From positions 160,001 to 224,000 of the forward strand of contig CAVOID010000004.1 in NCBI GenBank assembly GCA_963695875.1: a stretch of DNA of 64,000 bases, read 5' to 3'. The stretch is from an uncultured delta proteobacterium (lineage in GTDB: Bacteria; Desulfobacterota; Syntrophia; Syntrophales; UBA2185). The notes under the pieces were generated by a model that did not search any database, was not told the origin of the DNA, and worked only from the letters and a program-made list of their open reading frames with translations. The position numbers and the translations under genes are program-made. Shown piece after piece: positions 1 through 64,000 of the stretch (its first letter is position 1; each line of letters starts with the position of its first letter).

Positions 1-101
1 CTGCACTGCGGACATGCAGAAGCCAGTGAAGGCTTCAGAAAGTCATGCGATCTCCTTTTATTTCTCCTGGTTTTTGAATGTCGTTTAACTGGATTTGGCA
101 T
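1..101 (-). CDS. rpmF: 50S ribosomal protein L32 (5' part; runs off the window edge)
   Basis: Manual translation from CAT at 99-101: MPNPVKRHSKTRRNKRRSHDFLKPSLASACPQC...; lies directly downstream of yceD, the conserved arrangement. Confidence 0.93.
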   Translation of the reverse strand, partial: MPNPVKRHSKTRRNKRRSHDFLKPSLASACPQC

Positions 102-126
102 AGTTATTCTTCCTTTGCATTAAAAT

Positions 127-660
127 TCATTTATTATCGGAAACTTTAATTTTTTTTAAAACAGCCAGACGTTCATCGATAAATTCAGCATGACAGCCGC
201 AGCTTGCCATGTTGATATTAATCCCGCAGTGCGGACATAACCCTTTGCATGTATCCACGCAAAGAACTTTGATGGGAATTTGCAGTACAATTTGCTCAAA
301 TATCAGACCATCCAGGTCGATCACATCATCCTGATAAAACCCATATTCGAGATCTTCAGGACTTAACTCCTCTTCCATCAGCCTATTCTTCGCCGGGACA
401 AATGTGTATCTGAAGGTACTTTTTATCGGAAAATTAGTAGCTTCCAAACAGCGGCAACAATTAGAAACAACAGTTGCCTCCAGGTTCCCGTCGATAAACA
501 CGGTCTCACGCATTTTTTTAGCAGCGCAGAAAATATCAATACCTTGAAGGGAAAAATCACTTTTCTCCTTTTCAGGCAGCAGGTCCCGAAACCAGTCACT
601 ATCTTTATGAAACTGAAGGTTCAGCCCCTCTTCCGGGATGTTGTTGATAATGATTTTCAC
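127..660 (-). CDS. yceD: YceD/DUF177 family protein
   Basis: CxRC and LC...CKGLCPHCG.N.N...C.C motifs; upstream of rpmF. Confidence 0.9.
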   Translation of the reverse strand: MKIIINNIPEEGLNLQFHKDSDWFRDLLPEKEKSDFSLQGIDIFCAAKKMRETVFIDGNLEATVVSNCCRCLEATNFPIKSTFRYTFVPAKNRLMEEELSPEDLEYGFYQDDVIDLDGLIFEQIVLQIPIKVLCVDTCKGLCPHCGININMASCGCHAEFIDERLAVLKKIKVSDNK

Positions 661-784
661 TGTGCGTCCCTAATTATTTTAAATTGTGATCCCGGGTATG
701 CGATGAGACATTGTTTGTAAGGTGCGAAGTAGATTATAAATTGGCCTGGTTGTCAAGTATAATTTTGTTGTTTGAAATCCGGCT

Positions 785-814
785 TGACAAACAAAGTATC
801 GCAGCCATATAAGG
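785..814 (+). promoter_or_regulatory. Putative sigma70 promoter of gltX
   Basis: TTGACA-18 nt-TATAAG. Confidence 0.45.
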
Positions 815-829
815 AAGTTCGTCAAAACA

Positions 830-2260
830 ATGGACATGGTTAATAAAATGACTCAACAAGAGGGGATTAGAACACGTTTTGCCCCATCTCCCACAGGATT
901 TCTGCACATTGGAGGTGCGAGAACCGCACTTTTTGCCTGGCTTTATGCCAGGCATTTCAATGGGCAATTCATTCTCAGGATCGAAGATACTGATCAGCTT
1001 CGTTCAACGGAGGAATCAACAAAAGCGATTCTCGATGCCTTAACGTGGCTTGGGCTTGACTGGGATGAGGGGCCGTTTTTTCAGGCACAGCGCGTGGACA
1101 TGCACAGGCAAATGGTAAGGAAGCTCCTGGATGAAGGGAAGGCCTATTATTGCGTCTGTACTCCTGACGAACTGGAAGAGAAGAGGAAGAGTGCCCTTGC
1201 GGAGGGTAGAAAACCGAAATATGACGGTACGTGCCGGGATAAAAATCTCCCCAAATCGGCGAATTCGGTGGTCAGATTCCGATGTCCCCATACGGGTATA
1301 ACGGTAGTAAATGATCTGGTTAAGGGCATGATCACCTTTAATAACGAGGAGCTTGATGATCTGGTCATAGAAAGAAGCGATGGCTATCCGACATACAACT
1401 TTGCCGTCGTGGTGGATGATGCCCAGATGGAAATAACCCATGTGATCAGAGGAGATGACCATGTCAACAATACGCCGCGGCAGATTCTTCTCTATGAGGC
1501 GCTGGGATATAAAGTCCCCCAGTTCGGCCATGTTTCCATGATCATGGGGTCTGATAAAACGCGGCTGAGTAAACGCCACGGGGCAACATCAGTTATGGCT
1601 TACAAGGAGATGGGGTATCTGCCGGAAGCCATGGTCAATTACCTGGTCAGGCTTGGATGGTCTTACGGAGACCAGGAGATATTTTCTTTGGATGAACTCA
1701 TCCGTTTCTTTACCCTTGATTCGGTTGGGAAATCCGCCGCCATATTTAATCCGGATAAACTTCTCTGGTTAAATCAGTACTATATCAAGGAATGCCCGAC
1801 GGAGAGGCTCGTCCGGGAGATGATACCGTTCTGGAAACGATTGGGTGTCGATACTACCGATCAGGCTTTTCTCGGACATGTGGTTAATGACCTGAAATCG
1901 AGGGCAAAGACCCTCGTGGAACTTGCTGAATCAAGCTTGTTTTACTTCACGGATGATGTTGCCTATGAAAGCGAAGCAGCAAACGCATTCCTGAAGGAGG
2001 AAATGGCGGATCATCTTAAGGCCGTAGCCGAAGGAATCCCCTCTTTACAGGATTATAGCAAAAAAGGGATGGAGGCATTTCTGCGAACCCTGGCTGAAGA
2101 AAGGGGCATCAAACTTAAAGTGATAGCACAGCCGCTCCGGGTTGCCATCACAGGAAAGACTGTCAGCCCCGGAATTGATGAAGTTATGATCACTCTAGGC
2201 AAGGAGCGGGTGATTAAAAGAATCAACAGAGCTGTTGAGTATATCAAAAACAGGGCATGA
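830..2260 (+). CDS. gltX: Glutamate--tRNA ligase (start may be ATG 848)
   Basis: RFAPSPTG, HIGG, RIEDTD and RLSKR (KMSKS-like) motifs. Confidence 0.97.
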   Translation: MDMVNKMTQQEGIRTRFAPSPTGFLHIGGARTALFAWLYARHFNGQFILRIEDTDQLRSTEESTKAILDALTWLGLDWDEGPFFQAQRVDMHRQMVRKLLDEGKAYYCVCTPDELEEKRKSALAEGRKPKYDGTCRDKNLPKSANSVVRFRCPHTGITVVNDLVKGMITFNNEELDDLVIERSDGYPTYNFAVVVDDAQMEITHVIRGDDHVNNTPRQILLYEALGYKVPQFGHVSMIMGSDKTRLSKRHGATSVMAYKEMGYLPEAMVNYLVRLGWSYGDQEIFSLDELIRFFTLDSVGKSAAIFNPDKLLWLNQYYIKECPTERLVREMIPFWKRLGVDTTDQAFLGHVVNDLKSRAKTLVELAESSLFYFTDDVAYESEAANAFLKEEMADHLKAVAEGIPSLQDYSKKGMEAFLRTLAEERGIKLKVIAQPLRVAITGKTVSPGIDEVMITLGKERVIKRINRAVEYIKNRA

Positions 2261-2338
2261 TTCTTCCCATTTTGATCTTGACTTTTTACGACTGATTGAT
2301 TAAAAAACCACCTTCCAAATCGTTTATTCCAAAATGAT

Positions 2339-2413
2339 GGTCCCATCGTCTAGTGGTTAGGACGCTGGCCTCTCACGCCGGAAACTCGGGTTCAAGTCCC
2401 GGTGGGACCACCA
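2339..2413 (+). tRNA. tRNA-Glu (CTC)
   Basis: Acceptor stem GGTCCCA/TGGGACC, anticodon loop CT-CTC-AC, T-loop TTCAAGT, encoded CCA. Confidence 0.96.
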
Positions 2414-2679
2414 AAATAATAACTGATAGTTACAAAAAAATTTGTAGCTCATCCCCTTTTTTATTTTTCAGTTCCCAAATATTCCCAACAACAGGGGTAA
2501 TGCTTTGTAGGTGTTGACAATAACCATCCGCTTCCCATTTTCAACAAATATCGACCCACCCCCAGCAAAAATTACGGATTGTTATCATCTACCCGACATC
2601 CAGGCTATATAGGTTACGTCCACAGCACCAACTCTAACTATCAGTCAGTTTAGCCCCATAATAAGTTCCCTTGACCTTA

Positions 2680-3120
2680 TCACTTAACCAGCAGAACGGG
2701 ACACTTGGCTCCCCTCAAAACCTTATCTGCGACACTGCCAAGATGCTTAATCAAACCCTTTTTCCCGTGCGAAGCGATCACGATCAGGTCAATACCCTTG
2801 TCTTTTTGCTCTTTTAAAATTATCTCATAGGTATCGCCCTTTTTTACGTCAGAGATAATCTGCAGATCCTTTGATGCAGAGAGCATCTTCACTTCCTTTT
2901 TCAGTTTCTCCTCGGCAAACGCCATACTTTGCTTTTCGACCTGGTCCACGAGAGAGGCGTCCAGGCAATAATCCACGGCACACTGCATTATCTCGTCTAC
3001 CACATGCAGAAGATATATCTTGGATTTATGTTCTGACGCTATGTCCACAGCCTGCTTCAACGCCCTGTCGGAATATTCGGAAAAATCTGTTGGAACAAGA
3101 ATATTTTTCGGTGCAAACAT
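2680..3120 (-). CDS. Universal stress protein (UspA family)
   Basis: KNILVPTDFS...DLIVIASHG...LGSVADKVLRGAKCPVLLV. Confidence 0.93.
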   Translation of the reverse strand: MFAPKNILVPTDFSEYSDRALKQAVDIASEHKSKIYLLHVVDEIMQCAVDYCLDASLVDQVEKQSMAFAEEKLKKEVKMLSASKDLQIISDVKKGDTYEIILKEQKDKGIDLIVIASHGKKGLIKHLGSVADKVLRGAKCPVLLVK

Positions 3121-3309
3121 TTTTCAACCCTCCATACGTTTATACTAAAATTTAAATCATTATAAACCCCTATTCAACTTTAACCTTTACTTCCTTACTT
3201 TTGGCTTTCTCGCTCTTGGGCAAGTAGCCAATGATTTTATAACATTTTTATTTGTCATTTTTCCCCTCCTTATGGTTGCTTAATTTCCTGGTAATTACTC
3301 GATTAAATC

Positions 3310-3600
3310 TTACCCAACAATCACCTCGTAAAACTGAGGAGTCGGATGACCGTCAAGTAAGAGTCCAACCCGCATGCCAGCTTCATCATGGTCAGGGCTG
3401 GTGTGCATAGCCATAAAGGTCTCATAACTCTCGTGTTCTACAACGGCAGCGTAGTTACCTTGCTTTAAGGGTTTCAGGAGTCGCCGGTTGATGAACCCTT
3501 TATGCTTCGCCAACTCTTTATTTGACCAGGCAAACCACTTTCGAAACTCATCATCCTTTCCCGCCTTGATCGGTGGGAAATTGATAATAACCACAAACAT
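3310..3600 (-). CDS. Antibiotic biosynthesis monooxygenase (ABM)-family dimeric alpha/beta barrel protein
   Basis: Start at ATG 3600 after AGGAGG; MFVVIINF...GKDDEF...GFINRRLL...ESYETFMAMHTSPDH pattern. Confidence 0.7.
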   Translation of the reverse strand: MFVVIINFPPIKAGKDDEFRKWFAWSNKELAKHKGFINRRLLKPLKQGNYAAVVEHESYETFMAMHTSPDHDEAGMRVGLLLDGHPTPQFYEVIVG

Positions 3601-3647
3601 AACAGACACCTCCTTTTTCCTTTTCTCTTTTCTTTTTTTCGAAGTTT

Positions 3648-4193
3648 TCAACACAGATAAATTTCCTTCAATTCATGGAGAAGCTTGTGAAATTCTTCGT
3701 GGACACCCTCCCCAATTTTCTTGCGCTCCAAATCCTCAAAACCTTCCACCAACTCCCTCTGCTTTTTCTTCCCGAGAAGTCTATCGAATATGGGAAAAAG
3801 GACATTGTTTTCCTTCTGGATATGCTGGGTCATAAGGGCGATATACTTTTGGGCATTGGCTGTATATTCTACCCAGGTCAGTTCCTCAAACTTCTTCATC
3901 TGGGTGAGATCATGGTCCATGGCCCGCACATAGCTTCGGCCCTGGCTGTGCTCTCTCAGCAAGAGACCGATGAGCTTTCTCTCCATTGGGATAATGGCCG
4001 GAAATAGCAGGTATTCTTCTTTCCCGTGATGGCATTGATCGACGAAAATCTTAAAAAACTCCATGATCCTTTCCAGGTGGCCTAGATATGCTTTTCCCTT
4101 CGCTTCCATTTTGGTGCAGACCCTTTCCAAGATTTTCAGCATTAAGGCAATTCTCTCATGCTCTTCTTTCAACTGCTCCGCTGGGGTCATCAT
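3648..4193 (-). CDS. Hemerythrin/HHE cation-binding domain protein
   Basis: EH...HHGKEE.LLFP...EH...HIQKENNVLFP. Confidence 0.9.
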   Translation of the reverse strand: MMTPAEQLKEEHERIALMLKILERVCTKMEAKGKAYLGHLERIMEFFKIFVDQCHHGKEEYLLFPAIIPMERKLIGLLLREHSQGRSYVRAMDHDLTQMKKFEELTWVEYTANAQKYIALMTQHIQKENNVLFPIFDRLLGKKKQRELVEGFEDLERKKIGEGVHEEFHKLLHELKEIYLC

Positions 4194-4518
4194 TTCCTCC
4201 TTTATCTTTGGTACGTACTTTTATAATGCTAGCGACAAAGCTAAGGACGATACCATCAGCAATGGTTATACTTTTTATTCAAGAGCTTTTTGCTTCATCC
4301 GGCCAATCTCTGTCTGCATAAAGCATTAGAATCAAAATTCCATAAAATTGTCGCTTATTATTCGAAACCGTTACTGAAAAAATTTAATAAATAACTTGTC
4401 TTACTTGCAGAGCCCTCCTGGTGTGAATGACCTTGCCTTCGCTGCTACAATTACCCTTCCTGTCTCCAAAAGTGCTTTTTCGACAAAATCATACACCATT
4501 AATCCTCTTTTGATTTGT

Positions 4519-6792
4519 CTAGCCAAGTCTTCTGACATATAAATAGGTTTTTACAACGGCAATGAATAGCGGGATGACACCGAATACAATAAAGATCGCG
4601 TCAGCGGGGAGACGCGCCCATTCGATCAATGTTGATATCCTGCTGTCGAGAAATTCAGAACTCCGGGCATGCCAGTATCCGTTTTGAAGGACGTCCCATA
4701 GTTGGAGTACTCCTCCTGGGAAGAGATTGAGAAGAATCATCAAGGCGAGGCCGACATTAAGCGCCCAAAAGGAAACCCGTATGTATTTCTCCAGGTTAGC
4801 CCATCTATCTTCCGGCAGGACCTGCCTCATTGAGAATACCATAAAGGCAACGGCGAACATTCCGAAGACGCCCATAAATGCAGAGTGCGCGTGATTAGGT
4901 GTCAGGATAGTCCCCACTTCGAAATAACTCACGATGGGCATATTGATCAAAAACCCGAAAATACCGGCGCCAACGAAGTTCCAAAATCCCACGGCCGTGA
5001 GATAATAGAAGGTCCATTTGTGTGGAATGGAAATCTCTCTTCCGCACACGTCGCAGGTTCCTCTTGAAAGCTTGATGAAGTCCCAAGCATCAAGCGTAAG
5101 AAGGGTAAGCGGCACCACTTCCAGTGCAGAGAACATTGAGGCAAGAGCCATGGATATATTGGACTGACCTGTCCAGTACCAGTGGTGGCCTGTTCCAACA
5201 ATGCCTCCCGCAAGAAAGAGGATGGCATCGAGATAGATCACCCGTGTTGCCGTGATGCGTGTGACCATGCCGAGCCTGTAAAAAAGGACGGCAATCATGG
5301 CCGTCACAAAGAGCTCGAAGAAACCTTCTACCCACAGGTGAATGATCCAAAATCGCCACATATCGACAACTGAGAAATGACTCTTTCCTGTAAAGAAAAG
5401 AGCAGGCAAATAAAAGAGAGGGATGGCTGCGGCAGTCAGAAGAAAGAGAGAGGCAATCTCCCCTTCCTCTCTATCTTTTCTCAATGGTCCCACGATACGA
5501 AAAAGGAGGAAAAGCCAGATGAGTAACCCGATGACAAGCAAGAGCTGCCAGGCTCTTCCGAGGTCGAGATATTCCCATCCCTGGTGGCCAAACCAGAACC
5601 AGACCTTACCCGTAAACTGATACACTCCGAATAATTCACCAAAGAGACTGCCAAAGATGACGATAAGAAGTGCAAAAAATAGAATATTGATTCCTTTTGT
5701 CTGCCACTTTGTTTCAATGCTTCTTAATGCCGTGGCAAGAAAAATTCCGCCACCGACGTAGCATGTCGCAATCCAGAAAATCGCTGTCTGAAGATGCCAG
5801 GTGCGAAAGATGTTGCTTGATAAATATCTGGAAAAATCAAGACCGTAAAAACTCGACGGATCGGCACGATAGTGTGCAGTGGCGCCGCCCACGAGAACCT
5901 GCGCAAGAAAGAGAAGCATCGCTATGGCGAAGAATTTAATCGTTGCCTGCTGGCTTGCCGTGGCCTCTCCGGGAAGGAGCTTTGGGTGGTAATGATTACG
6001 CACTCCCTTCCACCCGAGGAAATCAAACTTGCCAAAGGCAAAAAGAACCGCTGCTGTACCTGCCAGAAGGGCGATGAGGCTGAGGGCGCTCCATAGAAAG
6101 GTATCGGCAGTGGGACGGTTCCCGACTGTAGGGTCATAAGGGAAATTGTTGGTGTAGGAAAATGATTTCCCCGGACGATTCGCGACAGAGGCCCAGGCCG
6201 TCCATGCAAAGAAGGCAGTGAGTTGCCTGATCTCTTCCGGCTCATGAATAAGCCCAGTCAGGAGCCCCCGATTGACCGCAGGATTGTAAAAGTAGTCCGC
6301 CCATTTTCTGATTTGACTGCGATAAGAAATCACCTCAGGTGTTGTAAAGGTAAGAAAGCCCGTTGCGGTATCATAGCGGTTTGTTTTGAGTAGTTGTTGA
6401 ACTTCCGCATTGAGGACAGATCTCTCAGCCTGCGTGAGGTTCTCGGCGGGACGGTGGAAAAGCACTCGGGAAAAATACGCCGCTGCATCAATTGCCAAGG
6501 TGTGCAGGTATTCAGCAGGAAAGTCAGGACCAAGGTAAGCCCCATGGCCCCAGATCGTTCCGTTTTCCATGAGACCATACTTCAGAAAGACCTCCTGGCC
6601 AGAGACGATGTCATTTCGGATGAAAATAGTCTCACCATCGGAGCTGATGACCTTCTCTGGAATTGGAGGTGAGTTCCCGGAGGTGGTGGCAGCAACCCAG
6701 ATCAGGATTGCAAATCCCAAAATGACAACTAGGAGAACGGACCGTTTCCACCAGGGCGAGAGTCTTTCAATATAGATTTCCTGATCGCTCAT
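4519..6792 (-). CDS. norB: Quinol-dependent nitric oxide reductase (qNor, single subunit)
   Basis: GTIWGHGAYLGPDF, YTNNFPYDP, RTWHLQ, HLWVEGFFE, GTGHHWYW, LEVVPL, HAHSA; 757 aa multi-TM protein. Confidence 0.95.
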   Translation of the reverse strand: MSDQEIYIERLSPWWKRSVLLVVILGFAILIWVAATTSGNSPPIPEKVISSDGETIFIRNDIVSGQEVFLKYGLMENGTIWGHGAYLGPDFPAEYLHTLAIDAAAYFSRVLFHRPAENLTQAERSVLNAEVQQLLKTNRYDTATGFLTFTTPEVISYRSQIRKWADYFYNPAVNRGLLTGLIHEPEEIRQLTAFFAWTAWASVANRPGKSFSYTNNFPYDPTVGNRPTADTFLWSALSLIALLAGTAAVLFAFGKFDFLGWKGVRNHYHPKLLPGEATASQQATIKFFAIAMLLFLAQVLVGGATAHYRADPSSFYGLDFSRYLSSNIFRTWHLQTAIFWIATCYVGGGIFLATALRSIETKWQTKGINILFFALLIVIFGSLFGELFGVYQFTGKVWFWFGHQGWEYLDLGRAWQLLLVIGLLIWLFLLFRIVGPLRKDREEGEIASLFLLTAAAIPLFYLPALFFTGKSHFSVVDMWRFWIIHLWVEGFFELFVTAMIAVLFYRLGMVTRITATRVIYLDAILFLAGGIVGTGHHWYWTGQSNISMALASMFSALEVVPLTLLTLDAWDFIKLSRGTCDVCGREISIPHKWTFYYLTAVGFWNFVGAGIFGFLINMPIVSYFEVGTILTPNHAHSAFMGVFGMFAVAFMVFSMRQVLPEDRWANLEKYIRVSFWALNVGLALMILLNLFPGGVLQLWDVLQNGYWHARSSEFLDSRISTLIEWARLPADAIFIVFGVIPLFIAVVKTYLYVRRLG

Positions 6793-6906
6793 TTATTTTA
6801 TTTATAATGGTGGTCATCCAAAATTTGGTATTTTTTCAATCATGTGTTTATGTCTTGACATAGAGCATATCCCATGGAATGAACAGTGAAAATCTTTTAA
6901 ACATTA

Positions 6907-7578
6907 CTATTCATGCCCGACATCTGCGGGACGAGAATCATCAAGAATCAGTCCCATCTTTGCCATGGCCGCGAGAGTGGAAGTGTAATCCTTGTGGACG
7001 ATGCCCCGGATACCCAATGACCCTGCCACATTGACAAACATTTCCCGGTCTTCGAGATAAACCACGTGCGCCGGGTGGACTTGGGCGATATCCAAAGCGA
7101 TCCGGTAAATGTCGGCGTCAGGTTTGCGGTAATGGACGAAACAGGAGGAGATGAAGAAATCGATGAAGTCGATCAGCCTGAATGTATGAATCCGGTAAGC
7201 GGTCAGTTCTTTCCCTTCGTTGCTTACCGCTGCCACCTTCAGTCCATACCGGGACTTGAGCCTACGGATAAAGTCGATCATGTCCGGGAACGGCTTTGAC
7301 TGGGCGAACATGAAGGCCTTGAAATCTTCCGGCTTAAATTGCCGTTCCTTATAGAACACCAGCCGGTACAGGTATTCATCAAGGCTCAGTTTACCTTCCT
7401 CGTATGTATCAAAAGTTAGGTGATGCCTTTCGTCCATTTCTTCGTAATCGAGACCAAAGACCTCCGCTGCCTGCATGCGCATTCTCCTGTCCCAGCCATT
7501 GGTAAGAATAACGTTCCCAATATCAAGGAAGAGATGTGTAATCCGCTCATGCTGCATATTATATATCTCTTTCTTCAT
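6907..7578 (-). CDS. HAD-superfamily hydrolase/phosphatase
   Basis: FLDIGNV motif I, SN motif II, RKPD and LEDR motifs. Confidence 0.88.
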   Translation of the reverse strand: MKKEIYNMQHERITHLFLDIGNVILTNGWDRRMRMQAAEVFGLDYEEMDERHHLTFDTYEEGKLSLDEYLYRLVFYKERQFKPEDFKAFMFAQSKPFPDMIDFIRRLKSRYGLKVAAVSNEGKELTAYRIHTFRLIDFIDFFISSCFVHYRKPDADIYRIALDIAQVHPAHVVYLEDREMFVNVAGSLGIRGIVHKDYTSTLAAMAKMGLILDDSRPADVGHE

Positions 7579-7725
7579 TCCTTCGTGGGAACGAGTTTTT
7601 GAGACATCACATGAGTGTATTGTTGATAATATTTTTCCTCTTCTCGGGGAATGTCAGATTGCCGAAAGTTGAGACTATCTAAAAACCGAACAGAAATTCT
7701 CACCCTGGCCTTCCTAGTTCACGAA

Positions 7726-7926
7726 TTAGAGAGCCCCTGGAGAATGCTTTTTCTTTGGTACATTGTTCATCCTCATTTTCAGATCTCTGATCTCAGCGTT
7801 TAGCCTCATGCAAGCTATCTCATACTCATCCCTGAGTTCGGGATCCAAAGATGGATTACTTAAAGCCAGCCTCGTGCAACTTCTGATGATCTCACATTCT
7901 TGAAGATAGCGTTTTAAATCTTCCAC
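7726..7926 (-). CDS. Small hypothetical protein
   Basis: 66-aa ORF with helical character; no recognised motif. Confidence 0.4.
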   Translation of the reverse strand: MEDLKRYLQECEIIRSCTRLALSNPSLDPELRDEYEIACMRLNAEIRDLKMRMNNVPKKKHSPGAL

Positions 7927-8392
7927 ATTTTTCGACTTCGCTATTTTCTTATATATTTCTTAAACCTCTTTCTAATATTGGAGAAATCAATCGATAAAAC
8001 AGATATATCCTTCAACTATCTTTTTGTTTACTGCATCAATATTATGCAGTGGGCGACGATTTCTAATATTTATTAAATTTACTTTGGCTGTTCAATGAAT
8101 GCAATAATCATAAAATAGAAGCATAATGGTAGGTAAAAAATGATGATAAAAACAGACTGAAGGTCATTAGCTGTCTCATAAATATAATTATGCTGTCACA
8201 GACGTGTTTATTGTGCGTATTGCTGAACTCAATAGTCTCCTTATTCTAATGTAATTAGAAGCTGAAAATCAGAGAAACCCCGATAGCATTCATAACAAAT
8301 TCCTATGTAGGTATAATTGAATAATCGGCGGCAATAATGTTGAAAGTTTACACTTAACCTTTATTGAACACAAATTGAGAAGGAGAACAACG

Positions 8393-8839
8393 ATGAAACA
8401 CAAACCCATTAAATTAAGATTCCTGTTTTTGGGTATTCTGGTTGCCGGTATTATGATTTTCGCTGCCACAATGGACGGCTTGTGCGCTGAGAAGATGTAC
8501 AAAAAGGCTCCCCCCGGAGGCAATTACAAAGAAGTCAGTTCCCTCGTAGCGCTTCCAAACTTCATTCCTGGCCTGGGGACACTATATGTGGATCCTGCAA
8601 CACTGCCGGCTGGACCGTTTCTAGCGTATGACCGCAAAGGCCAACTGGTGAGCACCGTCTACATGATTCCTCTCAAGGACATCAATGATCATAAGGAATT
8701 CAAGAATCTCAAAGTGGCTTCTGGAAAGGTGGATCACGTGGATATGTATTTTAACGCCGGACATCCCGGTGTACCTGAGCCTCATTACCATGTTATTCTA
8801 TGGTATATCTCTCCTGAAAAAGCGGCAGAAATGAAGTAA
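8393..8839 (+). CDS. Exported His-rich protein (DUF5602/TTHB210-like), partner of the cupredoxin
   Basis: AGGAG then ATG 8393; signal peptide; DHVD...GHPGVPEPHYH motif. Confidence 0.65.
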   Translation: MKHKPIKLRFLFLGILVAGIMIFAATMDGLCAEKMYKKAPPGGNYKEVSSLVALPNFIPGLGTLYVDPATLPAGPFLAYDRKGQLVSTVYMIPLKDINDHKEFKNLKVASGKVDHVDMYFNAGHPGVPEPHYHVILWYISPEKAAEMK

Positions 8840-8852
8840 TCGGAGAGGAGTA

Positions 8853-9437
8853 ATGCAGACGCGAAGGGAGTTCCTTGCGACCAGCGGAGTCGTCTTGAGC
8901 AGCCTCGTCGTATCAGATATACTGCAGTCTGTTTGGCCCTTGTCAAGCGGTGCTGAGTTGTCACGTGCAGCCAGTGCGGCGGGGATCGTTAAAATTGTGA
9001 TGCAGAGCGATCAGACAGGCGCCAATGTGTGGTTTGACCCTATCGGGATATATATCCATCCTGGGCAGACGGTCCGCTGGATTGTGGGCGAGAATGTCCA
9101 CACCACAACAGCATATCATCCGCGGAACGGCAATCACTCACTGAGAATCCCTGAGACAGCCGTTCCGTGGAACTCCGGGTATCTGGTGAATCCTGGCGAG
9201 CACTTCGAGGTAACGCTTGAGACTGAAGGAGTGTACGATTATTACTGTATACCCCATGAGATGTCGGGAATGGTGGGCAGGATTATCGTCGGGAAAGCCA
9301 CCGGACCCGGGGCATTGCCGTTCGATTACTTCAAAGGCAGGGGCGAGACAGCCAATTGGTTACCTGTCCCGGAGGCGGCGCAGAAGGCATTTCCGAGCAT
9401 TGAGCGGATTATGCGTGAAAAGATCGTCCGACGATGA
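8853..9437 (+). CDS. Tat-exported type-1 blue copper protein (plastocyanin/halocyanin-like cupredoxin)
   Basis: TRREFL Tat motif; H(NVHT)...YYCIPHEMSGM.G copper ligand loop. Confidence 0.9.
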   Translation: MQTRREFLATSGVVLSSLVVSDILQSVWPLSSGAELSRAASAAGIVKIVMQSDQTGANVWFDPIGIYIHPGQTVRWIVGENVHTTTAYHPRNGNHSLRIPETAVPWNSGYLVNPGEHFEVTLETEGVYDYYCIPHEMSGMVGRIIVGKATGPGALPFDYFKGRGETANWLPVPEAAQKAFPSIERIMREKIVRR

Positions 9438-9513
9438 TTGACACGGACGATCTATATCTAAAAATAGTCCTTATCCTTTTAGGATATAAGAATCTCCTGT
9501 TAAGGATCTTCTC

Positions 9514-11421
9514 ATGAAAAAGGAATCGGCAAGCATACCGTTGGTAATTCCTCCTGATTCTGCCAAAGCTGGAATGACAGAAGTTTCTGCGCCATCCGTT
9601 TCTGATACAGCCGGTGGTGTAACAATAGACTTCCATTCCGCCAAATTCAATCGTACAGACGATCTGAACGACATTTCCAGAAACTACCGATTCTTTGAGC
9701 CCCTCGATGGCATTATTACCGCAGACATGCGTCATCAGACGGAGCGCCTGCGCGAGGAGAGCTGCTTAGATTCTCCTGCACGTGATGCACCCATATCGAG
9801 AGAAAAAGAAATAAAGGTAAAAAGAGATGAGCCTGAGCCTATTGAAGATCTATCGTCTCTCACCGTGATATCTGAGGGCCGAACGTTGATCGTAGATACG
9901 GATGCCGCGCGCGCCGCCAAATGCGGCGAGATCCTCAGTAGAGAGCGGTTGACCTGCACCATGGTGGTAACAAAAAAGGCAGAGCAAGATGTGCCTCTTT
10001 CCTGGTTCAACCGGCCGGCGTTAATTGAGGCCGATGACGTATCTATTACCGGGGCCTTCGGCGGTTTTGCCGCAGTGGTGACCGTGAAGGGATATCAAAG
10101 GCACCTAACGGAACGATTTGATCTTGTCCTTGATCTTCAGCCCACTCCGTTCTTTGCGGGGAGACGCCTGCCTGTGGGGTATTACGCACCCGGGCAAAAC
10201 CCGGAGGATCTCCGTGATGTACTGGCGGAACTTCCCGAGATGAGAGGCCGATTTGAAAAGCCGCAATTTACGCTTTTTCAGAAAAGCCGCTGTCTTCATG
10301 GCAAGTCACGCAACCGTGATTGCCGCCGGTGTCTGGAGGTCTGTCCCTTTGGTGCGATCCAGACGGATGGTCGGGAAATTTCCGTCAATCATTACCTTTG
10401 TCAGGGCTGCTGCTGCTGCGCCCTCGTCTGCCCTGCGGACGCGATTTGTATGGTGCACCCGTCACAGGCGGAACTTCTAGACATCTTGCAACGCTCCCTT
10501 GAGAGCTGCAAGGCAAACGCTGTTTTCCCGCAGACCCTGGTTATCTCTGACTCGCAAAACGCCGAGGGCAACGGAAAGAATGACAGCGTAGTCAATTTCG
10601 AGGTGGAAGAAATCGGCTACGTAGGACTGGATGTAGTCCTGGCCGCCATCTCTTATGGCGCCCACAGGGTTGTGGTGGCCTGCGGACAGCAGAACCCGCC
10701 CAAGATCAGAGAGGCCGTGGCATGGCAGACACAAATGGCCCGCGCTATACTGAAGGGGCTCGACATGCCTGAAGGCAAGGTCAGGTTTGTCGTCATACCT
10801 CCAGAGGACGATGATTCTATAGAGGAGGTTTTAAGGATGGACGGTCCCGATGTGCAATTTAACAATTCTCCGATGCCACCCTTGGCAGCTTCTTCCGTGA
10901 ACGCCAGGCGGGCTCTTGTCCGCCTGGCCGTGCAGCATCTTTATGACAAATCCGGCGCTAAACGACCGTGGTTTGTCCTGCCGGCAGGTTCTCCGTTCGG
11001 CACAGTGGCCGTAGATCACAACACCTGTACGTTGTGCATGGCGTGTGCAACTGCCTGTCCTTCAGGGGCGCTAGCCGCAGGCGGTGATGTGCCGCGGCTT
11101 CTGTTTATCGAATCACGCTGCCATCAGTGCGGCCTTTGCGAGGAGACATGCCCTGAGCACGCGATTCAACTACAGACAAGGATGCTGTGTGACCCTGAAG
11201 CGCTTGAAGCCCGGGTAGTGCTGCATGAGGCCGATGCGTTCCGATGTATTAAATGCGATTCCCCTTTCGCCCCGAAAGCCATGGTAAACCGCATGCAAGA
11301 AAGACTCAAGGGCCACTGGATGTACACGAACGAACGGCAATTACGCCGGTTGCAGATGTGCCGCGTCTGCCGCACCCGTGATGCCCTCATGTCCGAGGAT
11401 ATGAAATCATGGAATCGGTAA
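9514..11421 (+). CDS. FDH-associated multi-[4Fe-4S] ferredoxin-like protein
   Basis: Several CxxCxxCxxxCP motifs (CRRCLEVCP, CTLCMACATACP, CHQCGLCEETCP); first gene of the fdh cluster. Confidence 0.85.
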   Translation: MKKESASIPLVIPPDSAKAGMTEVSAPSVSDTAGGVTIDFHSAKFNRTDDLNDISRNYRFFEPLDGIITADMRHQTERLREESCLDSPARDAPISREKEIKVKRDEPEPIEDLSSLTVISEGRTLIVDTDAARAAKCGEILSRERLTCTMVVTKKAEQDVPLSWFNRPALIEADDVSITGAFGGFAAVVTVKGYQRHLTERFDLVLDLQPTPFFAGRRLPVGYYAPGQNPEDLRDVLAELPEMRGRFEKPQFTLFQKSRCLHGKSRNRDCRRCLEVCPFGAIQTDGREISVNHYLCQGCCCCALVCPADAICMVHPSQAELLDILQRSLESCKANAVFPQTLVISDSQNAEGNGKNDSVVNFEVEEIGYVGLDVVLAAISYGAHRVVVACGQQNPPKIREAVAWQTQMARAILKGLDMPEGKVRFVVIPPEDDDSIEEVLRMDGPDVQFNNSPMPPLAASSVNARRALVRLAVQHLYDKSGAKRPWFVLPAGSPFGTVAVDHNTCTLCMACATACPSGALAAGGDVPRLLFIESRCHQCGLCEETCPEHAIQLQTRMLCDPEALEARVVLHEADAFRCIKCDSPFAPKAMVNRMQERLKGHWMYTNERQLRRLQMCRVCRTRDALMSEDMKSWNR

Positions 11422-12068
11422 TGAAAAATCCGGATGCTTCAGGATGGTTCGCCTCGCACGCGAACATCCGCACTGACATTTACGTTACACTGGCCGCGCT
11501 TCTGGTAAGTCCACCCTCGGAAGAACAACTGAGTGTGTTACGACACCTGGAATGGGATGAGGATATGTCTGGAAGGATGCTCAAAGCTTTCGGGACGCTG
11601 CGCCTTGCCAGCCGCGACTATCAGCCCGACGTTGTGAGAGACGAATATAACAGGCTCTTCGTAGGCCTGGGATGCGGCGAAGTCATTCCATACGCATCGT
11701 GGTACAGGGAAAGAATGATTCAGTCCCTGCCATTGGCGTCCTTGCGGTCCGACTTGTTTCGCCTGGGCATTGTAAGGAAGGCGGACAATCATGATTCGGA
11801 AGATCATGTCGGCGCGCTCTGTGAAATAATGGCGCTTATCTCCGAGAAGCAGAATAATGTGCCCTACGAAACGCAGGCGGGATTCTTCGATCGGCATGTA
11901 GCATCGTGGATGATGGCCTTCTTCAAGGACTTGGAGTCCGCAAAGAGTGCCAGATTTTACCGCGTGGTCGGCTCACTCGGCGGCTGCTTTCTCGAATCCG
12001 AAAAAGAATACCTGAAATACGGGGCAAACGCCCAAGTACATACAAAAACAAGGAGGAACTCAAGATGA
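11409..12068 (+). CDS. TorD/DmsD-family molybdoenzyme maturation chaperone
   Basis: EYNRLF.G, PYASWY and EDHVGALCEIM motifs. Confidence 0.9.
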   Translation: MESVMKNPDASGWFASHANIRTDIYVTLAALLVSPPSEEQLSVLRHLEWDEDMSGRMLKAFGTLRLASRDYQPDVVRDEYNRLFVGLGCGEVIPYASWYRERMIQSLPLASLRSDLFRLGIVRKADNHDSEDHVGALCEIMALISEKQNNVPYETQAGFFDRHVASWMMAFFKDLESAKSARFYRVVGSLGGCFLESEKEYLKYGANAQVHTKTRRNSR

Positions 12069-12262
12069 AAACGAAATTTACCGGTAGCCGACGGACATTT
12101 ATCAAGAGTGCAGCGATTCTTGCAGGATTTGCCGCATTGTTTGGCCGGGGCCGTCCGGTGGCAGCGACACCGACGCAACCTTTGGAGCAGAAGACTGAAT
12201 CCGGCCAGGGGTACCGATTAACGGAGCATGTGAAAAAGTATTACGAGACAGCAAGACTGTAG
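12065..12262 (+). CDS. Small Tat-signal formate dehydrogenase accessory subunit
   Basis: AGGAGG then ATG 12065; SRRTFIK Tat motif; C-terminal GYRLTEHVKKYYETARL typical of this family. Confidence 0.85.
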   Translation: MKTKFTGSRRTFIKSAAILAGFAALFGRGRPVAATPTQPLEQKTESGQGYRLTEHVKKYYETARL

Positions 12263-12294
12263 CGGGCCGACTCTGTGTTATGGAGGTATGACAC

Positions 12295-15183
12295 ATGAAA
12301 AAATTCAATAAAAAGTGGTTGCAAAAGATATCTTCCGAACCTGCCTCTCCTAAATACATGGACCGGAGGACGTTTATGAAGGTAAGCGGCGCGGCGCTGG
12401 GAAGCGGCGCCCTGATAGGGCTTCTGCCGTTATCCTGCATGCGGCAGGCCACGGTGGAGGAAAAGAGAAATTTCCCGAGACCGGAACTGCAGTCGGAATA
12501 CCGGCGGACGATCTGCACCCACTGCTCTGTCGGATGCGGCATCATCGCTGAACTTCAGAACGGCGTGTGGGTCGGCCAGGAGCCGGACTACGAGTCGCCT
12601 TTCAATCTCGGCGGCCATTGCGCCAAAGGGGCAGCGGCCCGAAGCCACGGTTTCGGCCACAGGCGCGTGAAGTTTCCCATGAAACTTGTCAACGGCGCCT
12701 GGACGCGCCTCTCCTGGGACGAGGCCATCAACGAGATCGGCGACAAACTCTTAAAGATCCGTCAGGAATCGGGACCGGACGCGCTTTTCTTCTGCGGGTC
12801 CTCCAAGGCAAGCAACGAGGGGGCCTATCTCCAGGGGAAATTCGCCGCCCTGTGGGGCACGAACAACGTGGACAACCAGGCGCGTATCTGCCATTCCACC
12901 ACCGTGGACGGCGTGGCAAACACCTGGGGCTACGGCGCCATGACCAATTCTTACAACGACATGCGAAACAGCAAGGCCATGCTGTTTCTTGGCAGCAATG
13001 CAGCCGAGGCCCACCCGGTGGCCATGCAGCAAATTCTCCGCGCCAAGGAGGGCGGATCGAAGATGATTGTCGTGGACCCCCGCTTCACCCGCACGGCGGC
13101 CCACGCAGACATTTACGCGAGGATCCGCTCCGGAACCGATATCCCCTTCATTTACGGTCTGCTCTGGCACATCTTCAAGAACGGATGGGAAGACAAGGAC
13201 TATATCGCAAGGCGGGTGTACGCCATGGACGACATCCGCAAGGAAGTGGAGAAATGGCCACCCGAAGAGGTTGAAAACGTCACCGGCATTCCTAAAGACA
13301 AGGTATATGAGATCGCCATGACCATGGCGAAAAACCGGCCGAGCACCATCGTCTGGTGCATGGGCGTTACCCAGCATCATATAGCCAGTCATACAGTGCG
13401 GCTGTTCTGTATCTTGCAGCTTGCCCTGGGGAACATCGGTATGTCAGGCGGCGGCGCCAATATCTTCCGCGGTCATGACAACGTCCAGGGGGCAACCGAC
13501 GTGGGGCCCAATTGCCACACTCTTTCGTGCTACTACGGCCTTGCCGAAGGCTCTTGGAAACACTGGGCCGAAGTTTGGGGCGTCGATTACGAATGGATTA
13601 AATCCCGCTTCGACATGAGCCGGCAATACGACGCGGGCGGGGGGAAAATGGCGTACACCATGAACATCCCCGGCATACCCGTTTCGCGCTGGATCGACGG
13701 TGTGATGGAGGACAAGAATAACCTCTCGCAGAAAGACAATATCCGCGCAGTTTTCTTCCAGGGCCATGCCTGCAACAGCCAGACGCGTGGGGTGCAGATG
13801 AAACAGGCGCTCGAAAAGCTGGATATGCTCGTGATCTCCGATCCCCATCCGACCCATATGGCCGTGATGAGCGACCGCAAGAACGACACCTATCTGCTGC
13901 CCACCGCGACCCAGTATGAGACCTACGGTACGGCCACTGCATCGAACCGAGCCCTGCAATGGCGCGACAAGATCATCGAACCGCTCTATGAATCCCTGCC
14001 GGACCATACCATTTTGTACAAGCTGGCAAGGAAGCTGGGCTTCGAAAAGGAGATGTTCAAGAACATCAAGGTCACGAATGACGAGCCTCTCATCGAAGAC
14101 GTCCTGCGCGAAATCAACCGTGGCGCCTGGACGATCGGATATACGGGACAGAGCCCGGAGCGCCTCAAACTGCACGCACAACACCGGGGCACCTTCAATC
14201 CCCTCACCTTGAAGGCCGAGGGCGGTCCCTGCAAGGGCGACTATTACGGTCTGCCCTGGCCCTGCTGGGGCAAACCGGAGATGAAGCATCCGGGTACCCC
14301 CATATTGTACGACCCCAGCAAACCCGTGGCGGAAGGCGGTCTGGTCTTTCGGGCTGCGTGGGGAACAGACTACAACGGTCAAAGCCTGCTGGCCGACGGC
14401 GTCTATTCAAAGGGCTCGGCTATCAAGGACGGCTATCCGGAATTTACTTCTGACATCCTCAAGAAGCTCGGCTGGTGGGATGAGCTGACGCCGGAGGAGA
14501 AGAAGGCGGCCGAGGGGAGAAACTGGAAGACGGATCTTTCGGGAGGCATCCAGCGGGTAGTCATCAAACACGGATGCGCTCCTTTCGGCAACGGCAGGGC
14601 CCGTTGCAACGTCTGGACATATCCCGATCCCATTCCCCTCCATCGCGAGCCGCTGTACACGCCCCGATTCGACCTGGTGAAGAAATATCCGACCTATCCG
14701 GACCGCAAGGCGTACTGGCGGCTGCCCACCCGCTACCAGTCGATTCAGTCGGTAAACCACAGCGCAAAATATCCTCTGATTTTCACGAGCGGCCGTCTGG
14801 TCGAATACGAAGGCGGCGGCGAGGAGGAGCGCTCCGATCCGTGGCTGGCCAAACTTCGGCCGGAGATGTTCGCCGAAATCAACCCCAAAGATGCGGCTGA
14901 TGCCGGTATTTTCGACGGCAGGTACATCTGGCTGGAAGGCGCCGAGGGCGGCAGGATCAAGGTGCGCGCCCTGGTCACCAAACGAGTGGGTCCCGGCACA
15001 GTCTTCACACCCTTCCATTTCGGCGGCTGGTTCCAGGGCAAGGATCTCTACGACCGCTACCCGGAAGGGACAGCCCCGTATGTTCGGGGCGAGGCATGCA
15101 ATACCGCCACCACCTACGGATACGATTCTGTGACCCAGATGCAGGAAACCAAAGCAACGCTCTGCCGGATAACGCCGGCATAA
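12295..15183 (+). CDS. fdhA: Periplasmic Mo/W-bisPGD formate dehydrogenase alpha subunit, Cys type
   Basis: DRRTFMK Tat signal; CTHCSVGC...C Fe-S motif; ARICHST (Cys ligand, His); RGHDNVQG. Confidence 0.93.
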   Translation: MKKFNKKWLQKISSEPASPKYMDRRTFMKVSGAALGSGALIGLLPLSCMRQATVEEKRNFPRPELQSEYRRTICTHCSVGCGIIAELQNGVWVGQEPDYESPFNLGGHCAKGAAARSHGFGHRRVKFPMKLVNGAWTRLSWDEAINEIGDKLLKIRQESGPDALFFCGSSKASNEGAYLQGKFAALWGTNNVDNQARICHSTTVDGVANTWGYGAMTNSYNDMRNSKAMLFLGSNAAEAHPVAMQQILRAKEGGSKMIVVDPRFTRTAAHADIYARIRSGTDIPFIYGLLWHIFKNGWEDKDYIARRVYAMDDIRKEVEKWPPEEVENVTGIPKDKVYEIAMTMAKNRPSTIVWCMGVTQHHIASHTVRLFCILQLALGNIGMSGGGANIFRGHDNVQGATDVGPNCHTLSCYYGLAEGSWKHWAEVWGVDYEWIKSRFDMSRQYDAGGGKMAYTMNIPGIPVSRWIDGVMEDKNNLSQKDNIRAVFFQGHACNSQTRGVQMKQALEKLDMLVISDPHPTHMAVMSDRKNDTYLLPTATQYETYGTATASNRALQWRDKIIEPLYESLPDHTILYKLARKLGFEKEMFKNIKVTNDEPLIEDVLREINRGAWTIGYTGQSPERLKLHAQHRGTFNPLTLKAEGGPCKGDYYGLPWPCWGKPEMKHPGTPILYDPSKPVAEGGLVFRAAWGTDYNGQSLLADGVYSKGSAIKDGYPEFTSDILKKLGWWDELTPEEKKAAEGRNWKTDLSGGIQRVVIKHGCAPFGNGRARCNVWTYPDPIPLHREPLYTPRFDLVKKYPTYPDRKAYWRLPTRYQSIQSVNHSAKYPLIFTSGRLVEYEGGGEEERSDPWLAKLRPEMFAEINPKDAADAGIFDGRYIWLEGAEGGRIKVRALVTKRVGPGTVFTPFHFGGWFQGKDLYDRYPEGTAPYVRGEACNTATTYGYDSVTQMQETKATLCRITPA

Positions 15184-15198
15184 AGAAGGAGGCGAATC

Positions 15199-15808
15199 AT
15201 GGCAAGGATGAAATTTCTCTGTGACACCGAACGCTGCATTGATTGCAATGCTTGCGTGACGGCGTGCAATAATGAACACGATGTCCCCTGGGGCATCAAC
15301 CGTCGGCACGTGGTAACCCTGAATGACGGCGAGAGCGGTGAAAAGTCCATTTCCGTGGCCTGCATGCACTGCACGGATGCACCGTGTGCGGCCGTCTGTC
15401 CCGTCGATTGTTTCTACTCTACCCCTGACGGCATCGTGCTGCACGACAAGGACCTGTGCATCGGCTGCGGCTATTGCTTCTACGCCTGTCCGTTCGGCGC
15501 ACCGCAGTTCCCGGAAGAGAACTCCTTCGCTGCCCGCGGCAAGATGGACAAGTGCACCTTCTGCGCTGGTGGGCCTTTGCCGGACAGGTCTGTCGAAGAA
15601 TACAAGCTGTACGGACGCAACCGGATTGCCGAGGGCAAACTGCCTCTGTGCGCGGAGATGTGCGCCACCAAGGCCCTCCTGGGCGGAGACGGCGATGTCG
15701 TTTCCGACATCTACATCCAGCGCGTGATCAAGCGGGGCGGCAGGCCTGATACCTGGGGATGGGGTACGGCTTACAATTTCAAGTCCGAGAAGGAGAAGAA
15801 GTCCATGA
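15199..15808 (+). CDS. fdhB: Formate dehydrogenase beta (Fe-S) subunit; stop codon probably lost to a 1-nt insertion
   Basis: Four Fe-S motifs (CIDCNACVTAC, CMHCTDAPC, CIGCGYCFYACP, KCTFC...C); ends GWGTAY as homologs do. Confidence 0.9.
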
Positions 15809-15993
15809 AACGCATCTTGTTTATGTTGACTGCATTAGCCGTTCTTGCGGGGCTTGTCGGATGTTCTTCCGAGCCCCGGAACGTAACCATGCACGAGCCC
15901 GGAGTTTACAAGGGCGCGAAGGATCCCCTGCTGGCATTAAAGAATCAGCAGGAGTTGATCGATCGCCTCAAGCTGGTGCAAACCGATCGCTGA
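15805..15993 (+). CDS. Small lipoprotein of the fdh cluster
   Basis: Own SD AAGGAG; MKRILFMLTALAVLAGLVG-C lipobox; appears in frame with fdhB in this sequence. Confidence 0.7.
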   Translation: MKRILFMLTALAVLAGLVGCSSEPRNVTMHEPGVYKGAKDPLLALKNQQELIDRLKLVQTDR

Positions 15994-16008
15994 TCAGAGG
16001 AGGAGTTT

Positions 16009-17013
16009 ATGGCAACGCAAACCATAAAACGGACCGTCGGCTTATTTGTTCTGGGCACGCTGCTTCTTCTCCTGATGAGCGGGATTCTTTACTGGCAGGC
16101 CATCGGCGCCGATGTCAGCAATCCGCGGGCCAACTTCTGGCGCGTGGTCAGGGAAGGTATTCCCGGGATTCACGAAGGTTTCAACCGCCGGCCATAAGAT
16201 CTTGATCCTGAACGGCGGTGAGAACTGGCGCGAGATTCGCAACAGCTTCCTCATGCGCGTTCTCCCAGTGGATCATCACCATGGCACTGGTGGTCATGGG
16301 CCTGTTCTACATGCGTGTTGGTCAGGACAAACTGGAGAAACCGCGGTCCGGGGTGAAGATTGAGCGCTATCACCCGTGGGAGCGGATTCTGCACTGGTAT
16401 ACAGCCGTGCTGTTCGTAATCATGGCCATCACCGGGCTGAGCCTTCTCCTGGGGCGGACTCACTCTGATACCGAGTTTTTGGCCACTCGGCCGATCTCGG
16501 TGTACCTGCAGGCGTCAAAGGTGCTGCACAATTATTGCGGGCCCCTGCTTCTCGTCGGAATCTTTTTGGAATTCATTATCTGGGTTCGCTACAACATCCC
16601 CAAGAAGATGGATCTGGACTGGTTTAAGAACATGGGCGGCCTGCTCGGCAGTGGACCCCGGCCCCATACGGGTAAGGTCAATGGCGGCGAGAAGGGATGG
16701 TTCTGGCTTATGGCCATTTTCGGGATCGCTGTGGGGGTGACCGGCGTACTGCTTGATTTCCCCATCTGGGGGCAGACCCGCTTCACCATGCAGATCTCCC
16801 ACGTCGATTCACGCCTCGATGGCGGTACTGTTCGTCACCGTCTCCTTCGGCCATATTTACATGGGAACCTGGGCGTCGAGGGCGTCTTTGAGGGCATGTG
16901 GACCGGTTACGTCGATGCCGGTCTGGGCTCAGCAGCACAGCGACCTGTGGTATGAAGAAAAGATGCGGGAGAAGGGAGAAAAACCTGCTTCCTTCCCGGA
17001 GGCTTCATCATGA
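16009..17013 (+). CDS. fdhC: Formate dehydrogenase gamma (cytochrome b) subunit, interrupted by multiple 1-nt indels
   Basis: Fragments in three frames join into FdnI-like sequence: ERILHW, KVLHNYCG, GKVNGGEK, GHIYMGT, MWTGYVD, WAQQHSDLW. Confidence 0.85.
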
Positions 17014-17675
17014 CTATGGAATTTGGACTCCTGTTACTCGAATCCGTGCTGTTAGTTGCTACTGTCATACTGCTGGTCTACGGCATTCACGAGGGAAAGC
17101 GAAGAGACGACCTGCTCAGGGAAGTCGGAAGGGCTACGAAGGTCCTCACGCGGCAGGAATACTTCTTCTCCATCATGAACGCGATGCTTGATGCGAAACA
17201 GGAAATAATCGGATGCATTACCGGCACACCTCCGTCAGGTGATGATATGAAGATGACAAGACATATTGCCGATGCTATCGAGGACATGACCAGAAAAGGG
17301 GTGAGCATCAAGTACCTTCTACCGAAGTTCCCTGACCGGCTGCAGATCGGTGTTCAATATACGAAAGCGGGAGCTGAGGTCCGCTTCAGCAGTTGTCTCA
17401 TGGTCCATAGTATCCGTTATATTGTTGTTGATGAGAAAATTGTGGTGATTGGCATTCCGGAAAGTGTAGGTGAAAGGGAAGCGACGAAAAAGGGATATAC
17501 GATACCATCCGAGGGACTCGCTGTTGTCCTGAAGAATTATTTTAATGATTGTGAAAAACAGACGAGTCTGAAAGAATATCTGTCGGAAGTAATCGAGCAG
17601 ACCGGTGCGACAGTCGAACATCTGGCAAGGGAGTTCCATTTGGATGAAAAGGAACTGAAGAAACTTCTTCAATGA
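17010..17675 (+). CDS. Membrane-anchored hypothetical protein with PLD/TrmB-like domain and possible C-terminal HTH
   Basis: N-terminal TM helix; AKQEI...RKGVSIKYLL...GAEVRF...RYIVVDEKIVVIG pattern; ATGA overlap with fdhC. Confidence 0.6.
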   Translation: MTMEFGLLLLESVLLVATVILLVYGIHEGKRRDDLLREVGRATKVLTRQEYFFSIMNAMLDAKQEIIGCITGTPPSGDDMKMTRHIADAIEDMTRKGVSIKYLLPKFPDRLQIGVQYTKAGAEVRFSSCLMVHSIRYIVVDEKIVVIGIPESVGEREATKKGYTIPSEGLAVVLKNYFNDCEKQTSLKEYLSEVIEQTGATVEHLAREFHLDEKELKKLLQ

Positions 17676-17812
17676 GAAAATCATGCGTCGCAGTGAGCCT
17701 CCATTAATATTCATAACAGATCATACGGCCCACTAGGAATTCCAAATAAAACCATACGCAATAAATTGCGGCTTGCGAGAAGCCGCAAATTCCTTGATTG
17801 GAGAGTGCGCTT

Positions 17813-18202
17813 ATGAATTGGCTCGAAAAGTACGCGGACCACGCTTACGCCATGTTGCGCATCATGGCGGGATTCATGTTCTCGTTCCACGGTGCCCAGA
17901 AAATTCTGGGGGTGCTTTCCGAATTCCAACCACCGGTGGGGTCCCAACTCTGGATCGGCGGAATCATCGAACTCTTGGGTGGGCTGGCGGTGATGCTTGG
18001 ATTTAAAGCGCACGTGGCGGCTTTTCTCTGCAGCGGCATGATGGCCGTGGCTTATTTCCAATTCCACTGGAAGTTCCAAATCGGACCCAATTTCTTTCCG
18101 GCAATTAACAAAGGCGAGTTGGCCGTTCTCTACTGTTTTGTTTTCCTCTACATTGCCTGTCGAGGCGGGGTGAAATGGAGCCTGGACAAAAAGGACCAAT
18201 AA
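17813..18202 (+). CDS. DoxX family membrane protein
   Basis: LRIMAGFMFSFHGAQK...GIIELLGG...AAFLCSG.MAVAYF...GELAVLY. Confidence 0.9.
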   Translation: MNWLEKYADHAYAMLRIMAGFMFSFHGAQKILGVLSEFQPPVGSQLWIGGIIELLGGLAVMLGFKAHVAAFLCSGMMAVAYFQFHWKFQIGPNFFPAINKGELAVLYCFVFLYIACRGGVKWSLDKKDQ

Positions 18203-18518
18203 CTTATAAAAACAACTTGCATCACTTTTACCTCGTTCTTCCCGTTATTTACAAGTCTAGAGGTAATGAAGTTATCCAAGCTTTCTCCTGTAATGATCAC
18301 CTCTATCGAGACCCTGAATATTCCTGGGATGGCTGCATTCAGTCATAACGCTTCATGGACAATTGGTCTGTCTGAATTGTGCATGAATTGTGATCTAAAA
18401 GGTCTTTATGATGGCCAATCGACTAAAAGTGATTTCATTTATCAATAGGACAGTTGTTCTGATACATCCCTTTGATGATCACCAGAATCAGACTTCACAT
18501 TTTGCGATAATTTTTCCA

Positions 18519-18547
18519 TTGACACACAAGACCGTTTTTCTTATACT
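18519..18547 (+). promoter_or_regulatory. sigma70-type promoter
   Basis: TTGACA-17 nt-TATACT upstream of ORF 18678. Confidence 0.6.
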
Positions 18548-18677
18548 ATGTCCATGAAAAAGGAAGTTTTTATCAAAAAACAAAATCAAATTTTCAATGG
18601 CAATCCAACACATCATTTTGATATAATCTTAAACTCGAAATCGGGTGGGTAAAAATAATAAGGCTAAGGAGGAAAGT

Positions 18678-19163
18678 ATGAAAAAGGTAACAATATGGAT
18701 TGTGGTCGTAGCAGCGACTTTAATGTTGAATATGATGTTTGCGCAAACATCATTTGCTCAGGCATCGCAGGCGGCAGGGTCCAACGTATCAAGGGGTGCC
18801 TGGAGTTTGGGAGTTCCAGGATTTGATGTCTTCACAGGATTTACGGGACTGGAAGCGATAGTGGTCGAACCTGGTACGGTAAAGAAAATTGAGCCGATGG
18901 CCGGTGTGAAAGACGGTCTGCAGATGAAATTTGTGACAGATCAGGGCAACAACTATGTCGTCTATATGGGACCCAAGTGGTTCATTGAAAATCAGAAGAT
19001 TAAATTTATGGCCGGCGACAAGGTTGAAGTAAGGGGTAAGAAGTATGGTAGCGGTATCATTGCCTCGGAAATAAGCAAAGGCGATTGGACCATGAAACTT
19101 CGCAACGAGGAAGATGGTATGCCAAGTTGGGAATGCTGCTTCCCCCGATCAGTAAAAAAATAA
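18678..19163 (+). CDS. Exported OB-fold protein (MamS/MamX-like domain)
   Basis: AAGGAGG then ATG; signal peptide; VYMGPKWF...GDKVEVRG...LR...G.P.W pattern. Confidence 0.55.
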   Translation: MKKVTIWIVVVAATLMLNMMFAQTSFAQASQAAGSNVSRGAWSLGVPGFDVFTGFTGLEAIVVEPGTVKKIEPMAGVKDGLQMKFVTDQGNNYVVYMGPKWFIENQKIKFMAGDKVEVRGKKYGSGIIASEISKGDWTMKLRNEEDGMPSWECCFPRSVKK

Positions 19164-19288
19164 TAAACAAGCGACCCACGACCCACCCAATTTTTGAGCT
19201 GGCTCAATGTATTATAATAAAGGAGTTTTAGACATACTAATTGTAAAATATTTTACCCCGTAAGAATAATGAGGTTGATGATGTTGTA

Positions 19289-19396
19289 TTCTCTGCAGCT
19301 GATAATGTTTCAAGTATCACAGTGCAGGAACTGAAGGTTAAGATGGATAAAGGTGAGGAACTGGTGATTCTTGATATCCGGGCGGCGCTTTTCTAA
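19289..19396 (+). pseudogene. Rhodanese-domain gene fragment
   Basis: Reads FSAADNVSSITVQELKVKMDKGEELVILDIRAALF*, the N-terminal rhodanese motif, with no start codon and no catalytic loop. Confidence 0.6.
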
Positions 19397-19438
19397 AGCG
19401 CACCCTGATGATTTCAAGTACATGAAATATATGCGACA

Positions 19439-19483
19439 CCTCTCACGCCGGAAACTCGGGTTCAAGTCCACTTGGCACTACCA
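19439..19483 (+). repeat. Displaced tRNA-Glu 3' fragment (att-like direct repeat)
   Basis: cctctcacgccggaaactcgggttcaagtcc is identical to 2369-2399. Confidence 0.9.
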
Positions 19484-19733
19484 AAAATCTCTGGGCTTGC
19501 ATAAATAAAATCCCTTCCTGCCGACAATGTCTATTTAAGTCCTGACCGAATCTTCGACTTTACTTGCTGCTGCTTGCGATCAATAAATAGTTGGCATCAG
19601 CAATTACGATTTGAAATGCATAATACGGATACAATTCTTGCGTGTTGAAATATATTGAGATGTTAATAACACTAAAACTGTATACCTAGGCCCGCGGCGC
19701 AGGGAAAATCCTGCCGGACTCTTCCCTGTGAGA

Positions 19734-19928
19734 TTACTGAGGGACATCCACTTTATCTTTGCGGTAAAACTCCGTCAGGAACTCAGCTTCTTTTGGAGAA
19801 AGGTCAAAACGTGAGACCGCATTGTTGACAAGCTTCTGAAGAGACTTGTTCGGATCTTCCTGCAATTCGCCAGAGATCCATTTGACGGCTTTTCGAATAG
19901 CTTCTCCTTCTGGCATAATCGTGGTCAT
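19734..19928 (-). CDS. Conserved small hypothetical protein
   Basis: AGGAG SD; MTTIMPEGEAIRKAVKWIS...RFDLSPKEAEFL. Confidence 0.7.
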   Translation of the reverse strand: MTTIMPEGEAIRKAVKWISGELQEDPNKSLQKLVNNAVSRFDLSPKEAEFLTEFYRKDKVDVPQ

Positions 19929-20038
19929 ATCTATACGCTCCTGTACTCTACAAAACAAGAAAGGGTGGAGAACCACTCCAACCCTCTCTTGTAGTATATA
20001 GCTGTCTATTTATGAGTCATTCCATCGAAGTTAAAATT

Positions 20039-20308
20039 TTACTTCACGGCATCTTTTAATGCCTTACCAGCCGTAAACTTGGGGACCTTTTTGGCCGCGA
20101 TCTTGATCGGTTTGCCGGTCTGAGGATTTCTTCCTGTTCTGGCAGATCTTTTTGAGACAGAGAAAGTCCCGAAACCGACGAGGGTTACCTTGTTTCCCTT
20201 TTTAAGCGATTTCTTGATCGCATCAAGGAAGGCACTTACAGCCTTTCCAGCCTCTACCTTGCTGCAGGTAATTTTTGCAACCTCATTGACGATATCATCT
20301 TTGTTCAT
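20039..20308 (-). CDS. hup: HU-family DNA-binding protein
   Basis: MNKDDIV...VTLVGFGTFSV...RTGRNPQTG...KFTAGKALK. Confidence 0.95.
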   Translation of the reverse strand: MNKDDIVNEVAKITCSKVEAGKAVSAFLDAIKKSLKKGNKVTLVGFGTFSVSKRSARTGRNPQTGKPIKIAAKKVPKFTAGKALKDAVK

Positions 20309-20638
20309 CCCATCATCCTCCCTTTTTTAGTGTTAATCTTGATCCGCCAAAGGCGGTAACTTCGATCCCTTAATCAATAAGACTGTATCTATATAAATTT
20401 TGAGCTTTAAAAAAGCAACATTTAAATTTAATTTTTTTAAAATTTTTTTAAATCCTTTTAATAAAGTTTCATAAATAGATCGGTTTGATAATTTACCTCG
20501 TCGATACGCGCCGTAATAGATGACTCCGCAGATCGGTTAAATAGGATTTTTGCGTCCAGAACTCTGTCGCGGGCAGTTTTTTCAATTGACTCTTATCGCG
20601 TTGACAACAGAGAAATAGTATTTATTGGGTTCTCTATG

Positions 20639-21163
20639 CTACTTCAAAAAATAGGTTTGTGTGGGATGCATGAGGTGACGCCTGCCGGAGGGCGCCTCGC
20701 GTGTTGTGCAATTGCGGCGGTCAAGATGCCTTAAACCAATTGAATCGAAGAGTATGATTCGCTTTTTGGTAATCTTATGTGCGATAGTCCAGTGATCATG
20801 TTCACCACCGAGACTGAGTAGAATGACCCGCTTCTCCCCTTGCGTCCGTCCCTCATCAAGAAACCTTTTCATCTCTGTCCAGAATTGGCCGATCTTCACA
20901 TTTGGTTGCTTCTGGAATGGGATTGATCGGTTCATTCTATCACCGATAACATCCTTGAATATGCTCCCCATTACCGTTACACTGATTCCCGATATGAGAG
21001 AAACAGCAAAACTCTTACTGTCTTCAAGGTAGTACACAATCTGTGCAAAGAGTTCCTTTGATTCATCATTATTAAGGCCCCTGATGATTCGCATGGCGTT
21101 GACAATGCTGTATATTCCACACAATGAACTAAGTGCGCCTTGTTCATAAGGCTTGAGTTTCAT
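20639..21163 (-). CDS. Hypothetical protein with a papain-like Q/C...HW...DS pattern
   Basis: EQGALSSLCGIYSIVNA...DHWTI...ILFDS; GAGGA SD. Confidence 0.55.
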   Translation of the reverse strand: MKLKPYEQGALSSLCGIYSIVNAMRIIRGLNNDESKELFAQIVYYLEDSKSFAVSLISGISVTVMGSIFKDVIGDRMNRSIPFQKQPNVKIGQFWTEMKRFLDEGRTQGEKRVILLSLGGEHDHWTIAHKITKKRIILFDSIGLRHLDRRNCTTREAPSGRRHLMHPTQTYFLK

Positions 21164-21319
21164 TAATCATTCCTCAAAAAATAATTGTGAGAGTTTTATA
21201 ATTATACCACATTATTATTTTACATTGCGAAATGCTTTTCAATCTTCTCAGGATAAGACATAATAGTTCGAAGCATCATAAGAAGATGGTTTAAAGTTCT
21301 TTTGAATGTTCTGATTCTT

Positions 21320-21685
21320 TTAACTGTCGATTTTATCTGAAGGTTTTTTTCGTTGATGCGGTGTGAGATGATTAGTTCCATATCTGGTATAGTGAGCGTA
21401 ATCTTTCAGCCACAGTTCAATGATTTCTTTCAGTTCATTTACGGCGTCCATGTATTCGCCTGTTACATCTTCTTTCACCACTTTATCTAATACGATGGAA
21501 ACGTCCTGAATGAAATCCCTCGATCTGTCACGGTATAAATAATTCCTAATTTCCGACATTTCGGTTTCTATATCGTTCAATCTCTTGTTTATCTGATGTT
21601 GTTGTTCACTCAGATTGCCAAATTCATTCCTTAAAGTTGAAAATCTCTTAATCATTTCCTTTAGCTTATCGTCGTTCTGTAACAT
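21320..21685 (-). CDS. Hypothetical coiled-coil protein
   Basis: Heptad-rich N-terminal half; AAAGGA upstream of ATG 21685. Confidence 0.5.
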   Translation of the reverse strand: MLQNDDKLKEMIKRFSTLRNEFGNLSEQQHQINKRLNDIETEMSEIRNYLYRDRSRDFIQDVSIVLDKVVKEDVTGEYMDAVNELKEIIELWLKDYAHYTRYGTNHLTPHQRKKPSDKIDS

Positions 21686-21727
21686 ATTAAAATTTCCTTT
21701 GTTTTTTTCACACACTCTTGAGAAATA

Positions 21728-23875
21728 TCACGATGGGTTCAGTTCTCTCATGAGCATATTGTATTCAGACCAATGGTACCTGAGATTTTCTACCAACGGA
21801 GCAAGGATATTGATGTAATCGTCGGTCCAGGGCGCACTTCCATTTAAGCCATCATCCTTTCCGAGTCTTACCCAGCCGCGGTCTACCAGAGGCTGGAGGC
21901 GTTCAGGGCTCCTTGAGAGTGCGACGCACCAGGAGGCATTCTGATAATATTTCAATTTGTCTTTTGTTACCGGTACGTTTATGGCTCCGTACAGGTTCAG
22001 CCCCACAGATGTGGATTTGATCACCGGACGCAGCTCATAGTAGCGGTTGGAGACGTGGAAAAGTATTACCCCATTTTCCGCCAGCCGGCTAAGATAGATT
22101 TCTATCGCTTCCCGTGTCAGTAAGTGGGTCGGGATACCATCACCGGTAAAGGCATCCATGTGGATGATGTCGTACTCGGTGTCATCAGTGTCTGCTTTTT
22201 GCATTGAGAGGCGGCCGTCACCGACGACAATGCGCATTTCTCCCTTACAGTCATCAAGATAGGTAAACCACCGGCGAGCAATCTTTTCATTGTCAGGATC
22301 TATTTCGTAATAGGTAATACGGTCATCCCGTCTCGCATACGCTGCTACAGCGCCTGAGCCCAGCCCTAACACTGCGATTCTGCGAGGCGCTGAGGTTGTT
22401 TCATAGACTTCAGCAATTCCTCCACCCGGGTAAAAATAAGAAATGGGCGTCTGCCGCATTCCCGGATCCAGCAGTTGTGCCCCATGCAGGGTCCGGCCGT
22501 GCAGCAGCTTCCTCAGCCCTTCAGGAAGGCCTTCTACCGATGGTTCGTCTTTAATACGGTAGGTTCCGTAAAAGTTACGGTGACGAAATTTAATCGGCTC
22601 TTTCAATGACGCCCAACTCTCCATTCCTATAAGCGTGAGAATAATGACCATGACCAGGATACGGCTGCCAGCGGCCAGAACTGAGGAGCCTGGCCGGTAG
22701 AGGGCAAAAGACCTGTCGCAGCACCACCAGAATGAAACACCGAATAGCACGACCAAAAGCGGATATTCAAACAGTCCTCTAAATATAAAAGGCGCCATAA
22801 GACTGATTACGGCACCACCTATCCATCCCCCCAATGAGATGGTGAGGTAGAAATTGGTGAGAACACCTGCGGGCGGGCGGTACTCGTAAAGAGTGCCGTG
22901 GGCAACGAGGCAGATTGTAAAAAAGACGGCTAAGTGTCCGAAGATGGAAAGCCAGTGGGAAGGTCCCCACAGATACAATGCAAATGTAAAAAGCAGGACT
23001 TCCGGCCATAGAATTCTTAAATATTTGGGGACGCCGCCATTGCTGCGGAAGGTTACGATAAAGCTGCCTAAATAAAGGGCAAGAGGAGCGACCCAGGTCA
23101 ATGGGAAAGACCCAACTTCCAGTGCTATAAAATTTGTCACAGCAAGGAGGAAAGCGGAAGGGAGACTACTTAATAACAGCCACCTCAGGTATGTCGAAGG
23201 TGTAATGGCATGCTGTTCAATTCCCCGAATGCTCTCCAAAATCAGCTTATTTCGTTCTCTATCGGGACGGAGCTGAAACCAGGCCGCCACAACAATAATC
23301 CCATAAACAATATACATTCCCATCCAGGAAATGCTCTGTATTCTTAAACCCACCAGAGGTTCTGCTATGAATGTGTACCCCAGCAATGCGATAAGAGACC
23401 CTGCGTTGGAAGCTGCGTAGAGAGGGTACGGGTCGTAGTATTCCCCGACTTTAGATCGATGCAGCCATAGTTGTGCGACTACCGCTGTCGTTGAAAGTAC
23501 AATAAAAGGCAGCGCCACATTCATAAGCAGCATGGCGAGAACGTTAAGGAGTGGCGCGTGGGGATCGGGTTCCCCATGGATATTCAATGGCAGATTGATC
23601 AGTGGAAGGGCGAGAAGGAGTAAATGCCAGCCCCCCATTTTTTTTGCAAAGAGATGGGCGTATAAATAGCCTAACAGGAGCATCGCCTGATAAAACATGA
23701 GACAGGTTAACCAGACATGGGCTGCACCGCCAAAATAAGGGGTCAGCAGCCGGCCGACAAGCGGCTCCATCCCAAAAAGGAGAAGTGCACCGGAAAAAAC
23801 CATACTTGTAAGTACCACCATGGCCAGCCTATGGTTGACGGTACCGGTTTTTGAGTAAATTTTTTTTTCCATCAA
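21728..23875 (-). CDS. Integral membrane protein with C-terminal spermidine-synthase-like (class I SAM) domain
   Basis: Multi-TM N-terminus (YAASNAGS); HGRTLHGAQ, VLGLGSG, YEIDP, GDGR, DAFTGD, WTDD. Confidence 0.88.
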   Translation of the reverse strand: MMEKKIYSKTGTVNHRLAMVVLTSMVFSGALLLFGMEPLVGRLLTPYFGGAAHVWLTCLMFYQAMLLLGYLYAHLFAKKMGGWHLLLLALPLINLPLNIHGEPDPHAPLLNVLAMLLMNVALPFIVLSTTAVVAQLWLHRSKVGEYYDPYPLYAASNAGSLIALLGYTFIAEPLVGLRIQSISWMGMYIVYGIIVVAAWFQLRPDRERNKLILESIRGIEQHAITPSTYLRWLLLSSLPSAFLLAVTNFIALEVGSFPLTWVAPLALYLGSFIVTFRSNGGVPKYLRILWPEVLLFTFALYLWGPSHWLSIFGHLAVFFTICLVAHGTLYEYRPPAGVLTNFYLTISLGGWIGGAVISLMAPFIFRGLFEYPLLVVLFGVSFWWCCDRSFALYRPGSSVLAAGSRILVMVIILTLIGMESWASLKEPIKFRHRNFYGTYRIKDEPSVEGLPEGLRKLLHGRTLHGAQLLDPGMRQTPISYFYPGGGIAEVYETTSAPRRIAVLGLGSGAVAAYARRDDRITYYEIDPDNEKIARRWFTYLDDCKGEMRIVVGDGRLSMQKADTDDTEYDIIHMDAFTGDGIPTHLLTREAIEIYLSRLAENGVILFHVSNRYYELRPVIKSTSVGLNLYGAINVPVTKDKLKYYQNASWCVALSRSPERLQPLVDRGWVRLGKDDGLNGSAPWTDDYINILAPLVENLRYHWSEYNMLMRELNPS

Positions 23876-24052
23876 TATACTTTGAAAAATTCTCCTTAAT
23901 GATCTTTTAAAAACGGGGGAAGTATAAAGTGACCCCCTTTATTAGGAAGGGAAGATTGAGAATATTTATCGCAACCTACTACCACATAAGGCAAGGAACA
24001 GCTATAAAAATTGACATGTCGAACTTGCAACAAATCTTTTCAAAACGTCCTC

Positions 24053-25383
24053 TGTTGTCAACAAATAGAATTGTCCTATTTTGTAGCAAATGAATTGTCC
24101 ACTTTTGTGATACTATGGGAAGGGCGGTGGACTTACGCTGCCTTTCCTTTTTTTGTTTCTTTAAACTTCCCGCGTTGATCGTAAGCGGCCAATTTGCGAG
24201 GGCCATGAAAAACAGCGAGTGATCCATCCATATAGCGATGGACCCTTACCTTGACACGTACATAATGACAACGGTACTTGTCAGGGGGGATCTGCAAAGT
24301 CTTTCCCTCAAAGCTGACACAGTTATCCGAGGACACGGTACGCTCGTATTGTTCGCATAGGACGTCATCGATGTCTTTTCCTATCCATGTGACGAAGGCT
24401 GATCCTTCCTCTGCGGCTGGCTGCATGAACTCGGCATTGAATGTCGGCAGATAAGTCTTAAGCAGATAACGGTTGGCGGCATCCATCATGGTGATTCCAT
24501 AAGCGGCCAGTTCCTTGGTGAGCCGGTCCTGATGTGTGCGAAAAGCCCTTTCAATCCTCCCCCGTGCCTCCGGAGAATAGGCGGGGATCATCTCTATCCC
24601 CAAATGCCTCATGGCACGTCCAAATTGCGTCAGTTGGGTTTTACTTACCTTACCTCCCTCATCAGGCGTATACCAGTAATGACTCCCGCGGTCGGTATAA
24701 AGAGAGCTGAATAAACCATCCTTAAGAATTATCTCCTTCACCCCTCGAAAACTGCTCTCCGTTCCTTCCTCGTGGACAAAAAACATCGAATAATGCTCAT
24801 TAGTTGCATCGTCCATGGTTACAATCAGGTCCCACTTCTTCCCTGGCACCCATTCATGAGTGCTTCCATCCTGATGTAACATCATGCCTGGTATAGGAGA
24901 TCGTTCCCGTCGTTTACGATGCGCTCCCCGCTTAGGCGCCTTGGGAACCAATCCTTGCGACTGGAGGGTGCTCTTTACCCACGTGTAACTCCTTTGACCA
25001 CCATCGTGTTTATACCACCCATAAAAATGCTTTACGTTCCAACCCAGGTGCCGCCTCTTGTATCTGTCAACAAGCGCTATAACTTCATCCACGGAAGCAC
25101 GACGGGAAGATATCTGCGTCAGACGCTTATCCAACAGTCCTTCCAATCCATTCTCCTCGTAACGATTAATGTAGCGCCGAAACGTCCTGGAACATACTCC
25201 CAATAGCCTGGCTGCTTCTTCCTGGGTCAATCGACTCTCTGTCCATCCCTCATATGACTCCTCAAATCGCATCTTCCGGATCTCCTGCATCAACTCTGTC
25301 CGTCTCATCTGTCACCTCCAGGATGACTCTTAAACCGGACAGATTATGTGCTACAACTCCGGACAGTTTATTTGCTTCTAACA
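24053..25383 (-). mobile_element. IS1202-family (formerly ISNCY) insertion sequence with 17-bp target duplication
   Basis: TGT...ACA ends; imperfect IRs; two internal repeats 24 bp apart at each end; CTTTTCAAAACGTCCTC at 24036-24052 and 25384-25400. Confidence 0.88.
24133..25308 (-). CDS. DDE transposase (IS1202/ISNCY type)
   Basis: N-terminal HTH; HQDGSTHEW, MDDAT, YTDRGS, PEARGRIER. Confidence 0.93.
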   Translation of the reverse strand: MRRTELMQEIRKMRFEESYEGWTESRLTQEEAARLLGVCSRTFRRYINRYEENGLEGLLDKRLTQISSRRASVDEVIALVDRYKRRHLGWNVKHFYGWYKHDGGQRSYTWVKSTLQSQGLVPKAPKRGAHRKRRERSPIPGMMLHQDGSTHEWVPGKKWDLIVTMDDATNEHYSMFFVHEEGTESSFRGVKEIILKDGLFSSLYTDRGSHYWYTPDEGGKVSKTQLTQFGRAMRHLGIEMIPAYSPEARGRIERAFRTHQDRLTKELAAYGITMMDAANRYLLKTYLPTFNAEFMQPAAEEGSAFVTWIGKDIDDVLCEQYERTVSSDNCVSFEGKTLQIPPDKYRCHYVRVKVRVHRYMDGSLAVFHGPRKLAAYDQRGKFKETKKGKAA

Positions 25384-25468
25384 CTTTTCAAAACGTCCTC
25401 TTGTGATAATTAGAGGTATAATGTATATTGACCGCACTTTGTTGAAAAGATTTGAGGAGGATGTATCC

Positions 25469-26836
25469 ATGGATTTTCCGTATTTGCAGAAACAGGACCC
25501 CGAAGTTTATGAACTGGTCAAGCAGGAGGAACAAAAACAACAATACAAACTGTCAATGATCCCGTCCGAAAATTTTTCTTCTCCGGCTGTCCGGGAGGCT
25601 TTGGCATCGGTATTTGTACATAAATATGCTGAGGGATACCCCCGTAAAAGATATTATGAGGGAAATCAATTTGCGGATAGTCTTGAAGAACTTTGTCAGA
25701 AGAGAGCCAGACAGGCATTTTCCCTCCCCGATGACTGGCACGTGAATGTGCAGCCACTTGCAGGGGCTAATTCAAATCTGGCCGTTTATAATGCGCTTCT
25801 GGAGCCGGGCGATACTATTTTGAGCATGTATCTTCCGGATGGCGGACACTTGTCGCATGGCTGGTCATTTCCCGAACAAGATGAACAGGGATTAGAGGGA
25901 CAGGTTGAGCAATCGATTTATTTAGGAGGTAAGAGAAAAATCAGCATTGTGTCGAAATTTTTTAAAGTGGTGCAGTACAAAGTGGAGCGTGAATCGAGAC
26001 TCTTTGATTATAAAAAGATCATGGGTATTGCAAAAGAGTACCGTCCGAAGATGATTATCTCAGGGGGTACGGCATATCCGCGGGAGATCGATTATGAGGC
26101 CCTTCACTCTATAGCGAATGAAGTAGGTGCCTACTATCTTGCCGATATCGCCCATGAGGCAGGTCTTGTAGCAGCCGGTGCCAACAAATCGCCTGTCGGG
26201 AAAGCGGACGTTATTACTTTTACAACGCATAAAACCATACGCGGACCGCGTGGTGCGGTCATCTTATGCAGGGGCGAGCTGGCCGATAAAATTGATTTTG
26301 GCGTTTTCCCCGGCTTGCAGGGAGGTCCCTTCGAGCACACAATCGCTGCTCTTGCAGTATGTTTAAAAGAGGCATGTACCCCTGCATTCAAAGAATATGC
26401 TTTTCAGGTAGTCAAAAATGCACAGAGATTGGCTCAAAGATTCATTGAAAAAGGTTTTGACGTCGTATCAGGTGGAACTGATAAACATCTCGTACTGATT
26501 GACATGAGAAGTAAGAATCTTTCTGGACGTAATCCTGCCAAGGCCCTCGACCAGGCAGGTATCATTCTGAATCGCAATTCTGTTCCCAATGAAACCGGAT
26601 CACCGATGAATCCATCAGGATTGCGCATGGGTACACCAACTATCACAACCCGCGGCATGAAAGAAGGGGAGATGGATCAGATTGCTGAATGGATTGACCG
26701 TGTTATTAAAATCGTTGGACCTTACTGTGAGTTAAAACCGGCTGAATTTGAGCAGAAGATCAAAATCATGCCTGAGCTGGATAGGATAGCGGCAGAGGTG
26801 AAATCTCTTTGCCAGAAATACCCGCTGACTATCTGA
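25469..26836 (+). CDS. glyA: Serine hydroxymethyltransferase with internal insertion
   Basis: GAGGAGG then ATG 25469; PSENF, KYAEGYP.KRYY.G, GGHLSHG, TTHKTIRGPRG, PGLQGGP. Confidence 0.95.
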   Translation: MDFPYLQKQDPEVYELVKQEEQKQQYKLSMIPSENFSSPAVREALASVFVHKYAEGYPRKRYYEGNQFADSLEELCQKRARQAFSLPDDWHVNVQPLAGANSNLAVYNALLEPGDTILSMYLPDGGHLSHGWSFPEQDEQGLEGQVEQSIYLGGKRKISIVSKFFKVVQYKVERESRLFDYKKIMGIAKEYRPKMIISGGTAYPREIDYEALHSIANEVGAYYLADIAHEAGLVAAGANKSPVGKADVITFTTHKTIRGPRGAVILCRGELADKIDFGVFPGLQGGPFEHTIAALAVCLKEACTPAFKEYAFQVVKNAQRLAQRFIEKGFDVVSGGTDKHLVLIDMRSKNLSGRNPAKALDQAGIILNRNSVPNETGSPMNPSGLRMGTPTITTRGMKEGEMDQIAEWIDRVIKIVGPYCELKPAEFEQKIKIMPELDRIAAEVKSLCQKYPLTI

Positions 26837-26968
26837 ATGGATAGTACTTGCTCCAGATTTTTTACGGGGAGTCAACAGGTACACATAGCAATATATGCTG
26901 CTGAACACATTCTCAGAGCATTTTAGCAAAAATATCAGGAATAGAGCACTAAATACAAAAGCAGTTTT

Positions 26969-27244
26969 TCACTCCCGACTGTGTACAAGCAGACCCATCA
27001 TAGCAAGCAGCATGACGGCTAAACCGAACCCTATATACGGAAAAGTGACGCTATCGAGCTTTAATACTCCCTTTTCTGTAAAGATGATCGTGTTTGAGAA
27101 GTAGCTCCAGTAAATAAAGAAACAGTAGTTTAGAAACAGAGCTATTCTCGGGTAGCCGAAAACCAATGCGAGCGTGGTCAAGGATACAAGCATAAGTATT
27201 TGAGAAAGTGATACCGTTACTTGTGTTGAAAATATTGTTTCCAT
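26969..27244 (-). CDS. Small membrane protein
   Basis: Three hydrophobic segments; GGAGG SD. Confidence 0.7.
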   Translation of the reverse strand: METIFSTQVTVSLSQILMLVSLTTLALVFGYPRIALFLNYCFFIYWSYFSNTIIFTEKGVLKLDSVTFPYIGFGLAVMLLAMMGLLVHSRE

Positions 27245-27639
27245 TTTTCTTCCCTCCCTTGTTTATAATATTTGTCTTTGCCTGATAAGCCCGTCCAAAA
27301 TTTTTGTTTGGGCTTTGGCTGTAATCTACTTCAGAACAAAATAGCAGGCTGTGACGGGGATCACAAAATATCGATTTTTTATATAGAGGCAGGGTTTAGT
27401 GAACTTGTAACGGATTAAAATTAAATGAACTTTTTACAAGGCTGTTATGAGTTATGATTCCGGAATTCCCATTTTGCATTCTTAAGCATGAGAGATTCGG
27501 GCTTTAAGTCCATTTTATATTTCTTTTGATTTGAATTGTAATACGTTGTCGAATTTGTTCATATCAAGTTGTATAAGATTACAAGATGTAAGGGTATGTG
27601 GTTGATTGCTATCAGCAATAACACATGGTAGGAATTTTC

Positions 27640-27969
27640 TTAATACCTTCTATCGCGGCCACTTCTGAATCCACCGCCGGAGTTGGACTGATGTGACCTT
27701 GGCCCCCCCCTATCCCTATCCTTTTTGGGTCTGGCCTCACTTACAACAATCGTGTTTCCGTCAAGCTGGCCCCCATGGAATTTTTGAATAGCTTCCTTCG
27801 CTTCCGCCTCAGAATCCATCTCAACGAAGCCAAATCCTTTGGATAGTCCGGATAGCCTGTCTTTTATTATATTTACTGATAGAACTTTACCCGCTCCGGA
27901 AAAGTTTGCCCGCAAGTCATCTTCTGTCACTTTGCTTGACAGATTCCCGATGTATAGTTTCTTGTTCAT
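27640..27969 (-). CDS. RRM RNA-binding protein
   Basis: KLYIGNL (RNP2), KGFGFVEM (RNP1), Gly/Arg tail. Confidence 0.93.
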   Translation of the reverse strand: MNKKLYIGNLSSKVTEDDLRANFSGAGKVLSVNIIKDRLSGLSKGFGFVEMDSEAEAKEAIQKFHGGQLDGNTIVVSEARPKKDRDRGGPRSHQSNSGGGFRSGRDRRY

Positions 27970-28000
27970 GCTTATCTCCTTTTAAGGTATCTGCAAATGT

Positions 28001-28046
28001 AAAGAGGCACCCCCGCTCAGGTGTTTACAGGAGTGCCTCTTTTTTT
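28001..28046. terminator. Intrinsic terminator-like hairpin between csp and the RRM gene
   Basis: aagaggcac...gtgcctctt stem; T-run on the + strand side, short T-run on the - strand side. Confidence 0.5.
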
Positions 28047-28058
28047 GGAAATAATTGC

Positions 28059-28259
28059 TTATGCGGTCCTCACATTAACCGCGGACGGACCTTTTGGACT
28101 TTGCTGGACATCAAATTTGACGCGCTGGCCCTCAGATAACGTCTTAAAACCGGCGTCTTGTATAGCGCTGAAATGAACAAATACGTCGCCACCTTCATCA
28201 TTGGCAATGAATCCGAAGCCCTTCTTCTCATTGAACCACTTAACGATTCCTTCTGACAT
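28059..28259 (-). CDS. cspA: Cold-shock protein
   Basis: [15 protein letters not shown]...DVFVHFSAI...GFKTL. Confidence 0.95.
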
Positions 28260-28491
28260 TGTTTTATCCTCCTTTCTTAGATTTTTCAAAAGTTGGATTA
28301 CCACGATGACAGAAAGAACATTCCATCATAGCTCTGGAGAGCATGATGGTTAACCGTACACTTCAAAATGCTTATACCCAACTTTTATATTGCCCCTGAA
28401 CTGCAAAAAAAGCTTTCTAGTCGGGGACATGCATATCTATTATGACCTTCGTTTAAAGTCAAGTATTTTCTATAATATTATTTTTACTACA

Positions 28492-28758
28492 TTATGATCT
28501 TCTGTAGTCCTTCTTTTGCCTGCCTCGATCAGGGAGTGCCTCGTTGATTTTTAAAGGTCTTCCCTTGAAGTCTGAGCCATTTAGCGCTTTTTTGGCCTTT
28601 TCCGCTTCTGATTGATTTGACATCTCTACAAACCCAAATCCTCTTCCCTCAACGATATTTACGTTTCTGACATCTCCATAGCTGGAAAAAAGTTCTTGCA
28701 GTTGATCAACGGTCACGGAGAATCCGAGATTCCCGACATAAAGTTTGCTTCCTTGCAT
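28492..28758 (-). CDS. RRM RNA-binding protein
   Basis: KLYVGNL, RGFGFVEM. Confidence 0.93.
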   Translation of the reverse strand: MQGSKLYVGNLGFSVTVDQLQELFSSYGDVRNVNIVEGRGFGFVEMSNQSEAEKAKKALNGSDFKGRPLKINEALPDRGRQKKDYRRS

Positions 28759-28858
28759 TCTCGTCCATCCTTTCTAATTTTTTTGTTCATTCCTTATGAC
28801 TACGGATATTATTCACTCGTCCCCGGAAAGTGCCCCAAGTAATATTTTAACCAAGTGA

Positions 28859-29287
28859 TCAGCTGATTTCCAGGAGCCTGATTTCGAAAATCAGATCCTT
28901 CCCCGCCAGTGGATGGTTGCCATCAAATGTCACACTTGTATCGGATAAATCGGTCACCTTAACCTCGATAATATAACCGTCATTTCTGCGGAATTGCAAC
29001 ACCTGGCCAATACTCGGTTGAAGATCAGCCGGGAGTTGGCCACGGTCAAAAGCCACTACCATTTCTTCAAGGTGAGGGCCATAGGCCTTATCGGAAGTGA
29101 TTCTGGAAGTTTTTGTTTCTCCTATGCTCATTCCGATGACAGCATTTTCAAAGCCCGGGATGACCTGCCCTCCGCCGATTGTAAATTCCAAAGGGTCACA
29201 ATCCAGGGAGGAATCGAAGACAGTACCGTCATCAAATGTTCCTTTGTAGTGAACCTTTACATTATTACCCATACTTGCCTGTTTCAT
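28859..29287 (-). CDS. FKBP-type peptidyl-prolyl isomerase (SlyD/SlpA-like)
   Basis: VHYKG...DSS...PLEF.IG...IPGFE...DGNHPLAGKDL. Confidence 0.93.
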   Translation of the reverse strand: MKQASMGNNVKVHYKGTFDDGTVFDSSLDCDPLEFTIGGGQVIPGFENAVIGMSIGETKTSRITSDKAYGPHLEEMVVAFDRGQLPADLQPSIGQVLQFRRNDGYIIEVKVTDLSDTSVTFDGNHPLAGKDLIFEIRLLEIS

Positions 29288-29667
29288 TCCTTACCCCTTT
29301 CTATATCTAAAGAGATGCCCTTAGTCGGATAAGAAAAAAGATCACCCCGCTGGCGGCATTCCTTACAATGGATTTCCCCTTTTTCCCCTAAAATTAATAT
29401 AGACCATCAAATATCAGGATGCCTTGATCGCAGCTTCTCCGTGGACCTTTGTGTCCCCGGAATCTTTCCACTTTTGCTGTCCGCTGAGAATGATCAGGGG
29501 AAGGGCTATATGGACCAGGTTTCCTTGGAAAAGATGTATTCAGACAGGCTGGCCAGTAATGGATTATATTTATAAGAGCGTATGCATGCTGACATTAATA
29601 ACTTGAATGGTCAAGCTATTTATTAAGGAGCTGTCACTGAATAACTGTTAAATCCATTCATCTCCTC

Positions 29668-30576
29668 TTATGGAAGTCTGCCTTCCTGCCTGAGTCTTGA
29701 CATGATCTTATTAATCTTTGGCAATGCATCCAGAGCAGCCTTTTCTCCCTCAAGGATGGCTTCATGTCTCTTGGAAAAATCGGCAGTTCCTATATATCCT
29801 ACATTAGGTTTTATTACCACATCCGCCCTGCCGACTTGCATTTGAGACATCTTAGCATTCATGATGCTTATCGATTGCAGTAATGTCTCTATCGTGCTCT
29901 TGGGGGGCGACCCATCAATATTTGAGGATATGTCAACGGCGATGACAACATCGGCGCCGTGTCTTTTCGCTGCATCAACAGCCAGGGGGCTTACAACACC
30001 TCCATCCACATACATACCGTCTGAAATCTTCACAGGTCTGAATATACCGGGTATAGAACAGCTTGCACGTACCGCCGTTCCTGTATTGCCTGTTCCAAAG
30101 ACGATCTCATCCCCGGTTTGTATGTTTGTGGCGACAGCGAAAAAGGGAAGCCGCAGTTTTTCAATGGTAGTATCCCTCAATGCCCAGTTTATATAATTTT
30201 CCAGTTTTTCCCCCTTAACGAATCCATTGTCAGGAATCGTCAGGTCTATAAGATCTTCCCTTTGAAGAGAAAAAGACATTGTTTGAAGTTGATAGGCATC
30301 GTATCCATAGGCATAAAGACTCCCTACAAAACTGCCGACACTTGTCCCGACTATCATATGAACGGGAATATTGTGGGATTCAAGGACCTTCAAGACGCCG
30401 ACATGTGCAAATCCCTTAGATGCACCCGCCCCAAGCACAAGCGCTACCTTAGCAGGTTTGGGCGGTGGGAGAAGTGCAGGTTTGGGAACACATGCCGCAA
30501 TGACCAGGATGGAAGCAATTAAACCTGTAAACAACAGACGATAGTTTGTTTGCTTGATGAGGTTTGGATAAAGCAT
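29668..30576 (-). CDS. Patatin-like phospholipase, lipoprotein
   Basis: GAGASKG, GTSVG, DGG motifs; lipobox IAAC. Confidence 0.92.
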   Translation of the reverse strand: MLYPNLIKQTNYRLLFTGLIASILVIAACVPKPALLPPPKPAKVALVLGAGASKGFAHVGVLKVLESHNIPVHMIVGTSVGSFVGSLYAYGYDAYQLQTMSFSLQREDLIDLTIPDNGFVKGEKLENYINWALRDTTIEKLRLPFFAVATNIQTGDEIVFGTGNTGTAVRASCSIPGIFRPVKISDGMYVDGGVVSPLAVDAAKRHGADVVIAVDISSNIDGSPPKSTIETLLQSISIMNAKMSQMQVGRADVVIKPNVGYIGTADFSKRHEAILEGEKAALDALPKINKIMSRLRQEGRLP

Positions 30577-30663
30577 ATTTTGCTGCCCCGGATGTTTTAT
30601 TAAATTTTTCTTTTCAGTTAAGCTACTATAGTGAAAGTAGCCTCATGTCCTGCGGGCATGGTT

Positions 30664-32355
30664 CTACTTAACCGTTAGACCAATAACGCGGTAATTGAAT
30701 TCGTAATTAAGGGCGCCGCTCCAGTCCTGTTGGAAAACATTCTTATAGCGCGTGCCATCTACAGGTCCGACTGGTTTTCCGTAGGTATAAAACCAGTTGA
30801 CAATAGGACTTCCTGTAAAACCCAGGGCGATCCAGTATGAGCCAGGCATGAGAATGGGTTTATCCCTGCCGAAGTCAAAATCCGCCCAACGGTATCCCGG
30901 TTTAAGGGAGAGCTGGTCAAGGCTGATAAAGTCGCTGGTGCTCATGGCTTGCCCCGGCTTGCCCCGATTATCCTTAAAGATGTCGATCCATAGCAAGCCA
31001 TCTCCGCCGAACTTATGTAGAGCCAGGCCAACCTTCTGAAGTATGACAGGTTTTCTAAGGACGACAACCTGGGCATACTGCGTAAGGTTGGTGGTTACAT
31101 ATTCTGCCGTCTCCACAAGAAAGTTTCGCGGCATTTCAAATTGATTTACTCCTGAGGCTTTTACCACCCGCGGGAATGCAAAATCTATATTTTCCGGAAA
31201 TTCCATGTTGCCGAAGATAAACGGTACTTCATACCGGAGTTCCTTTTTCGCCTCTTCGGTGATTGCTGGGAGAGGCGGGGGTGGAAGCACTTCGATCTGC
31301 TTAAACTCTGCCTTCACGTTCGGAGAAAGGAGGAGATTCTTGGGGCCATAGCTCTTTCTGTCTCCCTTAACGTTAACCTGGTCGCTATTAAAATTTGCAG
31401 CGATACTCTCCTGGAGTTTCGGTCTCTCGGCTTCTCTGAGCTGGACCCACTTTAAAAGTCCGTCATTTTTTGTTTCGTTGTTGTCGACACCAACCTCTAT
31501 CCGAAGGTAACGGGTTGAGACGAAAAGCATGGTATTCTGGGGATCGAAAGGTACCCAGCCGAGTTCCGGAAACCAGACCTCAATCCATGAATGACGGCCC
31601 TGACCCATTTTGAAGGTAAGGGTTCCCTTCTGCCATGCGATGTTAAAAGGCTGATTAAACGTGACACCGTTGATAATGCGCACCGGTATGCCGATAGCCC
31701 GGAGTAAGGCGGCACTCATATGGGAAAAGTTCTGGCAATTGCCCTTGCCGGATTCCAACGAATAAATGGCATCGTACCGGAGAGGAGGACTTACGTAGCG
31801 AACGTGATCCACGACCCAGGCAATGACACGCTGTACTGCATCGAACTCTGTTTTTACGCCTGCCGTAAGCTGTTTCGCCAATTCGAGTATACGGGGATTA
31901 TCGGATTGTACTTGTTCCGTCGGTCTGAGATAATCTTCTAGTTCCGGATCTACTTTTGCAGCAGGGAATGGATCCTGTGTCGTAAGTACCGGCAGCTTTG
32001 TTTCACTGAGGGCATTGCAGAAAAGACGTACATCTATGACGTCCGGAGGTTTTATCCATGTAGCAACGATGATCTGGTTGCCCCGTCCATCGGTGTTGCT
32101 TTTTCTCTCTTGAGGTTCTGGTGAAAAAGCCAGACCAAACTCTGTGATTTTTTGATAGGACGTAGGTGATTGGAAGGTCTGGGGCACCACAAAGCTGAGG
32201 ACCATCTTCTGAATGCCCCCACCTGCCGTAACCTGCTCCTGGAGCTCATAGCGGATATTAGACCCCATATCTCCTTTGACCGTGTAATTCTCAGCCAGAG
32301 ACAGGCTTGGCCATGATAAGGCAACGCAGAGCAGTACACCAAGCAGTTTTTTCAT
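30664..32355 (-). CDS. Exported transglutaminase-like protein
   Basis: Signal peptide; GNCQNF...RAIGIPVR...HSWIEV...GWVPFDP (C-H-D triad). Confidence 0.88.
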   Translation of the reverse strand: MKKLLGVLLCVALSWPSLSLAENYTVKGDMGSNIRYELQEQVTAGGGIQKMVLSFVVPQTFQSPTSYQKITEFGLAFSPEPQERKSNTDGRGNQIIVATWIKPPDVIDVRLFCNALSETKLPVLTTQDPFPAAKVDPELEDYLRPTEQVQSDNPRILELAKQLTAGVKTEFDAVQRVIAWVVDHVRYVSPPLRYDAIYSLESGKGNCQNFSHMSAALLRAIGIPVRIINGVTFNQPFNIAWQKGTLTFKMGQGRHSWIEVWFPELGWVPFDPQNTMLFVSTRYLRIEVGVDNNETKNDGLLKWVQLREAERPKLQESIAANFNSDQVNVKGDRKSYGPKNLLLSPNVKAEFKQIEVLPPPPLPAITEEAKKELRYEVPFIFGNMEFPENIDFAFPRVVKASGVNQFEMPRNFLVETAEYVTTNLTQYAQVVVLRKPVILQKVGLALHKFGGDGLLWIDIFKDNRGKPGQAMSTSDFISLDQLSLKPGYRWADFDFGRDKPILMPGSYWIALGFTGSPIVNWFYTYGKPVGPVDGTRYKNVFQQDWSGALNYEFNYRVIGLTVK

Positions 32356-32373
32356 TGTCCCTTATCTCTCAAA

Positions 32374-32964
32374 TCAAGAAATTGCAGGTTTGCAGATCAC
32401 TTCCTTCACCTTCAGGTCAAAAAAACGGGAGCTGTTCGCAGGTTGGAGAACCAGAGCAGCATCAACACCTTTAGCGGTTCCTCCTATGGATATGATATCT
32501 TCATCGGTTCTCACAAGGCCGGCATCCGCAGCCATCAAGGCCACTTCGACAGCAACTTTAACCCCCTGACCGAATATTCGCAAAGTATAGGCCATAATTT
32601 CATCAACCTGATATGTGGCAAGCTTGTTCCTTACACCACGGCCGACGCCGCCGAATGCATGCTGGCAGGTAAGGATTGTAACTCCTTGCGATTCCAGTTC
32701 CCTTCGATCTTTTTCATCCAGTTCCTGGGTATCGGGCTTTGCATAGCCTGTTACATGCGTGACAGCGATGATCTTAATATCCTTGCCGAAAACCTTCAAT
32801 GCTTCAAAAGCGGTTCGCCCGCTGCAGGTCGCAATGAGGACTTTTCCTATCGCAAGGTCCGTGGCCCTCCTGGAGACTACTTCAAGTACTGATTTCGTAT
32901 TTTTACTTCCCGGCTTTTGGAAATAGCGGCATGGTATATCGTGGTACAGAGATGGTTCGGACAT
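32374..32964 (-). CDS. Pyruvate kinase C-terminal-like domain protein
   Basis: YFQKPG.KNT...IAT.SG.TA...GQGVKVAVEVALMAADAG...GGT..G.D. Confidence 0.8.
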   Translation of the reverse strand: MSEPSLYHDIPCRYFQKPGSKNTKSVLEVVSRRATDLAIGKVLIATCSGRTAFEALKVFGKDIKIIAVTHVTGYAKPDTQELDEKDRRELESQGVTILTCQHAFGGVGRGVRNKLATYQVDEIMAYTLRIFGQGVKVAVEVALMAADAGLVRTDEDIISIGGTAKGVDAALVLQPANSSRFFDLKVKEVICKPAIS

Positions 32965-33208
32965 GATATTTGACCTCCATGATGAATAAACGATTTTTGT
33001 TTTGAGTGACGGGGAGTATTTAGAACTCCCAAGAAGGTATATAGGCAAGCATTAGCAGTGTGTCAATTAAAAGTTGAGTTTTTTATCCTGGTAAAAAGGA
33101 AGATACTTATAATTCAAAATAACATTTGACAAAATGTTTTAAGTGTATATTTTAATAACAATATTTTAATTGACTGCCGTAAGGCGGTTCATGTGAAAGG
33201 AGTTAACA

Positions 33209-33523
33209 ATGTTTCAAGCAACGGAAAAAGCAGTGGAGATGATTAAAGAGTTTCTTAAGGATAAGGGCGAGGAGCATATTATAAGGCTCATGATGAATGA
33301 AGGTGGGTGATCCGGGTCCTCTCTGGGCATGGCTCTGGATGAGTCAAGAGATGGTGATGAAATATTTAAGGAAGACGGGATCACCTTCCTGATTAACAAA
33401 GAACTGTATGAACTCGTCAAACCGATTACGGTAGATTTTATCAATACACCGCGGGGAAGCGGATTCAAGGTGTCTTCCAGCCTGGATGCCAGCAGTTCAT
33501 GCGGGAAGACATGCTGTAGTTAG
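33209..33523 (+). CDS. HesB/IscA-like selenoprotein (Sec at TGA 33308-33310)
   Basis: AAAGGAG then ATG 33209; MFQATEKA...IRL...EGG-U-SGSSLGMALDE...CGKTCCS in one frame across the TGA; SECIS-like hairpin follows. Confidence 0.88.
33319..33343 (+). promoter_or_regulatory. Bacterial SECIS-like hairpin
   Basis: CTCTCTGGGC-ATG-GCTCTGGATGAG folds into a 10-bp stem with two bulged U, starting 9 nt after the UGA. Confidence 0.6.
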
Positions 33524-33538
33524 AAGCTTAGACGGCTT

Positions 33539-34490
33539 ATGAGTGAAGAAGGGAAAATAGATTATTTTCATTACCTTGCCGATGATCTTATGAAGGTAAA
33601 GCGGTATGATGATGCTATCATTCTATATGAGAAATTGGTTGATATGCATCCGGGTGAAGACTCCTTTCTTCTCTCATTGGCATGGGCCTACCATGACAGC
33701 GGAAGACTGGATGACTGCTATTGATTGTTTTGAACGCCTCCTCAGCATTGAACTGAAACGGGAAGTTTTTACAGGGTTTGCATTTGATGAGCTTGTCCGG
33801 ATTTTCAGGGAAAATGGAGAATATGGCCGTCTTGTCGATATCTGCGAAAAAGTTGTCGCCGTACAGCCTGGTGATATGGCACTCCTTAGTGATCTCGGTG
33901 ATGCATATCTGAAGGCAGGAAGGGCGAGTGAGGCTGTTGGGGTATTTGAAAAAATTGCTGATATGGAACCGGATGCATCAGCAACTTACTGCAATCTTGG
34001 GAATGCACTCGTCGCGACAGGTGACTTCGATGGTGCTGAAGAGGCGTACCGAAAAGCCGTTGAGATTGATCCGTCGGATGCTGGCTCCTTTTACAACAAG
34101 CTGGCTAACGTATATTCCAATGCAGGACATGATGAAAAGGCAGAAATGACTTTCAGAAGATGTCTCGAATTCCGGTTTGATGAGCCTATGTACCATTGCG
34201 GCCTTGGTGATGTCCTGGTGAGACTGGGAAAGATTGAAGATGCCGAGAGTGCATATGAAAAGGCTGTTGATCTTAATCGTGCTTCATCAGGCGCTTATTA
34301 CAACAGGTTTGGAAACACCCTCGCCAGAGATAATTACCACCTTCAGGCAATAGAGGCTTTCAAAAAAGCCATTACTGCGGATCCTGAAAACCCCTTCTAT
34401 TATATCCATCTTGCAGAGTCATATAACACAAGCGGCTTTCCCGATATGGCAGAAAAGACCTACCTTAAAGCCAAATCTCTTAAAAGATAA
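33539..34490 (+). CDS. Tetratricopeptide repeat protein (frameshift near 33715)
   Basis: Successive TPR units; ORFs 33539-33724 and 33606-34490 join at GRLDD/AIDCFE. Confidence 0.85.
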
Positions 34491-34491
34491 A

Positions 34492-35007
34492 TCAGCCCCG
34501 CCCCTTCTTTTTCAGAATTTCTTTATAGACATGGTAAAATGCATCATTCTCGTTAATACCACTCTTGATAATCTGGCCCGCGTCATTGATATTTTTCGTG
34601 TTGATTATTAGATTGGCACTCTGATTATAAGCGGCCATGTTATCCATAGTACGAAATCTGCTGCTTATCACGGTTACAAAAATCTCCCTGCGCGTACTCA
34701 TGTTGAGATTGGCCAGGTATTGAAGCACCTCATTGGTGGCGGGATTGTCGGTGTCGAAATTTTCATTTACAATGACAACATCGTAAACGTGATATCGCAT
34801 ATTTTTTAGGGCGTCTTTTGTCGATGCGGGCTCGGTAATCTGGTACCCCAGGTTTTTCATCGCAGCAGTAAGCTTTTTTTTAAGAGAAGCATCAGATTCG
34901 CAGATCAAAGCTGTTCCGACATCTTCTCCCACAAAATCAAACGGTCTGTCTGACGCATCGTATGTGTCTGATGACACTTCCTTCGTAAGGGTTTTCTTTT
35001 CTTCCAT
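34492..35007 (-). CDS. Receiver-like protein associated with pilT
   Basis: ALICE...GYQI...YDVVIV receiver-like pattern; downstream of the pilT pair. Confidence 0.55.
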   Translation of the reverse strand: MEEKKTLTKEVSSDTYDASDRPFDFVGEDVGTALICESDASLKKKLTAAMKNLGYQITEPASTKDALKNMRYHVYDVVIVNENFDTDNPATNEVLQYLANLNMSTRREIFVTVISSRFRTMDNMAAYNQSANLIINTKNINDAGQIIKSGINENDAFYHVYKEILKKKGRG

Positions 35008-35028
35008 GACGTTCTCCTCCTACCCTAT

Positions 35029-36210
35029 TTACATCGATCTTTTGGGTTTACCGTAACCCTTGTCGACTTCAAGCTTTCCCAAGAGATCTGTCGTGGCATG
35101 TCCTCTTTCACTCTTTACAGAATCGATGCCGCGTCCTACTATTCCCCTGTTGGATGCATATGCCTTGGCGGTGTCTTCGCTAATGAGCCCCTGTCTGTAC
35201 AAATCGACAATGTAATCGTCGAATGTAATCATGCCAAAGGCCCTACTTGCCTGGATGATCTCATAAAAGGTTTTTCCTTCTGATTCACCGTGCAGTATGG
35301 CATCTTTTACCCGGATGTTTGAGCCCATTATTTCGAAGGCTGCAATCCGTCGTCCTCCACCCTCTCTGGGGAGAAGCCTCTGGCATACGATCCACCGTAC
35401 CGTGTCGGCAAGGCGCATACGAATTTGGGTTTCTTCTTCTTTCGTAAACATACCCAGAATTCGATTGATCGTGTGGCCGGCATCTATCGTATGCAGTGTA
35501 CTCAGAACAAGGTGACCTGTTTCTGCGGCGCTTAGGGCGATCTCTATGGTTTCCCTGTCCCTCATTTCACCGACGAGGATTACCTGGGGCGCCTGCCGGA
35601 GAGATGCACGAAGACCGTTGGAAAAGGTATCAAAATCTTTGCCCAATTCTCGCTGGTTGAAGGTTGACATCTTGTGAGAATGGGAAAATTCCACCGGGTC
35701 TTCAAGGGTAACGATATGAACGGATTTTTGTTCGTTAATCTCATTCAGTACCGCCGCCAGCGATGTTGATTTACCAGTGCCTGTTGCGCCGGTGACGAGG
35801 ATAATCCCGTTCTTCTCCTGGCTCATTTTGGAAAAAGCCTCGGGTAAGTCTAATTCCTTGCATGTGGGAATATTGGATTCAAGTCTCCTGAGAACGATGG
35901 AGTAGGTATCCCGCTGTGAAAATATGTTCACTCTGAAACGGGCCTTCCCTGGCACCTCGTAAGAAGAATCACATGATCCCTCGTATAGCAGCATCTCCGT
36001 CAGACGACGGTCCTGATTAATCAGATTCAGGGCAAATATTTCCGTCTGAAAAGGGGTTAACCTTTTGAAAAGCGGGTCAAACTCAACGGCCTTTAGTACC
36101 CCTGAACTCACTATCTGGAATGGTTTGTTAACGGTAATGTTCAGGTCAGAAATATCTTTGTGAGAATCCAGCAGCCTGTTTAATATATAATCGATTTCCT
36201 GTTTTCTCAT
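35029..36210 (-). CDS. PilT/PilU-family twitching motility ATPase
   Basis: GATGTGKST, LEDPVE, LRQAP.VILVGEMRD, TGHLVLSTLHT. Confidence 0.92.
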   Translation of the reverse strand: MRKQEIDYILNRLLDSHKDISDLNITVNKPFQIVSSGVLKAVEFDPLFKRLTPFQTEIFALNLINQDRRLTEMLLYEGSCDSSYEVPGKARFRVNIFSQRDTYSIVLRRLESNIPTCKELDLPEAFSKMSQEKNGIILVTGATGTGKSTSLAAVLNEINEQKSVHIVTLEDPVEFSHSHKMSTFNQRELGKDFDTFSNGLRASLRQAPQVILVGEMRDRETIEIALSAAETGHLVLSTLHTIDAGHTINRILGMFTKEEETQIRMRLADTVRWIVCQRLLPREGGGRRIAAFEIMGSNIRVKDAILHGESEGKTFYEIIQASRAFGMITFDDYIVDLYRQGLISEDTAKAYASNRGIVGRGIDSVKSERGHATTDLLGKLEVDKGYGKPKRSM

Positions 36211-36272
36211 ACTGTATTCCTCAACATCAATGGTTCTTAAGCACCCCGCGGAAAGTATTACCGCGAGCTATC

Positions 36273-37356
36273 TTACGCCTCTGTAAAATCAGTCGGCGGT
36301 GATTTTCAATAGTGGTCTGAATCTCGTCTTATCGTTGGCTTTCATATATGCATCCTCGACGCCGATCCATCCCCTGTTGCAAAGCTCCAGAATGGCATCA
36401 TCCAGCAATTGCATACCGTATTTCTTTCCTGTCTGAATCATGGAAGGGATCTGGAAGGTTTTGGATTCCCGGATGAGGTTTCGAACCGCTGAATTGGCAA
36501 TCATGATCTCCAGGGCTGCGCAGCGTCCCTTCCTGTCAATCCGCTTGAAAAGAACCTGGGAAATGACTGCCCGGATGCCGTCCGCCAGGGTGGATCGGAT
36601 CTGCATCTGCTCCTCGGCGGGGAACACCTCGATGATCCGGTCAACAGTTCTGGCGGCACTTGCGGTGTGCAGTGTGGCAAAAACCAGGTGACCCGTGTTT
36701 GCCGCTTCAACGGCGAGCGATATGGTTTCCAGATCCCGCATTTCACCGACGAGAATGATATCCGGATCCTCACGAAGGGCTCCTCGAAGCGCCGCGGAAA
36801 AGGTCTTGGTATGGAGACCGACTTCCCTGTGATTCACAATACAGCCCTGGCTTTGGTGAACAAATTCGATTGGGTCTTCGATCGTGATGATATGATCTTT
36901 TCGGCTGCGATTTGCCTCATCAATGATGGCGGCAAGTGTCGTCGATTTTCCACTTCCGGTCGGGCCGGTAACCAGCACCAGCCCCCTCGGTAGGGTGGCC
37001 AGCTTGGAAAGAACGGGAGGAAGCCCTAACTCCTGGACAGTCAGTATTTTGCTCGGGATTTCCCTGAAGACTGCTGCAACACCGTATTTTTGCTGAAAGA
37101 AATTTGCCCTGTACCTGGCAAGATTCGGTATTTCATAGGCAAAATCCACGTCTCCTGTTTCTTCGAATTGTTTGATCTTGTGCTCAGGTGCTATTTCATA
37201 CAGCATGGCCTTGAGTTCGTCATTATCCAGTACGTTGTACTTTATCCGCTCCATCTCTCCCCGTATCCTGAGGGCCGGTTGTTGACCGGACACGAGGTGG
37301 AGGTCTGATGCACCCTGTTCATGCATCAGTTGAAAAAAGGCGTCAATTTTTGCCAT
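36273..37356 (-). CDS. pilT: Type IV pilus retraction ATPase PilT (probable extra A near the 3' end)
   Basis: GPTGSGKST, EDPIE, ALREDPD, AVRNLIRE; removing one A gives the ending LKSPPTDFTEA*. Confidence 0.92.
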
Positions 37357-37597
37357 AAAAGGCCTCCTTGGGAATTTAAGGTCTGTTAAGTACATTATTG
37401 ATCTTCTCATGATCGGGATTAAGATTTAATGGATGTTTCGGCAGAAATGGACTTTAACTTTACTAAATTTTTCGGTTTTCCATCCAGTGCGAGAAGTATA
37501 GGGGAAGGGCGGTTGGTTGTCAAGATGAAAAGCCCTTAATTCATTAAGACTTGGCTTTTTCCAAGGCAAAGCGGCAGCAAAAGACCGTAGTCGAATT

Positions 37598-37629
37598 GAC
37601 CCTGAGCGAGTGAAACGAGTCGAAGGGTC
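37598..37629. repeat. REP-like short palindromic element
   Basis: GACCC-TGAGCGAGTGAAACGAGTCGAA-GGGTC. Confidence 0.5.
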
Positions 37630-37700
37630 TCACATCTAATTTCCTGTGGCGTGTAGTGTAAAGTTGATGCAAGGCTTGCACTGAGGCATTTAACTATCGC

Positions 37701-37730
37701 TTGACATGTATAATCGGGATCATATATGAT
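37701..37730 (+). promoter_or_regulatory. Putative sigma70 promoter of tRNA-Ala
   Basis: TTGACA-18 nt-TATGAT. Confidence 0.5.
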
Positions 37731-37779
37731 TTTTACAAGTGCTTTTTGTACTTCCGGTAAGCCAGACTTGAAAAAGAGT

Positions 37780-37855
37780 GGGGATGTAGCTCAACTGGGA
37801 GAGCGCGGCGTTCGCAATGCCGAGGTCAGGGGTTCGATCCCCCTCATCTCCACCA
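37780..37855 (+). tRNA. tRNA-Ala (CGC)
   Basis: Acceptor GGGGATG/CATCTCC with G3:U70, anticodon loop TT-CGC-AA, TTCGAT T-loop, CCA. Confidence 0.96.
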
Positions 37856-37911
37856 GGGATGAAAAGATGGGTTGCTTTTTGTCAGTCGTACAAAAAGCAG
37901 CCTGTTTCTTG

Positions 37912-38927
37912 ATCAAAACATCTTCGCAAACTGCCGCTTCTTTCTCTTTTTCCAGTTACCCTTGTGATAGGCGTAACTTGCCAAGCAACGGCAGTACAGA
38001 AGTAGCTTCGGCAAAGACCATCTGCTCACAGGCCATATCCACCTTTCCCCACGATGTCGCTTCTTTCAGAGTAGAGCTGGAACAGGCCCCGTCCCGCACG
38101 TCTGCCACGGTGATCTGCACGGCATATTTGTGCATGGGACTATCAAATCCCATGATCTCGGCGCAGATTACCGTATCCTGGGCGAAGTTTTTGGGTACGC
38201 CCCCTCCGATAATGAGAAGTCCTGACGTTTCCGCCTTTATCTTGATCATCGTCAATTCGCGAAAATCCTTTACCGAATCAATGGATACATGCTTTTCCGG
38301 ACACTTGTGCTGGTGGAGGACGAGACCAAATCCGGCGCTGCTGTCGGAAAAAGCCGGGCAAAAGATCGGGACGTTATTTTCATAGGCGACCTGAACGAGG
38401 GAATCCTTCTTGGTGGCATATCTTGTTAGATATCGTCCCATTTCATGGATAAATTCCCGTGATGAGTATGGTCCCGGCGGCAGGGAGTCGGCTATCTCAG
38501 TGATTGTTTTGTCACAGGCCTGAAGCTCTTCCTCGTCGATGAATGTATCGTATATCCTGTCAATATAGAGTTTTCTGAGAGTCCGATCATCAACATGCGA
38601 TGTACCCTGGTAGTGCTTGAACCCCAGGGCCTCAAAAAAATCCATGTCTACAATCGTGGCGCCTGTGGCGACAACCACATCCACCATGTTATGTTTTACA
38701 AGATCAGTATATATCTGCATGCAACCGGCGGCACTTGTGCTTCCCGCTATGGTGAGGATGATGGCGCAATCTTTATCTCTCAGCATCCTGTCGTAAATAT
38801 CGGCGGCCTGGGCCAAGTCTCTTGCCGAAAAGGACATCCTCCGCATGGCATCGATGATATCCACTGTGTTGAATAATTTTATATCGATGTGTTCAACTGG
38901 TGTCTTCAGGTAATCCTGCTTTTTCAT
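37912..38927 (-). CDS. Deoxyhypusine synthase-like protein (3'-end frameshifts; end approximate)
   Basis: GAGGAG then ATG 38927; DRIYD, CPAFSDSSAG, GGGVPKNF, GACSSSTLKEATSWGK; corrected tail reads LASYAYHKGNWK. Confidence 0.9.
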
Positions 38928-39057
38928 AAGCTCCTCTGTGAACTTTTTGATCCTCGGATTATTAAACCATGCTCCAACAAATGTCAATTGAGACTTTGAA
39001 GAAGGTGATTAAAATCCATCTTGTCATCGGGTCTAATATCTGGTAGTTGCACACCAT

Positions 39058-40413
39058 ATGAAGGAAATTCTTACCGTTACGCAGTTGAATGAAAATATCA
39101 AGCGCCTCCTGGAGGAGAGTTTCGATGCCCTCTGGGTGGAAGGAGAGGTGTCTAACTTGCGCCGGCCCGCATCCGGTCATGTGTACTTTACTCTCAAGGA
39201 CGAAAAGAGCCAGATCAGGGCCGTCATCTTCAAGTCCCTGCCTTTTCAGAGACATGCGTTATGGACCAGGACACCACAGTTTGATCTGGAAGAGGGAATG
39301 AGCGTTATTTGCCGTGGAAGGCTGAGTGTTTATCATCCGCGGGGTGAGTACCAGTTGATTGTGGAGGTAGTGGAACCGAAGGGAGTGGGTGCCCTCCAGA
39401 AGGCATTTGAACAGCTTAAAGCCCGCCTCCAGGCCGAGGGGCTTTTTGACCCGGCGCATAAAAAACCAATCCCCTTTCTTCCCCGCAGGATCGGGGTGAT
39501 AACATCTCCCACAGGGGCGGTAATCAGGGATATTCTGAATATTACCGGGCGGCGGTTTCCTTCTGTTGATATTCTTGTTGCCCCGGTGAGGGTACAGGGT
39601 GCAGAGGCGTCTTATGAAATTATCAGGGCTATAACCGATATGCAGGCTGTGCGAAATATTGATGTGATTATCTTGGCGAGGGGAGGGGGATCACTGGAGG
39701 ATCTCGCCCCCTTCAACGATGAGGGTGTCGCCAGAGAGATCTATCGATCCCGGATTCCCGTCATCTCCGCTGTCGGTCATGAGATTGATTTTACTATCGC
39801 TGATTTTGTGGCGGATCTCAGGGCCCCGACTCCTTCTGCTGCTGCGGAGCTGGTCGTTCCGGTAAGGAGAGAACTTGCCGCTTTGCTGGAAACCCTTGAG
39901 GTGAGATTGATAAATTATAAGCGTCGCATGGTGACCAGGCTTTGTGAACAGGTGACATTATTAGCAGAACGATTAAAAGACCCCAAGAGGAGGATTACCG
40001 ATCTGCGCATGATGATCGATGACCGTCTGGAAAGGCTTAAATTGGGTCTTGACCATAAGCGGGCCATACAGAGACCTAAGCTTATTAATCTTGAAGTTCG
40101 CCTGAACCATGCGAACCCCCTTTTGAAAATCCGGGATTATCGGTTTACCCTTGGAAATTTAAGAAAAAATGTGATAGCCGGTTGGCATGATATTATGAAA
40201 CGTCTCAAAGTACGGGTTGAAACAGACATAGCCATACTCGACACGCTGAGTCCTTTGGCTGTCTTGGGAAGAGGCTACAGCATCGTGAAAAAGCTTCCCG
40301 AAGGTTTTATTGTGAAAGAGGCGGCGTCGGTGACTGTCGGCAGCATCGTGGACGTGAAGGTTTCGTCAGGCAGTTTTCAGGCGAACGTAACGGATGTGAA
40401 GCAGGAGAAATGA
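39058..40413 (+). CDS. xseA: Exodeoxyribonuclease VII large subunit
   Basis: WVEGEVSN, SGHVYFTLKD, RGGGSLEDL, GHEIDFTIADFVADLRAPTPSAAAE. Confidence 0.96.
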   Translation: MKEILTVTQLNENIKRLLEESFDALWVEGEVSNLRRPASGHVYFTLKDEKSQIRAVIFKSLPFQRHALWTRTPQFDLEEGMSVICRGRLSVYHPRGEYQLIVEVVEPKGVGALQKAFEQLKARLQAEGLFDPAHKKPIPFLPRRIGVITSPTGAVIRDILNITGRRFPSVDILVAPVRVQGAEASYEIIRAITDMQAVRNIDVIILARGGGSLEDLAPFNDEGVAREIYRSRIPVISAVGHEIDFTIADFVADLRAPTPSAAAELVVPVRRELAALLETLEVRLINYKRRMVTRLCEQVTLLAERLKDPKRRITDLRMMIDDRLERLKLGLDHKRAIQRPKLINLEVRLNHANPLLKIRDYRFTLGNLRKNVIAGWHDIMKRLKVRVETDIAILDTLSPLAVLGRGYSIVKKLPEGFIVKEAASVTVGSIVDVKVSSGSFQANVTDVKQEK

Positions 40414-40416
40414 AAC

Positions 40417-40639
40417 ATGGCAAAAGATAAGTTTGAAGAAGCCCTTGGGAGATTAGAAGACATAGTAAGAAAAATGGAGGCAGGGGATATGACCCTGGAA
40501 GAATCTCTCAAGGCTTTTGAAGAAGGGATTAAACTTGCACGATTATGTTCCCGGAAGCTTGATGAGGCAGAAAGAAGGGTGGAAGTTCTGATCAAGCAAG
40601 AGGATGAACTTGTTGTCAAGCCCTTTCAGGTGGAAGAGA

Positions 40640-40656
<17 letters not shown>
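40417..40656 (+). CDS. xseB: Exodeoxyribonuclease VII small subunit
   Basis: FEEAL.RLE.IV..ME...LEESL..FEEG. Confidence 0.95.
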
Positions 40657-41550
<894 letters not shown>

Positions 41551-41559
41551 AGAAAGCGT

Positions 41560-43470
41560 ATGAGTAAAGTAAATAGAGACTACAGTGTCCTCGCAACAGT
41601 CAATTTTCCTGATGATATCAGGAGGCTTGATCTTGTTCAGATGAACAGACTTGCCGGAGAGATCCGGGAAAAGATCATCGACACCGTTTCCAGAAATGGC
41701 GGTCATCTGGCTTCGTCTCTGGGAACGGTTGAATTGACGCTTGCAATTCACTACGTGTTTGATACTCCCAGGGACAAACTCATATGGGATGTGGGACATC
41801 AGGCCTATGCGCATAAAATAATAACTGGTCGCAAGGATTTGTTCCATACTCTAAGGAAGAAGGGGGGGATCAGTGGCTTCCCCCGGAGGGAGGAGAGTCC
41901 TTACGATGTATTCAATGCAGGACACAGCAGTACATCTATTTCTGCAGCAACAGGCATCGCGGAAGCGAGATGTCTTACTGGAGGGGACTTCAAGACTATC
42001 GCTGTTATCGGTGACGGTTCCATAGCGGCAGGAATGGCCTTTGAGGCTTTAAACTGGGCAGGAGACCGAAATAAGGACCTGATAATCATATTGAACGATA
42101 ATGAGCTGTGCATCTCGCCCAATGTGGGGGCCATGTCTTCCTATCTGAACCGCGTTATGACCGGTCATACGGTCACAAAATTCAAGACTGAGGTGAAGAA
42201 CTTTCTGAAGTCTATTCCTTCCATAGGGGAACAGATGGTGAAGTTTACTAAACAGATTGAGGAATCGCTCAAAGCTTTAGTTGTTCCCGGTGCCCTGTTT
42301 GAGGAACTGGGATTTACCTATGTCGGCCCTCTTGAGGGGCATCGTCTGGATAATCTTATCAGGAATCTGAAAAACGTGAGAGAGTTGCATGGTCCTGTTC
42401 TTGTGCACGTCATTACGAAGAAAGGTATGGGCTATAAATTTGCCGAGGACGATCCTGCAAAATTCCATGGCATTGCGCCTTTTAAGATCGATACAGGTGA
42501 GCCTCTTGCCAAAGACCATACACCGCTGTCTTACACAAAAATGTTCGGGAGAACGATTATAAAACTGGCCCGTTATAATCCTCTGATTGTCGCCGTAACA
42601 GCCGCCATGAGGGAAGGTACGGGGCTTGATGAGTTTGCTGGGGAATACGCCGAGCGCTTCTATGACGTAGGCATGGCTGAACAACATGGTGTGACCTTCG
42701 CTGCCGGTCTTGCGACGGGAGGATTGATTCCGGTGGTGGCTATTTATTCGACATTTATGCAACGTGCATATGATCAGATCCTTCATGATGTCTGTCTGCA
42801 GAATCTGCCGGTTGTATTTGCTCTCGATCGGGGAGGCTTTGTGGGATCTGATGGCCCTACCCATCATGGACTCTTTGACTATTCCTATCTGCGTTCTATC
42901 CCGAATATTATTGTGATGGCCCCCAAGGACGAAAATGAACTCCAGCATATGCTGAAAACTGCTGTTGAGTGCGGCGGGCCTGTTTCGATAAGATATCCCC
43001 GTGGTAGAGGAGTTGGCGTGCCCATCGATGATCTTCCCGTTTCTCTTGATATCGGAAAGGGTGAAATTGTCTATGATGCGGAAGATGCTGCTCTGGCCAT
43101 CATTGCCATCGGTTCCACGGTTTATCCTGCCATTGCCGCTGCCCTTGAACTTAAGGACGAAGGGATGAATGTACAGGTTCTTAATGCCCGATTCGTCAAA
43201 CCCCTTGATGAAAAACTGCTGTGTGATACGGCAAAGTCCCTTAAGAGAATCATAACTGTTGAAGAAAATGTTCTGATGGGAGGGTTCGGTAGTGCTATAC
43301 TGGAGTTGTTTGAAAAACGGGGCATCCGTAACATTACCGTAAAAAGAATCGGTATTAAGGACGAATTCGTAGAACATGCTTCACAGGCTGAGTTGAGAAG
43401 GATGTGCGGCATAGATGAAGAGGGTATCATGGAAGCCGCGCGGCACATGATGGGCAAAGGGAAGCAATAG
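41560..43470 (+). CDS. dxs: 1-deoxy-D-xylulose-5-phosphate synthase
   Basis: GGHLASSLG, WDVGHQ, GDGS...NDN, DGPTHHG. Confidence 0.97.
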   Translation: MSKVNRDYSVLATVNFPDDIRRLDLVQMNRLAGEIREKIIDTVSRNGGHLASSLGTVELTLAIHYVFDTPRDKLIWDVGHQAYAHKIITGRKDLFHTLRKKGGISGFPRREESPYDVFNAGHSSTSISAATGIAEARCLTGGDFKTIAVIGDGSIAAGMAFEALNWAGDRNKDLIIILNDNELCISPNVGAMSSYLNRVMTGHTVTKFKTEVKNFLKSIPSIGEQMVKFTKQIEESLKALVVPGALFEELGFTYVGPLEGHRLDNLIRNLKNVRELHGPVLVHVITKKGMGYKFAEDDPAKFHGIAPFKIDTGEPLAKDHTPLSYTKMFGRTIIKLARYNPLIVAVTAAMREGTGLDEFAGEYAERFYDVGMAEQHGVTFAAGLATGGLIPVVAIYSTFMQRAYDQILHDVCLQNLPVVFALDRGGFVGSDGPTHHGLFDYSYLRSIPNIIVMAPKDENELQHMLKTAVECGGPVSIRYPRGRGVGVPIDDLPVSLDIGKGEIVYDAEDAALAIIAIGSTVYPAIAAALELKDEGMNVQVLNARFVKPLDEKLLCDTAKSLKRIITVEENVLMGGFGSAILELFEKRGIRNITVKRIGIKDEFVEHASQAELRRMCGIDEEGIMEAARHMMGKGKQ

Positions 43471-43493
43471 ATGTCATACCGCTTATGATGTCC

Positions 43494-43659
43494 TCGGGAA
43501 ATAAGTTCATCCGCGCTCAGAATCTTGTTTCGACCATACTCCACCTCGCTTTACTGACAACGCAAAAGCTCATGCTGCACACTCAAACACTTGCGTTTGT
43601 GATCGTTTCGCTACGGTGGACGTGGTACCCGAAAAATTGAAGCTCAAAGAGCTTCCCGG
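43494..43659. other. Long imperfect hairpin (structured intergenic element)
   Basis: Nested complementary blocks cgggaa/ttcccg, tttcg/cgaaa, tccacc/ggtgga, acgcaa/ttgcgt. Confidence 0.6.
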
Positions 43660-43778
43660 AAAAGAAGATGGTTATTATCTATTGCGCCCCTTACCCTGCA
43701 CTGCAGTGTGGCAGGAAGCGATCGAGGCCTTCACTCCGCGCGTCATGAACCCATTTTCTATTTTTTAAGAGTCATCTC

Positions 43779-44525
43779 GTGGGCGTCAAAATCAAGAAAG
43801 TCAGATTGGACAGGTTACTCGTCGATATGGATATCTGTCTGACATGCGAAAGAGCCAGGGCGCTTATTATGTCAGGGGCAGTGCTCGTGGGAGATACGAG
43901 GATGGACAAGGCAGGTACCCTCGTATCCCCGGATGCAGATGTAAGGATTGAAGGAGAGGATAATCTATACGTCAGCAGGGGAGGAGTGAAGCTAAAAGGT
44001 GCCCTCCAGGCATTTGATATCAATGTCAGGGATATGGTCGTTCTAGATGTGGGAGCCTCCACAGGTGGGTTTACTGATTGTCTTCTTCAGGAAGGGGCAA
44101 GGAAAGTCTATGCCCTTGATGTCGGTTACGGTCAGTTAGCGTGGAGACTGCGGATGGATGAACGGGTAGTTTGCATAGAGCGCACGAACATCCGGTACTT
44201 TAAAGGTGTGGAAATTAAGGAATCCATTGACATGGTAACTATTGATACGTCGTTTATTTCTCTCAAACTTGTTGTTCCTGCCGTACTTAAGGTGAGCAAA
44301 AAAAATGACGCGATTATCCTTGCCCTTATTAAACCCCAGTTTGAAGCCGGACGAGAGGAGATTGAGAAACGTGGTGTGGTAAGAAATCCTGAGGTTCATA
44401 AGCAGGTAGTAGAAGGCATAAAGGAATTCTGCGTGGGATTGGGATTGAATATTATGGGAGTCTGTGAATCCCCTCTTACGGGTCCTAAAGGTAACAAAGA
44501 GTTTTTTATGTATTTAAGAAAATAG
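43779..44525 (+). CDS. tlyA: TlyA-family rRNA methyltransferase
   Basis: RLD..L, YVSRGG.KL, LDVGASTGGFTD, DTSFISL, LIKPQFE, GNKEF. Confidence 0.95.
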   Translation: MGVKIKKVRLDRLLVDMDICLTCERARALIMSGAVLVGDTRMDKAGTLVSPDADVRIEGEDNLYVSRGGVKLKGALQAFDINVRDMVVLDVGASTGGFTDCLLQEGARKVYALDVGYGQLAWRLRMDERVVCIERTNIRYFKGVEIKESIDMVTIDTSFISLKLVVPAVLKVSKKNDAIILALIKPQFEAGREEIEKRGVVRNPEVHKQVVEGIKEFCVGLGLNIMGVCESPLTGPKGNKEFFMYLRK

Positions 44526-44608
44526 TAAGAAAATAGGTACTGAGGCCTATTTTCTCTCGTTCCAAAGAAACATAATGTCGCAAATAAAATATAGGTTACA
44601 AGACATAA

Positions 44609-46353
44609 ATGGGCGTTAAGCTGGCCAAAACCGCAGGATTTTGCATGGGCGTCAGAAGAGCTGTCGATCTGGTTCTCGACATTGCCCAGCGCAAGGGAAA
44701 AGAAAATGTCTATACATATGGACCCCTGATTCACAATCCTCAGACTATCGAACTCCTCAGGACGAGAGGCATTATACCGATAAGTAATGTCGATGATATT
44801 GATGCTTCCAATAAAGGATCCACGATCATAATCAGAGCCCACGGTATATCACCCGAAGAAAGAAAAAAAATCAAGGAGAAGGGATTCAAAATCATTGATG
44901 CCACATGCCCTAAAGTGGCTCATGTCCAAGCAATTATTAAGAAGCACGTATCGCTGGATTATACTGTTCTTATTATTGGTGACAGGGAACATCCGGAGGT
45001 TAATGGTCTTTTAGGCTATGCCTATGGCAAAGGTATCGTTATAGGCAGCGCTGAAGAAATTGAAAGTCTTCCTTTCACGGATAAGGTTTGTGTTGTTGCT
45101 CAGACCACGCAGAGTATGGATGAATTCATTGATATTGTAGACAGGATCAAAGCGAAATTTTCTGACACTGTCGTCTTCAATACCATTTGCGATTCTACAG
45201 AAAAAAGGCAGGCAGAAGTGAAACGTCTAGCCGAAGAGATGAATGCTATATTTATTGTCGGCGGCAGGAACAGTGCAAACACAAAACGGCTGGTCAGGAT
45301 TTCAGAGCTTCAGGGTAAGCCGACATTTCATATTGAAACGGTGGATGAATTAAAAGAAATTCCCATAAGCCTCTATGAGAAGATTGGTATATCCGCCGGG
45401 GCATCAACACCAAACTGGATTATAGACCGGGTTTTCGACAGCATTATCAGTCACCAGCGTGAAAAAAGTAAGAAGGTTAGAAAGATATTTAAATTTTGGA
45501 TGTTTACCGTTAAAACGGATATCTATTCCGCTGTTGGGGCCGGATGTCTCTCACTTGCAAGTATGCTTTTGCAGAGACTTGATGTGGATGTTTTGAATAT
45601 TATGATAACATCTTTTTATGTATACGCCATGCATGCCCTCAATCGGCTTATAGACAGAAAAGCAAGTACTATAATCGGTTCATTTAGAGAAGAGTCATAT
45701 CGAAAACATGAAAAGACTTATATATTTGTCGCCATAGTGTCTATGGTCCTTGCTTTGATATGTTCCTTCCTCTCAGGGATAAATGCCTTTATATTGCTCT
45801 CTTTAGTTTCAGTGCTTGGTGTACTCTATAATGCGAGAATACTGCCGGAGTATTGGCGCTTTAAAAGTCTAAAAGATTTCCCTGGTTCAAAGAACATATC
45901 AACTGCTATGGCGTGGGCTTCGGTAGCAGCGTGCTTCCTCAGTTTGAAATCAGTGTTTCCGTTACTCCCGGCATGGTAGTTGCGTTTCTTTTTACTTTTG
46001 GGATTGTCTTTGTCTGCTCGGCAATGTCTGATACGCTGGACGTTCAGAGTGACAGACTAATCGGGAGAGAAACGATTCCTGTCCTCATCGGGAAAAAACG
46101 TACCCAAATTCTTTTAAACGGGATACTCATTTTACTATTCATTCTGCTCATTATTTCCGGCTACTTCGTGTGGACTTCTTCAGTAAGTTTTGCCCTGCTG
46201 ACGTGCATTTTTTTTGTATGGATTTATTTTAAGCTTTATGATAGAAGGTCGGCGTTTTCCGGAGTGGTTCAGGGAGGTGTCCTTGAAACCACTTATATTT
46301 TAGCGGGCTTAAGTTCCCTCATATGGCTCTATTTAACTAAGTTGCCTGATTGA
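44609..46353 (+). CDS. ispH: IspH fused to a C-terminal UbiA-like membrane domain (frameshift near 45930)
   Basis: AGFCMGV, IHN, DATCPKV, NTICDST, SANT, GASTP, followed by multi-TM domain with D.QSD.LIGRETIP. Confidence 0.9.
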
Positions 46354-46378
46354 GTTAATCTCAGGGGGTACCGTTGTA

Positions 46379-46966
46379 ATGAAAAGAATGTGTATACTTT
46401 CTTCAGTGGTGCTTCTGATCATTACATTTTTTGGTTGCAGCGGACTTCGCTATTCTCAGGTTACCCCGGAAGCAAAGGATTATCATCCCAAAAGAGTTGG
46501 AGTGTTTCCTGTTGATGTAGGGACATATGAAGAGGCGAGGGGGGTCATTGATCAGATCATCGCAGATGTTCTTGTTGACAAAGGGTGGTTTACGGACGTT
46601 GTCACAGCCGATACGATAAGTAACCAGATTCAGACTAATGAGGAACTTCGGAAGGTTTACCTTGATTACATTTCCAAGCTTAAAGCGGTCAATTTTTCTG
46701 ATCCTGGGCTGAGTAAAAAGATCGGTGAAATAACTAAAGTCGATGCCTTCTTAATTGCCAATGTGGACTACTGGAATTACACGAAGGCAAACGATGACAA
46801 TGTGGCCAAGGTGGACATCGGAATTAAGATGGTTGATGCTTCTTCGGGTATAATTCTCTGGAAAGCGGGTCATCACGAAGTAGGAAGTTATATGCTTATC
46901 AAGCCGAAACTTCCTGACGTGGCGAGGGACCTTGTCAGGAAGCTGATAAAAGAAATGCCCCATTGA
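46379..46966 (+). CDS. Lipoprotein (CsgG/LpoB-like fold possible)
   Basis: Lipobox FFGC; KIG....VDA...KMVD..SG.ILW pattern. Confidence 0.7.
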   Translation: MKRMCILSSVVLLIITFFGCSGLRYSQVTPEAKDYHPKRVGVFPVDVGTYEEARGVIDQIIADVLVDKGWFTDVVTADTISNQIQTNEELRKVYLDYISKLKAVNFSDPGLSKKIGEITKVDAFLIANVDYWNYTKANDDNVAKVDIGIKMVDASSGIILWKAGHHEVGSYMLIKPKLPDVARDLVRKLIKEMPH

Positions 46967-47053
46967 AAAGGGAGCATATAATTAAAGACTAAGGGCAAAC
47001 TCTTTGATCTTGCACCGTTAGCCTTTGATAGCGTTAAAAATGGAGGTCATATT

Positions 47054-47278
47054 ATGAAGGAGAAAGTGCGCAGTGCCATAGAGCGTATCAGACCGAATCT
47101 TCAGGCTGACGGGGGAGATGTTGAGCTTGTTGATGTCAATGATGAAGGTATTGTCAAGGTAAAACTGCTGGGGGCCTGTCATGGTTGCCCCATGTCGCAA
47201 ATGACCCTGAAGATGGGTATACAGAAGTATCTGCAAAAAGAAGTTCCGGGAGTAAAAGAGGTTGTTTCTGTAGCGTAA
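47054..47278 (+). CDS. NifU C-terminal/NfuA-type Fe-S carrier
   Basis: [15 protein letters not shown]...GACHGCP. Confidence 0.93.
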
Positions 47279-47358
47279 ATTTAAAAAAGAAGCTCTTTTA
47301 AAATAACAAAAGGGCAGCTTAGAGCTTCTTCACGAGGCCGATAAAAATAAAAAGATAA

Positions 47359-47550
<192 letters not shown>

Positions 47551-47575
47551 AATCATACCCGGTAATTAAGACCAA

Positions 47576-47631
47576 AAAGGGGAAACCATCCACCTTAGCG
47601 ACAGGAGGGTGTTTTCCCCTCTTCTTTTTTT
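47576..47631 (+). terminator. Intrinsic terminator after the ferredoxin gene
   Basis: aggggaaa...tttcccct stem followed by a T-tract. Confidence 0.6.
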
Positions 47632-47787
47632 ACTAAGGTTCGGCCAAATCTGACGTAGAAGTAAATTCGGCGATTCGTCGGGAACGGTGCCAAAATTCTG
47701 TATTCTAAACAAATCCATATCAATAAAGTATTTTTTATGTATTATAATTAGTTTATTTCACATGGGGACAGCATTACGGGGATTCTT

Positions 47788-48444
47788 ATGGAAATGGGAC
47801 GATTTATTTCGTTTGAAGGTATTGAGGGTTGTGGAAAAACCACCCAGATTAAGCTTGCAGGAGAATATTTAAAACAAAGCCATATCCCTATTATAATTAC
47901 TGAAGAACCGGGGGGAACTCCTATCGGAAGAAGGATCAGAGAGATTCTTTTAAACAAAGGATCCGGTGAGGAGATTTGTAAAGAAACGGAGATGCTTCTT
48001 TTTTCCGCGGCGAGAGCCCAGCATGTTAGGAATGTGATAATCCCGGCACTGAAGGATGGAACGCTAGTTTTATGTGACCGGTTTTATGATGCAACGATTG
48101 CCTACCAGGGTTTCGGCAGGGGATTAGACATCAATTTTATCAGGTATCTTAATGATTTTTCCGCATCTGATCTAAAACCCGGCTTAACCCTTCTATTTGA
48201 TCTGCCGGTCGAGGTTGGTTTGAAAAGGGCCATGCATAGAATATCCCATATGAAGGAGGGTTCGGCGGAAGATCGGTTTGAAAGGGAGAATTTGGAATTT
48301 CATAGAAAGGTTAGAGAAGGTTATCTTTCCATAGCTGGACAGGATAAAGAACGGTTCAGGATCATCGACAGTACAAGAGATATAGAAACAATCCATAGTG
48401 AAGTATGTATCCACCTTTCTGAATTCATAAACAAAAAACTATAG
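47788..48444 (+). CDS. tmk: Thymidylate kinase
   Basis: FEGIEGCGKTTQ, EPGG, CDRF...YQG. Confidence 0.96.
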   Translation: MEMGRFISFEGIEGCGKTTQIKLAGEYLKQSHIPIIITEEPGGTPIGRRIREILLNKGSGEEICKETEMLLFSAARAQHVRNVIIPALKDGTLVLCDRFYDATIAYQGFGRGLDINFIRYLNDFSASDLKPGLTLLFDLPVEVGLKRAMHRISHMKEGSAEDRFERENLEFHRKVREGYLSIAGQDKERFRIIDSTRDIETIHSEVCIHLSEFINKKL

Positions 48445-48449
48445 ACACG

Positions 48450-48557
48450 AAATCCTAAATTCTAAACAATATTTAAACTCTAATGTTAAAACTATCAGAC
48501 TTTTGATATTAGGGTTTAGAATAGGGTTTAGAATTTAGAGTTTTGAATTTAGGATTT
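48450..48557. repeat. Heptamer-periodic inverted-repeat element
   Basis: 13-bp terminal IR aaatcctaaattc/gaatttaggattt; ~7-nt units in both arms. Confidence 0.7.
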
Positions 48558-48565
48558 TGAAATAT

Positions 48566-49555
48566 ATGTCTTTCAAAGATATTTATGGTCATGAAAAACA
48601 GATTAGCGTCCTTCAAACAGCAGTGGCAAGGGATCGTATTCCCCACGCTTATCTTTTTTACGGCATGGAAGGCATCGGAAAGAGGACAGTGGCAGAGGTC
48701 TTTGCCAAAGCCCTGAATTGCAAAAGTGGAAGAGACATCCTTGACGCATGTGATACGTGTGCGTCATGTCTAAAGATAGATCGTGGGAATCATCCCGATG
48801 TCGTTACAATAAAGGCTGAAGGGCAATTTATAAGAGTTAAGGAGATCAGAGAACTCCAGGAACAGATGAAGTTCAGGCCATTTGAAGGGGGGACGCGGAT
48901 CTTTATCATCTTAGACGCTGATAAAATGAATATCGTTTCGGCAAATGCCCTCTTGAAGACACTTGAAGAGCCGTCGGCATCCAATATATTGATATTGATC
49001 ACATCACGCCTTCATCTGCTTCCCGTGACTATTCTATCCCGGTGCCAGCATTTGAGGTTTAATCCTCTACGACAAGAAACCATTGCCTTATACATACAGG
49101 AAAAATTATCAATGGATCACAAATCCTCTTATTTGATTTCTTTGTCATCCGGCGGGAGCATCGAAAAGGCGCTGGCTTTGAAGGATGATTCCTACCTGAT
49201 AATGAGGAAAGCAATCCTTGACATAATGTCAAAAATCAAGACTAAAGATCCTCTCGGGTTGTTATCCGTCGCAAATGATTTTGGACAGGAAAGACAAGAA
49301 ATAACAGAAAGACTCAGCATTTTAATGATGGGTTACAGAGATGTGCTGCTTTATAAAGAAACCGGTGAAACGGAACGTGTTATCAATCAGGATCACATAG
49401 ACATTATAAAATCTTTTGCCGAGAGGATATCAGGGGAAAATATTCTGAATAGCATAAAAGCGGTAGAGCGGGCTTTCCATGCTATAAATCAGAACGCCAA
49501 TAAACAATTGACTTTGGAGACGATGGTGTTTAAACTTAGCAGGTATTGTGAATGA
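48566..49555 (+). CDS. holB: DNA polymerase III delta' subunit
   Basis: HAYLF.G..GIGK, C...C..C..C Zn motif, HPD, ANALLKTLEEP, TILSRC. Confidence 0.93.
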   Translation: MSFKDIYGHEKQISVLQTAVARDRIPHAYLFYGMEGIGKRTVAEVFAKALNCKSGRDILDACDTCASCLKIDRGNHPDVVTIKAEGQFIRVKEIRELQEQMKFRPFEGGTRIFIILDADKMNIVSANALLKTLEEPSASNILILITSRLHLLPVTILSRCQHLRFNPLRQETIALYIQEKLSMDHKSSYLISLSSGGSIEKALALKDDSYLIMRKAILDIMSKIKTKDPLGLLSVANDFGQERQEITERLSILMMGYRDVLLYKETGETERVINQDHIDIIKSFAERISGENILNSIKAVERAFHAINQNANKQLTLETMVFKLSRYCE

Positions 49556-49604
49556 TTGAATTTTTTGTCATTTACGAGATCATTGGAAAAAGGAGTAAGT
49601 CAAT

Positions 49605-50393
49605 CTGAAAAATATTGTCGGGATAAAGTTTAGAAAAGATGGAAAGATATACAGCTTTGATGCCTCTGGTCTCCAGTTGGAAAAGAACGATCAGGTGATT
49701 GTCAATACTGAAAATGGAATGTTATTGGGCACAGTTATTACGGATGTGAAGCCCGTGCCAATTTATCAACTGCCGGTCAACCTTAAAAGCGTTGTTCGTA
49801 AAGCTACTGAGGAGGATTTGAGAGTCAGAAAGGAGAATGAAATACTGGAACAGGAGTCCCGTCAATTCTGCCTGGAAAAAATCAGAGAACGTAATCTTCC
49901 CATGAAGCTGATTGATGTCGAATGTCTTTTTGATAAGAGTCAGATAATTTTCTATTTCACCGCGGAAAACCGGGTAGATTTCAGAGAGCTTATTAAGGAC
50001 CTTGTCCAGCGGTTCAAGATAAGGATTGAATTGAGGCAGATTGGCGCCAGGCATGAGGCCAGGATGATAAAAGGGTTGGGGATCTGCGGCAGAGAAGTAT
50101 GCTGTGCTAATTTGATACCTAATCTAGACCGGGTTTCTGTCAAGATGGCAAAAGAACAGAGTGTGTCTTTAAATCCGGAAAAGATTTCAGGACTCTGCGG
50201 CAGGTTAATGTGTTGTCTGGCCTTTGAATTTGACGGATACCAGGATATGAAAAAAAACATACCAAAGTGTGGAAAGATTATAAACACTGCTGAAGGACGC
50301 GGCAAGGTCATAAGGCAGAATATACTTAAGGGTGAAGTAGTCGTAGAGCTGGAAAGCGGTAAGGAAATTACCGTCAAGATGGAAAATTTGTAA
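49605..50393 (+). CDS. ricT: PSP1/RicT (YaaT) family protein, probable CTG start
   Basis: FYFTAENRVDFRELIK, GICGREVCC, ISGLCGRLMCCL; conserved N-terminus IVGIKF lies upstream of the tracked ORF. Confidence 0.9.
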   Translation: MKNIVGIKFRKDGKIYSFDASGLQLEKNDQVIVNTENGMLLGTVITDVKPVPIYQLPVNLKSVVRKATEEDLRVRKENEILEQESRQFCLEKIRERNLPMKLIDVECLFDKSQIIFYFTAENRVDFRELIKDLVQRFKIRIELRQIGARHEARMIKGLGICGREVCCANLIPNLDRVSVKMAKEQSVSLNPEKISGLCGRLMCCLAFEFDGYQDMKKNIPKCGKIINTAEGRGKVIRQNILKGEVVVELESGKEITVKMENL

Positions 50394-50445
50394 GTGTAAG
50401 ATACTCTCTGCTTGTGCCGACAGCTATTTGAAAGAGGAATTATTA

Positions 50446-52353
50446 GTGGAGAATACATATTTTATTACAACACCGATATACTATGTCAATGCCTCACCCC
50501 ATATAGGCCATGCCTATACGACTATTGTTGCCGATGTTTTGGCCAGATACCATCGCCTGTCCGGATACAGGACATTTTTTCTAACCGGCACGGATGAGCA
50601 TGGTGACAAGATAGTTGAGGCTGCCGAGAAAGCCAATACAACGCCTAAAGACTATGCAGATCGTATCAGTGCCCAGTTCAGAGGCCTGTGGCCGGAGCTC
50701 GCCATAACCAATGATTATTTTATCAGGACTACCGATCCCAATCACATTGAGACGGTTAGATTCATCATGCAGAAGGTCTATGATGCCGGGGATATCTACT
50801 TTGGAAAATATGAGGGATACTACTGTGTCGGTTGTGAGCGATTCTATATGGAGAAAGAACTGGTGAATGGGCTCTGCCCTGATCATCAAATAGCTCCGGA
50901 GTATCGTGAAGAGAGCAATTACTTTTTCAGGATGAGCAAATATCAGGATTGGCTGATAAAACATATCAAGGATAATCCTGATTTTATCAGGCCGGAACGT
51001 TACAAAAACGAGGTACTTGCCTTTTTAAGGGAGCCTTTGGAAGATTTGTGCATATCGAGACCGAAAAGCAGACTGAACTGGGGTATAACAATCCCATTTG
51101 ATGAAGAATATGTAACCTACGTCTGGTTTGATGCCCTCATCAACTATGTTACAGGATTGGGTTATCCGGATGGCGAAAATTTCCGGATATTCTGGCCTCA
51201 TGCCGAGCACCTTATCGCGAAGGATATTCTCAAACCGCACGGCATCTACTGGCCCACCATGCTGAAGGCAGCCGGCATCGAACCGTACCGGCATCTAAAT
51301 GTCCATGGCTACTGGGTCGTTGACCAGAGTAAAATGTCCAAAAGCCTCGGCAATGTGATCAAGCCCCTAGACCTGAAGGATAAATACGGCCTTGATCCCT
51401 TCCGGTATTTTCTCCTCCGCGAGATGGTTTTCGGCCTTGATTCCAGCTTCAGCGAAGAGAATTTCGTCCAGAGGATAAACTCCGATCTGGCCAATGATCT
51501 TGGCAATCTGGTGAGCAGAACCATGACTATGGCGATGAAATACTGCGCCGGGAAGGTTCCTGAAGTCCCTTCACCATTCGAAGAAGACCGGCTGCTCAAG
51601 GAGGCGGCAGGTAGAGCCGTTGCCGAGGTGGAGAGCTGCTTTCAGGATCTCGTTCTTCATAAGGCCTTGATTGCCATATGGGATTTTATCAATGTGACCA
51701 ATAAATACATCGTAGAGCAGGAGCCATGGAAACTTGCTGCGCAGGATGCCGTAATTAAGACCCGACTGAAAACTGTTATCTACAATCTCCTGGAATCACT
51801 CCGAATCACTGCAGTCTTGATTTCGCCCTTCATGCCCGGTTCGGCACAGAAGATTTCGGATCAATTGGGTATAACGAGTTCAGCTTCACAAGGTTTTGAG
51901 AGTATACGCGTCTGGGGGGGGCTCACTCCAGGAAATAATCTGAATAGAGCCGATGCGCTCTTTCCGAGGGTCAAATACGAAGAAGAAAAGGAAAAAACAG
52001 AGATGAAGGACTATGTGATTCAGCCTGTAAAACCGTTAATCGATTATGAGGATTTTGAAAAGGTGGACATTCGTGTTGCAAAAATCATTGGGGCAGAGGC
52101 TGTACCAAAATCCAACAAACTCCTGAAGTTGAAGATCGATATGGGCGAAGAAAGAACTATCGTAGCCGGTATAGCAAAGGATTGCAAACCAGAGGATCTC
52201 ATCGGTAAAAAGATTGTCATTGTGGCAAATCTGAAACCGACGAAGTTAATGGGTGTTGAGTCGCAGGGCATGCTCCTTGCGGCCGAAACGGAAGATGGTC
52301 TGACACTCCTGTCTTTTAATAAAGACCCCATTACCGGGGCAAAAATCCGGTAA
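50446..52353 (+). CDS. metG: Methionine--tRNA ligase with C-terminal tRNA-binding domain
   Basis: TTPIYYVN..PHIGH, KMSKS, YVWFDAL, OB-fold tail. Confidence 0.97.
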   Translation: MENTYFITTPIYYVNASPHIGHAYTTIVADVLARYHRLSGYRTFFLTGTDEHGDKIVEAAEKANTTPKDYADRISAQFRGLWPELAITNDYFIRTTDPNHIETVRFIMQKVYDAGDIYFGKYEGYYCVGCERFYMEKELVNGLCPDHQIAPEYREESNYFFRMSKYQDWLIKHIKDNPDFIRPERYKNEVLAFLREPLEDLCISRPKSRLNWGITIPFDEEYVTYVWFDALINYVTGLGYPDGENFRIFWPHAEHLIAKDILKPHGIYWPTMLKAAGIEPYRHLNVHGYWVVDQSKMSKSLGNVIKPLDLKDKYGLDPFRYFLLREMVFGLDSSFSEENFVQRINSDLANDLGNLVSRTMTMAMKYCAGKVPEVPSPFEEDRLLKEAAGRAVAEVESCFQDLVLHKALIAIWDFINVTNKYIVEQEPWKLAAQDAVIKTRLKTVIYNLLESLRITAVLISPFMPGSAQKISDQLGITSSASQGFESIRVWGGLTPGNNLNRADALFPRVKYEEEKEKTEMKDYVIQPVKPLIDYEDFEKVDIRVAKIIGAEAVPKSNKLLKLKIDMGEERTIVAGIAKDCKPEDLIGKKIVIVANLKPTKLMGVESQGMLLAAETEDGLTLLSFNKDPITGAKIR

Positions 52354-52416
52354 GCATGATTATTAACGCAGGTTCCCGTATGTCACTGTACTTCCCTTCG
52401 GGGATGGATTCCCGGC

Positions 52417-53286
52417 ATGAATAAAAGACCAGATTCGGAAGATATAGCCGGCGGGCAGGCGATTATAGAAGGCGTCATGATGCGGCATGGGAACAAGATC
52501 GCAGCAGCCGTGAGAAAACCTGACAAGGATATAGCCTTTCAGGAACGATATTATATTCCACTCACAAAAAGGTATAAATTTCTCGGCTTGGCCTTCGTTC
52601 GCGGATCGGTCACCTTGTTTGAAATGATGATAATCGGGATGAAGTGCCTTTTATTTTCCGCTGAGCTGGCCTTGACAGAAGGCGAAAAGAAGCCGGGAAA
52701 ATGGGAGATGACCGTTTCTGTAATTATAAGTATCGGAACAGCGTTATTTTTCTTCATCGTCGTGCCTGCCTACTGCTTTTCGTTGTTAAAAAGCGCCGTG
52801 TCCAGCACTTTGCTTTTGAATATTATGGAGGGCTTTATTCGCCTCGGGATTTTCCTTTGTTTTTTGGGTGCCACGCTGTTGATGGAAGATATGAGGCGTG
52901 TATTCATGTACCATGGGGCGGAACATAAAACGGTATTCGCCTGGGAAAACGGTCAGGACTTGACTGTGGAAAATATCAAGAAATACTCGACCCGGCATCC
53001 GCGCTGCGGAACAAGTTTTGTACTGGTGGTCATGATCACCGCCATTTTGGTGTTTTCACTGCTGGGACGGCCTGATTTCGTTCATAGAGTTTTTTATAAA
53101 CTGATGCTTCTTCCTGTTATTGCCGGAATTTCATACGAAATTATCCGGTTTACCGGAAAATACAGGAACTGGAAATGGGTACAAATCCTGAGCTGGCCGG
53201 GATTGCTGCTTCAAAAAATTACCACGAGGGAACCAACCGACGATCAGATTGAAATAGCAATCGCAGCTATGAAAAAAGTTATTTAG
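52417..53286 (+). CDS. DUF1385 membrane protein
   Basis: GGQAIIEGVMM, YHGAEHK, HPRCGTSF, TTREP. Confidence 0.92.
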   Translation: MNKRPDSEDIAGGQAIIEGVMMRHGNKIAAAVRKPDKDIAFQERYYIPLTKRYKFLGLAFVRGSVTLFEMMIIGMKCLLFSAELALTEGEKKPGKWEMTVSVIISIGTALFFFIVVPAYCFSLLKSAVSSTLLLNIMEGFIRLGIFLCFLGATLLMEDMRRVFMYHGAEHKTVFAWENGQDLTVENIKKYSTRHPRCGTSFVLVVMITAILVFSLLGRPDFVHRVFYKLMLLPVIAGISYEIIRFTGKYRNWKWVQILSWPGLLLQKITTREPTDDQIEIAIAAMKKVI

Positions 53287-53298
53287 GTGTCTGGTATA

Positions 53299-53802
53299 AT
53301 GATAAAACAGCTTCTGAAAGTGCGTTTTTATCTGCTTGTCATTTTGTTATTTTCTTTTATAGCCGTATCTGTCCAGGCAGACGACTCCCTGCATGAAAGG
53401 ATGTGGTATGAACTTAAAGGAAAAATTCTTCTTCAAAGGCTTCCCGGTAGGGGAGAGTTCGTAGAATCTCAGCGAGATGTTGATACGAAAAGTGCTGAAT
53501 TTCCATTGAAGGTTATCAGTGACGGATACAGGATGTTGAGTGTCTTTGAGAACTTAATGGACAATTACATAGCAGAATGGGTCTGGAAAGTGACTTTAAA
53601 AAACAAGACGATGAAAGAAGTCATTTTTTCTCTCGAATACAAGCTTCTGGACAAAGATTCGTTTCTGTTGGCATCCAGTCAGGAGCAGTTTAGGAAAATA
53701 GCTCCCGGGGAAACCTTAACGATAGAAAAGAAGGACCAATTGGCTTACGAGAAGGCCAGGCAGGTAACAGCCAGGACACTGGACATCCAGCTTCAGAAAT
53801 AA
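53299..53802 (+). CDS. Exported hypothetical protein
   Basis: Signal peptide ending VQA; beta-rich C-terminal half. Confidence 0.6.
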   Translation: MIKQLLKVRFYLLVILLFSFIAVSVQADDSLHERMWYELKGKILLQRLPGRGEFVESQRDVDTKSAEFPLKVISDGYRMLSVFENLMDNYIAEWVWKVTLKNKTMKEVIFSLEYKLLDKDSFLLASSQEQFRKIAPGETLTIEKKDQLAYEKARQVTARTLDIQLQK

Positions 53803-53884
53803 ACATGCAGTTATCTGGGTCCAAGATTTGACTCGACGTCATCCTGTAATATTTTGGATTGAATTCCGTGACAGAGGGGGTTTT

Positions 53885-54238
53885 ATGGATCAAGAGAGGA
53901 GGAAGCGTACACGCGTTCCCATCCAGATTGACGTTGGTATTTTGCTCAAGGGGGAAGTGATACAGCTGCAGGCTCTCAATATCAGCCTTACCGGGGTTCT
54001 CTGTATCTCTGATCCCCTCTTTCGAAAGGATGACCCCTGCAAAGTTATCATTACTTTGAATAAGAATTTCCAAATTGCGATTGATTCTAAGATATTGAGA
54101 GTCGGACAAAAGGAAACGGCTATCAGTTTCATCTCCATGGACGAGGAAAGCTTTTCTCACCTGAGGAAGCTGATGCATTTCAATATTGGGGATGCTGATC
54201 GAATTGATGAAGAACTCCGGTATCCTGCTTTTGACTAA
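53885..54238 (+). CDS. PilZ domain protein
   Basis: RKRTR (RxxxR) and NISLTG (D/NxSxxG) c-di-GMP motifs. Confidence 0.88.
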   Translation: MDQERRKRTRVPIQIDVGILLKGEVIQLQALNISLTGVLCISDPLFRKDDPCKVIITLNKNFQIAIDSKILRVGQKETAISFISMDEESFSHLRKLMHFNIGDADRIDEELRYPAFD

Positions 54239-54393
54239 GCATAAGGCACAGTCGTGTTCGTTAATTTTATGTTTTGTAACAATGCATACTCAGGAAGCAG
54301 ACTGGACGTATAAAGCACATTCCGCATGCTCCGCCTGTGGGCGGGGAACTTCTCTCATATAGCCATTCACTGCGAAAGAAGCGATATGATATT

Positions 54394-55203
54394 TTACCTC
54401 TTTTGAAAGATGTAAGAACAGTCTTTAAATGATAACAGCGTTGGGATTGGGCAAGGCAGCTTCTCACGTCTTCCTATGAAGAGAAATCCACCTTCGTCAA
54501 GACCATCCATGACCTTCAAAAAGACAGGTGTCCTGTTTTCCTCCGGATAATAAGTAAGCAGACTGTTCCTCAAAAAAATGATTTGAAACTTTCCTGCGGG
54601 GGGCGTCTGCCTCATTAGGTCATGTACTTGCCACACAATATTATCCCTCAAACAATCAACCACGAAGTAGTTCGCTTTGTCCGGCGATGTATGGAAATAA
54701 ATTGCCCTGACGTCGTCCGGTAATCCCTTTAAGCTGCTCCTGCTGTAAGCCCCAGCCTCGGCTCTTTCCAGAAAATCGGGATTGCGGTCGGTCGCCCGAA
54801 GATGAAGTTGGGGAACCCGGGCAAATCTGCTTTTCAGCATATCCCACAGTATAGTGAAACTGTAGACTTCCTGTCCCAGGGCACAACCTGCAGACCAGAC
54901 ATAAATCTTTTCATTATATCTGCTTATGATATCAGGAAGAATGTCCTCATCGAGGACACGCCACAAATACCGGTCACGAAAAAAATGGCTTATGGAAACA
55001 CTCATCAGGTGTTCAACCTTGTTCAGAATATCGGGGTCGTTCAAGGCGTGAAGATATTCTTCCATAGTTTGACAGCCCAATTCCTGCATATGACGGCTAA
55101 TGCGTTCTTTGACTCCCTTTCTCACCTTGGCGTAACCAGGCCAGGAAAGACCAAGCCGATCAAGGAGTTGTTTGAATAAATTATCATCCATATGTTGTGC
55201 CAT
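54394..55203 (-). CDS. CheR-type methyltransferase
   Basis: SHFFRD, WSAGCALGQEVYS, IFLRN.L.Y, GG.L.IG. Confidence 0.88.
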   Translation of the reverse strand: MAQHMDDNLFKQLLDRLGLSWPGYAKVRKGVKERISRHMQELGCQTMEEYLHALNDPDILNKVEHLMSVSISHFFRDRYLWRVLDEDILPDIISRYNEKIYVWSAGCALGQEVYSFTILWDMLKSRFARVPQLHLRATDRNPDFLERAEAGAYSRSSLKGLPDDVRAIYFHTSPDKANYFVVDCLRDNIVWQVHDLMRQTPPAGKFQIIFLRNSLLTYYPEENRTPVFLKVMDGLDEGGFLFIGRREKLPCPIPTLLSFKDCSYIFQKR

Positions 55204-55296
55204 ATCCGAGATTGAACCCGTGATTATTTGATTTTCTTACCATAATAATGCAGCCAAAATCAAAAATGATGATCTTGCAAAAAAACGAATACAGAC

Positions 55297-55325
55297 TTGA
55301 CAAGAAACCCTCATTTCTCCATAAT
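55297..55325 (+). promoter_or_regulatory. sigma70 promoter
   Basis: TTGACA-17 nt-CATAAT. Confidence 0.6.
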
Positions 55326-55365
55326 GCCCGGCATCGAGTCATTCTATCAGGGCGGGAGGTGACAC

Positions 55366-56020
55366 ATGGACAGTCCGGTTGATAAATTCTGGCAGATCAG
55401 GCTTGCAGATATTAAGTTGTCATTGGAAGCAAATAACTTCGACGTTTTTATTGCAAATAATGCTGCTGAAGCAAAACAAATTGTTCTTAAAAACATTATT
55501 CCCAAGCTTGGCGCCAAGAGTGTTTCCTGGGGCGGTTCTATGACGTTCATCGCTACCGGGCTCTATGACGCGCTAAAGAACGACAAGAAAATGCAGGTAC
55601 TTGATACCTTCGATAAAACAATCTCACGCGAAGATAACTGGGAACGCAGGAGACAGTCACTCTCTGGCTGACCTGTTTATTACCGGAACAAGTGCAGTGA
55701 CTGAATCAGGAATGTTGGTGAACCTTGATATGATCGGTAATCGTGTGGGGGGCATTACGTTCGGGCCGAAAAATGTGGTCATTCTCGTAGGCAGAAATAA
55801 AATCGTTTCTGATCTGGAAGATGCCATGATGAGGATCAAGAATTATGCAGCACCGGCTAATGCCATTCGATTGAATATGAAAACACCCTGCGTCAAAACC
55901 TCTTACTGTGAAGAATGCAAAAGTAAAGAACGCATCTGTAATACATGGGCAATCACAGAAAAATCCTTTCCGAAAGGCAGGATAAAAGTTGTCCTGATAA
56001 ACGAAGATTTAGGATTATAA
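55366..56020 (+). CDS. LUD-domain (LutC/YkgG-like) protein (frameshift near 55663)
   Basis: GGSMT...RRQSL/LADLFITG..A.T..G.LVN.D..GNRV...PC...C..C...RIC. Confidence 0.85.
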
Positions 56021-56042
56021 ACTGAAAAAGGACAAATCATTT

Positions 56043-57018
56043 ATGCAAATTCAGGATGTCTTCCGTTCCTATGGGGATGACCTAAAAAGCGTGGAAGAAC
56101 ACATGGAGATGTATCTTCGCTCTGAAGTGCACCTCATCCCCGAGGTTATCCATCATCTCGTAGGCAGCGGCGGGAAAAGGTTCAGGCCTCTCCTGCTACT
56201 GACTGCCTCGGCACTCTGCGGCTACAGGGGAGAAAAACGCTACCCCTTGTCTGCCGTGATTGAATTCATCCATACAGCTACACTGCTACACGATGACGTA
56301 ATAGATGCAGCAGAAACCCGACGTGGCAAAATTTCAGCGAACAACGTATGGGGAAATGCCGCCTGTGTTCTCGTGGGTGATTTCCTCTATTCCAAATCCT
56401 TTAAACTTATGACTGAACATGGCAATTTGGCCATCATCAAACTTCTTTCCACAACGACAAACACCATGTCGGAAGGGGAAGTTTTTCAGCTTATCAAATG
56501 CGGCGACATCAACATAACTGAGAAAGAATACCTTACCATAATCGAGAAAAAAACGGCGACCCTTATCTCCGCTGCCTGCGCTGTGGGAGGTGTCTTGGGA
56601 AATGCATCGGACTCTCAGATTGAAGCTCTGACCAGGTTCGGAATGCGCCTAGGCTCTGCATTTCAGATAACCGACGATACCCTCGATTATGTTGCAAAGG
56701 AAGAGGAATTTGGGAAAGCCATCGGCAAGGATCTTGAAGAAGGAAAAATAACCCTGCCTCTCATCCGAACTTTAAAAAAGTGTAAGCCCGAAGAGAAAAA
56801 CATGATCAGGCGGGCGGTTGAGAATAAGGAACAGGATGTCGCAGTTGATAGCAGATATTCTATCTATGATCAACCGTTACGACGGCATCAATTATTCCCT
56901 TAACAAGGCAAAGTCATATATCGGCGAAGGTAAGGGATACCTCGAATCTTTTGAAGACTCTGAACCAAAGGCATCACTGCTGGCGATATCAGAATACATT
57001 GTTGAACGAAGGCTATAA
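56043..57018 (+). CDS. ispB: Long-chain polyprenyl diphosphate synthase (frameshift near 56845)
   Basis: GGKRFRP, ATLLHDDV.D...RRG, KTA, FQITDD, GKDL.EGK.TLP; tail continues in ORF 56818-57018. Confidence 0.88.
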
Positions 57019-57026
57019 AACTTTGC

Positions 57027-58601
57027 TTACACCACGCACGGCCCTTCGTATATATTTGAGAGGGATTCAGGAAGGCCTTCTCTATCGTACTTCATGGCAA
57101 GGGGCAGATAATCAAGAATATCCTGGGCGGTGATACCATCTTCGCCTTTGTCTGCCGCCGCCAGGTCACCTGAAAATCCGTGGATGAAAACACCTTTTCT
57201 CACCGCGTCCTCCAGTGAGAGGCCCAGGCCGAACATGGCCGCAATGGTTCCTGTCAGGACATCACCCGAACCTGCCGTTGCCATTCCCGGATTTCCGCTG
57301 AGGTTGATAAACACCCTTTCATCGGGATAACCAATCAATGAATGGGCGCCCTTCAGAACAATGATGGCATGGAGCGACATGGCAGTAAGCTGCAGGATGT
57401 CTATTTTTTGCCTGTTGATCTCGCCGGTACTCTTCTTTGCTATGCGGGCCATTTCCCCCAGATGGGGGGTGAGGATAGTTTCTCCTTTCCTTTCCCTGAT
57501 CATCTCCAACTCATTCGCAATGGCCGTAATTCCGTCTCCATCGATGAGGATAGGCTTCTTGATAGTCCTTACGAGTTCCCTGACCAACTGCTGCGTTTCA
57601 GCATCCAGCGAGAGACCCGGTCCGATAACCACCATATCCATCTTTTCCGAGAGTTCAACGAGGCTGTCTCTGTTTTCCAGGGCCAGGCTTCCCGCCCTTG
57701 TTTCTTTCTGAGGAACAAAGACGATCTCGCTTCCTTTTGTGGCAATGAAGGGTGTTATGGATACAGGTGCAGCCGAACGGGCATAACCGCCGCCGGCCTT
57801 CAGGAAGGATAAGGCGGAGAAATACGGTGCACCAAAGTAGGATGCCGCGCCGGCGATAAAAAGGACCTCTCCCATGCGTCCTTTATAGACATCTCTCTTT
57901 CGGGGTGGAAGTTTCACATAGTCGTTGATCTGGACCTTTATAGACTCACCGTTATGGAGAGAAGGAGGAAAGGAAATATGGGTCACGTATAGCTTGCCGC
58001 CAAGATCATATCCGGGATAGAGCATGTTCCCGATCTTGGGCAAACCGAATGTAACCGTATAATCTGCCTTCACCGCCACACCCATGACTTCTCCCGTGTC
58101 GCCATGGACGCCGGAGGGAATATCCAGACTAAGGACCAGTTTGCCGCTGCTATTGATCACCTGGATGACTTCTTTATAGAGGCCCACCGCCTCCCGATCA
58201 AAACCAGTACCAAAAAGCGCATCCACGATTGCATGACAGTGGAGGACATCTCTTCGGACTTCCTCGATAGATTTGATGTTCCGGACTTCGATAGGAAGTT
58301 TCGAAATCATATTCCAATTGGTCTTTGCTGCCCCTTTAAATTTCTTCGGCTCTCCTATGATGAATACTTTAACCAATCCGCCATTGCTGTGAATTTTTCG
58401 TGCTACGACCAGTCCGTCACCGCCGTTATTTCCAACACCGCAGAAGACAACGAATTTCTTGGTTCTTATACCAACCTCTTGCGCTAAGACAAAAGCCGAT
58501 GCCTGCCCGGCATTTTCCATGAGAATCTCTTCGGGAATATCCAGTTTTTCGACTGCAAACCGGTCCATATACCTCATTTCACCGACCCTGCTGACTTTCA
58601 T
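57027..58601 (-). CDS. nnr: Bifunctional NAD(P)H-hydrate epimerase/dehydratase
   Basis: MENAG, GNNGGDG, DALFGTG, DIPSG, GPGL, TPHLGE, ATAGSGDVL. Confidence 0.95.
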   Translation of the reverse strand: MKVSRVGEMRYMDRFAVEKLDIPEEILMENAGQASAFVLAQEVGIRTKKFVVFCGVGNNGGDGLVVARKIHSNGGLVKVFIIGEPKKFKGAAKTNWNMISKLPIEVRNIKSIEEVRRDVLHCHAIVDALFGTGFDREAVGLYKEVIQVINSSGKLVLSLDIPSGVHGDTGEVMGVAVKADYTVTFGLPKIGNMLYPGYDLGGKLYVTHISFPPSLHNGESIKVQINDYVKLPPRKRDVYKGRMGEVLFIAGAASYFGAPYFSALSFLKAGGGYARSAAPVSITPFIATKGSEIVFVPQKETRAGSLALENRDSLVELSEKMDMVVIGPGLSLDAETQQLVRELVRTIKKPILIDGDGITAIANELEMIRERKGETILTPHLGEMARIAKKSTGEINRQKIDILQLTAMSLHAIIVLKGAHSLIGYPDERVFINLSGNPGMATAGSGDVLTGTIAAMFGLGLSLEDAVRKGVFIHGFSGDLAAADKGEDGITAQDILDYLPLAMKYDREGLPESLSNIYEGPCVV

Positions 58602-58693
58602 TTCTCTCTCCTAATTTTCAGGACCTGTATTGCAGGCAGATATAATGTATTTATTGCCTTTTATCAAGTGAAAGCGTCTTATTCCAAAACTTC

Positions 58694-58722
58694 TTGACAT
58701 CATTTCCTTATCGCATCATAAT
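58694..58722 (+). promoter_or_regulatory. sigma70 promoter
   Basis: TTGACA-17 nt-CATAAT. Confidence 0.6.
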
Positions 58723-58833
58723 TTATATAAATTTATTTGTATATGAACAGGGTGGCTGTCGGTGTTGTATTTGAGCGAAATTCACATAGTCGATTCGTAT
58801 AGGTTTAAACCACTCTTAAATTGAGGTGACGCC

Positions 58834-59904
58834 ATGTCAAGAGTAATGATCCATCCTGCTACCTATGAGAATGTCCGTCAGGCGGTAGACCGGGCATTTG
58901 AAATCTTCCCCCTGAGATTACAGGGGAAGAAAGTCTTAATAAAACCCAACGTGCTCCGGTCTTCGGATGCGAAAGAGGGCATCGTCACCAACCCCGCGGT
59001 GCTTCGTGCCGTAGTAGAAAAGGTGGAAACAATGAAACCGGCCTCCATCATCGTTGGCGACAATCCCGGTCTCTTTAACTACGGGGCAAACGAAGAATGC
59101 TTTAGAATAACAGGCTTGATGGAAGCTGCCAAAGGCTATTATCAGAACATCGGAAATGATTCGCGGAAGGTTGATTTTAACCCCGTTTTTTTGCCCGCCG
59201 TCGGCGTTTCCGGGGCCGTGCTGGATGCCGACATTATCATCAGTCTGCCGAAGTTCAAAACCCACGGTCTGACCGTGATCACCGGCGCGATCAAAAACAG
59301 TTTCGGTATCCTGCCCGGCGCCCAGAAAGCATGGCTGCACAAGGAATCCGGCAACCCGGTACGCTTCCAGGAAATACTGGTAGATGTGTTCCGCCTGCGG
59401 GTACCTGACCTGTTCATCATGGATGCCGTAGTCGGCATGGAGGGCAATGGGCCGGCCTCCCCGGACCTGAGGGACATAGGCCTGATCCTGGCGTCGGACA
59501 ATGCCATGGCAATGGATGCGGTCGTGGCGACGATGATGGGGTGCGAACCGGGAAGTCTGCGGATCCTTCAGAAGGCGAAGGAAGTAGGTTTGGGGGACTA
59601 CGAATTGAGTACGATTGAAGTCATCGGTGAATTGAAACCAGTGCCCGATTTTAAACTTCCTCCGTTTAGCGGCGAAGTGCTTCTTCAAAATGAAGCCATA
59701 CAGACACTGATCCGCAATCGCACACTCATGCGCCCGCAAGCCGATCCCGAATTGTGCACGGCCTGCGGCACCTGTATCGATCAGTGTACGGTATCGGCTT
59801 TGTCCATGGGCGACGACAACCTCCCCCGGGTAGATGCCGACACCTGTATTTCCTGTTTCTGTTGCCAGGAACTCTGTCCTGAGAAAGCGATTGCGTTGAA
59901 GTAA
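58834..59904 (+). CDS. DUF362 protein with C-terminal 2[4Fe-4S] domain
   Basis: VLIKPN, LPKFKTH...TGAIKN.FG, MEGNGP; two ferredoxin motifs. Confidence 0.9.
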   Translation: MSRVMIHPATYENVRQAVDRAFEIFPLRLQGKKVLIKPNVLRSSDAKEGIVTNPAVLRAVVEKVETMKPASIIVGDNPGLFNYGANEECFRITGLMEAAKGYYQNIGNDSRKVDFNPVFLPAVGVSGAVLDADIIISLPKFKTHGLTVITGAIKNSFGILPGAQKAWLHKESGNPVRFQEILVDVFRLRVPDLFIMDAVVGMEGNGPASPDLRDIGLILASDNAMAMDAVVATMMGCEPGSLRILQKAKEVGLGDYELSTIEVIGELKPVPDFKLPPFSGEVLLQNEAIQTLIRNRTLMRPQADPELCTACGTCIDQCTVSALSMGDDNLPRVDADTCISCFCCQELCPEKAIALK

Positions 59905-59912
59905 ATGGACAA

Positions 59913-59946
59913 GATTCCCCGTCGTCCTTTGGCTCTTCGGAATGAC
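59913..59946. repeat. REP-like palindromic element (GTCATTCC...GGAATC type)
   Basis: Reverse strand reads gtcattccgaagagccaaaggacgacggggaatc. Confidence 0.5.
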
Positions 59947-59999
59947 AGAGAGGCAAGGATCATTCACGGCGCGAAGAAATGCAGAAAGGGAGAATCGAG

Positions 60000-60914
60000 A
60001 TGAGAAAAAATAGAAAGATCAGGAAGGTTATTAAAAGCAAACCAACCATCGAAGGCGCCGGTGTCCATCTAAAGCGGGCATTTGGTTTTAGCGAGGTGCC
60101 TGCGTTCGATCCATTCCTGCTTTTAGATGATTTTCGCTCTGACGATCCGCGGTATTACATCAAGGGGTTCCCCTGGCATCCGCATCGCGGCATAGAGACT
60201 ATCACGTATGTCCTTCGCGGAGATGTAGAACACGGGGACAGCATGGGAAATAAGGGCGTCATCGGTTCCGGGGATGTGCAGTGGATGACGGCGGGCAGCG
60301 GTATCGTCCATCAGGAGATGCCGAAGGGTGATGACAAGGGTCTGATGTGGGGTTTCCAGCTTTGGGCCAATCTCCCATCCTCCCAGAAGATGATGGACCC
60401 CCGATATCGTGATGTGAAAGATAGGCAGATACCGGAGATTTCTGTAGAAAACGGCGTGACGATCAGGATCATCTGCGGCGACATCAAGGGGACGCAGGGT
60501 CCTGTCCGGGATATCGTGATCGATCCGGAATACCTTGACTTTACTGTGCCTGCAGGATCGGAGGTAATTCACCCAACCAAACCGGGGCACACGGTCTTCG
60601 CATACGTTATCGGGGGGAAGGCATACTTCTGCCGGGAGAAGAACCCATTCACCTACGATATGGAGGGAGAAAACTATTTCGACTTCCAAAGAGATCCTTT
60701 TGTGACCAACGGGAATCTTGTTCTGTTCGATGACGGGGAACAGGTAGTCGTCTCTACTGAAAATGAACCTGTTCGCTTTCTATTGATATCCGGAAAGCCG
60801 TTGAGGGAACCTGTCGCATGGTATGGGCCCATCGTAATGAATACGCAGGAGGAATTACAGATCGCCTTCGAGGAGTATCAGAACGGTACATTCATTAAAC
60901 ATAAGAATGCATGA
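60000..60914 (+). CDS. Pirin family protein
   Basis: DPFLLLD, HPHRGIET, MTAGSGIVHQE, QLWANLP, GPIVMNT. Confidence 0.95.
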   Translation: MRKNRKIRKVIKSKPTIEGAGVHLKRAFGFSEVPAFDPFLLLDDFRSDDPRYYIKGFPWHPHRGIETITYVLRGDVEHGDSMGNKGVIGSGDVQWMTAGSGIVHQEMPKGDDKGLMWGFQLWANLPSSQKMMDPRYRDVKDRQIPEISVENGVTIRIICGDIKGTQGPVRDIVIDPEYLDFTVPAGSEVIHPTKPGHTVFAYVIGGKAYFCREKNPFTYDMEGENYFDFQRDPFVTNGNLVLFDDGEQVVVSTENEPVRFLLISGKPLREPVAWYGPIVMNTQEELQIAFEEYQNGTFIKHKNA

Positions 60915-60972
60915 GTCCATTTTATCAGGATCGTTATATTTCAGAACAAACCTTCAAATTATAGATCGGTAA

Positions 60973-62046
60973 ATGCCTCTTCAAAAATCACAACTTGGTA
61001 AGATTTCAGAAAGTTTTGCCCACAGCGCTGCTCATGAGTTCCGCGGTTCTTCCTCGCTATATGAGGCGTTGGCAACAAGTATCAGTAGGGATCCGGACTT
61101 GCTTGACCTTGCTTCACATGCCCTTTCGAAACCCGTACCGATGATTTTTTTCGCAGCGATTCATTACCTTTTGCTGGATGATGCAGCCCACCCGCTCGCA
61201 ACATTTTATCCCGATATAAATTCAGTGCCACGTGCCACGGATACGGATTTGTGCCAGGTTTTCCGAGATTTTTGCTTTAAGCATCGGGACGAAATCAAGG
61301 ATATCATCTCAACGTATCACGTACAGACCAATGAGGTCCGGCGCTGCGCCTGTCTCCTGCCCGCTTTCGGCATTGCCGAGCAAGAGGCGAAGGGTATGCC
61401 GCTTACTCTTATAGAGATAGGAGCCAGCGCAGGGCTTAACCTCCTCTGGGATCAGTATGGGTATGATTACGGAAACGGCCTCTTCTATGGAAACAGGGCA
61501 TCACCTGTCCAGTTGACCTGTACCTTGCGTGGAAACGAACAGCCTCCGTTTCCGGAAGTATTCCCGCAAATAGCATTGCGCATCGGAATTGACCTCAATC
61601 CAATTGATGTGCGGGATGAATCGGCAGTGAATTGGCTCCATGCCTTCATCTGGCCTGAGCATACCGGACGCTTTGATCTTCTGCACCGAGCCATCAAGAC
61701 AGCACGGAACGACCCCCCGGAATTGCGCAAAGGCGATGCCCTCGAACTCTTGCCCGCCATCATGGAGATAGTTCCCCCTGACTCGCTTCTTTGCCTCTTC
61801 CATGCCTTTGTCAGCAATCAGATGTCACCGGAAGCGCGTAATGCCCTGGCAAGGCTCATTGCAGATTATGGATCAAATCGGCGGATATGTTGTATTTCGA
61901 TAGACTTGTCGGATAAATATAAATACCCGCGACTTGAGATGGTTTCATACATCGACGGAGTCGAGAGACATAGGCATCTGGCGAATTGCAGCGGTCACTC
62001 CCGCTGGATGGAGTGGCTCGAACCTGTGAGAGAATGCAACGATTAA
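60973..62046 (+). CDS. DUF2332 family protein
   Basis: QTNEVRR, EIGASAGLNL.WD, GIDLNP, FIWPE. Confidence 0.88.
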   Translation: MPLQKSQLGKISESFAHSAAHEFRGSSSLYEALATSISRDPDLLDLASHALSKPVPMIFFAAIHYLLLDDAAHPLATFYPDINSVPRATDTDLCQVFRDFCFKHRDEIKDIISTYHVQTNEVRRCACLLPAFGIAEQEAKGMPLTLIEIGASAGLNLLWDQYGYDYGNGLFYGNRASPVQLTCTLRGNEQPPFPEVFPQIALRIGIDLNPIDVRDESAVNWLHAFIWPEHTGRFDLLHRAIKTARNDPPELRKGDALELLPAIMEIVPPDSLLCLFHAFVSNQMSPEARNALARLIADYGSNRRICCISIDLSDKYKYPRLEMVSYIDGVERHRHLANCSGHSRWMEWLEPVRECND

Positions 62047-62064
62047 CAAAGCAGGAGGTGAATC

Positions 62065-62628
62065 ATGAAGAAGGTCAAGATCGGGAAAAATAACTTCGTT
62101 TATCCTATGTCGATGGTACTTGTCGGCACGGTTGTCGATGACCGGGCTAATTTCATGGCTGTAGGCTGGGTATCGCGGGTCAACTTCAATCCCCCCATGA
62201 TCGCCGTGGCATTGGGTAAATATCATTACACGAATGCAGGCATCCATAAACACAAAGCCTTCAGCGTGAATATTCCCGGCATAGACTTGGTGGAAAAAGT
62301 CGATTATTGTGGACTTGTATCGGGCGAAAAAACCGACAAATCGAAAGTATTCGATATTTTTTACGGTGACCTCCCGAATGCACCCATGATACAGCAGTGT
62401 ACCCTATGCATGGAATGTGATCTGGTCAATGCTATAGATTTGCCTTCAAATACCCTGTTCATCGGGGAAATTATCGAAACACATACTGAAGAACGCTACC
62501 TGACCGATGGCAAACCTGACATCAAGAAGATGAATCCATTTACCTTGACCATGCCTGATAACAATTACTGGAAGGTTGGTGAAAATGCCGGTAAGGCGTG
62601 GAGTATCGGAAAAGACTTCAGGAAATGA
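62065..62628 (+). CDS. Flavin reductase family protein
   Basis: YP...LV...N.M..GW...PP.I...FSVNIP...CG..SG...DK. Confidence 0.9.
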   Translation: MKKVKIGKNNFVYPMSMVLVGTVVDDRANFMAVGWVSRVNFNPPMIAVALGKYHYTNAGIHKHKAFSVNIPGIDLVEKVDYCGLVSGEKTDKSKVFDIFYGDLPNAPMIQQCTLCMECDLVNAIDLPSNTLFIGEIIETHTEERYLTDGKPDIKKMNPFTLTMPDNNYWKVGENAGKAWSIGKDFRK

Positions 62629-62706
62629 AATGCGTGGCATTTGAACTCAGCGCTGATGCTGCGATTCAATTTCCTGAATCGCGGTATGGATATAAAGCAG
62701 AGTAGG

Positions 62707-63393
62707 CTACCGATAGAATCGAACGAGCTTTTCCGGTTTAATCCCGAGTAAGTAAAATGTGATCAGCAGCCAGTTCCTTAGGGTTGTATAAATGACTCCC
62801 TCCCTTTCCCAGCGCCGGGAAGATGTGCGGACTGTCCTGTCGATGATACGGATCTTCCCACCCTGTTTCTTGATCCGCCGCATGATCTCCACGTCTTCCA
62901 TGATGGGAATATTGCTGAAACCTCCTAGTTTGTTGAAAACAGTTTTTCTCATGAACACAGTCTGATCTCCATAAGGGATCCTCGTCAGGCGGGACCGAAG
63001 AGCAGCCGCCTTCTCAATCAATCTGAATATAGGCCTTTCAGAATCGATGGCCAAATCGAAGGCCCCGGCCATAATGAACTCATCCCGCATCGCGGTGTCT
63101 ATGAATGCAAGGGCATCAGGGGGAAGACTGGTGTCAGCATGCAGAAAGATGAGGATATTTCCGGCAGCAAGAGCTGCCCCGTCGTTCATCTGGCTTCCCC
63201 GTCCCCGTTCTGAAATGATTGTTTTGACACCCGCGCGGCGGGCAATCTCCATTGTTTTTCCCGCGGAGTCTCCGTCCACGACAATAATCTCAGCGCCGAC
63301 GGCTGATTGCAGACCGCGGATATGCTCGATTGTTCGTAGTACGACAGATTCTTCGTTCCAGACGGGAATTATGAAAGAAAATTTGGGAGTCAT
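62707..63393 (-). CDS. Family 2 glycosyltransferase (TIGR04283-like)
   Basis: IIPVWNEE, VVDG, GRG.QMN.GA, FLHADT, PYGDQ, MED, TSSRRW. Confidence 0.9.
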   Translation of the reverse strand: MTPKFSFIIPVWNEESVVLRTIEHIRGLQSAVGAEIIVVDGDSAGKTMEIARRAGVKTIISERGRGSQMNDGAALAAGNILIFLHADTSLPPDALAFIDTAMRDEFIMAGAFDLAIDSERPIFRLIEKAAALRSRLTRIPYGDQTVFMRKTVFNKLGGFSNIPIMEDVEIMRRIKKQGGKIRIIDRTVRTSSRRWEREGVIYTTLRNWLLITFYLLGIKPEKLVRFYR

Positions 63394-63399
63394 GAGATA

Positions 63400-64000
63400 T
63401 TATGCCAGGCCACTGCCTCGCAGGTATAGCATTGTTTTAGAGTTCGTAAATTCCGTCTTTTCACTTTTTTCGATGAGAACCGCTATGTCCTCGGGCCTGT
63501 CAATATCCTGCCACACGGGCAGCACATATACCAGGGCTCCGGTTCCTTGTAAAAGTGTCATTGTCTGCCGAAAAACGTTTTCCATACCCCACGCGGGCCC
63601 AGTAAAGACATCGGGATTGAATGTTTCCCTTCTGAATCCAATCAGGTAGTAGCCTCCATCAACGGATGGGCCTATAACGGCATCGTGGTCATCCATGGAA
63701 AAGAAAGCTTCTTCAATGATCCATGCCGGCAGATCGGGGCTGTCGCTCCCGATGACAACTACGGATTGAGATCCCTCTGAAAAGCATCGGATGAAGGCTT
63801 CTTTCATCCTTTCACCCAGATTCTCTCCTGCCTGCGGCACGTACGAAAATTCATTCCCGAACATTTCTTTTATCTCGCGTTCTTTATCAGCAGGATAGAA
63901 AGCCATCTGGAACCGATAATGCCCTCTGGAAAGCCTTGCCAGCAAATCTTCTATGAAACAGCGGTAGAGGACTGCAGCTCTCTCTTCACCCAGATCTTTT
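63400..64000 (-). CDS. TIGR04282/DUF2064 glycosyltransferase-like protein (5' end beyond the window)
   Basis: Q.G.NLGERM, IGSDSPDL, GPSVDGGYYLIG, DID; frame open to the window end. Confidence 0.88.
   Translation of the reverse strand, partial: KDLGEERAAVLYRCFIEDLLARLSRGHYRFQMAFYPADKEREIKEMFGNEFSYVPQAGENLGERMKEAFIRCFSEGSQSVVVIGSDSPDLPAWIIEEAFFSMDDHDAVIGPSVDGGYYLIGFRRETFNPDVFTGPAWGMENVFRQTMTLLQGTGALVYVLPVWQDIDRPEDIAVLIEKSEKTEFTNSKTMLYLRGSGLA

Follow-up and report, generated by a model that had tools for sequence, protein, structure and literature searches.

Decayed islands at tRNA genes are an ordinary, already well-known kind of bacterial gene island, and the original work on CIMEs is reportedly that of Pavlovic et al. 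in 2004. As portrayed in PMC5704250, the CIMEs of streptococci keep attL and attR, lack genes for integration and transfer, and occupy sites where further elements accrete in tandem; decay is described there as a fate. The Islander tRNA/tmRNA islands, going by the definition given in PMC4383910, begin right after an intact, regenerated tRNA gene, end on a direct, displaced 3′ fragment of it and need a tyrosine integrase inside. In the account of PMC3146451, the ssrA islands of the anaerobe Dehalococcoides carry respiratory genes and lie in tandem downstream of one small-RNA gene, with 3′-end direct repeats of 20 bp, a tmRNA target and a CcrB-like serine recombinase. An integration module lies beside attL in 16 of these islands and is missing from the other 15 (15/31), which the authors suggest are CIMEs or fixed remnants.

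Here, we analyzed a 64,000-nucleotide stretch of DNA (the window) on contig C4 of a metagenome-assembled Syntrophales genome (G000). Genomes are grouped by genus: g1 consists of G000, G001 and G002, g4 includes G012 and G009, g6 includes G016, G014 and G020, and g7 includes G008. The features of the locus are as follows:

830-2260, + strand: gltX (glutamyl-tRNA synthetase), the conserved left flank (Pfam tRNA-synt_1c and Anticodon_2)
2339-2413, + strand: intact tRNA-Glu(CTC), attL side (ARAGORN; Rfam tRNA at 2339-2410, 62.6 bits)
2414-2679, no strand: spacer of 266 bp without coding remnant, where an intact Smithella-type element would have the end of its int gene
2680-6792, − strand: stress/NO block (Pfam Usp, ABM, Hemerythrin, NorB_cytochrome_c-like and COX1), with the following four genes
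2680-3120, − strand: Usp (Pfam)
3310-3654, − strand: ABM-like protein (Pfam)
3648-4193, − strand: hemerythrin-domain protein (Pfam)
4519-6792, − strand: quinol-type NO reductase, qNOR (Pfam NorB_cytochrome_c-like and COX1)
6907-7578, − strand: HAD-family hydrolase (Pfam Hydrolase, HAD_2), 75% identical on contig C59 of G002
8375-8839, + strand: TTHB210-like protein (Pfam)
8853-9437, + strand: cupredoxin (Pfam)
9514-17675, + strand: formate-dehydrogenase-type (FDH) operon of high GC (51-60%; NCBIfam, GC), with the following six genes
9514-11421, + strand: polyferredoxin
11409-12068, + strand: TorD-like chaperone
12295-15183, + strand: Mo-bisPGD alpha subunit (best model Fdh-alpha at 454 bits, under its cut-off of 666)
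15199-15993, + strand: FDH3 beta (NCBIfam FDH3_beta, 334.9 bits; cut-off 240)
16218-16955, + strand: cytochrome b gamma (NCBIfam FDH gamma, 118.0; cut-off 115.85)
17010-17675, + strand: conserved 221-aa ORF
17798-18202, + strand: 134-aa ORF without NCBIfam match, multi-copy in relatives
18645-19163, + strand: 172-aa secreted-looking protein (o172), in one of four paralogous modules in the genome
19283-19385, + strand: 5′ remnant of a rhodanese-like gene, about 30 codons (comparison with three paralogous modules)
19386-19438, no strand: spacer of 53 bp between the rhodanese truncation and the tRNA fragment
19439-19483, + strand: displaced, chimeric 3′ fragment of tRNA-Glu, attR side (repeat analysis, tRNA-type comparison)
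19484-19651, no strand: 168 bp found in this genome only, separating the fragment from the point where same-genus homology begins
19734-23875, − strand: conserved right flank, with an 80-aa ORF, HU, a 174-aa ORF, a 131-aa ORF and a 715-aa MFS/spermidine-synthase-like protein; in g4 the last two genes are 1.6 kb from tRNA-Glu

Like the islands defined in PMC4383910, the segment begins right after an intact tRNA gene and has a direct, displaced 3′ fragment of that gene at its far end; unlike them, as characterized there, it holds no integrase, and its fragment is chimeric, identity ending after 31 bp. It shares with the CIMEs, in the terms of PMC5704250, the retention of attL and attR, the absence of integration and transfer genes and a site with tandem accretion, but it belongs to an uncultured lineage of Syntrophales, its attR has diverged in the 3′ part, and we can only infer descent from an ICE or IME because no gene relics remain. 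Against the Dehalococcoides islands, as presented in PMC3146451, the likenesses are tandem occupancy downstream of one small-RNA gene, 3′-end repeats and respiratory genes in an anaerobe, whereas the target is tRNA-Glu(CTC), about 45 bp of the tRNA are repeated and the integrase linked to the site is of the tyrosine type. The match in target gene and duplicated extent is with an int-RepA-TrwC IME at tRNA-Glu(CTC), but the convergent int, the relaxase and the replication initiator are all absent from the window, and the first gene after the 266-bp spacer is usp, not int.

The repeated portion of the tRNA gene runs from position 31, the final base of the anticodon-stem 5′ strand, to the 3′ end (positions 31-75; 2369-2413). 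Its first 31 bases (2369-2399) recur without a mismatch and in direct orientation at 19439-19469; these are followed by ten positions with five mismatches, and then by ACCA and AAAA in both copies, just as the initial sequence-only reading had described for the run up to ACCA. With 43 of 48 positions identical between 2369-2416 and 19439-19486, this is the longest repeat in the window (family D1). At up to three mismatches, the 31-mer occurs in just two places in the 2.86-Mb assembly (a reversed control gave no match), and the expectation for an exact pair arising by chance in 64 kb is, by our own arithmetic, about 4e-10. Identity of the fragment to the tRNA is 31/31 and then 9/14, so that all five mismatches fall within the last 14 of 45 positions (p = 0.0016 for random placement, again our own arithmetic). 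This clustering marks a sharp boundary of the kind left by a recombination joint, rather than even decay. While the window's tRNA is of what we call type A, identical in G001, G002 and several g6 genomes, the fragment consists of 31 bp of type A and then 14 bp nearer to the type-C tRNA of g4. The second copy was not called as a tRNA by ARAGORN or Rfam, and its fold was not more stable than those of shuffled sequences (z = -0.26). The two halves of its T-stem do not pair, and simple displacement of the native end does not account for its 3′ part; a further event has to be invoked. A search for more degenerate tRNA fragments in 2414-19438 found none, the best local score (25) being equal to the best of 20 shuffles.

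Non-tRNA fragments of tRNA-Glu are widespread in the family: 11 of 22 genomes hold at least one, and all start at tRNA position 29-36. G002 has two, and G016 an array of two long and two short ones. On the left, gltX shares 93-94% identity with its counterparts in G001 and G002 of the same genus, and tRNA-Glu(CTC) is always next downstream; the DNA immediately after the tRNA differs in each of the three g1 genomes. On the right, same-genus homology restarts at 19652 (G002) or 19705 (G001), about 170-220 bp beyond the fragment, and the flank proteins are 81-96% identical in G001 and G002 and 70-85% in g6. In g6, 6-34 kb of variable DNA follows the tRNA before a collinear core block begins, and variable DNA is also found past the fragments in G002, G007 and G019. 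An empty site in relatives had been proposed as a check, and near-empty ones exist: the distance from gltX-tRNA-Glu to the orthologues of 21320-23875 is only 1.6 kb in G012 and G009 (g4) and about 2.5-2.6 kb in G008 (g7), compared to 19 kb in the window (vs. 1.6-2.6 kb across g4 and g7). These nearest empty-like sites nevertheless belong to other genera and have different DNA beside the tRNA, while G001 and G002 have other DNA at the site, on broken contigs. In both of the latter, the contigs on the tRNA side and on the flank side do not overlap across the hotspot, the fragments being the only sequence in common, plus an arm of about 24 bp common to the two G002 fragments. Taken together, these comparisons show that gltX-tRNA-Glu(CTC) is a recurrent integration site in this Syntrophales family.

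The tyrosine integrase associated with the site has relatives at 33 loci, and in 20 of these a tRNA gene on the opposite strand lies within about 170 bp of the int end. That tRNA is tRNA-Glu(CTC) in five cases, four of them the orthologous yceD-gltX-tRNA-Glu locus of Smithella, where the integrase directly follows tRNA-Glu(CTC). In the family genome G010, the int end overlaps a tRNA-Glu fragment, and over 52 aa the integrase C-terminus shares 73% identity with the Smithella enzyme. A complete element of 32 kb is present at yceD-gltX-tRNA-Glu(CTC) in a Smithella MAG (G041, contig C91), in the order tRNA, int, RepA-like gene, TrwC relaxase, about 20 kb of metabolic cargo, AbiEii pair, fragment; its cargo has a GC content of 49-52% and its mobility end 35-42%. 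The window resembles this element in its orthologous insertion site, in a large, GC-richer metabolic cargo with the fragment at the far end, and in a repeat reaching from tRNA position 29-31 (29 in G041, 31 in the window) to the 3′ end. It differs in that the Smithella element has int, the RepA-like gene and the TrwC relaxase beside the tRNA and the AbiEii toxin-antitoxin pair beside the fragment, and its cargo genes are unrelated to those of the window. The proposal that the repeat is the attL/attR-type pair of a tyrosine integrase gains from this locus, from the near-empty sites in g4 and g7 and from the same-boundary fragments in half of the family genomes, and we consider the 31-bp repeat to be, on comparative grounds, the genuine attL/attR relic of a site that has been used repeatedly. 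Two other integrases were set aside: that on the gltX contig of G003 directly follows tRNA-Ala(CGC), not tRNA-Glu, and that of G018, which falls outside the tRNA-Glu subfamily, is encoded 13 kb beyond tRNA-Glu, on the far side of a type I restriction-modification set, with no fragment adjoining.

Scans of the island ORFs (Pfam, NCBIfam) detected no recombinase, transposase, relaxase or phage family. The six PF00589 matches in the genome are on C5, C8, C9, C11 and C12, with none on the whole of contig C4. Likewise, tblastn of eight integrases against the whole window returned nothing under E = 0.2, and the mobility proteins of G041 (int, RepA-like, relaxase set) had no match in it at E ≤ 0.01. 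The description of the island as integrase-less therefore holds. It should be noted that a genome scan for a tyrosine integrase targeting tRNA-Glu, another suggested check, also gave no homologue at E ≤ 1e-5 in this 82.6%-complete MAG. Of the two fates originally envisaged, we favor loss of the integrase; mobilization in trans lacks support here because no cognate integrase was found. As no int, RepA or relaxase relic is left in the window, the case for descent from such an element is made by the att scar and by analogy. No integrase match was present in any of the six same-contig intervals that open with the tRNA and close with the first direct fragment (window, G002, G003, G007, G016 and G019), indicating that decay is the common fate here. 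The integrases of G010 and G018 are at contig ends, and MAG assembly may under-represent intact elements.

The cargo is of redox and stress type with no phage genes, as the sequence-only reading had stated, and is a mosaic of the qNOR stress block, the cupredoxin and the FDH operon. The block from Usp through the ABM-like and hemerythrin genes to qNOR is syntenic in G016, G014 and G020 at 84-87% DNA identity, at loci without a tRNA fragment. The FDH operon is 81-86% identical at the DNA level to operons at other loci in seven family genomes, and in G002, G007 and G019 the TTHB210-like and cupredoxin genes are also linked to it, in differing orders, with an o172 paralogue adjoining. The cargo loci in G002, as in g6, lack tRNA fragments. 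Matches to 17755-18220 occur at several loci of g6 genomes (86-90%), and paralogues of o172 on C11, C5 and C15 of G000 are 81-87% identical in DNA. Cargo proteins are closer to g6 than to the window's own genus (87.5-89.5% vs. 78% in G002 for qNOR; 74-76.5% vs. 60% for the polyferredoxin), whereas for the flanking genes the ranking is inverted (86-95% to g1, 70-85% to g6), a pattern that suggests exchange between genera. The GC profile does jump at 9.5-17 kb; however, relatives have homologous operons with 81-86% DNA identity, and hence of like composition. The jump is a family-wide property of FDH operons, not evidence of recent arrival, and we rejected it as a sign of foreign origin. Flank synteny of the cargo clusters on G002:C59 and G016:C52 gave no usable former location, their matches in G000 being scattered over several contigs. 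The roughly 266-277 bp after the tRNA, considered as a possible repeat element, are unique in G000 and have no similarity to an integrase.

Was everything between the two copies brought to this site together, as had been supposed? The att pair is real, but arrival as one element is doubtful given the mosaic cargo, the truncated rhodanese, the chimeric fragment and the variable stretch beyond it. Homology of the rhodanese remnant to three paralogous modules, whose intact genes encode 101-102 aa, stops at 19383-19385, 53 bp ahead of the fragment; this is the sole scar of decay in the window. The intervening 53 bp do not resemble the arms that precede the G002 and G007 fragments, and are possibly the remnant of an element arm. 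We give assembly in several steps somewhat better than an even chance, and arrival of the 17 kb as one payload somewhat under it. A rival account, which we find rather unlikely, would make the fragment no more than the relic attR of an older, mostly deleted element, with the cargo added afterwards through rearrangement and homologous or illegitimate recombination, the multi-copy o172-rhodanese modules being one possible route. Such a history would accommodate the cargo blocks at non-tRNA loci in relatives, in differing orders, the four paralogous o172 modules of this genome, the o172 paralogue beside the FDH operon in G002, G007 and G019, the truncated rhodanese and chimeric fragment, the missing mobility relic, and the variable DNA past fragments in G002, G007 and G019. 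The intact Smithella element nonetheless shows that some 20 kb of GC-richer metabolic cargo is a normal payload of this element type, and the thiolase and OB-fold genes in the 10.2-kb interval of G002 are distantly like that payload (24-29% identity). Moreover, the type-A 3′ half of the tRNA points to g6 just as the cargo does, which fits joint arrival of the two.

Very unlikely, to our mind, is that the interval is still mobile, as an integrase-less CIME or mobilizable island moved in trans or cis by a tRNA-Glu-specific integrase from elsewhere or from an incoming element. The identical 31-bp core at both ends, including the anticodon-loop region, would suit such movement, cis-mobilization of CIMEs is documented in PMC5704250, and integration into fragments is known in the family, the G010 int adjoining one. 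The diverged 3′ part of the fragment speaks against it, as do the lack of an integrase homologue in the MAG at the threshold given above and the 17-kb unit occurring in one piece in none of 40 relatives. Public read data, the best set of which contained at most 39% of sampled words, yielded short unitigs over 1300-21200 that break at the repeat. They showed no joint of ~2413 to ~19484 and no circle junction, a raw-read run had no coverage, and these data are too fragmentary for the lack of an excised or empty form to count as a test. The same breaks, the 3.7% contamination of the MAG and a cargo nearer to another genus than its flanks are would also be expected if the 31-bp repeat had caused a wrong join in assembly or binning and the cargo did not truly lie between the tRNA and the right flank. 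We hold this to be highly improbable, since analogous layouts of tRNA, cargo and fragment occur on single contigs in G002, G003, G007 (a complete single-contig genome), G016 and G019, and in Smithella G041. Assembly joins are also usually settled by k-mers and reads longer than a repeat of 31 bp. Another study has an independent contig that spans 19471-20129, showing that the diverged end of the fragment and its flank are real.

The reading we prefer, and consider probable, is that the segment is a decayed, fixed, CIME-like remnant with a genuine att pair, and that it took more than one step to form. The target of one or more integrative mobilizable elements would have been the 3′ half of tRNA-Glu(CTC), which begins at the anticodon loop and includes the 3′ end. 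In intact form, such an element would have the 3′ end of its tyrosine integrase gene abutting the tRNA on the opposite strand, followed by a RepA-like gene and TrwC relaxase, a large metabolic cargo and the displaced tRNA fragment. The entire mobility module would since have been lost from the window, and the right end remodeled by at least one further recombination or deletion. What is left would be a fixed, integrase-less segment of flexible genome with its qNOR NO-stress block, cupredoxin and FDH operon. The cargo, or part of it, would have come in with such an element, the events would have followed this order, and the segment would now be immobile.

A broader proposal, which we regard as improbable, is that the site downstream of gltX-tRNA-Glu(CTC) serves syntrophic Syntrophales as a shared docking bay for energy-metabolism modules, delivered by int-RepA-TrwC elements, with integrase-less segments re-mobilized in cis or trans and the host tRNA 3′ half overwritten. 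If true, the modules exchanged would be formate dehydrogenase, NO reductase, beta-oxidation and methyltransferase sets. If each integration overwrites the 3′ half, the tRNA-Glu sequence would track element traffic rather than descent; type-A tRNA is common to g1 and g6, and GltX groups g1 with type-B and type-C genera. For annotation, the locus illustrates how the limits of flexible regions in MAGs can be set by tRNA fragments even where all mobility genes have gone. The value of the finding is local: it marks a recurrently used integration site in an uncultured peat and sediment family of Syntrophales and identifies the type of integrase and relaxase element that uses it. As for the organism itself, nitrosative stress is suggested by the block with the quinol NO reductase, and the formate-dehydrogenase-type operon may be connected with the transfer of formate between species in syntrophs.

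The displaced second copy of the tRNA-Glu 3' end, proposed in the sequence-only reading as a 31-bp identity between 2369-2399 and 19439-19469 with five mismatches before ACCA, was borne out in the window. The two features concerned are:

2339-2413, plus strand: intact tRNA-Glu(CTC), starting 78 bp after gltX
19439-19483, plus strand: displaced tRNA-Glu 3' fragment

Positions 31-61 of the tRNA recur exactly and in direct orientation, and the second copy extends to ACCA, with its mismatches confined to 10 positions. This is the longest repeat of the 64-kb window and is found at only 2 sites across the source assembly (a MAG of 2.86 Mb in 16 contigs, 82.6% complete, 3.7% contamination). Neither ARAGORN nor Rfam called a tRNA at the second copy, which showed no special fold. 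Pfam and NCBIfam searches of the ORFs between the copies yielded no integrase, transposase, relaxase or phage gene; all 6 PF00589 matches in the MAG lie on contigs other than that of the window (C4), and eight integrases of related sites gave nothing below E = 0.2 by tblastn against the window. The earlier description of the 17-kb interval as integrase-less thus holds.

We compared the site across a family of 22 species-level genomes (Syntrophales, next to Smithella); comparisons are between species only, and with a single exception the genomes are fragmented MAGs, in which intact elements may be under-assembled. In 10 of the 10 relatives with the locus scanned, tRNA-Glu(CTC) follows gltX. In genus g4 (G012, G009), orthologues of the window ORFs at 21320-21715 and 21728-23875 lie 1.6 kb from the tRNA, and in g7 (G008) that of 21728-23875 lies at 2.5 kb; the distance to these right-flank genes in the window is 19 kb. 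The same genes are 36-66 kb from the tRNA in g6, about 30 kb of which is a collinear g6 core block, and the variable DNA directly after the tRNA spans 6 kb (G007), 10 kb (G011) or 34 kb (G019). All three genomes of the source genus (g1) have mutually different DNA right behind the tRNA, and homology to the window restarts at 19652 (G002) and 19705 (G001).

A pattern search for tRNA-Glu in the 22 genomes found at least two copies in 11, with another, more diverged copy in G019. At least one copy was either uncalled by ARAGORN or without its 5' half by blastn in 11 of 22 genomes; this count leaves out a G006 copy at the first base of a contig, which may be a tRNA split between contigs. Every long fragment starts at tRNA position 29-36. 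G002 has two fragments, one 10.2 kb after the tRNA and the other a perfect 45-bp match on a second contig, 5.4 kb ahead of the conserved right flank; they have about 24 bp of upstream arm in common (L080 316-390 and L039 446-520; with the fragment counted in, 92% identical across 75 bp), which would fit insertion of related elements on two occasions, or a duplication. In G016, two long and two short fragments occur inside 10 kb. G015 has positions 32-75 in inverted orientation 136 bp after its intact tRNA, near a contig end (G015:C236, L124 4543-4796); this copy may mark an inversion between att sites, and is outside the count of intervals below. No PF00589 match was found in any of these six intervals.

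Intervals from the tRNA to the first direct fragment, each on one contig
Window: 17.0 kb
G002: 10.2 kb; thiolase, SDR, CoA transferases, sigma-54 activator
G003: 4.3 kb
G007: 1.9 kb; DNA glycosylase and partial MsrA
G016: 3.6 kb
G019: 23.7 kb; ars genes, methylmalonyl-CoA mutase, three IS types

A candidate for the type of integrase acting at this site came from G010, where a contig begins within an integrase gene; the final codons of this gene overlap a tRNA-Glu fragment lying in reverse complement, beyond which come a TOTE defence set and a second fragment. The integrase piece has no homologue in the source MAG (82.6% complete) at E ≤ 1e-5. In its relatives, the integrase gene and a tRNA gene of the other strand meet at their 3' ends (the tRNA being tRNA-Met, tRNA-Leu or tRNA-Arg within the family). 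A wider scan showed this opposed arrangement in 20 of 33 loci, with tRNA-Glu(CTC) in 5, four of which are the orthologous yceD-gltX-tRNA-Glu locus in Smithella MAGs. One Smithella contig, G041:C91, carries a complete element there, laid out as follows:

Mobility end: tRNA, 378-aa integrase, three small or unknown ORFs including a RepA-like gene, 923-aa TrwC relaxase
Remainder: GGDEF protein, metabolic genes over about 20 kb, DUF6088-AbiEii pair and, at a distance of 32 kb from the tRNA, a tRNA fragment of 47 bp

This 32-kb element is an integrative mobilizable element. Its metabolic genes comprise a methyltransferase/corrinoid set, acyl-CoA ligase, dehydrogenase, hydratase, thiolase and CoA transferases, and its GC content is 49-52% in the cargo vs. 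35-42% at the mobility end. The C-terminus of the G010 integrase is 73% identical to the G041:C91 integrase over 52 aa. At E ≤ 0.01, no similarity to the mobility proteins of G041:C91 turned up in the window or in any other interval lacking an integrase.

Several further integrase or fragment loci were noted. The tRNA-Glu hotspot also harbours a small defence island: between two tRNA-Glu fragments, G010:C170 (L116 635-4844) carries a Fic-domain gene and a TOTE conflict-system gene (product of 1012 aa with AEP-TOTE, helicase and PLD domains). At G016:C70 (L127 1742-1780), the G010 integrase has its closest full-length relative (79% identity), which ends at a fragment resembling a tRNA-Glu 3' half with anticodon TTC and no full tRNA nearby; the fragment would be an attP-like site or else a relic left at a different Glu isoacceptor. 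Two integrases 62-64% identical to the query (L158, L159) are on short contigs binned as methanogen MAGs (Methanobacteriota, Methanocellaceae), and that of L158 adjoins a bacterial-type tRNA-Glu(CTC) 91% identical to the window's; these are probably mis-binned DNA of a syntrophic partner, transfer between syntrophic partners being a possible alternative. Lastly, a P4-like integrase (Arm-DNA-bind_3, Phage_int_M) directly follows tRNA-Ala(CGC) in G003:C34 (L117 14213-15776). This tRNA is also found in G009, about 13 kb past the 715-aa gene, and in the window (37780-37855), within which no repeat of its 3' end was found.

The genes between the two tRNA copies are, in window order:

Minus strand: universal stress protein (Usp), ABM-like, hemerythrin-domain, quinol-type NO reductase (qNOR), HAD hydrolase
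Plus strand, head of the plus-strand set: TTHB210-like protein and cupredoxin
Plus strand, FDH operon: polyferredoxin, TorD-like chaperone, 962-aa molybdopterin oxidoreductase, FDH3-type beta, FDH gamma cytochrome b
Plus strand, after the FDH operon: conserved 221-aa ORF, 134-aa ORF, 172-aa secreted-looking protein (o172), rhodanese-like gene (first ~30 codons)

The qNOR combines a NorB cytochrome-c-like domain with COX1. Both FDH beta and FDH gamma exceed their NCBIfam cut-offs; the molybdopterin oxidoreductase (alpha) comes nearest to Fdh-alpha, at a score below the cut-off. GC content is 42-50% up to about 8.5 kb, 51-60% at 9-17 kb and 40-49% in the flanks. The FDH3 beta ORF (264 aa, from 15199) overlaps the next ORF (15759-16205) by 235 bp, the beta model covers only its residues 2-180, and the alignment of the G002 homologue spans two frames; contigs from other samples have single-base deletions nearby (15185, 16159). 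The stretch 15199-16205 may contain a frameshift or a mis-called ORF boundary.

Several features of the interval suggest that it was put together in more than one step. The o172-rhodanese module has three further paralogous copies in the source MAG, at 81-87% DNA identity:

Window 18597-19385
C11:57250-58098
C5:210451-211328
C15:40374-41239

Homology to all three paralogues ends at 19383-19385, and therefore the window rhodanese-like gene is cut 53 bp before the fragment (intact paralogues are 101-102 aa). The module also has many copies in relatives, and the rhodanese is truncated in both the window and C5 copies. As for the fragment itself, tRNA-Glu(CTC) has three variants in the family:

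Type A (g1 and most g6): ends CGGTGGGACCACCA
Type B (g2, g3, g5, Smithella): ends CCGTGGGACTACCA
Type C (g4): ends CCTTGGGACTACCA
Window fragment: ends ACTTGGCACTACCA

The fragment agrees with type C at 3/3 positions that differ between A and C, and its first 31 bp are type A; judged from these positions, it is chimeric. It is not a simple displaced native end, because its two T-stem halves cannot pair. In a tree of the single gene GltX, g1 clusters with g3, g4 and g7 (support 91/80) and is separate from g6 (97/95). In keeping with this, an older type-B/C-like tRNA may have had its 3' half replaced by an element-borne type-A half, with a second exchange afterwards inside the fragment.

The cargo, too, is a mosaic. 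The Usp-ABM-hemerythrin-qNOR block is syntenic in G016, G014 and G020 of g6 (84-87% DNA identity), and seven genomes of the family have the FDH operon at 81-86% DNA identity; in G002, G007 and G019 it is adjoined, in differing orders, by the cupredoxin pair and an o172 paralogue. No tRNA fragment was found at those loci where the sequence could be inspected. For the flank proteins GltX, HU and the 715-aa protein, identity is 86-95% to g1 vs. 79-85% to g6. Identities to same-genus G002 and to g6, respectively, are 78% vs. 87.5-89.5% for qNOR, 60% vs. 74-76.5% for polyferredoxin and 73% vs. 82-86% for the TorD-like protein; the TTHB210-like protein and FDH alpha show no such inversion. The inversion, judged from pairwise identities and from a tree of GltX alone, suggests that the genera exchanged genes, in either direction.

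Overall, the tRNA-Glu repeat represents the relic attL and attR of a site that has been used many times, and the 17-kb interval is probably an integrase-less remnant of the cis-mobilizable (CIME) kind. We did not class it as an integrative mobilizable element: searches for an integrase and a relaxase, which define that category, found neither. The interval is unlikely to be mobile today. The closest published parallel found in a general-concept literature search is the ssrA array of Dehalococcoides, which carries respiratory genes; PMC3146451 describes islands downstream of ssrA, 16 with an integration module and 15 without. We lean towards the view that the 17 kb were assembled inside the hotspot in several steps rather than as one payload.
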